Under the pieces are notes generated by a model. That model had not been told where the DNA came from and did not search any database. It was given only the letters and a program-made list of their open reading frames with translations. Shown here in pieces: positions 1 through 32,052 of a stretch of 32,052 nucleotides of DNA. The translations under genes were made by a program, and so were the position numbers. Position 1 is the stretch's first letter. Each line of letters opens with the position of its first letter. This stretch comes from Reclinomonas americana ATCC 50394 (taxonomy: Eukaryota), in contig PS015767.1 of assembly GCA_048213135.1 (NCBI GenBank), forward strand, positions 19,920 through 51,971. The letters are read 5' to 3'.

Positions 1-123
1 TCGTCGATGTGTCCGACTTCGTGTTGGTGTCGGTGGCGTTGGTCGGTGCGATGGTGGTAGGCGTGGTGGTGGTGTCGTCGGCCGGACGGAGTGGCGGCGG
101 ACGTCGGAGAGCGACTGTGTTGT

Positions 124-173
<50 letters not shown>

Positions 174-1473
174 TTCGCTGTCTCTCTTCGCCTACACTTT
201 CCGGGCGCGCGTTCGCAGATCGATATGTCACAGGCGCCGGGCTTCGTCTCCGAGGCCGACGCGATGCCGGTCGACTTTCACCAGCTGTTCTTGTCGTTTG
301 GCAGTATCATAGCGCGTCTGAATGCGGTGGCGGCGGCTGAGTTGAGACCGGTCGGGGAGCATGAGCAGCGCGAGTTTCGCCTGTTTGTCAGCACTCCTGG
401 CGACGGTACGATTGCGTGTGTGTTCTTTCACCCCTCACAGCTCGCACAGCTCATCGCATCACTGGCTGGCGCAGCATCGCTGGTGGACGCCGTGGTCGGA
501 GACCCGCTGGGGCGTGGAAACGAGGCACACAACGAGTTTCTGCAGAGGTGGGTGGTGGAGGAGTTTGACGAGCACGGTGGCGTCGCCACTATGCGGCTCG
601 GAGCGGACGATACAGGTGATTTGTTGGACTCTGCCGATGGCGGCTATCCGTCGGTGTCGTTGTCGTCGCTGGTGTCGCCGCCACCGGAGGCAATCGCACC
701 GCAGCCTGTGTCGCAGTTGCGTAGCTGAGGTCAAGTCGCCGACCGACCTGTCGGCTCCGCGCTGATGCATGCCAGCTGTGCAGGGAGGATCCTCCGTCGT
801 CACCAGTGGCCATTACACAGCACGACGATGTGTTGCTGGAGAGCTCACCGCCGGCGCACCCTTCGACCGGTGACGAAGCGGAAATGGCGGTTGATGACGG
901 CGACGATGCGATGGGTGAAGAGGGAGATGATGAAGACGGAGGAGGAGGAGAAAGAGGTGCGTGCCTCTGACAGTTTGTGTCGGGATCCACGCGACTGACT
1001 TTCGGCGTGCAGCAATGTTGCACCACCAGGGTGAGGATGTGGTGGTGCACGCGGACACACTTGCCCCAGCACAATCGCCAGAGCGAGACCCCCGTGCTGC
1101 AGTGGCGGCCGACGATGCTGTTGCGTGTATGTTATCACATCGCCTGCATGCGACTTCCTGTACTCACCACCACGAGTGCCACGCAGGCGATTGCGGAGGA
1201 GACGTCGGGGCATAGCATACAGATTCTGACGCATGTGTCGGCGCATGTGGCCAGCGACGACGGTGTTGAGGGGTCTCACGGCGGTGCTGGAGGAGAAGAA
1301 GCGGGAGTGACGGTGCGCACAATTGCCAAGGCCATGGTTGGTTGATGTGGGACTGGCACCTCTCACAATGTGTGTGATGCGCACAGTGGACAGTGATACC
1401 AGTGCGGTCCATGGAGCACCCGTTCTCCCTCCACATCTTCTTCCGACAGAGGCATCCGCCTGCTGCCGCCTAG
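1..1473 (+). CDS. Hypothetical spliced protein, probably 5'-partial; N-terminal hydrophobic (TM-like) segment followed by acidic low-complexity regions
   Basis: The frame VDVSDFVLVSVALVGAMVVGVVVVSSAGRSGGGRRRAT is joined by GT-AG introns (117-218, 716-783, ~957-1011, 1120-1187, ~1337-1387) into one continuous frame. It ends ...HPFSLHIFFRQRHPPAAA* at TAG 1471-1473. No family recognised. Confidence 0.5.
127..170 (+). repeat. (CT)n microsatellite inside intron 117-218
   Basis: Perfect TC/CT dinucleotide run seen directly. Confidence 0.95.
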
Positions 1474-1522
1474 AAGTGACGCTCTTTTGTTGACGATAAC
1501 TTCTGTTTTCATTCGGCTCGCA

Positions 1523-4500
1523 TCATGACGCTGGGCGCGGCGATTTCGGCGGTGGCGGCAATGTCTTGGCGCGCTTCTCGGCCGCCACCTCCACCGCCTG
1601 TCTCCGCCGCTCGAGCATGGCTGCAAGCTCGCGCTCCTCCAGGCGCCGTCGCTTGTCCATGTTGCGAATTGTTGCTCGCATCTCGGGTGTGGTCCTCGTG
1701 TGCTCCTGCAGCAGCGTGAGCTGGCGCAGCGCACTGCCTGAATACTCGGCGCACCGTGCCAATGGCATTCGTTTGACCGACGTCACACCCGTGGCCATGT
1801 CCACCTCCAGCGGTTGTCGCAACTGGCTGCCCTCCATGTCGGCTGCCGACACTCGTCCCACATTGTGATGCTTGAAGCCACCGCCGTTGACGCGTGGGCG
1901 TACTCGTTTCTCCGGGCACAGTACGAGGGGATCATCGTGACTGAGTGGAGCGCACACAGTCTTGTACTTGCGCGCCAGTTGTGCCGCACTGGCCTCCCAG
2001 AAGCGTGACTGCAGCAGGTCCTGCTCAGCTTGCGCCACTCCGGCGTCTCGATCCTTCAGTGGCTCCAGGTCTGAGAGGGAGTCAGCCACACGGAGAAGAC
2101 AAGACGACGGCCACACACAGCACGTAACATCGATGCAACGGATCCACCGATGTGGCGCGCAAGTGTCGCTTGACAGGACCCTGCGTCAGGCGCGAGCTGC
2201 CAATGGTGGTTGAGGCTGCTGATTGTGGTCGATCGCTGGGCAGCGAACGACCGGTCGTGCGTGCCGAGGAGCGTGAGCGCGCAGTGGCGGCCGACTGAGC
2301 GGCCGAGAGCACAGCTGTCATTTTCGGTGACAGCAGCATGGGGTCGTGGACATCTAGTTTGCCGTCGTCGACGACAACGCCGTCGTCGTCAACCTCCAGG
2401 ACCAGCAGCAGGTCGTCGGCCTCCTGCGTTTTTGTCTTCTTCCTCGTCGTCGTCGTCGTCTTCTTCTTGGTCGACGCCTTGCTCTTTGCTGAGCTCTTGC
2501 TTCTAGACGTTGAGTTCGGCGCCGATTCCTGTCTTCCCCCTGATCCGTCGCCACCTTGCGGCGACTCAATTTCGAGCTGACCCAGTGCCTCCAGGTGCAT
2601 GTTGGTCAACTCGGTCTTGAGCGACTGCAGGCTGGACAAGTAGCCGATGGTGCTGCTGTTGGCTGTCTGCGGCCGACTGCGTCGGCTGCTGGCTGTGCGT
2701 GGACGACTGCTGTTGGTGTGCGCCGACGAGAGTGTGGAGTTTGCCGAGGGCGGACGTCGCATTGGTGACGACGCTGTCTTGAGCATGTCGGCAGCCGGCG
2801 CCAGGTTGACGTCCGAGATTTGGTTCAGACGATAGGGTGAAACGGTGGCCAGCGACGATAGCAATCGCGGTGGCAGTTCTCCATAGTGGATCTGCATCAC
2901 GACAAAAGTGAGCCAATGCAATTGATTATGAGATGCATCGCCACTCTCGACGCAACGTCGGCCAGCTCCGCCATGTGCTTGATGTTGAGGACAGCCGTAC
3001 CACTGCTACGGCAGAGTGAGATGCCGTACACAGACTCTTTGGGAGCGATGAGGGAACGCAACGGTCGCGTGGCAGAAGCCGATCGAGCACGCTTGCTGGT
3101 GGCGGCACTGGCTGGCGCCTGTGAGGCCGTTACACTGCGAGGAGTTGTTCTAGCTTGAGAGAGGCGATTATTTCTGGAAGAGAGAAGAGGGACGGCGCGT
3201 AACTCTTCGCCCGCTCGATGGCGCTGCTTGTTGCTGGGCGAGATGATCGGAAACGGAAAGTCGATTTGGCTCAGGATTTTCATCTCCCGCAACAAGTCAC
3301 CACGAGTAAAAAGTGCGCGCTGTTGTGTCTCCAGTGTCGCAGCCTGTTCGGTCTGCAACATGCAACTTTTTCCGTGAGCAGCTATCCGTGGAGAAATGTG
3401 CGCGCACGCCGCCGTACCTGCGACGCCTGCTTTGTCGAGCGCACAACGGTGCTCTTGATGGACTTTTTCGTCTCCACCAGCGAGTTGGTGCCCGACATCG
3501 TGGACAGATCGGCCAGCAGCGAGTTGGCCCACTCCTGCACCATGTCGTTGTCGATCAACAGGTCTTCGTCGTCAAGATCGATTTTCATCAACGACCCCTC
3601 GAGGGGCGCCACCTCGTCCTGGCCCGCAACCGTGGCTGGTGACAGTATTCCGCCGTGCTGGGGCCTGTCGTCTTCGCCGGCCACCTAATGCACCGGTCAG
3701 CTACACATCGGAAGAGTACAAGGAGGCAGGCGACAGCCTCTCCAACCTCGTCATCGGCCACACTGGAATCCAGCTCCGACACATCGAGCATGTGACGGGC
3801 GGTTGCATGTCTCACAAGCCCCGTGAGCTCTGCGTGCATCACAGTGGCGCGTCAACCAGAAACCACTGCTACTGCCTCTCCTCTTCATCCTCCACTCACC
3901 ATTGGCGACCAGGGCCACCGCATGGGTCACTCCAGCGGCCACCATGAGCACCATACGCCCGAGAAATGCACGCACCGGCCGCGGCACCTCCACCACGTCG
4001 AGCATGCGGCCGTAACCGAGCTGACCCGAACTTCCCTCACCCCACGTAAACACACGCCCCAAGTCTACGCCGGCACACGGGTCACACAACTCGACTCGTG
4101 TGGAGTGGGTGACGCACATCGAGGAAAGCACGCGCAACGCAACTGGTGAGAGCGCACGAGAAGCGAGCACCGCACGCCACCTGCACAACGTGATGATTGC
4201 GCAACAAGTTGACAGCCTGCGGTGTCTGCTGCGGGTGCAGATTCAAGATCCCCAGCTGGCCGTAGTTGTTTTCGCCGCACGCAAACACCCGTCCGTCATC
4301 TGTCGCAAATCCAACTGAGCGTCAATCACGAAGAGGAGACCCTACACGCGCAAAAGAAACCTGTGCACAATACGGTGTGCGCTTCGCCTGCGGCTACCGA
4401 GACGAAGCGTGCGTTGCTGACGGATATGCGTTTGGGATCGAGACTGCGATGCACCGCGGAGCCGATGCCCAGTTGTCCGCGACTGTTGAGGCCACAAGCA

Positions 4501-5736
4501 TAGGCCTTGCCAGTCTCTGCCAATTGTGTGCGCCATCGATGAACGACCAGAGACGCACGGCTTTGAAGACAGAGGGACGAACCAGTGACAAACACGGTGT
4601 GCATGTTGCCGAGAGCGGCAAAGCTCACACGATCACGAATGGCCGACACCAACGTGGGCGTGAGACGAGAACCGATATTGCCGAGTCCGAGAGCGCCCTC
4701 GGGATTCATGCCCCACGAGAAAGCAAGGCCAGCCGCTGCGTACCGTGACAGTGTGAACTCCAAAGTGAAAGCTACGGATCGATTGGGCGAGCGAGCGCAA
4801 CTCGACACGAGCACATATCGCGCAGGTCCACAGTGGATGGAGCGCACGGACTGCTCCATGGGAATCGACACTTGTCGCGCATCAAAGGGGGCGATCAGCG
4901 GCTCCGCCAGCGCAGCCATGCGCAAGGCCACGGGCGCAACTTGCGGCATCCCGACAACCATGTTCTTGGCTGCACAGTTGAAAAAAAGACACGTGAGAGG
5001 AACACCAAGCAGCACCACCTCGCACGCCTCACGCACTGGGAGACTCGCTGTGCAGGCACCACAGAAGTGTGAGCGGCATCTGCACATGTTTGCAGCGAGA
5101 GAGAGACGGAACCTGAACGACGCCATGAGTGTGTCAGCCCGGATCTTGTCGACCGCCTGCACACGCAGATCGTTCTCCACTCGCTCATCCTGCAGCGCCT
5201 TTGCAATGTCGCTGACCGCAAACTGCCACACCTCTCCCTTGGTCGTCAACACCAGCACGTAGTCACTGTTGCAGCTGACCTGCACGCCGTCGCCACCATG
5301 GATTAGGGAGAGCACGAGAGAGTGAATGTGAGAGCGAGATCACCTGCGAAAAGGTCTCGTTCTGCAGCTGTCGGATCGTGTGTGGAGTCGGCACACTGTG
5401 GAAACCACCCTCGATGCCACCGGCAATGAAGAGACTCCCACTGGCTGTCTCCGCACTCGAGAGTGTCAGAGTCGAAACCGCCGCAGACACACACACACAC
5501 TCTCTCTCTCTCACACACACACATGAGCGCACCAGAGATGGCCACTGTGATCGTGGTGCCTGCGCTGATCCATGTGAACTGCTGGCCGGCCACGGTGTCG
5601 ACCACCGTCGGCACAATCGCGTGTTCCAGGGCGCCCAGTCCGAGCTGGAGAGGTGTGAGTGATGAAAGGGAGAGAGAGTTTGTGCACTGCGCACCTGGCC
5701 CACAGAGTTGTCACCCCACGCAAACAAGTCGCCCAT
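1523..5736 (-). CDS. RCC1/BLIP-II repeat (beta-propeller) protein with long low-complexity C-terminal extension; multi-exon
   Basis: ATG at 5736 gives MGDLFAWGDNSVGQ|LGLG. Further RCC1 repeats: GLAFSWGMNPEGALGLG, GKAYACGLNSRGQLGIG...VAAGEAHTV, GRVFACGENNYGQLG...VACGARFS, GRVFTWGEGSSGQLG...VAAGVTHAV. Exons chain in frame to ...PPPPKSPRPAS* (TGA 1525-1523). Linkage of the C-terminal part is less certain than the RCC1 domain. Confidence 0.8.
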
Positions 5737-5954
5737 GACCAGGGCGAGGCCGTGTCTTTCCTCTCTCTCTCTCTCCTGTGTGTGTGTTTGTACCAATGCA
5801 CAACGGCACGCGTACGAGTTGTTCGCTTAGCGATATCTGATATTGCTTTCATTTTCCGCGCGCGCCCGTATTGTTTCTCTGCTCATAGAGTGGGGGGAGA
5901 GAGCAGGCAGCTCGGTTGCTCGGGGCGGGGAAGGGTGCACGTGACACATTTTTT

Positions 5955-6875
5955 TCAGAGCTTGTACGCGGCGGCCAGCTTGTCAATGGCTTGCAGGAGC
6001 TTCGCGGCCTCGGCCTCGTCGACCACTTGCTGCGCGCGCGCACACACAAATGACATTCGCCCACATGCACCAAAGCACCTATTCTCACAAAGAAGAGGGA
6101 ATATACCTTGCACTTCATGGCCTGTCGCATGGCGGCGTGATGCAGGGCAACGCGCTCCAAGTACGCTCCGCGGTCACCCGCAAAGTCCTCCTCCTTGACT
6201 CGCTGGCACAAAAAGTAGTAGCCGATCCTGCGCACAGCGACGGAGACACAACTGCAGTGTCAGAGAGAGCGAGCGAGGAAGACTGTGCAGAGGCAACACG
6301 GAAACTCGTTGATAATGTGGTCCGCATGCTCCTCCTTGACCGTCACCCTGCATGCAAAGAATCCGCACACAGTGAGACGACAACGGTGACAGTGGTGGAG
6401 CAGCGGTAGAGCACTCTGCTGTGCGCGGACCATCGGACGGCCTGGTTGAAGTCGAGCGGGTTGTGACTGCCGGCCACGTGGTTGATCTCGTGCATGGCCT
6501 TGCGAATCGTCGTCTGCACACAGAGAGAGAAAGGGCGCGTGTGTGAGTGTGCCAGGAGTGCCCACACGGGAGGCATACACACACACACGCACCACGTCCT
6601 CGCGGAGACGAGTGAACCTGCATGTGTGCATTTCGGGTGAGCGAGAGTGCTTTGTGTGCATGTGAGCGAGTGAGACGCACCGCATGCCGTCATTGAAGAT
6701 GCCGCAGGGCACCTGCACATTCGTGTTGTCGCGCATCCATGTCAGCAGAGACGAAGAAGCAGAGCGTGAAGAATTAGATCATGACGTAGAGAACCTGGCA
6801 GTGAGCATGCATGACAAGTGGCGAGTGCGAGACGGCATATGCGCCACCGGCAACCAACAGAGCGAGACGGAACAT
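5955..6875 (-). CDS. sodN: Nickel superoxide dismutase precursor (152 aa: 24-aa leader + 128-aa mature chain)
   Basis: Seven exons: 6875-6795, 6712-6681, 6617-6593, 6513-6431, 6347-6306, 6227-6107, 6029-5955. All introns are GT-AG and phase-consistent. Product: MFRLALLVAGGAYAVSHSPLVMHA-HCQVPCGIFNDGMRFTRLREDVTTIRKAMHEINHVAGSHNPLDFNQAVRWVTVKEEHADHIINEIGYYFLCQRVKEEDFAGDRGAYLERVALHHAAMRQAMKCKQVVDEAEAAKLLQAIDKLAAAYKL*. It carries the Ni-hook HCxxPCGx(Y/F) and the RWVxxKEEHA, YFLxQRVK and AMKCKQ motifs typical of NiSOD. Confidence 0.95.
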
Positions 6876-6885
6876 GGATCGTGTT

Positions 6886-9800
6886 TCACTTGGCGCCTGA
6901 CCACTGGAAGATCAATGCTTTGCTGTGTCGGGAATGGACCAAGTGGATCTCCTCGATCTGCGGCCACTCCAGTTGCACGTGGCGGTACACGGCAAACGTC
7001 ATGCTGGGCGACGCGCTCAGCGAGGTGCTCGAAAGTGAGCCGGGCATCAGCGACGATGACGAGGCAAGCGAGCCGGTGGACAGCGATCCACCAGCCGCAC
7101 CGGCGGCTGCCGAACCGATGCTGCGGGAGGGACGAGTCGCCAGTGACACGGGGCTCACTGTGTGCAGCGTAGAAGAGTGAGAGAGTGGGAGCAAGAGGCG
7201 AGAGGCGAGAGAAAGAGCAACAGACCAGTGGACGGGTCGCAACCGGGAATGCGAAAGTTGACGGCGGCCTTGGACTTGCCAGGCAGCAGGCCCGAAAACA
7301 TGCCAGCCTGCTCCACCTTCCACACCGACAGGTCGGCCTCAAGGTACGAGAAGATGGCCACGTGCTGACCCACGGGTGAGAAGGTCACTGCAGTGACAGG
7401 CGACCGATAACTCTGCGTGGACACGCGTGCATAAGTGACCTCAAAAATCCCACGCTCGTTCATCAACGCGCCGCAAACCTGAATGAGCTGTGTTCTGGCC
7501 GCTGTGCGCAAGTCAAAGATGGAGACACTGCCGTCGGGACAGCCGACGGCCACCTTTTGCGCCTCTCGATGGAACGTCACCATCGGGTAGCTGTGCATAA
7601 TGCAAGCAGAATCAGCATGGCGTGGGCACAAATTCATAGTCGACAACCGCCACGAAACGCATTGATCATGTGCCGCAGTGTGGCCGTGGTGTGATTCATG
7701 CACCGCTGTCGCGTGTTCGGGAAGTTGGGATCTAGAGAGCGCACAATGTCGCCGACAATCGGGCCCAGCTGCCCGACCAACACGCTGGCATTCTATGAAC
7801 AGAGATTTGTGAGTGACGAGCAAAATCACCACATTTCGTCCTTTTCCGATCAGACCTTCTCCACCACAGCCTTGATGAGCTCAATGTAGCTGACGTAGAG
7901 CAGCAACTCGTTTGGTTGAGTCATCTGTGTGCATCAGTCGGTGAGCGTTGCGTCGAGGGGCACAAGTGACAAAAGTAGAATATGCACGAACCGGTGCGCT
8001 CAGCGTGTCAACCAACAGTTTCGGATCGGTTTCCGCCACGCACAGCAGTGCTTGCATGGCCTCAGCAGCCACACGCTGCTGCACCGGCTGTGGCACCTTG
8101 ATTGGACTCGCTCCCGGCGACTGTTGCTGCTGTTGGAATTCGTGCTTCGCAAGCACCGGTACCGCCAGTCGGAACAGATGCGTGATGAAGGCAGGCGTAT
8201 CGGGAATGTCTGTGAGAAAAGAAGTGAGTGGCAGTCAGACAACGACGGTGCTCTGTGTATTGTGGACGCAACAATACTGCCAGGTGGAAAAGCCGGCGCC
8301 GAGAATCGAGATGGCAAACGGCTGATAGTCGCCAACTCGATTGCACAGACTCATCAATTCCAGTGCAATGAAGCTCGCAATCCTGCATCGCGGTGAGTAA
8401 CTGGCACACTCGCACTCAGTGCATCGCATGGGGGGCCACGCAACTGCTGGCTCAGGCACTCCTCGTGCTCAGACACAATCGCGCCAACAGCAACCACCAC
8501 GGAATCCTTGCGCGTGCCAGTGCTCCACGGCGACAGCACTGTGCCACAGCTCAGCTGGTTGCACGAACAGACAAGTACACGCACACACACACAATGCACG
8601 CAACATTCTTCCGTGTACACATCGGTAACAGTGCGTAGCCGAGAGATCCTCGTGTTGCGCGAGAACTGCATCAGATGCGTCCATGCACTCTCTTGCACGT
8701 GTGCTGTGTTTGGAGCGTAGAAGGTGAGCACAGCACGAGAATGCATGCATCACTGTGATGGGAAATCGCACGATTTGAATCCTTCAAGCAGTCGGCGAGG
8801 ATGACAGCAGACGGTGGCACGTAGTTGGGGTACGTGTCGGCGAGTGTGGTGGAGAAGTACTCGGACAGAGAATGCGCCACCGACTCGTACGCTGCTCACG
8901 CAATTCGGAACACATGACCACCAAGTGAGGAACAGCCTGCAATCAACTTCAAGCACACAAAAACACACCTGGAATCTTGCCGACGGCCTTGATGAGCGAG
9001 GAGCAGCATGTCAGCATGTGCGCACTGAGTTGAGGACACAGGCCGAACGGGCCGAGTCGCCGACACACGTTCGGGCAGTACAAGGTGTGTGAACCCCATT
9101 GTCTGCACAGCAACAACACGGTCGTGAGAGACGCATGCACACTGTATACACAACGAGCAAAACGCGCCCTTTGAATCCGAATGATGAGGACACAGCGGGA
9201 GTCACCATGGCCAACTCGTCCAGCAAATTGGCCGTGTCCTGTGCACACCAGACAGTCAGCATCTGCCTGAAACATACCGCGCACACTCCATCCGCACCAG
9301 AGGCATGTACTGGCGAACAAACACGTAGGAGCCTGCCGCTCTCCACGCAATCCACTCCGCTACGCCCTCCGACACGGGTCCCTCGAAGGAAGCAGAACGC
9401 TTCAGTGCTTCGTTGGCTAGCTCCACGCTGCGTCCGATAAAGCCACGCGACTGCAACCACACCAATGAGCACCTCAATCATGTAATCAACAGCACGCCAC
9501 ATTTCGCACATTGACGAGCGTCAGCAGCTGGCCAATGTCCACAATAAGCATCGTGGCTGATGAGCTCCAGCCTGTGACAAAGCACGCAGTGTTTGTTTAC
9601 ACACAGGAAGCGATGAAGCAGTTTTTTTGCGCGAGTTGCCACAGTACCTTCAGCACCTGTCAGCACGCTCTCTCCTCGCAGCAATCCACCTTCGTAGCTC
9701 GCACTCCGTGAACCCATGGTGTCGCGGAACCCAAAGTTGGTGTGCCTTGAGCTGCCGGCAAAAGGAGCAGTGAGGTATGAGCGACCAGTGTCACAGAGGC

Positions 9801-12800
9801 ACAGCAGCAAGTGACCGACCTGCCAAGTCCCTCCCACTGCTCAATGAGATCGGTGGCAAGCTGGCCGGCAACCTTGCGCTCCAAAATGCCCGTGGCCAGC
9901 TACTCAACAAATCAGAGAGACACAGCGAGTGAATACACCATGCGCACCAATGCAACGTACACCNNNNNNNNNNNNNNNNNNNNNNNNNNNNNNNNNNNNN
10001 NNNNNNNNNNNNNNNNNNNNNNNNNNNNNNNNNNNNNNNNNNNNNNNNNNNNNNNNNNNNNNNNNNNNNNNNNNNNNNNNNNNNNNNNNNNNNNNNNNNN
10101 NNNNNNNNNNNNNNNNNNNNNNNNNNNNNNNNNNNNNNNNNNNNNNNNNNNNNNNNNNNNNNNNNNNNNNNNNNNNNNNNNNNNNNNNNNNNNNNNNNNN
10201 NNNNNNNNNNNNNNNNNNNNNNNNNNNNNNNNNNNNNNNNNNNNNNNNNNNNNNNNNNNNNNNNNNNNNNNNNNNNNNNNNNNNNNNNNNNNNNNNNNNN
10301 NNNNNNNNNNNNNNNNNNNNNNNNNNNNNNNNNNNNNNNNNNNNNNNNNNNNNNNNNNNNNNNNNNNNNNNNNNNNNNNNNNNNNNNNNNNNNNNNNNNN
10401 NNNNNNNNNNNNNNNNNNNNNNNNNNNNNNNNNNNNNNNNNNNNNNNNNNNNNNNNNNNNNNNNNNNNNNNNNNNNNNNNNNNNNNNNNNNNNNNNNNNN
10501 NNNNNNNNNNNNNNNNNNNNNNNNNNNNNNNNNNNNNNNNNNNNNNNNNNNNNNNNNNNNNNNNNNNNATACACGTCGCACCTGCCAAATGTACACTTCG
10601 CCCATGAGACACTTGACCACGAGGAAATCATACTCGACTTTCCAGTACAGTCGAATGATGGGGGATGCGTGCCCACCGAGGACATGTAGGCTGTGTGGAT
10701 CGGTGGGACATGAAATGGTCAGCGCTCACGTGAGGCGAACCTCCAACACACGTCGCAGTGACGCACCACTGCATCTGATCCAGCGAGTAGATGATCACAC
10801 TGTTGTCCTGCCCGACAGAGCAAAACGTGTGCCGCAGCTTCTTGGAGACGTGCGGTGGAGGGATGGTGAGCGCCGTGACGGCCGCTGCGTGGAAGTAGAA
10901 CGCGCCAAGCTCCGACCCGGTGCTGCAACGAGAACGGGCAGAGCGTGAGATGACTATCTGCAGCGCAGATCCACAACCCAGCACGGACGCACTCGGGATT
11001 CCACACGCGCACGACAAAATCGTCGCCGGCCGACACCACTGCCTTGCTTCCGCGCAGAAGCATTTGGTCCGGAACGGCAAGAAGCGCCGTCACCTGTCCC
11101 TGATGACCCTGTACAACAATGTCTTGCGTCTCGTCTACCATGCTCCGGAAGCGGATGGTGCCGTCGGCTGCGCGACACCTCTTGTGGTCAACAACACGAA
11201 TATCGTGGTTTTGTTACTTGAGAGGCGAAACGCACCGTGCCCAGTGACGTACAGCGGTTCACCCTTGGTGACCGACACGGCAAACTCGCTGGCGGTGGTG
11301 GTGCTCACTGGCTCGCTGGCGGCCGCATCGTACGATGTGAAGCCTTGGTCGATTGAACACACTGCGAGAGACTACGGTCAGTCAACGGAACGAAACGAGC
11401 AGCGCCTGCCATGCACGCAACAGTGCGCTGGCGGCTGTGCGGCTATTGGCGACCCTGCGGCGCTACCATCGGCCGCAGCGCTCATCGAAAACTCGGATGC
11501 TCGCCACGCCCGCACCTCGCCGTGCCCGCTCGCCGCCACCAACAAGTCACCACACAAGTTCCAGAACGACGGTTTGCTGTGGCGAAGCAGCGACACATAA
11601 GTAGCGCACTCCATAAGCGCACTCACGTGAAATACAGTACCTCGCATCGCTTCCGCCATGTAACCGCGCCACGAGCACCGCAGCGGCTGAGCCACTGATC
11701 ACACAATGTTTTCATGTCAGGCGGCAGAAAAATCAATCGGAAAGAGACACAGAAAGCATGGCGTCCACCTTTCTCCGCCCGCCTCGGCGTCGAGTGATGT
11801 TGAGGAGGACGAATCCCTTGGCAGGTCTGAGTCTGACACATCGGAGCCTGCGCGCACACCATTTCTTTGCGAATGAGCCGAAGCATCTCAGTCGCACGAT
11901 TTCTTCACCCAACGGGGTAATTGCACGCAACCAGCACCACCGGCCAATGCTCGTCGTTGTGCCTCTGCGCAACACACAGAGTGGTCGGTCGCTCGGACGG
12001 TGAGCAAACGGGGTTGACGTGATGCATACCTTGCGCAGCGTCATCCAAACGCGTGTCCCACGTGCGCGTGACGGCAGTGGGGCTCGCAACTTTGGCGCCG
12101 ATACTCCGCAGCATGAACCCGAGAGAGAGCGTGAGATTGTAGGTCATTGGGCTCACGCCAACTCGCCGTGGGCGTGAAGATTCGCCTGCCACAGTCAGCT
12201 GGCTCGCCGACGGTGCGCCGCGGACGGCCGTCATTGACAACTGCAAGCGTGCACACTCGTAAGACGCAGGCTGGTTGACACAAGTACGCTGCGACGGCCA
12301 TGCTACGCACCCTGGAGCCCTCCACCACGGCCGGATCAAAGTCGTACACCAGGCCCTCGCCAATCTGCGATCGAGTCAGAGTGCATTCCGCGCAAGTGCA
12401 CACCCGCAGCACTACGCGACGACACCTCTGTGTGCACAAAGCAGCGATGCGCGTCGAGGAAGAAGCCATCGCACAGGGTCTGTGCCGGATCCAACTCCAC
12501 ATCCTCCAGGACGTGTTCAGCGACGAGTGCATAATCCGCCTTGCGGAAGATCTGCGAGCAAAGTGCGCGCGATGCAAGTCAGCAGAGACTCTCTCACACA
12601 TGTGTGCACGTAGGCGCTACGTACCATGAACACGCGCGGATACACAATCAGAATCAGATCGCCCCAACATCGCACAGCGCGCGCCGCATCATCGGTCTCC
12701 ACTTTGCGCGACGGCACGTTCTTGGCAGAACTCCATTCACACAACGTCTGATCCTTGGAGACAGAGATCACAGTCCACGTCGGTCCGCCTACAGCAAATA

Positions 12801-13639
12801 GCAGCGCGCTCATTCAGCACAGGATTCAGGCAGCGGCCGACATCCATCATCATCACCTGGTGCATTCGGGTTGGCCGACAACAGCGACAAGCCATTCACC
12901 CAGTCACGATGACCCGACAGGATCCGCGTCACCTGCATGTCACAGTGTCAGCAAAACCACCGCAGCTACGTGTACGTGCGTGCGTGCGGGAGGAGGCACC
13001 TTGAGCGCCATCAGATCAAACACATGCAACTCGGTATCGCGACCGGCGAGAATCAGCAGCGTCGGGCTGAGCGACATCATGTGTGTCACCGAGAAGGAGA
13101 CCACGTATGGCTCGTACGCCACACAGCTGCCGTTCTCGCGATCCCACACACTCAGACTGCCATCCAGAGACACTGCCGACGACGATGATCAGTCAGCACC
13201 ACAAGAATCGCACCCACTCTCTCGCTCGCTCAGACCTGCAGCAAACGCCGGTGCGCAGTGGTAGGTGCACGCACATACACAGGAGATGGGCGCCTCGTGA
13301 ATGCACAGCAGCGCCACAGGCTCAAACAGTGGCTGCTGAGCATGTCAGCAAACACACGCGCACACACGCACAGCGCAAGCGAGAGAGAGAGAGAGAGAGA
13401 GACGCAACGAGCACCACTGCACTGGCGGCAGCAGCAGCAGAAGCAGCAGCACGGCTGGTCATTGATGATGATTGCGGTGTTGCTGGTGTCGCATCCGCAC
13501 CACGCAAGGCCCAGAGACAACACTGCCCCGACTGCGATCCCGTCAACAGCGACTGCCCGTCCACTGAGACGCATGCGCACGACACAATGTGCAACGGCGC
13601 ACTCTCCCAGAGGGTGAACGGCAGTCGTCGCACCGACAT
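6886..13639 (-). CDS. WDR7: WDR7/WDR72 (rabconnectin-3 beta)-like WD40 protein; multi-exon, spans an assembly gap
   Basis: The N-terminus MSVRRLPFTLWESAPLHIVSCACVSVDGQSLLTGSQSGQCCLW resembles the WDR7 start. Internal segments: GHQGQVTALL...VSAGDDFVVRVWN, FCSVGQDNSVIIYSL, GGHASPIIRLYWKVEYDFLVVKC..GEVYIWQ, ILGAGFSTWQ. C-terminal segment: IVRSLDP...YPMVTFH...KVAVGCPDGSVSIFDLRT...VTAVTFSPVGQHVAIFS. Stop TGA 6888-6886. Not every internal exon was resolved. Confidence 0.82.
9964..10568. other. Assembly gap (N run) inside the WDR7-like gene
   Basis: Run of N seen directly. Confidence 1.
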
Positions 13640-13736
13640 GAGGCCAAGTGAAGGAAGGAAGGAAGGATCGATTGATTGGTCGGTGTTTAGAGCACCTATC
13701 ATCGCATCCGCGCACAACTGCGAAGATCCTCTGTCT

Positions 13737-13768
13737 GAGTGCGTGAGTGCGTGAGTGCGTGAGTGCGT
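13737..13768 (+). repeat. (GAGTGCGT)x4 tandem octamer in the divergent intergenic region
   Basis: Four perfect copies, ending 5 nt before ATG 13774. Confidence 0.9.
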
Positions 13769-13773
13769 GTTCT

Positions 13774-16500
13774 ATGAGTGGCAGGCCGATGGAGGTGGAC
13801 AGCGATGGCGGAGGCTCGGGTTCGGGTTCGACAGCGACGTCATCGTCGCGCTCAGCGCGTCGCCGAGAAAAGGTGTGCACTGTCAACCTCTGTGCCTTCG
13901 TTCTTACGGCTCACACATTCTGGCACACACACACAGATGATGGCGCTTGGCCGACTGCCGTCGTTGCCGCTGGATGAGTACGAGAGCAGCAGTCCGAGTG
14001 TCGGCAGTGCCAGCACTGCTGATGATACGCTGGCGCTGACGATTGTGCCGGCGGGCAGTCAGGCGTGGCGGCCATTCACGTTGCATGTGTCGCCGCGCGA
14101 GATGGTGCTGAGCATCAAGCAGCGGGTGGCGGCGGAGCTCATGTGGCCAGGTATGAGATGAAAGGATTGTCGTCACCAACAAGACAAGTGACGACAAAGT
14201 TGTGCGTGCAGTGTATGCGCAGCGACTGGTGGTGTTTGGGCATGTGCTGAGCGACAAGGAGTACATTGGGCCGGCGACGGAGCGTGCACGCAAGGTCATG
14301 CGCGGTCGCAAGTTCTTTGTCAGTGTGGTGCCTACGGGTGAGTGACGGGCGCTGCTTTTCTTTTCTTACCAAGTGCATGCTGATGATATGCTGTTGTTGC
14401 AGTGGCCGTCAACAAGCTGTGGTCGAAGAACGACGAGGAGAGCTCAGTTGTCCCTGGGTCGCGCACCGGAGCGACAGCGATTCGACTCGGGCAACATCGC
14501 GTGGTCGTGTTTGGCGGTGGTGTGTCGCTGTCCGTCTGCGTGTCGGCCATCACACCTCCCTCACACTCGCACTGCAGGCCTTCAAGGCGGATACACGGAT
14601 CGCACAACTCTGTTTGATTCGCGAACACTGGAGGTTGTGGTGTCACGTGTGTGATCACCTCGAGGTCGTTTTGTGACCCGTCTGTGTATGCCTGTGCAGT
14701 GGACTGACCTGGTGACGCGTGGCGAGAAGCCTCCAGCTCGTGCCGCTCACTGTGCGTTCACCTATGCCGGACACATGTACATTTACGGCGGACGCGCGCG
14801 TGATCGCTACTTCAACGACTTGTATCAGCTGGATTTGTTGCGTTCCCGTGGCCTCTGCTCGTGCTCTTGTCGTACGTACATTGACGTGTGCATGCATACT
14901 CGCAGGGACACCAATACGTGGAGTCGTGTGCCGACCAGTGGCGCGCATCCGCCTCCCGGAGCCGGTGTGGTATGTCCTCATTCACTGGTAACAACACGCT
15001 CAAACTCTCGACTGATTGTGGGAATCGGCGGCAGGCCTCGGCACTCCTCGGCGATCGCTTCTTTGTGTACGGTGGCTACGATAAGAGCCACAACACGATG
15101 CAAGAGATGCATTCTCTCAGTTGCGGCTGTTCTTGAGTGGGCGCACAGTTGGGCACAATCGTTCTCACTCCCACTGCACCTCTGTCCTCTGCAGACATGA
15201 GTGCGTTTTACCTGCAAACGTGATCAAGCTTCATTACGTACTCTGCCTTACCTCCTTACCCCCTTCGTGTTTGTTGCAGACACGATGATTTGGGTCAAGG
15301 TCAAGTTGACGGCCGAGCCCGGAGTGCAATCACCCGGCAAGCTCGCCGGCGCCACGTGCGTCACTCGTGTGAATTCGAAGAGTAGCGTGCTCACGATTGG
15401 CAGTCGCTAAATTGCAGCTCACACAATGCAGCCTCACGGCCTGGGGCGACTTCCTCATTCTCTTTGGCGGGCTCGGAGTGACATTTGAGAGTGCGGTGTA
15501 CGTGCTGAACACGCTGATTCTGCGCTGGGTTCGCGCAAAGGCCACCTCTGTTGCGTTCATCGATAGTGTGTAGATGTGTGCGCGTGCGCCGGATTCTACT
15601 CATCGCTTGACGACACAGGGCGACGTGCCGAGTGGGCGCGCCTTCCACTGCGCGCAGCTTGTCGGTGGTCACTTGCTGATTCACGGTGGGAGGAGCAACA
15701 CGACGTATTTCGCCGACTTTTTCTGCCTCCGACTACGTGCGTGATGGATGATGTGGCTTCAACGCAGTCCTCGCTCACTCACTCACTCGTATGCGCGTGC
15801 AGGTGACATGACGTGGAAGCGGCCGCATCTGTATTCAGTTGGCGACTTGTCCGATCGGGTGACACAGTACGGACGACAGCTGGTGCGTGGCTCGCTGCTC
15901 CTCGGTCGCGCCGGCCACATCATGGTACGCCTGTTACCTTCAGTTCTACAATCCGTGCGCTGGTTGGGTGAGATGGTCACACCGTTTCTTGGGCGACCGC
16001 AGATCCGCATCGCGTGCGCCGAGGAAATGGTGATGGAGAACGGTGGCACCCCGGTGGAGAATGGTGCCGACGATGATGACGGTGATGATGCCGCCAATGG
16101 TGCGACAGGAGAGCTGCCGCTGATGGGCGACGGTGACGAGGATGAAGACGGAGCGTCATCGTCCGGAGCTGCACGAAACGCAGCGGGCGAAACGACTCGC
16201 GCGGTGGTCGCAGCCGCTGTCTCCAGAGGTGTGTGGGCGTGCGTGCATACAGTCCACACCTATCTATCGCCTGCGGGAGTGAGACTGATCGTCTTCTCTA
16301 TTTCTCTGCCTGGTACAGCATCGTCGCTGTCTGGCGGTCTGACACGCGGCGCCAACCAGCTGTTCATCTACGGAGGCGACTGCGAGACACAAATCTTCCA
16401 CGACACGACGTTGCGTGGTGGTGCACGCTGCTGACCGTTGTCGCCAATGTGCCACTGACTGGTCTCACACAGCGTGCTTGACACGTTCTTCGACCCATGA
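13774..16500 (+). CDS. Kelch-repeat (KLHDC/RABEPK-type) beta-propeller protein with N-terminal ubiquitin-like domain; multi-exon
   Basis: Starts MSGRPMEVDS...REK|MMALG. UBL-like segment: FTLHVSPREMVLSIKQRVAAELMWP|VYAQRLVVFGHVLSD. Kelch blades: RTGATA...VVVFGG, PPARAAHCAFTYAGHMYIYGG...FNDLYQLDL, FFVYGG, FLILFGG, PSGRAFHCAQLVGGHLLIHGG, RAGH...LFIYGG. Ends VLDTFFDP* at TGA 16498-16500. Confidence 0.85.
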
Positions 16501-16553
16501 CACACAGCAAGATTACCCCTCACATAAAGTAACAGGAGCACGCTTTTGTTTTT

Positions 16554-19500
16554 CTATTCCAACGCGTCTAGGTCGATGGCGGGTCTAATCGTCTGCAGCA
16601 ACTGTTGCAGCTCCTCCGAACCGGGTGCCAGCTCCAGTCCACGCGTCACATCTGCGCCAAGAATGAGTGACGACGTCGAGCGTCTCTTTGGATGTGGATT
16701 CATCATGCACTCACCAGAGAGCGCATCCGTCAAGTAGCCCAGCTTCTCCAGGCAACAGGCGCGTCTGTAGATGGCCTTGACATACTTGGGATCCTGCAGC
16801 AGTGCCAAGTTGCAGTATTGCAGTGCGCGGTCATACGCTTTCTGCGGGGACACAACGCGCCAACAGCTCAGCTCGCGCCACACACAAATGCCCATTAGCT
16901 CTGGTTCGTCTCGTCACGCAACGAGTTGGAAGAAGCAGAGGGAGCGGTTGTTTTGGCAGAACTTGCGGTTCTCGTCGCCTGGTGGCAGCCACCGGATGGC
17001 GTCGGTGTAGTGTTGAATGGCCAGCTCAAAGTCCTTGGTCTTGTAGGCCTTGGAGCCCTCCTCTTTCAGGAACAGACCCTTGTTCTGCGATCGAGGCAGT
17101 GTCAGCACGGATGGACACACGCACCACACACTGTCTGTCACAACAGACCAAATCCGGCTTGTCGAGTGCGTAGCGTTCGACGCTGGGCGTTCCCGGCACC
17201 GGGTGTGCGTCCTCTGTCGTCGTCACATGCCACAGGTAAGCAACCGCGTAACCGCACACCAGCACGCAAACACCGACGAACCGAGTTGCTTGTAGATGAT
17301 GCCGCACATGGTGGCGACAATCTCATCACCGGCGTGCAGCTCCTCAATCTTGTCGAGCACGTGCAGAATCGGCAGCTTCAACACAAAACTCTCGTCCAGC
17401 GGACAGAACTGGAGGGTGAGGTGCAGCAGGTTGAGGCACTTTTTGCAAAACTCGATTCGATCCTCGGCCCAGTCCAGGTTGCGCACGAGGTATTCGATGA
17501 ATCGAGATGTGCACAGGAAACGGATCACTTTCTGGCCCTCGTGATCCTGGTCAATCATAATGTGCAGCAGGTCGAGCAACAACTCCAAGAACTCGGCATG
17601 GATGACCTGCGATCGCGAATCAGACAGACACGCACAAAGAGGCAGCAGCACGGACTGTGACCAGACCTCTTCTGCTTCGGCCTCCTCCAATTCGTCGGGA
17701 TGATAGTTCTCCTCGCGCAGCTCGTCCTCGCAGTAGTCGATCACCATGGTGCCCGTGTCGAGGAGCGTGATCAGATGCTCGCCGCCCTTCTCCTCCAACA
17801 GGAACCGTGTGGCCAACGCCGTGTCGTAGGTGGCCAGACACACCACACTCTCCAGCAGGCGCACTTGAAGCTCCATGGGGACCTGATTCGCACAGGGCTG
17901 ATGAGGAGACGCACAAAAAACAGGTCATGCAATTCCCACGCAACTTGCTCTCTCCACGCGCCCACCAGTGCGTCGGCAATACCCGCCTCAAACAACCGGG
18001 CAGCCATCTCCCCCACTTCCTCTGGCGTGCAGTCGCCCACAGCCCACGCACAGTTGTGCAAAATGTCGGCCATGATGGTAATCAGACCGAGGGGGGCTTC
18101 TGTGGCCAGTCGGAAGATGCAGCGCAACAGTCCACTCTGCAGCGCCCGTCGCAGCATGGCACCACCCAGGCCGTACGTGCTCTCCGCCGGCGACACGGCC
18201 TCGGCCTCCACCCGCGTCAGTATGTCAACCAGACGCAACAGAGCCGCCAGCGTGTCGTCCACACCGTCGCGTGGCACACCTGCCGACAGACAACACAACA
18301 TCGTCAGCTCCTCGAATATAAACCCCAACAGAAAGCGCAGGCACTCAACTGTACGACAGCGTCGTGTTCTCCCGCACCGAAGTCAGCGTCATCACACCGG
18401 CACTGCCGCTGCTCGATGCCGGCAACTCGGCGACTGCAGTAGTAGGGGCTAGTTGTGGGGCCGCCGTCAGCGCTGGTGGCGAAGCGATGGCACCACCGGC
18501 GTGCACGCCACCGTGTCGTCCATTTGCATGCGTGTGCGCCAGGTGTTGCGTTTGCTCCTGCAGCAGAGACACCAATTTGGCCGCGATCGACTGATTCTCC
18601 AGCATGCCGAGTCGCAGCTGCTGGAAGAACGGATTCTCGAGTTCCTCTTCGTGCGCATACTCGAGCATGGCACAGAGGCAGGCCAGGATCGGGAATGTGT
18701 GCTGCAGCGCGCACGCAAAGTCAGTCGACCGAAACATAAAGACGACCATTCTGGTCTCACCGTGGGATTGGTGTTTGTGAGAAAGAACTCGACCACGTGC
18801 TTGTAGTTGTAGGCGATGAACGAGACGCGCACTTCGCCGACCATGACCTTTGACAAGTTGGTGAGTGCTGACAAGGCATCCTCGCACAGATTGGCCACCG
18901 ACGTGCGACCGCCGAGCCGCAGCAGATCGGTGACAAACGTGCACAGGCGGTTCTGCGCAAACGTGCCAAAGTCGCTCACGCGAAAGTTGACCGTCTCTGC
19001 GCGCGTAGCTCGTCGTCAGTGCACCGTACCAACGAAGCTGCACACACAAAGACAAACACACAAACCAGCATAGTCCGACGACTGCGCGCTGCAGAACCTG
19101 GCAAACGCCAGCGTCATTGTGTTGTAGATATCGAGCACACGACGCGTGAGCTCAATGCTCTCGCCCGACACGGCCATGGTGAAGAGCAGGCTGGAGCACT
19201 CGTCGGTCATGAAAAAGTTGCCGAGATTGACATCGCGCCGCAGCAACTCCTTCAACGACACAAACACATCGACAATGTGCGCATCACGCTGCTCCGCTGC
19301 GCGCGAGCCAGGTGGCGCACTGGGCACCGGCAGTGACGACGACGATGAGGCGGCAAGAGCGGCAGTGGTGGCCGCCGCAATCGTCGCAGCCGGGCTGTTG
19401 GCCGCCGCAATGGCTGCGACAGCTGCTGCCGCACTGGCGGTGGCTGAGCGGGGGAGGAGGCCGCGCAGAACTGCAAGCAGCTTGTGTGGTCGCTTCGGTA

Positions 19501-19653
19501 GCGACTGACAACAGGTGGAGAGCGCGCGGATGCTGTAGAGAGAGAGAGTGAGTCTGTGTGCGTGTGTGACAGAGAGTTGTGCATGCCCTTTTGTGCTCAC
19601 GTCTTGGGGTTGCGCGGCTTGTCGTCGCGTCGTTTGAACTCGAGCACGTCCAT
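16554..19653 (-). CDS. Alpha-helical (ARM/HEAT-like) protein with C-terminal 3-TPR co-chaperone-type domain; multi-exon
   Basis: ATG at 19653 gives MDVLEFKRRDDKPRNPKT|IRALST..., followed by Leu-rich amphipathic exons. TPR domain: LKEEGSKAYKTKDFELAIQHYTDAI...NNRSLCFFQL|KAYDRALQYCNLALLQDPKYVKAIYRRACCLEKLGYLTDALS|DVTRGLELAP. Stop TAG 16556-16554. All junctions are GT-AG and in frame. Confidence 0.8.
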
Positions 19654-19702
19654 CGCGCGCGTGTAGTGTGTGGTGACAACTCAAATCCTGCAGGACTTTC
19701 TT

Positions 19703-20608
19703 ATGGTGTGCGTCGCGCGCACTGCACACTTCCCGCCCGCCCGCTTGCACTCACACTGGCTGCGCAGCTTCGCTTGACACGGGTGTGCCTGGGCGGAGGA
19801 TGGCGCGAGTGGTTTCGTCGCACGATGGAAGATGCAGTGCGCTCACCGCGTCATCCGCACGTGTTTGGTGGCCTCTCCGAGGTCGAGTTTGAGCGAATGG
19901 CATTGATGCCACGCGAGGAGATTGTCGGCAAGGAGTACGCATCGTTTGAGGTGCGCACGGACACGCACACTCTCTCCCTCTGCATCCCTCTTCCCTCACC
20001 TGCATCGGCAGCATTTCAAGAAGCGCTTCCCGTCGTACTCACTGGACGAGTCGCTGCCGTTGCCGCCAGAGCGCGTGGAGATTGAAGAGTGTGATGAGCA
20101 AAGAGGAGGAGTAATGGAGCGGCGATCGGTGCTGTTGGTGTTGCCGGCGTCGCAGGTGCTGCAGATTCAGCATGTGCTGGAGAGGGAGCCGGGTGTGAGC
20201 GTGGCAGAGCTGGCGCGACGTTTCAGTGTGGCCACTGATCACATGCAGTCGGTTCGTGGCGTCGTGCTTACAACAATCGGGTGTTGTCGTGCTGAGTGCG
20301 GAGCCGATTAGATTCTGGATGAGGGCGCTTGGCGACATGCAGTGCACAGCTTCTCGTGGAGGTACTTTGAGACGCCGGAGGCCGAGGCGCTGCTACGTTC
20401 CGTGCATCATCCGGACTTTGACGAGAATCCCGAGTTCTGGAGTCGAAAACAGGCGGAGGAGCCGGAGGAGACGCACGCGGCCATGGCCGATAAGTACGCT
20501 GCGGCCGAGGAGGAGCAATTACGTGCCAAGCAGCAGCAGGTGGATTCCATGCGGCACCCAATGGAGGATGAGCCGATCACGCCGTTTGGAGCGGGCAGAC
20601 CATCATAG
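19703..20608 (+). CDS. Small hypothetical protein with mitochondrial-presequence-like N-terminus and an HTH-like segment (weak Neugrin/Rrg9 resemblance)
   Basis: ATG 19703-19705, intron 19706-19767, then LRLTRVCLGGGWREWFRRTMEDAVRSPRH. Internal QVLQIQHVLEREPGVSVAELARRFSVATDHMQS|ILDEGAW. Ends PFGAGRPS* at TAG 20606-20608. An alternative start exists at the downstream ATG (~19824). Confidence 0.6.
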
Positions 20609-20655
20609 TTGTCTCGTCGCAATACAACAACATTGTACATTGTTTCTCAATTTTT

Positions 20656-23600
20656 TCAGGCCTCCTCGCGGCTCTTGAACGCCAGGTACGCGGCTTGAAT
20701 TCTCTCGCCGGCGAGCTGCTCACGCTTAGTGAGACGCCGTGGTGGCGGTGACATTAGTGACGGTGAGCGCTGCGATGCGGAGGCAGTGGCTGGAGTGGTC
20801 GCTGTTGGTGGTGCATTGTCCACATTATCAACATCGATCGCCGCGGGCGACGACGGAGCCGCCGTCTTCTCCACATTGGGTTTGGTGGCCACAGCAGTGC
20901 GCGGGCTGTTGGACTTGGAGCCAGTGGGTGTGCCTGACTTGGAGCCCGACGGGGTGGCCGACTTGGAGGTCGGAGGCGTCGCGGGTTTCGAGCCTGCCGG
21001 TGTCGGAGGCTTCGGGGCGCTCCGTGGCGTTCCTGCCTTGGACGCTGTCGGTGTGGCAGCCTTGGATGCCACCGGTGTAGCGGTCTTGGAGTTCGACGGC
21101 GTGCCGGATTTCGAGCCGGCTGGTGGCTTCTGACCACGCCCGGAAGAAGGCGGTGAAGTGAGGCTTGCGGACGACGTCTCGTGGGCGATGTCATGCAGCG
21201 GCGCCGGCCGAGTGGGAGTGATCTGCGAACGAGTGAGACATGCTGCACTGCACAGGTGTACGGCAGGCATCGTTTACCTCCTCGACTGAGTCTTCGTGAG
21301 CCGCTGCGGATTGCAATGAAGCCGGCGATTTGTCGACTGGTTCCACAGGCGCAGCAAAACTCTGCTGTTGCGGAGGAGACTGCTCATAGCGCGCGCACAC
21401 ACACAAACACACAGAGATGAGAACTTGCAATGTGCACAAGTCAGCACAGATGATTTCACCTTGATTTCCACCGGCGATCGGCCACTGGATCGCGCGCTGC
21501 CATTGCTGCTGCCGCCACCCGTCGCAGTCTGCAACACACATAGTGTAAGCGGGTGTTCGTGTAGACAACGAGTGGAACCCGCTGCAGCTCACCAAATCGT
21601 CGGAGTTGCGTCGTACACTTGCCAGCTGCAGGGCCGCACCGATGCGTTCGGCTGCCGCACGTTCTCGTGGCGTCATTCGTCGAGCCGGCGGCTGCAACAC
21701 ACCGATGAGCGAAAGCGAGGAGCACGAGATATGTGGAGAGAGGAGACACACCGACATCATTGGCGACGACGCATTCGGCAATGGAGACTGCGCAGAAAGG
21801 ACCAACAAATGATCAGCATAACGAAGGCAAGAGCGATTGCGTGGCTCTCCGAGTCAATGCCCACCGTAATTTCAGTTGCTACCTTGCGCGCCTCCTCAGC
21901 CGCCTCCTCCGCAGCCTTGCGAGCAGCCTCAGCTTCAGCGGCAGCAGCCTTGCGTGCTGCTTCTGCTTGTTCCTCTGCAGCCTTGCGAGCAGCCTCAGCT
22001 TCTGCCTCCGCGGCCTTGCGTGCTGCTTCAGCTTTTTCCTCTGCGGCCTTGCGAGCAGCCTCAGCTTCTGCCTCCGCGGCCTTGCGTGCTGCTTCAGCTT
22101 GTTCCTCTGCGGCCTTCCGCGCCGCCTCAGCCTGTTCCTCTGCAGCCTTGCGCGCCGCCTCGGCTTCAGCCTCCGCGGCCTTGCGTGCTGCTTCAGCCTT
22201 TTCCTCGGCGGCTTTCCGCGCTGCCTCTGCTTCTGCTTCCGCAGCCTTGCGAGCAGCCTCGGCTAGTTCCTCAGCGACCTTGCGCGCCGCCTCGGCTTCA
22301 GCAGCAGCAGCCTTGCGTGCTGCTTCAGCCTTTTCCTCCGCAGCCCTCCGCGCTGCCTCTGCTTCTGCCTCCGCGGCCTTGCGCGTTGCCTCTGCTTCAG
22401 CCTCTGCAGCCTTGCGAGCAGCTTCCGCCTCTGCCTCCGCGGCCTTGCGCGCCGCTTCTGCCTCTGCCACCGCGGCCTTGCGTGCTGCCTCGGCCTGCTC
22501 CTCTGCAGCCTTGCGCGCAGCTTCAGCTTCCGCTTCCACAGCCTTGCGCGCCGCTTCCGCCTCTTCTTCAGCGGCCTTGCGCGCAGCTTCGGCTTCTGCC
22601 ACCGCGTCCTTGCGCGCTGCCTCGGCCTGCTCCTCTGCAGCCTTGCGCGCTGCCTCCGCCTCAGCTACAGCTGCCTTGCGAACCGCCTCGGCTTCCTCCT
22701 CAGCGGCCTTGTGAGCCGCCTCAGCCTCCTCCGTCGCGACTTCGCGAGCCGCCTCGACCGCTGCTGCTACTCTGGCCTCCTCCTCAGCGGCCCGTTGGCG
22801 TCGCTGCTGAATCTCTGCGAGTTTTGCCTGCTGCACCGAGCGGACAATATCCTCGGTGATCGCCTGACGCATGGCCGCGCGACGCTGTCGAATAGCCGCC
22901 GCTTTCTCCTCCTGCACCGCACGTACAGCGTCCACGGCTGCCTGGTGACGGTCGTCGTCCTTGGCGTCGCCGTCTTCGTGCCGACGCTGGGGTCACACAT
23001 CAATTAGGGTGAGGCGACGAAAAGAAAATGCTGATGAATACTAGGAGGACGCACCGCTGATGCTTGCCGTTGTTGCTCTTCCACAACAAACAGTGGAACG
23101 GGAGGCGACACGCGATCGACTTCGATTGCCAAGTTCTGTGACACACACACAGACAAATGAGAACGACAATCACGGGCATGCGGCACACACACACACAATC
23201 GCACACACCATTGGTTCCTCCAGCGTGAGATCAGAGAAGCTGTCGTTCGTGGTGTCGTTCTTACCGCGGCCGGCCGCAGATGCCGGCGACAGGAGCGTAG
23301 CAGGAGAGACTGGAGCCGACGACGCGGGCACCGCCGCCGAACTCGCTGGCTCCTCCACGCCGTGCACATCGCCACTCTCCCCAATCGACTCGAACTCTTC
23401 CTCGAAAAGCCCATGGCCCGAGGCCTCAGCTGGCGGCAGCGACTCGGGTGGACCCTGTGGCGGCGCCTCCACGAACATTTCGTGGCTACGCACGTCGCCC
23501 ATGACATGAGTCATTTGCCGTGGCTTGGACGATGCTTCGGGAGCAGCGCTGTGCGACGGTGCAGCAGCTGCCTTTGGCGCAGTGGAGCGAACGGCTGTGC

Positions 23601-26600
23601 CAGTCACGTTGCTCGCCGGCGGCGGTGCGGAAAGCGCCGCTGGCGCTGCTCCATGCTTGTCGTGTTCCGATTCCTCCAGCACCTCGTCGATCAGACCGCC
23701 AAAGAGCTGCAGCAGAGAGTGGGTGGGTGAGCAACACGTGACACTGATTGGGCAAGCGATAAGTGACCAACCCCCGAAGGTTTCTTCTTGGCCGCAGTCG
23801 CCGACGCAGTCGGCTTGTGCTCATCGTGTGGTGGTGCAGCAACAGGGGCAGCAGTTTTCTTCGATTCCACATCGCTGTCCGAGTTCTCCTCGTCGGATTC
23901 GGAGTCAGAGCCATGCTTCTTGTCTTTCTGCTTGCCACCCTTCCTCTTCTTCTTCCCCTTGTCGTGCTTGCCACCGTGTCCCTTGTCGGAGGAGGGCGTC
24001 TGCGAGGCAACATCAGTGAGCAATGGGCTATCGCAGGAGAGGAGAGACACAAAAACAATCATCGTCACCTTTGCGTGATCCTCATCGCTGGAGTCGGAAT
24101 CGCTGTCGCTGTCGTGCTTCGCCTTTGGCGAATGCTCGTCATGCTTCGCTGCTGGCGGCGCAGGCGGATGCTCGTCGTGCTTCGCAGCTGGCGGCGCAGG
24201 CGGGTGCTCGTCGTGCCTCGCAGCTGGTGGCGCAGGCGGATGCTCGTCGTGCCTCGCAGCTGGCGGCGCAGGCGGATGATCGTCGTGCTTCGCAGCTGGT
24301 GGCGCAGGCGGATGATCGTCATGCTTCGCAGCTGGTGGCGCAGGCGGGCGGTCGTCGTGCTTCGGTGCCGGTGGCGCAGGCGGGTGCGCTTCATGTTTCG
24401 GCGCCGGTGGATGCGGATGATCATCATGCTTCGAAGCTGGTGGCGCAGGCGGATGCTCGTCGTGCTTCGAAGCTGGTGGCGCAGGCGGATGATCGTCATG
24501 CTTCGCAGCTGGCGCAGGCGGGCGGTCGTCGTGCTTCGCAGTTGGCGGCGACTGCGGATGATCATCGTGCTTCGCCTTTGGCGCATGCTTGTCGTGCTCC
24601 GCCTTCGGCGAGTGCTTCTCGTGTTTCGAATCAGGCGAGTGCTTGTCGTGCTTCGCCTTTGGAGAATGCTTCTACACGCAACATGTGAGCATCTGAGGCG
24701 AGCGAGTGCGCGAAATTAAGCGTCGTACCTTCTTCTCATGGTGGTCTTCGTCGCTCGAATACGAGTCACTGTCGTGACTGCTGTCGTCTTTCTTGTGCTT
24801 TGCCGCCACCGGAGCCTGTCAGGTGCAGCCAAGGTGAGACATACACACACACATGCACCAAAGTAAGCAGCACTGTCCGTCAAATCGTGTACCTGAGCAG
24901 GAGCCGGCGCAGGCGCAGGTGCTGGTGCAGGAGCAGGCGAGTGATGCACCTGGGTGACGACAGGCTGCGCGGGAGTAACCGGTGTCTGCCGCGTGTCACA
25001 GTGTGGTCAGCAAGCAACAAGAACCACGTGGGGGCGGTCAGTCATCACGGACCTTCGCATGATGATCATCATCGCTCGAATATGAGTCGCTGTCGTGATG
25101 ATGCTTCTTATCGTCATGCTTCTTTTTCTTCTCCGATTCCGCTGCCTTGTCCTGTGAAACCATGCATGTCAACGCGAGAAGCACAACATACACGTGAAGA
25201 GAAGAATCCGCGTACGCACATGATGCTGATGATGGTGGTCATCCTTCTTGGGAGACATGTGCTTCCGCTTCTTGTGGTCGTCGTCGTCGTCGTCGCTGTC
25301 GTCGTCGTCACTGCTGTTGTGGACTACGAATGTCCCGTCACTGGTGGCCTCTGACAACCTGCGCCGCGCCGCCAGTGGATCGGTCGGTTGACGGAGACCC
25401 TCGTCGGAGGCGTGGTGCGCGTGGTCGGAATTCTTCAGTGCTTTTTCGATACGGGCCAGTGGGTCTGGTCCGTCGCTACCCAAGTCCAGCGAACCTGAGG
25501 GGCGATGATGCTTGCCGCCATTCGTCGGTGTTGAGTCTGACGAGTCTCCTGGAGGGTGCGGCGGCGGCACTGGAGCCGGGGCGGGGACAGGGGCCTTCGG
25601 GGCCTCTGGGGATTGCGGGTGCTTGTTGGCATGTGAGGGCGAGGTCTTGTGCTCCGGCTGCTTCGGCGCCTCTTCGGCTGGTCGGCGGCCGAGGAGGGTC
25701 TCCCAAGCGTCCTTGCCATTGGGGCCTTGACTGTCGTCGTTCATACTATCCGGGCTGTTACGACCGGAGCCGCCATTGGCCACTGTGGAAAAAGGTAAGC
25801 ACGAAGCAACGACATGCATGTATGCACACGGGTCCACGCAACGCTGTGAGAGGCTCGAGCGCGCGGCCTTGTCGATCGGCGTCACAGTAAAGTATGGCAC
25901 GAACTCGCCGCGAGCAGCGACAATGCGCAGAGTCTCGCGCAGTCGTGTCTGCTCCTCCTGCTCCTGGAACACGGTGCGCTGTGCGCTGTACACGCGCCGC
26001 ACAAAGGCATTCTCCTTGCCAGTCTTTTGTGCCTGAGTGTTACAAGCGTCTGAGTTTTGTGGCATGCCCTCACCCGCGCACACGCGTTCACGTACCGCCT
26101 GCAAGTGTGTCTGCGGCAGCAGGAATGGATTCCGGCGGGCCTTCAGTCCCATGAGAACCGAGACGTGAGTGCGATCAAAGAACTCGAGATCAGTCTGCAT
26201 CTTCTCCAGGTAGTTCATGCCGTTCCACAAGAATGGCTGCTTGAGTGTAAGTCCCTCCTGTGCAATGCATCGTGAGTACCATCGCACCCAGTCGCGACTC
26301 TGCAAGCATTCGACGAACCCGCCAGTGGATAATCGCCTCAGTGGTCTCCAGTGTGGCCTTGCGCACTGCGGACAACGCATTTTCGATCTCGTGACTAAAC
26401 ACGCGTGTCTCCAGCGCCCTGCGCATCATCACACCAGCAGTTAGTACAACAACGCACAGTCAGAGAGACCAACGTGAGCACACACACACACAACTGCGTA
26501 ATGTCCGACGACAGCTCCAACAGGTGCGTCAGGTCGCTGAGCCGCTGCTCACGCAGCTCAACGGACTTGAGGACGTCAAGGGTCCGTGATCGATGCTGCA

Positions 26601-27769
26601 GCAGACGAATGACTTCCAGGTGCAGAGCCGACAGGTTTTGCGCCGAAATCACGTCAAAGTACTCGGCAGCAAAGTCCTCCATGTCCTCAGTGGGAATGTG
26701 CAACTCCTCCCACAGCGACACAATTCTGCACGGTCGCGTTGACGTATCAGTGCATGCATGCACACACACACATCAGCCGCCATGGTGAAACGACGCAACT
26801 TGGCCTTCGATCGCTCAAATGTCTGCTCGAGTGACTCGTGAGAATCCTCAATCGGCGTCAACTGGCGACCTCGCAGCGGCTTGTGTGGGATCACCGGCTC
26901 GTCCTCAAACCAGTTATTGGGACGGCTGCGAGGAGCAGAGTGACCGCGCGGCGGCAGCGGGCGTTGCGGACGCGCACTGTGACTGCGACCACGCAGCGGT
27001 GCCCTGGCCGACGTCGGTGCACCGTACACGAGCGTGGCTGCCACCGTCGAGTTGGGTGCTCGCGTCGAGGACGCTGAGCGTGTACGGCCCTGACGAGCAG
27101 CTGCCGTGCCGTTTCCAGCAGCAGCGGCACGTCCAGGCACCGGAGACGACGGCGCCGAGTCGCCACCATACGGAGCCGCCAGTGGCGGGGGCGGCATGTC
27201 GCCACCACCGCTGTACATTGGCGATGTCTCCTGACGATGCCGCCTGCCCAGCGCCACACGCTGCTGCTTGTGATAGTTGCGCCAGAACTCATCGGTCTTG
27301 GTGAAAATGCAGTGCCGATCGAGAAGCGCGTTGTACTGTGGAATGCGGTCCAAGTGATGCCGATAGTCCCAGCCGGACTCGGCCACCACCAGGTTCGAGC
27401 TGCCGCAAACACAGCGTCGAATGAGGCGACAAACCCCAGCAAGCAAACAAAAGAACGGCGGCTATACCTGGGCGAGGGACCGCGGCCACTGCGAGGCTGA
27501 CTCGACGATCGCTGGCTCGTCGCACCTCCGACACCGCCGACAGGAGCATTGCGCGCCCCCAACGGATGCATGTACGAGCCGCCGGCGGGACTGGGCGACG
27601 TGCCGCGCTTACTTACGTGCTGAGTGGGGAATCGCTGCTGCTGCTGCTGCTGCTGTTGTGATTGTGGTGGCGGCTGTTGATGTTGCGGATAGTGAACGTG
27701 ATGAGAGGGGCTGCTCTGGTCCGACATGGACGACGACGACGTCATGCTGCTGTCTGCGCTGCGATTCAT
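20656..27769 (-). CDS. Large multi-exon protein: N-terminal globular/helical domain, His/Asp/Pro repeats, 11-aa Ala/Glu/Lys helical repeat, C-terminal IQ-like motifs
   Basis: ATG at 27769 gives MNRSADSS... Ordered segments: RIPQYNALLDRHC, IVSLWEELHIP, VRKATLETTEAIIHWR|...PFLWNGMNYLEKMQTDLEFF...NPFLLP. Exons chain in frame through the repeats to ...AGERIQAAYLAFKSREEA* (TGA 20658-20656). Confidence 0.7.
21883..22716 (-). repeat. Coding 33-nt tandem repeat, about 25 copies of ARKAAE(A/E)(E/Q/K)AEA
   Basis: Visible in ORF 21757..22935(-), with synonymous variation between units. Confidence 0.95.
24117..24560 (-). repeat. Coding ~36-nt tandem repeat, about 12 copies of AKHD(E/D)HPPAPPA
   Basis: Minus-strand unit GCG AAG CAC GAC GAG CAT CCG CCT GCG CCG CCA GCT. 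Its frame is fixed by phase-0 flanking introns and is not listed in the ORF track. Confidence 0.85.
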
Positions 27770-28226
27770 CTTGTCGACTGGGGAGAAAGAGAGACACTCT
27801 CTCGCCGAGCGCGTGCGTGCGTGTGAATCGTCGCAAGTCGCTGCTGCGAATAAAAACAACAGTCAGCCTAAAAACGCTGCATCACTTGCGCAGTGTGATG
27901 CCTCTCTTCACCCTCGCACACGTATTGTAAAGGTGCTCTTCTTTCTCTTTCTTTCTCGTGTTGTCACAGACATTCACACGCAGCGTGTGCGAGAGAGAGA
28001 GAGAGAGCAATCGCGTGAACAGGAGCAAGGGCAACGTCAAGTGCAGAACGGTCACGAATCGACGCGCACACTCACACACGCTCGCACACACACTCTTCCC
28101 TCTTTCTCACTCACTCGCACCAAACTCACCTCACGCGCAGAGATCGGGTGTTTGATAGCGAAACTCATGACAACGGACGGAAAATTCGTCTTCGGTTTCG
28201 CCGTTTCCGTACGCCTCCTTTTTTTA

Positions 28227-28402
28227 CTACAAGAAATCAAGCATGGCTTCTGTGGCGCGTCGCTTCTGCAGCTGTTCCTGCTTGCTGTGCTGCCGTGTGT
28301 TGTGATCGATGGTTTGCAGGTGCTCCTCGAATTGCGCCACCAGCAGCGACACTGCACTGTCGGCCTCCGATGGTCCTTGTACGCGGCGTGCGCACTCCAA
28401 CG

Positions 28403-28491
<89 letters not shown>

Positions 28492-31400
28492 TAGGAGGAG
28501 GANNNNNNNNNNNNNNNNNNNNNNNNNNNNNNNNNNNNNNNNNNNNNNNNNNNNNNNNNNNNNNNNNNNNNNNNNNNNNNNNNNNNNNNNNNNNNNNNNN
28601 NNNNNNNNNNNNNNNNNNNNNNNNNNNNNNNNNNNNNNNNNNNNNNNNNNNNNNNNNNNNNNNNNNNNNNNNNNNNNNNNNNNNNNNNNNNNNNNNNNNN
28701 NNNNNNNNNNNNNNNNNNNNNNNNNNNNNNNNNNNNNNNNNNNNNNNNNNNNNNNNNNNNNNNNNNNNNNNNNNNNNNNNNNNNNNNNNNNNNNNNNNNN
28801 NNNNNNNNNNNNNNNNNNNNNNNNNNNNNNNNNNNNNNNNNNNNNNNNNNNNNNNNNNNNNNNNNNNNNNNNNNNNNNNNNNNNNNNNNNNNNNNNNNNN
28901 NNNNNNNNNNNNNNNNNNNNNNNNNNNNNNNNNNNNNNNNNNNNNNNNNNNNNNNNNNNNNNNNNNNNNNNNNNNNNNNNNNNNNNNNNNNNNNNNNNNN
29001 NNNNNNNNNNNNNNNNNNNNNNNNNNNNNNNNNNNNNNNNNNNNNNNNNNNNNNNNNNNNNNNNNNNNNNNNNNNNNNNNNNNNNNNNNNNNNNNNNNNN
29101 NNNNNNNNNNNNNNNNNNNNNNNNNNNNNNNNNNNNNNNNNNNNNNNNNNNNNNNNNNNNNNNNNNNNNNNNNNNNNNNNNNNNNNNNNNNNNNNNNNNN
29201 NNNNNNNNNNNNNNNNNNNNNNNNNNNNNNNNNNNNNNNNNNNNNNGGGGAAAATTTTATGACAGGACCAACGTACCTCGTCGCTCAGCGAGCTTGCCAG
29301 ATTGTTCAACGCCACCAGCGTGGACGGGTGCGTGGCACCGAGGAGCGTGCGTCGGCCAGCGAGACACTGCCGCAACAAGGTACTGGCTTCGACGTGTCGT
29401 TGCAGAACGGTGAAGACGCTCGCCAGCTTCGCCATCGTGGCCAGCGTCTGCAAATGCTGGTCTCCCAACAACTTGCGACGACCGGCCAGAGCCTCCTCAA
29501 ACACCTGCGCCGCCTGCTCGTACTGCTCGAGATGCGACAGACAGGCAGCGAGGTTGGACATGGCAGTCAGCACCACCGGGTGCATGCTGCCGAACAGCCG
29601 CTGCGCCACCGCCACCGACTCCTGCAACATGGCCAACGCCTCGTCGTGCCGCGAGTGGCGCATCAACTCCGACGCCATGTTGTTCATCGAGGCCACCGTG
29701 TCGGGGTGTCCGGCCCCGAGGACCTTGATACGCGCATCAAGAACCTCCTTGTGCAACTCGGTGGCATCGGCCGTTCGACCGAGAGCCGTCATGCACAGCG
29801 CCAAGTTGTGCGCGGTCATGAGCGTGGACGGATGCTGCGCACCAAGTACTTCACGGCGCAGATTGAGGCAGTCCGAGTTCAATTGCAGTGCCAGCTGCGC
29901 ACCAGTGCCATCAGCACAACACACGAGGCAGCCCAAGTAGGAAAAAACACGCAAACCTCAAACTGCCCGAGCTCGTATCGCGCCTGCGCAAGGTTGTGCA
30001 AGCACGACAGCGTCGTCGGGTGCTCGGCGCCAAGCATGCGACGCGAAATCATAATGCACTGCTGCAAGATGCGGGTGGCTTCGGGAAGGCGCGCCAGTTT
30101 GACGTACGCCGCAGCCACATTGTTGAGCGAGGCCAGCGTATCCACGTGATTGTCGCCGAGGGCGCGACGGCGAATCTCGAGACACTGCTCGTGCAGTTTG
30201 CAGGCACGCTGATAATCACCACACGCAGCGTACGCCAGTCTGCGCGACACCAAACAGAGCGTGAGAAACTGCGCGATCCAATCCATGCGACTGCCACGCA
30301 CCCCAGATTGTTCAGCGTCGGCACCGTGGAGTCGAGGGCCTCCTCGCCAAACTCCCGACGGCGCACCTCCAGGCACCGCTCAAACACACGCACCGCCTCC
30401 TCCAGATGCCCCTGCGCGAGCAGCGTGCTGGCCAAGTCACTCATCGACGATAACGTGTCGGGGTGCACGTCGCCGAGCAGCTCCGTTCGCAAGTGCAATG
30501 CCAGTCGCTGCAGGCGCTCGGCGGCGTCCAGTTGCCCGCCGCGAAAGAGCAAGCGGGCCGTGTTTGACCACACACTCCACTGCAGCGTGGCATTATCGAT
30601 GCACACAGAGTGGTTCTCGATGACCTGCACACAAACGCACAAACGCACACACGCGGTATTACATCACCAGCACTTGGCGCAGACAACACACGTGCGTCAC
30701 TCACTTGTCCGATACGCAGCAACAGATCGCCGACCTTGGCGTGCTTGGCGCTCTGGCCCAAGACGAAGAACACATACAGCTCGATGAAACGCGTCCAGTG
30801 CGCCACCGCGAAATCGCTGACATGTGGAAACTGCTCGAGCGACGTCCACAAGAATAGCAGCTGCGGCTGGAAGGTGACCCAGATCTGATCGTCGCGCTTG
30901 AAGGCCAGACGCCACACCGCGGTGATCCACTGTCCCAGCACAACACAGGCGTTCTTCACCAAATGGCGACAGTTGTAGGGGCACAGTCGCTCAAACAGCT
31001 TCCAGAACTGCCCGTGCAAGTGGTACGACGGGCTTCGCGGTGGTGGCTGACCGAGTGCCAGCTCACGGGCCTTGTCTCGCGCCTCCGCCGCTCCCTGATT
31101 TTTCGCCGGCGCTGCTTGTGCATACTCACTGCCGACGGCAGTGTCGTCGCCGGTGGGTGTGATTCCCTCCTCGATTTCCGCCGCACGCTGCGCGTGTCAC
31201 CAATGGCCTCAATGTCAGGGTGCGCGTAGAGCACAGAAACGTACATGAAGGCTGCTTACCAGTCGCATGAGGGCGCGTTCCAGTAGCAGCGGCTCTTTGC
31301 GTACGGCATCGCGCACCAGCGCAAAGCGACGTGAGCACAGACTCAGATTTGCCGCCTCGGTGTCCACCAGCAACAATACGCTCTCTTGCATCAGCTTCTC

Positions 31401-32052
31401 AATGCGCTCTGCCACCTCCGCTTGCTCCTTTTCCGTGAACCCGCGCACTGCCTGTCGAGTGACTGCACCGACAAGCGCACATCCTCGTGTGGGTGGAAAG
31501 AGAATCGCTACGTGTACATAGTCGCTGAACAATACACACCTTTTCCACGCCGCAGTTTGATGGGCTTGTTTCCTCGAACACTCTCCTCCTGTGACGAGGT
31601 GCGGTCGGTGCTGAGCGGTGGCGCATCACGGTCGGTGCGCAGACTGGACAGCGGTTCCTGCATTGTGAAGCACGTGAGCCGTCGGCGACGACTCACCTGG
31701 CACACAAAAAAGAGACACACGGCTCACCTCCGACGCCGACAGCGTGTCCGCACGCAGCGAGGAGGGTGGTTCGCTAAAGCCAACATCCGACAGCATGCTC
31801 TCCACGAATGTTGCCGCATTGGGCGAAGGCAACGGTGACAATGGTCCCTGTGATGCAGTGCCAGGCACAGCGTGTGGAAACAGTCGATCGAGCACATCAT
31901 CAGTTGGCGGAGGAGCAGGTGTCGCCGCTCCTACCAGTATCATCCCGCTTGACGCTGGTGCGGGTCTCGGCAACGCCGCCGGCACTGCAGGCGGAGCCAC
32001 CAACATGGAGGCGTTTCGCTGCTGCTGCTGCTGCGCTGCTTCGCCCCCCACT
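28227..32052 (-). CDS. Kinesin-light-chain/NPHP3-type 42-aa TPR repeat protein; 5'-partial, multi-exon, spans a gap
   Basis: Repeated LGxxHPxTLxxxxNLA units, e.g. LLGDVHPDTLSSMSDLA, LGDNHVDTLASLNNVA, LGAEHPTTLSCLHNLA, LGAQHPSTLMTAHNLA, LGAGHPDTVASMNNMA. The presumed last exon 28403-28227 ends ATEAMLDFL*; its link across the gap is inferred. Confidence 0.85.
28405..28490 (+). repeat. (TG)n microsatellite next to the gap; (CA)n on the coding strand
   Basis: Perfect dinucleotide run seen directly. Confidence 0.97.
28503..29246. other. Assembly gap (N run)
   Basis: Run of N seen directly. Confidence 1.

Follow-up and report, generated by a model that had tools for sequence, protein, structure and literature searches.

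Here we describe a discrete second class of 5' splice site, GTTGCGT, predicted in silico beside the main donor class G/GTGCGT (the slash marks the exon-intron boundary) in a 32,052-nucleotide stretch of Reclinomonas americana DNA, the whole of which is called the window below. This second class, referred to here as class B, appears to make up roughly one in five or six introns of the 32-kb, intron-dense window and, at the predicted junctions, does not share the preference of the main class for an exon-final G (position -1). We see about an even chance that these are ordinary GT-AG introns in which U1 pairs with the GCGU box in a register shifted by one nucleotide relative to the cleavage site. 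A kind of splice site found only very rarely in humans would then be routine here.

The earlier note on this DNA had listed 14 GTTGCG(T) donors, and direct look-up in the window found every one of them as described in position, strand and exon-end base. Three variants (GTTACGT at 2128, GTTTCGT at 7658 and GTTGTGT at 26494) and three sites held to be plausible but ambiguous (2956, 17944 and 18349) are likewise present where the note placed them. An enrichment check on the window gave a clear excess: GTTGCGT occurs 23 times on the two strands of the window, against 8.48 ± 2.90 expected from dinucleotide-preserving shuffles (n = 300; maximum 21), and none of the 300 shuffles reached 23 copies. 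Relative to the gene models, 20 copies are sense and three antisense (7947, 18545 and 21605; binomial p = 5e-4). Sense-strand GT-N-GCGT words sorted by the inserted base gave counts of 20 for T, 8 for G, 2 for C and 1 for A, T alone being favoured as the extra base. Three sense-strand copies are no donors, two being exonic (3062 and 18239) and one lying within the 3' end of an intron (24682). Among the class B donors, the G, C and G of the box are each conserved in 18/18 and the T in 16/18.

That GT plus T plus GCGT forms an abundant donor class was borne out by a donor-blind gene finder, which took no account of donor sequence, by an unsupervised mixture model and by orthologue and repeat registers, which agree. 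The count of GTTGCG donors stands at 18, including two that had not been listed (11421 and 13408), with three or four one-base variants in addition. Gene models were built by dynamic programming, early models being kept only as training seeds, and Pfam searches of 130 long open frames served chiefly for gene naming. GTTGCG was the commonest donor hexamer of the donor-blind finder, at 9 of its 112 picks, compared with 33 of 2028 sense GT sites (Fisher p = 4e-5, with the background tallied by hand). The two-class mixture separated caG/GTGCGT (68%) from gcc/GTtGCGt (32%), and did so in its first round, ahead of any feedback of donor information. Furthermore, frame tracing found a frame-preserving GT..AG intron of 58-81 nt at all 18 GTTGCG sites and at the variants, the GTTGCG introns themselves measuring 60-81 nt. 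An acceptor model that was frame-blind and trained on ordinary-donor introns only chose the frame-traced acceptor at 15 of the 18 sites, and its median score was 4.9 there versus 2.2 at other sense GT sites (p = 3e-5). Class B acceptors end in CAG in 17 cases and in TAG in one, and a branch-like motif, CT[GCA]A[CT], lies 9-38 nt upstream of the AG in 12/18 introns; in their acceptors and CTGAC/CTCAC branch-like motifs, class B introns resemble their neighbours. Finally, homology or fixed-length repeat registers back the junctions at 4143, 4801, 7658, 8272, 8444, 14837, 15550 and 16922.

The share of introns had been put at very roughly one in six, and our own estimate, from gene models that contain errors, is in keeping with this at about 15-20% of window introns. 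Class B contributes 4 of the 15 introns of a hand-built Kelch gene, 17 of the 88 in the mixture-guided models and 9 of the 112 in the donor-blind models, where many donors are wrongly placed.

On the plus strand, the intron at 716-783 (CA/GTTGCGT, 68 nt, phase 2) follows an open frame that runs from an ATG at 225 to 715, and reading through it meets a stop after four codons. It was picked by the donor-blind finder, the acceptor model gives the same AG, and no homology support was found for this junction. The intron at 1120-1186 (T/GTTGCGT, 67 nt, phase 0) was obtained by frame tracing and by the donor-blind finder, with the acceptor model in agreement, and a rival GTATGT 7 nt downstream leads to stops with every acceptor tried. 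In the Kelch gene, a stop-free 16-exon model with four class B introns forms a single open reading frame. The intron at 14837-14905 (T/GTTGCGT, 69 nt, phase 2) is placed within a Kelch repeat by the frame join and by the PF24681 Kelch profile, which matches at positions 38-85 until the exon stops and picks up again at 138-153, equivalent to 88-103 if the repeat period is read as 50 residues. Frame tracing, the gene model and the donor-blind finder all give the intron at 15120-15194 (CA/GTTGCGG, 75 nt), which is followed by a 6-nt exon, or else is part of a single intron reaching 15279. Across 15550-15618 (T/GTTGCGT, 69 nt, phase 0), the Kelch profile is contiguous to within two positions at a period of 50, and the strong word GTACGT at 15498, inside a conserved strand, is unused as a donor. 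The last intron of the gene, at 16410-16472 (C/GTTGCGT, 63 nt), has two CTGAC motifs and an ACAG acceptor and was picked by the donor-blind finder; the coding that follows amounts to nine residues, so that coding support is weak.

Several minus-strand junctions were compared with protein profiles. At 4065-4143 (CA/GTTGCGT, 79 nt, TAG acceptor), a frame-preserving intron separates two RCC1 repeats, the upstream exon matching the Pfam RCC1 profile from 1 to 50, to the very end of the exon, and the downstream exon matching 2-50 from its second residue. The exon downstream of 4736-4801 (A/GTTGCGC, 66 nt) joins in frame and likewise opens an RCC1 repeat, with the profile matched at 2-50 starting from the second residue. 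Ahead of a MAP65-like exon, frame tracing gives an intron at 26726-26799 (A/GTTGCGT, 74 nt, phase 2); the exon matches MAP65_ASE1 at 293-360 from its first residue, with the alternative in-frame donor GTGTGT at 26769, the intron would measure 44 nt. Pfam gave no match to the exons upstream of 4801 and 26799, and these two junctions are checked from one side. Within a TPR, the intron at 16842-16922 (C/GTTGCGT, 81 nt, phase 0) is supported by frame tracing and by the TPR_1 profile, which covers 16-34 from residue 2 of the downstream exon, while by eye positions 1-14 are taken up by the final 14 residues of the exon before it; read-through meets a stop after two codons.

Additional registers came from a single orthologue, P0130, the sole protein colinear with the gene among 1150 matches that a representative search gave to its exon at 7245-7589(-), nearly all of which were generic WD40 repeats. 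Metagenome contigs matched only twice, weakly and to WD40, and yielded no close relative, and matches in the protein atlas fell in generic beta-propeller clusters. The P0130 alignment is gap-free across the intron at 8210-8272(-) (T/GTTGCGT, 63 nt, phase 1), which the donor-blind finder also picked and whose split codon gives back a Y of the conserved W-x-Y-Y-I-P-D. The intron at 8383-8444(-) (CA/GTTGCGT, 62 nt, phase 2) lies in the same ungapped block, and the junction of the variant C/GTTTCGT at 7591-7658(-) (68 nt) falls in an ungapped conserved P0130 block. A candidate intron at 8539-8604(-) (T/GTTGCGT, 66 nt), obtained by frame tracing, is close to a five-residue gap in the alignment; in-frame GTGTGT and GTGTGC words follow 12 and 18 nt further on, and another AG is favoured by the acceptor model.

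Several further introns lie on the minus strand. Frame tracing, the donor-blind finder and the acceptor model agree on 2892-2956 (C/GTTGCGT, 65 nt, phase 0), where read-through meets a stop after 19 codons and a CTCAC lies 17 nt upstream of the AG. The unlisted intron at 11362-11421 (T/GTTGCGT, 60 nt) was found by frame tracing, with a CTGAC 16 nt upstream of the AG and the acceptor model in agreement, and the other, at 13336-13408 (C/GTTGCGT, 73 or 76 nt), follows exon 1 of the WD40 gene, in frame with an ATG at 13639, and was picked by the donor-blind finder. At 25783-25842 (C/GTTGCGT, 60 nt), a frame-traced intron with a pyrimidine-rich 3' end has a rival in GTGTGC at 25829 with a later AG, which leaves the downstream frame identical. 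The candidate at 17883-17944 (A/GTTGCGT) has two in-frame acceptors, giving 47 or 62 nt, but a GTGCGT lies 30 nt downstream and the acceptor model favours a third AG. A longer-protein search with the 233-residue frame at 17226-17924(-) found no homologue at E <= 0.001.

Among the remaining variants, all on the minus strand, CA/GTTGAGT at 18280-18349 (70 nt) is followed by a read-through stop after one codon and has a CTGAC 24 nt upstream of the AG. Frame tracing gives a candidate T/GTTACGT donor at 2071-2128 (58 nt), with an in-frame GTGTGG 12 nt downstream. The GTTGTGT site at 26419-26494 stands beside an equally good ordinary donor, GTGTGT, 3 nt downstream; both are in frame, one residue apart, and three finder runs took 26491 while the mixture-guided run took 26494. 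The donor G/GTTTGCGT at 29895-29956 (62 nt) carries two extra T's; it provides the sole frame-preserving join, and this join keeps the 42-residue TPR_10/12 repeat period exactly, as counted on the translation.

The two classes differ at the exon end. The assertion that the last exon base is not G at any listed site proved accurate, with G at -1 in 0/18 GTTGCG donors against 28/56 ordinary donors; compared with the ordinary donors of the donor-blind run, the deficit has a Fisher p of 1.6e-4. As an indication that G is avoided, 0/18 is weak evidence, because G precedes any GTT in the window in just 16.6% of cases (p = 0.04 against that background). Two candidate exceptions with G at -1 are G/GTTGCGT at 11931 and G/GTTGCGA at 7243. 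CA precedes four of the 18 GTTGCG sites and two variants. The companion observation, that donors preceded by G are often degenerate, is matched by G/GTCTGA at 7855, which lies in an ungapped orthologue block, and by G/GTTCGT at 7991, 26318 and 4582.

Pairing was modelled with duplexfold against the standard U1 5' end, from which the U1 of this organism may differ. The first intron base, G+1, was opposite C8, the canonical register, in 16/18 ordinary donors versus 1/18 class B donors. The minimum-energy structure placed it opposite C9, the shifted register, at three of the 18 class B sites (716, 4143 and 8444), all preceded by CA, and the shifted register was also found at two of six variants or candidates (18349 and 26494). 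A full shifted duplex is the minimum-energy structure at 716, 8444, 18349 (-7.1 kcal/mol) and 26494; at 4143 the exon-side part forms alone. The other class B sites form no duplex stronger than -2.3 kcal/mol in any register, apart from 17944 (-3.3 kcal/mol, off-register). Furthermore, the exon-side bases of class B had a log-likelihood of -77.2 under the main-class profile slid by one base, -86.8 under the same profile in the same register and -76.7 under background. The poor fit of the same-register profile is evidence against a simple bulge that keeps the pair between -1 G and C9, and the exon-side data are compatible with a shifted register or with an absence of exon-side pairing. The proposal of a U1 register either shifted by one or bulged thus held in part: the exon-side bases favour shift over bulge, but the slid profile does no better than background and 15 of the 18 sites lack a shifted duplex.

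In the reading to which we give the even chance, the 5' splice site would have a single U inserted after the invariant GU, ahead of the GCGU box that it has in common with the main donors. The 5' end of U1 would pair with this box one nucleotide off from the cleavage position, so that the first intron G would sit opposite C9, where the exon-end G normally pairs, and the second U would be mismatched. The cut would still be set, by later U6/U5 steps, at the only GU, and a variable U spacer of none, one and at least once two would be tolerated. Selection for G at -1 would be absent because the first intron G occupies the C9 position, which would account for the difference between the classes. Related to this, and distinctly less probable, is a two-part 5' splice site, with a GU at the cut and a GCGU box 0, 1 or occasionally 2 U's inward, recognised by a U1 or a pair of U1s adapted to the box and reading its +4 C. 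If this two-part reading were true, register slippage would be a built-in part of donor recognition throughout the lineage, rather than something that now and then rescues a weak site, and U1 binding and cleavage positions would be naturally uncoupled in about a fifth of introns.

Few eukaryotic RNA sequences are as highly conserved as the 5' end of U1, and this near-invariance speaks against a variant snRNA, that is, a non-standard U1 5' end, two U1 variants or a changed U6, that would read GUUGCGU in a normal or bulged register. Such an RNA, possibly a U1 complementary to GCGU with its +4 C included, is a minority possibility, though one with something in its favour: standard U1 pairs weakly with most class B sites, and C, which in the mixture is the most frequent base at +4 in the main class and at +5 in the second, is mismatched to standard U1 at +4 of the main class and is explained there by neither standard U1 nor standard U6 pairing. 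The snRNAs of this organism may therefore differ from the standard. The authors of PMC2483917 call undetected snRNA changes conceivable for Ostreococcus, which has the same GTGCGTG consensus. A difference of one U between classes would, on the other hand, be equally expected from register flexibility of a single RNA. No Rfam family, snRNAs included, matched the window at gathering thresholds. We regard as doubtful a bulged register in which G+1 and U+2 pair as usual, one U bulges and pairing resumes at GCGU. In its favour, the inserted U always adjoins another U, as in the degenerate bulges of human sites presented in PMC4856993; there is a G at -1 both at 29956 and at the candidate site 11931, and the latter folds in the bulge register. 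A bulge, however, would leave C9 free and should favour the -1 G that class B lacks, the same-register exon profile fits worst, and duplexfold returned a canonical-anchored looped structure at one of 18 sites (25842). A bulge may still apply to donors with G at -1, such as that at 29956. Recognition mostly without U1 pairing, through proteins (U1C, LUC7-type or SR-like) or mainly through U6/U5, with intron definition of short introns, would fit the near-zero energies of the class B/U1 duplexes, the background-like exon-side bases and the spacers of 0, 1 and 2 U's that all occur among the window's donors. It is nevertheless improbable, because U1 positions 3-6 pair with exactly this box in the main donor and the box is conserved with a sharpness typical of RNA-RNA contact.

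Two further explanations concern the introns themselves. Mis-traced gene models, in which the true donors would be nearby ordinary GTs or the segments would be retained as coding, would draw on the alternative donors at 8604, 2128, 26494, 26799, 25842 and 17944, on places where finder runs differ and on the three sense copies that are clearly no donors. We consider them a quite unlikely source of the class, given that eight junctions are fixed by orthologue or repeat registers, that the roughly 14 copies by which the word exceeds the shuffles agree with the count of intron-start sites, and that the class emerges from a donor-blind run with acceptors in agreement. In some algae and fungi, introner families are known to have given rise to many similar introns, and a mobile element of this kind carrying a GTTGCGT end could in principle multiply the word; it is very improbable here, where 21 introns lack similarity beyond their first 7 bases and their lengths and 3' ends vary as elsewhere. 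Within intron bodies, 26 of 210 pairs have an 8-mer in common, mainly GT and CT runs by eye. An introner family was rejected for want of similarity along the introns.

Two other candidates were also set aside. U12-type introns, whose consensus comprises an RTATCCTT-like donor and an TCCTTAAC-like branch box, offer the likeness of a second discrete donor class beside a main one, but their donor and branch words are unrelated to those seen here, and class B acceptors and branch-like motifs are, by eye, as in neighbouring introns; inspection of 21 introns found neither the donor nor the branch box, and a U12 assignment was rejected. Cleavage one base downstream was rejected since at junction 8272 the conserved Y would be replaced by a C or by a stop codon.

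The closest known systems include mammalian ones, and the earlier statement that such sites exist in mammals but are rare is right in direction: the human bulge +2/+3 class comprises 68 of 201,541 donors (0.03%; Table 3 of PMC4856993), and all validated non-canonical registers together make up 1.5% of human donors (same source). In the shifted-register sites of Roca and Krainer (2009), as described in PMC4856993, all pairs are moved by one position and G+1 faces C9. Going by that description, the likeness to class B lies in a GU at the cut, in a U1 complementarity that is best when shifted and in the exon-end CA of the best cases; also, an oligonucleotide in the melting table of PMC4856993 has a like layout of ACA, G, U, one odd base and a U1-complementary stretch. 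The described sites differ in being rare single human sites, against about one in five or six introns here, and in having an AAGU box where ours is GCGU, with much weaker predicted pairing to standard U1 in our case. The bulge +2/+3 sites (Roca et al. 2012, via PMC4856993), as far as they are described there, share the GUU followed by normal +3..+6 bases and the extra U beside a U, but the -1 G that a bulge register favours is absent here in 18/18. Beyond mammals, PMC2483917 reports for Ostreococcus an atypical GTGCGTG donor consensus and a (G)ACTGAC(G) branch motif, which, with a GC-rich genome, resemble the main GTGCGT(G) donor and CTGAC-type motif of the window; the Ostreococcus chromosomes are described as intron-poor with very strong signals, unlike this intron-dense window, and the passages on its donors make no mention of an extra-T class. 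In a literature search that took in few subscription journals, we found no GTTGCGT/GUUGCGU-type donor class outside mammals.

Work on how the spliceosome sets the exact cut when U1 binds out of register has relied on a few dozen human sites and on reporter constructs. If 15-20% of donors here do have the box displaced by one base, the genome would offer thousands of natural test cases of out-of-register U1, with a built-in contrast in the exon-end base that could tell shifted from bulged pairing. A further question prompted by the class is whether lineages with a GUGCGU consensus have an altered U1 5' end, a sequence generally taken to be invariant. For annotation, a donor model with only one weight matrix would put about a fifth of this genome's exon ends in the wrong place, and single-matrix gene-finding runs on the window did misplace exon ends. 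Tandem delta-3 donors, such as that of STAT3 exon 21 (PMC11162779), share with class B a register ambiguity around adjacent GU dinucleotides and differ in being alternative choices at one site, as described there, and no genome-wide donor class. A tandem donor register ambiguity was also observed in the window at 14634/14637 (GAG GTT GTG GTG).

Eighteen predicted donors in the window begin with GTTGCG, the ordinary donor word carrying an extra T (class B), and together with three to four one-base variants of GTTGCGT they stand against roughly 90-110 introns, totals that rest on our own imperfect gene models. The earlier note had proposed an abundant class of such donors without G as the last exon base, and its coordinates, strands and preceding bases were all correct on a direct check of the sequence; 11421 (T|) and 13408 (C|) are likely additional members. 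Five mutually independent lines (reading frames, homology, a donor-blind gene finder, a mixture model and an acceptor model) support the GTTGCG sites as putative donors and confirm the abundant class in silico. At that level, and for a sample of 32 kb, both the extra-T class and its contrast at the exon end appear real.

The source of the window is an intron-dense eukaryote, with a G+C content of about 60% across the 32,052 bases and two runs of N (9964-10568 and 28503-29246). Strong donor words are followed 55-95 nt on by (G/A)CAG, and one of CTGAC, CTCAC or CTGAT frequently stands just ahead of it. From Pfam matches on long open frames and our own gene models, we assigned an unknown gene (225-1400, +), an RCC1-repeat gene with a long tail (1523-5736, -), a small gene (5955-6736, -), a large WD40 gene with about 30 introns that is interrupted by an N run (6886-13639, -), a Kelch gene (13789-16500, +), a gene with TPRs at its end (16554-19653, -), a further gene (19825-20600, +), a low-complexity and MAP65-like stretch (20656-27973, -) and a TPR_10/12 gene (28227-32006, -). 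The WD40 gene, which we take to be WDR7/rabconnectin-3-beta-like, has an unreliable model over 11700-12200. Two long low-complexity exons on the minus strand (21865-22986 and 23772-24671) are coding-like, one with Ala/Glu/Arg/Lys-rich and the other with His/Asp/Pro/Ala-rich repeats; the 2000-residue model in which the finder joined them to the MAP65-like gene is probably several genes. An Rfam search of the whole window returned no family at threshold.

Counting both strands, GTTGCGT has 23 copies, more than expected by chance: dinucleotide-preserving shuffles gave 8.48±2.90, none of 300 reaching 23. Relative to the gene models, 20 copies are sense and 3 antisense (p=5e-4). Sense-strand counts of GT-N-GCGT were 20 for T, 8 for G, 2 for C and 1 for A, which argues that the extra base is specifically T. 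GTGAGT showed no sense-strand enrichment across the whole window (7 sense, 13 antisense), word counts that are misleading, presumably because its reverse complement, ACTCAC, is a branch-like motif of sense-strand introns. The GTTGCGT copies at 3062 and 18239 are exonic, and that at 24682 lies at the 3' end of an intron.

At each site put forward in the earlier note, one frame is open to the GT, and a CAG (once TAG) 60-81 nt downstream resumes an open frame; at 716, 16922 and 18349, read-through meets a stop within four codons. In the Kelch gene, which we built by hand, 16 exons form a single stop-free ORF, and GTTGCG starts 4 of its 15 introns. The WD40 gene is colinear in two blocks with P0130, a 1474-residue match from a representative library aligned as its orthologue, with identities of 27% (423 columns, E=8e-43) and 30% (192 columns, E=2e-26). 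Junctions 8444 and 8272 share one ungapped block of this alignment, and the codon split at 8272 restores the second Y of W-x-Y-Y-I-P-D, a motif common to P0130; a second ungapped block takes in the GTTTCGT junction at 7658 as well as 7855, where the donor is a degenerate G|GTCTGA. Positions 1-50 of the Pfam RCC1 profile reach the end of the exon preceding 4143, and the profile resumes at position 2 on residue 2 of the exon following 4143 and likewise of the one following 4801. The Kelch profile is contiguous over 14837 and, over 15550, to within two positions (repeat period read as 50 residues). Ahead of the 16922 junction, 14 residues fill, by reading, TPR_1 positions 1-14, and the following exon covers positions 16-34 from its residue 2.

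A gene finder given GT as its sole donor information, together with a codon table and an acceptor model whose training set comprised ordinary-donor introns alone, predicted 112 introns, in which GTTGCG was the top donor hexamer (9), followed by GTGCGT (8). By our own tally, 33 of 2028 GT sites on the sense strand carry GTTGCG, versus 9 of the 112 chosen donors (Fisher p=4e-5). Before any feedback, an unsupervised two-component mixture resolved the 112 donors into caG|GTGcGt (68%) and gcc|GTtGCGt (32%). After three rounds of re-prediction the components were caG|GTGCGT, with a -1 G frequency of 0.74, and GTTGCGT without G preference; GTTGCG then started 17 of 88 introns, the later rounds being partly self-reinforcing. 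Additionally, an acceptor model trained on the main class (class A, ordinary donors of G|GTGCGT type) and given no frame information chose the same acceptor as frame tracing at 15 of the 18 class-B sites, and a different but in-frame one at 13408. Acceptor scores had a median of 4.9 at class-B sites, versus 2.2 at other sense GT sites (p=3e-5).

None of the 18 class-B donors has G at -1 (A 7, T 6, C 5). Among ordinary donors 28 of 56 have it, and the donor-blind set gives 13 of 25 (Fisher p=1.6e-4 versus the 18). This difference between the classes is solid, but it does not show active avoidance of G: the base stands before 16.6% of all GTT in the window, and against that background 0/18 gives p=0.04. 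Candidate class-B-type donors preceded by G lie at 11931 and 7243. Donors with G before the GT and T at +3, namely G|GTTCGT at 7991, 26318 and 4582 (-) and, by reading of the sequence, G|GTTTCT at ~4370 (-), look like ordinary-register sites, and agree with the earlier remark that donors after G are often degenerate. Together with 7855 (-), these illustrate that G-preceded donors are often far off consensus.

One donor, G|GTTTGCGT (29895-29956, -), carries two extra T before the GCGU box, and its GT is preceded by G. No other join preserves the frame, and an exact 42-residue TPR period is retained. The word has four sense copies: the donor at 29956, one at 17271, and exonic copies at 5725 and 4286. 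The two-T donor hints at a flexible spacer between GU and the GCGU box.

Shifted and single-base bulge registers of U1 pairing are established and rare in human, where validated non-canonical registers constitute 1.5% of 201,541 donors; 68 sites belong to the +2/+3 bulge class (PMC4856993). Read one base leftward, class B matches the main consensus apart from a change in the latter's first intron base (CAG|GUGCGU versus CA|G-UUGCGU), the word layout of shifted-register sites, in which G+1 faces C9 of U1 rather than C8. A bulged register would instead keep a -1G:C9 pair and loop out one U. For the class-B exon-side bases, the log likelihood was -77.2 with the main-class profile slid one base, -86.8 in the same register and -76.7 for background. 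The same-register fit, being the worst, argues against such a bulge; the slid profile does no better than background, so that a shift and an absence of exon pairing, as might accompany protein- or U6-driven recognition, are both allowed. On these sequence comparisons we would favour a shift over a bulge. In duplexfold runs against the standard U1 5' end (sequence from a table in PMC4856993), G+1 faced C8 in 16 of 18 ordinary donors; it faced C9 in only 3 of 18 class-B donors (716, 4143 and 8444) and, among the variants, in 18349 and 26494. Every site where CA precedes the GT formed a shifted duplex, 15120 being the sole exception, and most other class-B duplexes were weaker than -2.5 kcal/mol. 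Thus standard U1 would account for only part of class B. The main consensus, caG|GTGCGT, carries at +4 a C that would not pair with standard U1 or U6; this unexplained base points in the same direction, leaving a variant U1 or U6 as a candidate explanation. Ostreococcus shares the CTGAC branch motif and the main donor consensus, there GTGCGTG, and undetected snRNA changes have been raised as possible (PMC2483917). The earlier interpretation, a shifted or bulged register possibly involving variant snRNAs, is therefore partly supported.

Mis-traced gene models would be a much less likely source of class B. Some sites do leave room for this: 26494 (GTTGTGT) reads equally well as a GTGTGT donor of the ordinary kind 3 nt downstream; in-frame GTGTGT/GTGTGC lie 12 and 18 nt past 8604, where the P0130 alignment has a 5-residue gap; workable alternatives exist at 2128, 26799, 25842 and 17944; and just nine codons follow the 16410 intron. 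Against it stand the donor-blind and homology results. A cut one base downstream was rejected, a stop or C then replacing, by reading, the conserved Y at 8272. An introner family was excluded within the window, the class-B introns sharing nothing past seven bases, and inspection of the 21 introns compared showed no U12-type signals.

A search of full-text literature, with most subscription journals outside its coverage, found no such donor class described beyond mammals; a lineage-specific publication could exist. In this 32-kb sample, a known shifted/bulged donor type, otherwise making up less than one percent of donors, would have become a main class.

Several further loci offer alternative splicing choices. 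(CT)n and (GT)n microsatellites occur at 121-170, 5490-5525, 13380-13400 and 28400-28490, several within or adjoining introns, and GT runs give rise to numerous alternative GTGTGT donors in frame. At 14634-14639 (+), the tandem donor GAG|GTT|GTGGTG presents two in-frame choices 3 nt apart, differing by one valine. On the minus strand, a 60-nt segment at 17575-17640 with G|GTCTGG, CTGAT and CGCAG could be an in-frame intron or coding, and the finder did not splice it out. In the Kelch gene, ACATGA (15195-15200, +) may form a 6-nt micro-exon between a GTTGCGG intron and a GTGCGT intron; skipping it also preserves the frame, giving a single 160-nt intron.

Follow-up and report, generated by a model that had tools for sequence, protein, structure and literature searches.

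An intron-interrupted, stand-alone nickel superoxide dismutase gene from Reclinomonas americana with a predicted signal-peptide-type leader

Introduction

Nickel superoxide dismutase (NiSOD) of the Sod_Ni family is a four-helix-bundle subunit that forms a hexamer. The metal is held in an N-terminal nickel hook by the amine and amide of His1 and Cys2 and by the thiolates of Cys2 and Cys6. Activity requires that His1 be the free N-terminus, and each lineage that acquires the gene must therefore find a way to expose this residue. The classical enzymes of Streptomyces and cyanobacteria are processed by the protease SodX. In Streptomyces the segment that SodX removes is a short, non-secretory propeptide.

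The common eukaryotic NiSOD is preceded by ubiquitin, and its His1 is exposed by cleavage behind the ubiquitin Gly-Gly, as described in the accessible text of PMC4460010 and PMC6332867. The latter counts 116 eukaryotes with ubiquitin-NiSOD genes and reports stand-alone copies in many lineages. A first-pass annotation of the locus described here had called the occurrence of NiSOD in marine microbial eukaryotes patchy, which understates those figures. Transcripts lacking ubiquitin mostly branch more deeply than the fused ones, according to the accessible part of PMC4460010.

The gene described here lies in a stretch of 32,052 nucleotides from the Reclinomonas americana ATCC 50394 assembly, referred to below as the window. 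It fits the published class of deep-branching, stand-alone eukaryotic NiSODs as that class is portrayed in the accessible text of PMC6332867 and PMC4460010. Members of the class (from Guillardia theta, Bigelowiella natans, haptophytes, Oxyrrhis, and nine diatoms) are likewise reported there to be nuclear and without ubiquitin. Like the present gene, they are placed by both sources outside or deeper than the fusion clade and near bacterial sequences, a likeness drawn from the published descriptions. The algal ubiquitin-NiSOD fusions share with the present gene the HCQVPCGIF hook, a Cys in the L-C-Q-R-V-K motif, and, in some copies, introns. They differ from it in carrying ubiquitin before His1, in the positions of their introns, and in forming a separate clade (support 98/97). 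What is new here is the predicted signal-peptide-type leader that stands in place of ubiquitin, together with a position in the trees outside the fusion clade.

Materials and Methods

Bacterial and archaeal genomes were scanned for the back-translated hook HCQVPCGI[FY][DN], which gave at least 114 loci. Of these, 72 had a frame that was complete and a start that could be used, and they were aligned (alignment A1); all 72 proteins belong to Pfam Sod_Ni, with a best E-value of 2.4e-39. A profile hidden Markov model (HMM) was built from the 72 mature domains. A second HMM, used for the junction test, combined 39 bacterial and 26 ubiquitin-fusion sequences. For the junction test, all in-frame, stop-free GT/GC..AG alternatives within 30 nucleotides of each junction were scored, amounting to 4, 7, 18, 16, 11, and 26 alternatives for introns 1 to 6, respectively.

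Ubiquitin-NiSOD junctions were sought in metagenomes with a pattern placing ..LRLRGG directly before HC..PCG. At least 120 loci were found, and 84 junction frames were recovered from them. The bacteria of the tree sample are biased to one hook type and to the matches listed first in two scans, with the published stand-alone eukaryotic NiSODs and an outgroup left out.

Open reading frames (ORFs) of the window were scanned against Pfam. Of the ORFs of at least 150 residues, 76 of 90 were covered, and of those of 75-149 residues, 177 of 180. The 14 unscanned ORFs of the longer class overlap or adjoin runs of N, or were left out. The remaining three ORFs of the shorter class lie within the NiSOD gene (5849-6259 and 6343-6741, scanned; 6118-6342, left out).

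Results

Structure of the NiSOD gene

The features of the gene, with the basis for each in brackets, are as follows.

5955..6875, minus strand: whole NiSOD (sodN-type) gene, start to stop codon (joined exons, profile match, junction test)
6795..6875, minus strand: exon 1, comprising the 24-codon leader (6875-6804) and His1-Cys2-Gln3 (6803-6795) (first ATG past an in-frame stop, ORF 6774-6911)
6804..6875, minus strand: leader MFRLALLVAGGAYAVSHSPLVMHA, signal-peptide-like, cleavage predicted (comparison with 72 bacterial NiSOD leaders)
6713..6794, minus strand: intron 1, 82 nucleotides, GT..CAG, phase 0, splitting the hook between Gln3 and Val4 (junction test)
6681..6712, minus strand: exon 2, 32 nucleotides, VPCGIF (6712-6695) and onward (joined model, six-frame profile pieces)
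6618..6680, minus strand: intron 2, 63 nucleotides, phase 2, within mature codon 14; its length is a multiple of three and it has no in-frame stop (junction test)
6593..6617, minus strand: exon 3, 25 nucleotides (joined model, profile match)
6514..6592, minus strand: intron 3, 79 nucleotides, phase 0 (junction test)
6431..6513, minus strand: exon 4, 83 nucleotides, alone covering positions 23-52 of our own HMM with an E-value of 2e-6 (six-frame profile pieces)
6348..6430, minus strand: intron 4, 83 nucleotides, phase 2, within the codon of the conserved Trp50 (junction test)
6306..6347, minus strand: exon 5, 42 nucleotides (joined model, six-frame profile pieces)
6228..6305, minus strand: intron 5, 78 nucleotides, phase 2 (junction test)
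6107..6227, minus strand: exon 6, 121 nucleotides, the longest; alone it matches Pfam Sod_Ni at E 0.011 and 16.7 bits, under the 25-bit cut-off (Pfam)
6030..6106, minus strand: intron 6, 77 nucleotides, phase 0 (junction test)
5955..6029, minus strand: exon 7, 24 codons and the TGA stop at 5957-5955 (joined model, six-frame profile pieces)

Judged from its sequence, 6875-5955 holds a NiSOD gene of the Sod_Ni family that is intact and has six introns of predicted spliceosomal type. It is read from the minus strand and has seven exons, whose 459 nucleotides make up 152 codons and a TGA stop. When joined, the exons remain in frame throughout, without an internal stop. The introns are 82, 63, 79, 83, 78, and 77 nucleotides long in order, have phases of 0, 2, 0, 2, 2, and 0, and begin with GT and end with CAG in all six cases. 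Given as mature codon and phase, they lie at 3/0, 13/2, 22/0, 49/2, 63/2, and 104/0. The precursor obtained after splicing would be 152 residues long, with a 24-residue leader followed by a 128-residue Sod_Ni domain that starts H-C-Q-V-P-C-G-I-F.

Intron 1 (6794-6713) lies between the codons of Gln3 and Val4, so that HCQ (6803-6795) and VPCGIF (6712-6695) are 82 nucleotides apart. No continuous ORF spans the gene. The window holds a single NiSOD copy. All NiSOD-like pieces found in a six-frame search are collinear, are on the minus strand, and fall inside 5958-6778. The first-pass annotation had described an intact sodN of 152 codons with six introns, one of them within the hook (HCQ/VPCGIF), and had held that the gene was thereby concealed from ORF-based annotation. 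All three statements are upheld by the present model, which is in frame and matches the profile from end to end, has 6794-6713 separating Gln3 from Val4, and offers no single frame across 5955-6875.

Family assignment and splice junctions

The HMM of the 72 bacterial mature domains aligns gap-free over its full length (positions 1-127 of 127) and covers residues 25-151 of the spliced product. The score is 158.9 bits (E of about 1e-47), compared with 6.6 bits for the best of 2000 shuffled sequences. The first 12 residues of the hook had been used to find the family; when they are cut off, the score is still 124.9 bits. The Sod_Ni assignment of the first pass is therefore confirmed for the spliced protein at 158.9 bits, by an HMM that was home-made from 72 Pfam Sod_Ni proteins. 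The hook pattern of the family (PF09055), H-C-x-x-P-C-G-x-[Y], is present as H-C-Q-V-P-C-G-I-F, with Phe at position 9.

Twenty-four positions show conservation of 90% or more in the bacterial set as well as in the ubiquitin-fusion set, and the present gene retains 23 of them. The one exception is Asp10, which is replaced by Asn, a residue that 5 of the 114 bacterial hooks listed have as well.

At all six introns the original junctions scored highest, with 161.0 bits as against at most 154.3 bits for the alternatives. The six junctions are predictions that rest on homology and on the form of the splice sites.

Single exons give little in general searches. With Pfam's own Sod_Ni model, exon 6 was the sole exon to match (16.7 bits, E 0.011, below the 25-bit cut-off). 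Exon 6 had no match in the PDB and no usable match in the ESM Atlas. A phmmer search of exon 6 against 1.84 billion representatives returned nothing at E ≤0.001, this 40-residue query being too short for relatives of about 50% identity. In a large protein collection, no protein of 74-238 residues shared three 5-residue words with exon 6. The hook pattern of the window type had no match in viral contigs.

The bacterial NiSODs with an HCQVPCGI[YF][DN] hook and a Sec-type leader come from Planctomycetota, Verrucomicrobiota, Lentisphaerota, Fidelibacterota, and various Pseudomonadota. They are collinear with the present gene over the full length, at 34-55% identity. They also share with it an n-h-c leader (n-, h-, and c-regions) and a small residue directly before His1, and a minority of them, including the genome locus L055, have Phe9. 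The bacterial genes are uninterrupted, whereas the present gene has six introns, eukaryotic neighbours, Asn10, and Met at leader position -3. The Streptomyces NiSOD (1q0d) has the same ligands (His1, Cys2, and Cys6) and also agrees in Pro5, Gly7, and Pfam family; its hook reads HCDLPCGVY as against HCQVPCGIF in the present gene. A profile of the present clade matches 1q0d weakly (E 0.0087, over the first 48 residues), and structural detail from Streptomyces therefore transfers indirectly.

Genomic neighbourhood

The gene is flanked on the same strand by two reading regions.

3751..5736, minus strand: downstream RCC1-repeat gene, in pieces in different frames, with a putative start codon ATG at 5736-5734 (Pfam RCC1)
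7155..7880, minus strand: upstream WD40 or beta-propeller-like reading frame, a weak match at E 2e-5, below the Pfam cut-offs

The RCC1 gene begins approximately 220 nucleotides downstream of the NiSOD gene, and the WD40-like frame ends approximately 280 nucleotides upstream of it. A first intron of 50 nucleotides (5694-5645, GTGCGC..CCAG) was read from the RCC1 sequence and is likewise putative. The best homologue of the RCC1 neighbour is 38% identical over 35% of the query. Farther off in the window, Pfam identified Kelch and TPR pieces. The third-position GC content of the NiSOD coding sequence is 0.80, somewhat higher than the 0.65-0.72 of the neighbouring exons, and the GC content of its introns is 0.556. 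No Rfam match and no tRNA gene was found in the window. In the ORFs scanned from the window, Pfam matched neither a nickel transporter nor a urease, a search that short exons would escape.

Contamination by bacterial DNA, or an insert of it in the assembly, has next to no probability. It would account for the nearest sequences being bacterial, mostly from Phycisphaerae and other Planctomycetota among the matches listed, at an identity of at most 55%. It is excluded because six introns interrupt the coding sequence, and in this respect it is refuted by the sequence itself. There is no uninterrupted ORF, and an exact reading frame returns only when GT..CAG segments of 63-83 nucleotides are taken out. 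The earlier judgement that the gene is not a contaminant agrees with these six introns, with the gap-free stretch and its same-strand RCC1 and WD40-like neighbours, and with the modest bacterial identity.

It is quite improbable that the locus is a mis-assembly or an unexpressed or decaying pseudogene of still intact appearance. The scaffold is a draft with runs of N at 9964-10568 and 28503-29246, and no close relative was found from which selection could be measured. Against a relic of either kind stand the seven stop-free exons in a common frame, the 23 retained positions out of 24 conserved across the family, the GT..CAG ends of every intron, and the location of the gene and both neighbours within one gap-free stretch.

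Hook position 9 and introns in other NiSOD genes

Among the bacterial hooks, of which at least 114 are listed, Tyr9 occurs in 103 and Phe9 in 11; the search pattern admitted both. The recovered ubiquitin-NiSOD junction frames have Phe9 in 83 of 84 cases, and 74 of the 84 read exactly HCQVPCGIFDD. Phe9 is therefore the normal eukaryotic state and no peculiarity of this gene. The first-pass annotation was right that position 9 is Phe rather than Tyr. The contrast it drew with the Tyr of Streptomyces NiSOD marks nothing peculiar to this gene, given 83 of 84 fusion junctions and 11 of the 114 bacterial hooks listed.

In the metagenomes, 16 of the ubiquitin-NiSOD frames end early after the hook, and seven of these 16, all intron-bearing loci, were resolved. 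Their introns lie at 13/0 (three loci), 7/1 (locus L197), 20/1, 20/0, and 25/2. In L197, too, the intron is within the hook, in the codon of Gly7. Intron-bearing NiSOD genes are thus not unique to the present locus. None of the five positions found in the seven fusion loci is common to the present gene, the nearest pair being 13/0 and 13/2. Intron positions therefore give no sign of common ancestry with the ubiquitin-NiSOD genes.

Phylogenetic position

The best identities to sampled bacterial proteins are 53-55%, and where the source is named these are mostly Phycisphaerae and other Planctomycetota, among the matches listed. The best genome match listed, L055, is 49% identical over 146 residues and has Phe9. 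Identity to the NiSOD domains of ubiquitin fusions is 46-50%. Phe9 and Cys71 are common to the present gene and the fusions, and Arg14, Asp21, and Phe69 are common to the gene and the bacteria.

A maximum-likelihood tree built from 66 rows puts the present gene outside the fusion clade with support of 98/97. With the hook included, the bacteria exclude it as well (92/77), and the gene sits on the branch between the bacteria and the fusion clade. A FastTree of 242 rows gives it the same position. In an AU test, a grouping with a Planctomycetota-rich bacterial clade (22 rows) is not rejected (p 0.434). With residues 1-12 removed, the present gene joins two Phycisphaerales sequences (SH-aLRT 77). 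A firm placement as sister of the fusion clade was dropped on account of these last two results.

The gene may be either sister to the fusion clade or grouped with Phycisphaerales bacteria; the trees leave both placements standing. The first pass had proposed a phylogeny among the checks on its reading of the gene as an old horizontal acquisition. In that phylogeny the gene falls outside the ubiquitin-fusion clade (98/97), with either of the two placements above (92/77 with the hook, p 0.434 in the AU test, and Phycisphaerales without the hook). The source would be a bacterial NiSOD of the HCQVPCGI-hook type, as in Planctomycetota, Verrucomicrobiota, and neighbouring phyla. It may have entered in the same transfer as the ancestor of the ubiquitin-fusion clade or in a separate acquisition.

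Search for ubiquitin

A tblastn search of the window with five ubiquitin moieties gave a best E-value of 1.4, with nothing near the NiSOD gene. In the fusion genes ..LRLRGG is joined to His1; here ..V-M-H-A precedes it. This leader end is coded contiguously with His1 within exon 1. As there is no ubiquitin in the present gene, His1 must be exposed by another protease.

It is very improbable that the gene is a ubiquitin-NiSOD fusion whose ubiquitin exon was missed, or one that lost ubiquitin recently inside the fusion clade. Such an origin would fit Phe9 and Cys71, which the gene has in common with the fusions, and the placement next to the fusion clade when the hook is included. It is opposed by the lack of ubiquitin in the window and by the Ala, in place of Gly-Gly, before His1 in exon 1, where there is also no AG acceptor. 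Arg14, Asp21, and Phe69 are as in bacteria and unlike the fusions. Since the fusion clade excludes the gene at 98/97, it is not a fusion gene with a recent loss of ubiquitin.

Leader and exposure of His1

The leader is the most informative feature of the present NiSOD gene. It begins Met-Phe-Arg, with its one Arg at residue 3, followed by a 13-residue uncharged core, Pro19, Met at position -3, and Ala at -1. It is 24 residues long, with a maximum 9-residue hydropathy of 2.24 and an N-terminal net charge of +1. The 72 bacterial leaders are 19-44 residues long (median 27) and have a minimum hydropathy of 1.81 (median 2.75), and the present leader falls inside this range. Ala occupies position -1 in 56 of them. 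At -3, 37 of the bacterial leaders have Ala, 20 have Leu, and 9 have Val, whereas Met is absent from that position in all 72. In its n-h-c layout, which is that of its bacterial relatives, the present leader resembles a signal peptide of the Sec or ER type.

A competing A-Y-A|V site, in which the bar marks the cut, is present at leader residues 12-14. Cleavage there would keep 10 residues of the leader in front of His1, which would then not be free.

The genomes of three bacterial relatives were searched for candidate maturases. No S26 peptidase gene adjoins sodN in any of the three, the S26 genes being far from it, and no SodX-type protease (TIGR02754) scores above the cut-off. A general signal peptidase is therefore the likely maturase in the clade of these bacteria. 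In the window, the S26 and S24 families are not among the Pfam matches of the ORFs scanned.

The proposed mechanism has four steps. The leader would serve as an ER signal peptide. The signal peptidase complex would then cut past Ala24, between ..M-H-A and H-C-Q. His1 would thereby become the free N-terminus that the nickel hook requires. The enzyme's site of action would be the secretory pathway or the cell exterior. This route would be the eukaryotic counterpart of the one that the nearest bacterial relatives appear to take with their Sec-type leaders, which have A/L/V-x-A directly before His1, and it would differ from the cleavage between ubiquitin Gly-Gly and His1 in the common algal fusion genes. 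In the openly searchable literature, with subscription journals outside the scope, no report was found of NiSOD maturation by signal peptidase, nor, among the titles and abstracts listed, of a secreted NiSOD.

Mitochondrial processing usually needs an Arg at -2, -3, or -10. The leader could instead be an organellar presequence (mitochondrial or plastid), or a propeptide of the SodX type that a dedicated S26-like protease, encoded elsewhere in the genome, takes off in the cytosol, with the NiSOD itself as described above. A leader with one Arg and no acidic residues would suit an organellar presequence, Met at -3 is unusual for signal peptidase, and SodX is what the classical Streptomyces and cyanobacterial enzymes use. 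Several observations nonetheless make these alternatives unlikely. The succession of Met-Phe-Arg, a 13-residue uncharged core, a Pro-containing c-region, and Ala matches the bacterial leaders. No Arg lies at -2, -3, or -10 of the required cut, as the mitochondrial rule would have it, and the stretch separating the hydrophobic core from His1 is too short to hold a transit peptide. In the genomes of the three relatives, no SodX scores above the cut-off.

We infer cleavage of the leader by ER signal peptidase behind Ala24 and a secretory or extracellular location for the enzyme. Taken as a whole, the locus is probably a stand-alone, nucleus-encoded, functional NiSOD gene of an intron-rich and GC-rich eukaryote, whose leader acts as an ER signal peptide cut after Ala24.

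Discussion

NiSOD was already known to be widespread in marine eukaryotes, in both fused and unfused form, and the present gene leaves that picture unchanged. Its bearing is on how His1 is exposed. Bacteria achieve this through SodX or apparently through general signal peptidase, and most algae through ubiquitin fusion. The present gene suggests a third route for eukaryotes, by ER signal peptidase. If this reading of the leader is true, a nickel enzyme would be placed either within the secretory pathway or in the extracellular space, the setting in which marine microbes encounter superoxide.

The exons of 25-121 nucleotides and the intron within the signature motif evade screens based on ORFs or motifs. 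The numbers of NiSOD genes counted in intron-rich eukaryotes are therefore likely too low.

A further step, which we regard as doubtful, is that the gene descends from a pre-fusion eukaryotic NiSOD and has kept a bacterial Sec-type leader that the translocon and signal peptidase of the ER have come to recognize. Should such descent be true, this secreted or extracellular eukaryotic NiSOD would be a living intermediate between the periplasmic enzymes of bacteria and the cytosolic ubiquitin-fusion NiSODs.

Sequence Surrounding the NiSOD Gene

Two runs of N (9964–10568, 605 bases, and 28503–29246, 744 bases) show that the assembly behind the window is a scaffolded draft. Around the NiSOD gene, the introns and intergenic DNA frequently contain GT/CA and CT/GA dinucleotide repeats. 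The neighboring coding pieces, which match RCC1 repeats, WD40/beta-propeller, Kelch, and TPR_10/TPR_12, are located as follows:

3751–5736, minus strand, coding piece
7155–7880, minus strand, coding piece
10719–11213, minus strand, coding piece
14655–15200, plus strand, coding piece
29879–30663, minus strand, coding piece

The WD40/beta-propeller matches occur at two places in the window and are weak in both. All of these pieces are divided among reading frames, which is the pattern that short exons would give.

Two long open frames encode highly repetitive products, and neither matches a Pfam family:

21757–22992, minus strand, repetitive frame
23691–24671, minus strand, repetitive frame

One of the two contains dozens of AEAEAEAARKAAEE-type units, and the other contains KHD[DE]HPPAPPAA units between Ser/Asp-rich tracts. 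A frame on the opposite strand (21320–22714, plus) has only a low-complexity 'Mucin-like' match.

Leaders of Related NiSOD Precursors

In a large clade of bacterial NiSODs, the precursors have leaders of the Sec type, which end in A/L/V-x-A immediately N-terminal of His1. The clade was sampled from genome contigs (at least 114 loci, L001–L114), and leaders were tabulated for 72 of them. Among the loci listed, it spans Planctomycetota, Verrucomicrobiota, Lentisphaerota, Fidelibacterota, Myxococcota, and several Pseudomonadota. All three clade genomes checked lack an S26 peptidase adjoining the NiSOD gene, and none of the three has a match to SodX, the dedicated maturation protease, above the cut-off. 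Together with the leaders, these absences suggest that the NiSODs of this clade are periplasmic and are matured by the general signal peptidase.

The precursor encoded by metagenome contig L121 contains (N- to C-terminal) a hydrophobic signal-like segment, a Ser/Pro-rich stretch, and a ubiquitin tail before His1. Of ubiquitin, no more than about the final twelve residues are present in this tail (..LHLVLRLRGG). This precursor may be a targeted variant in which the tail alone was kept, as a cleavage site.

Introns and the Nickel Hook

The ubiquitin-NiSOD gene of metagenome contig L197 has an inferred 201-nucleotide intron that interrupts the hook within its Gly7 codon. This adds a second hook-splitting intron to the one in the window gene, at a different position; the window gene is split between Gln3 and Val4. 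Intron 2 of the window gene (6618–6680, minus strand) is 63 nucleotides in length, a multiple of three, and contains no in-frame stop. Its retention would preserve the frame and add 21 residues right behind the hook, and the resulting protein would probably be inactive.
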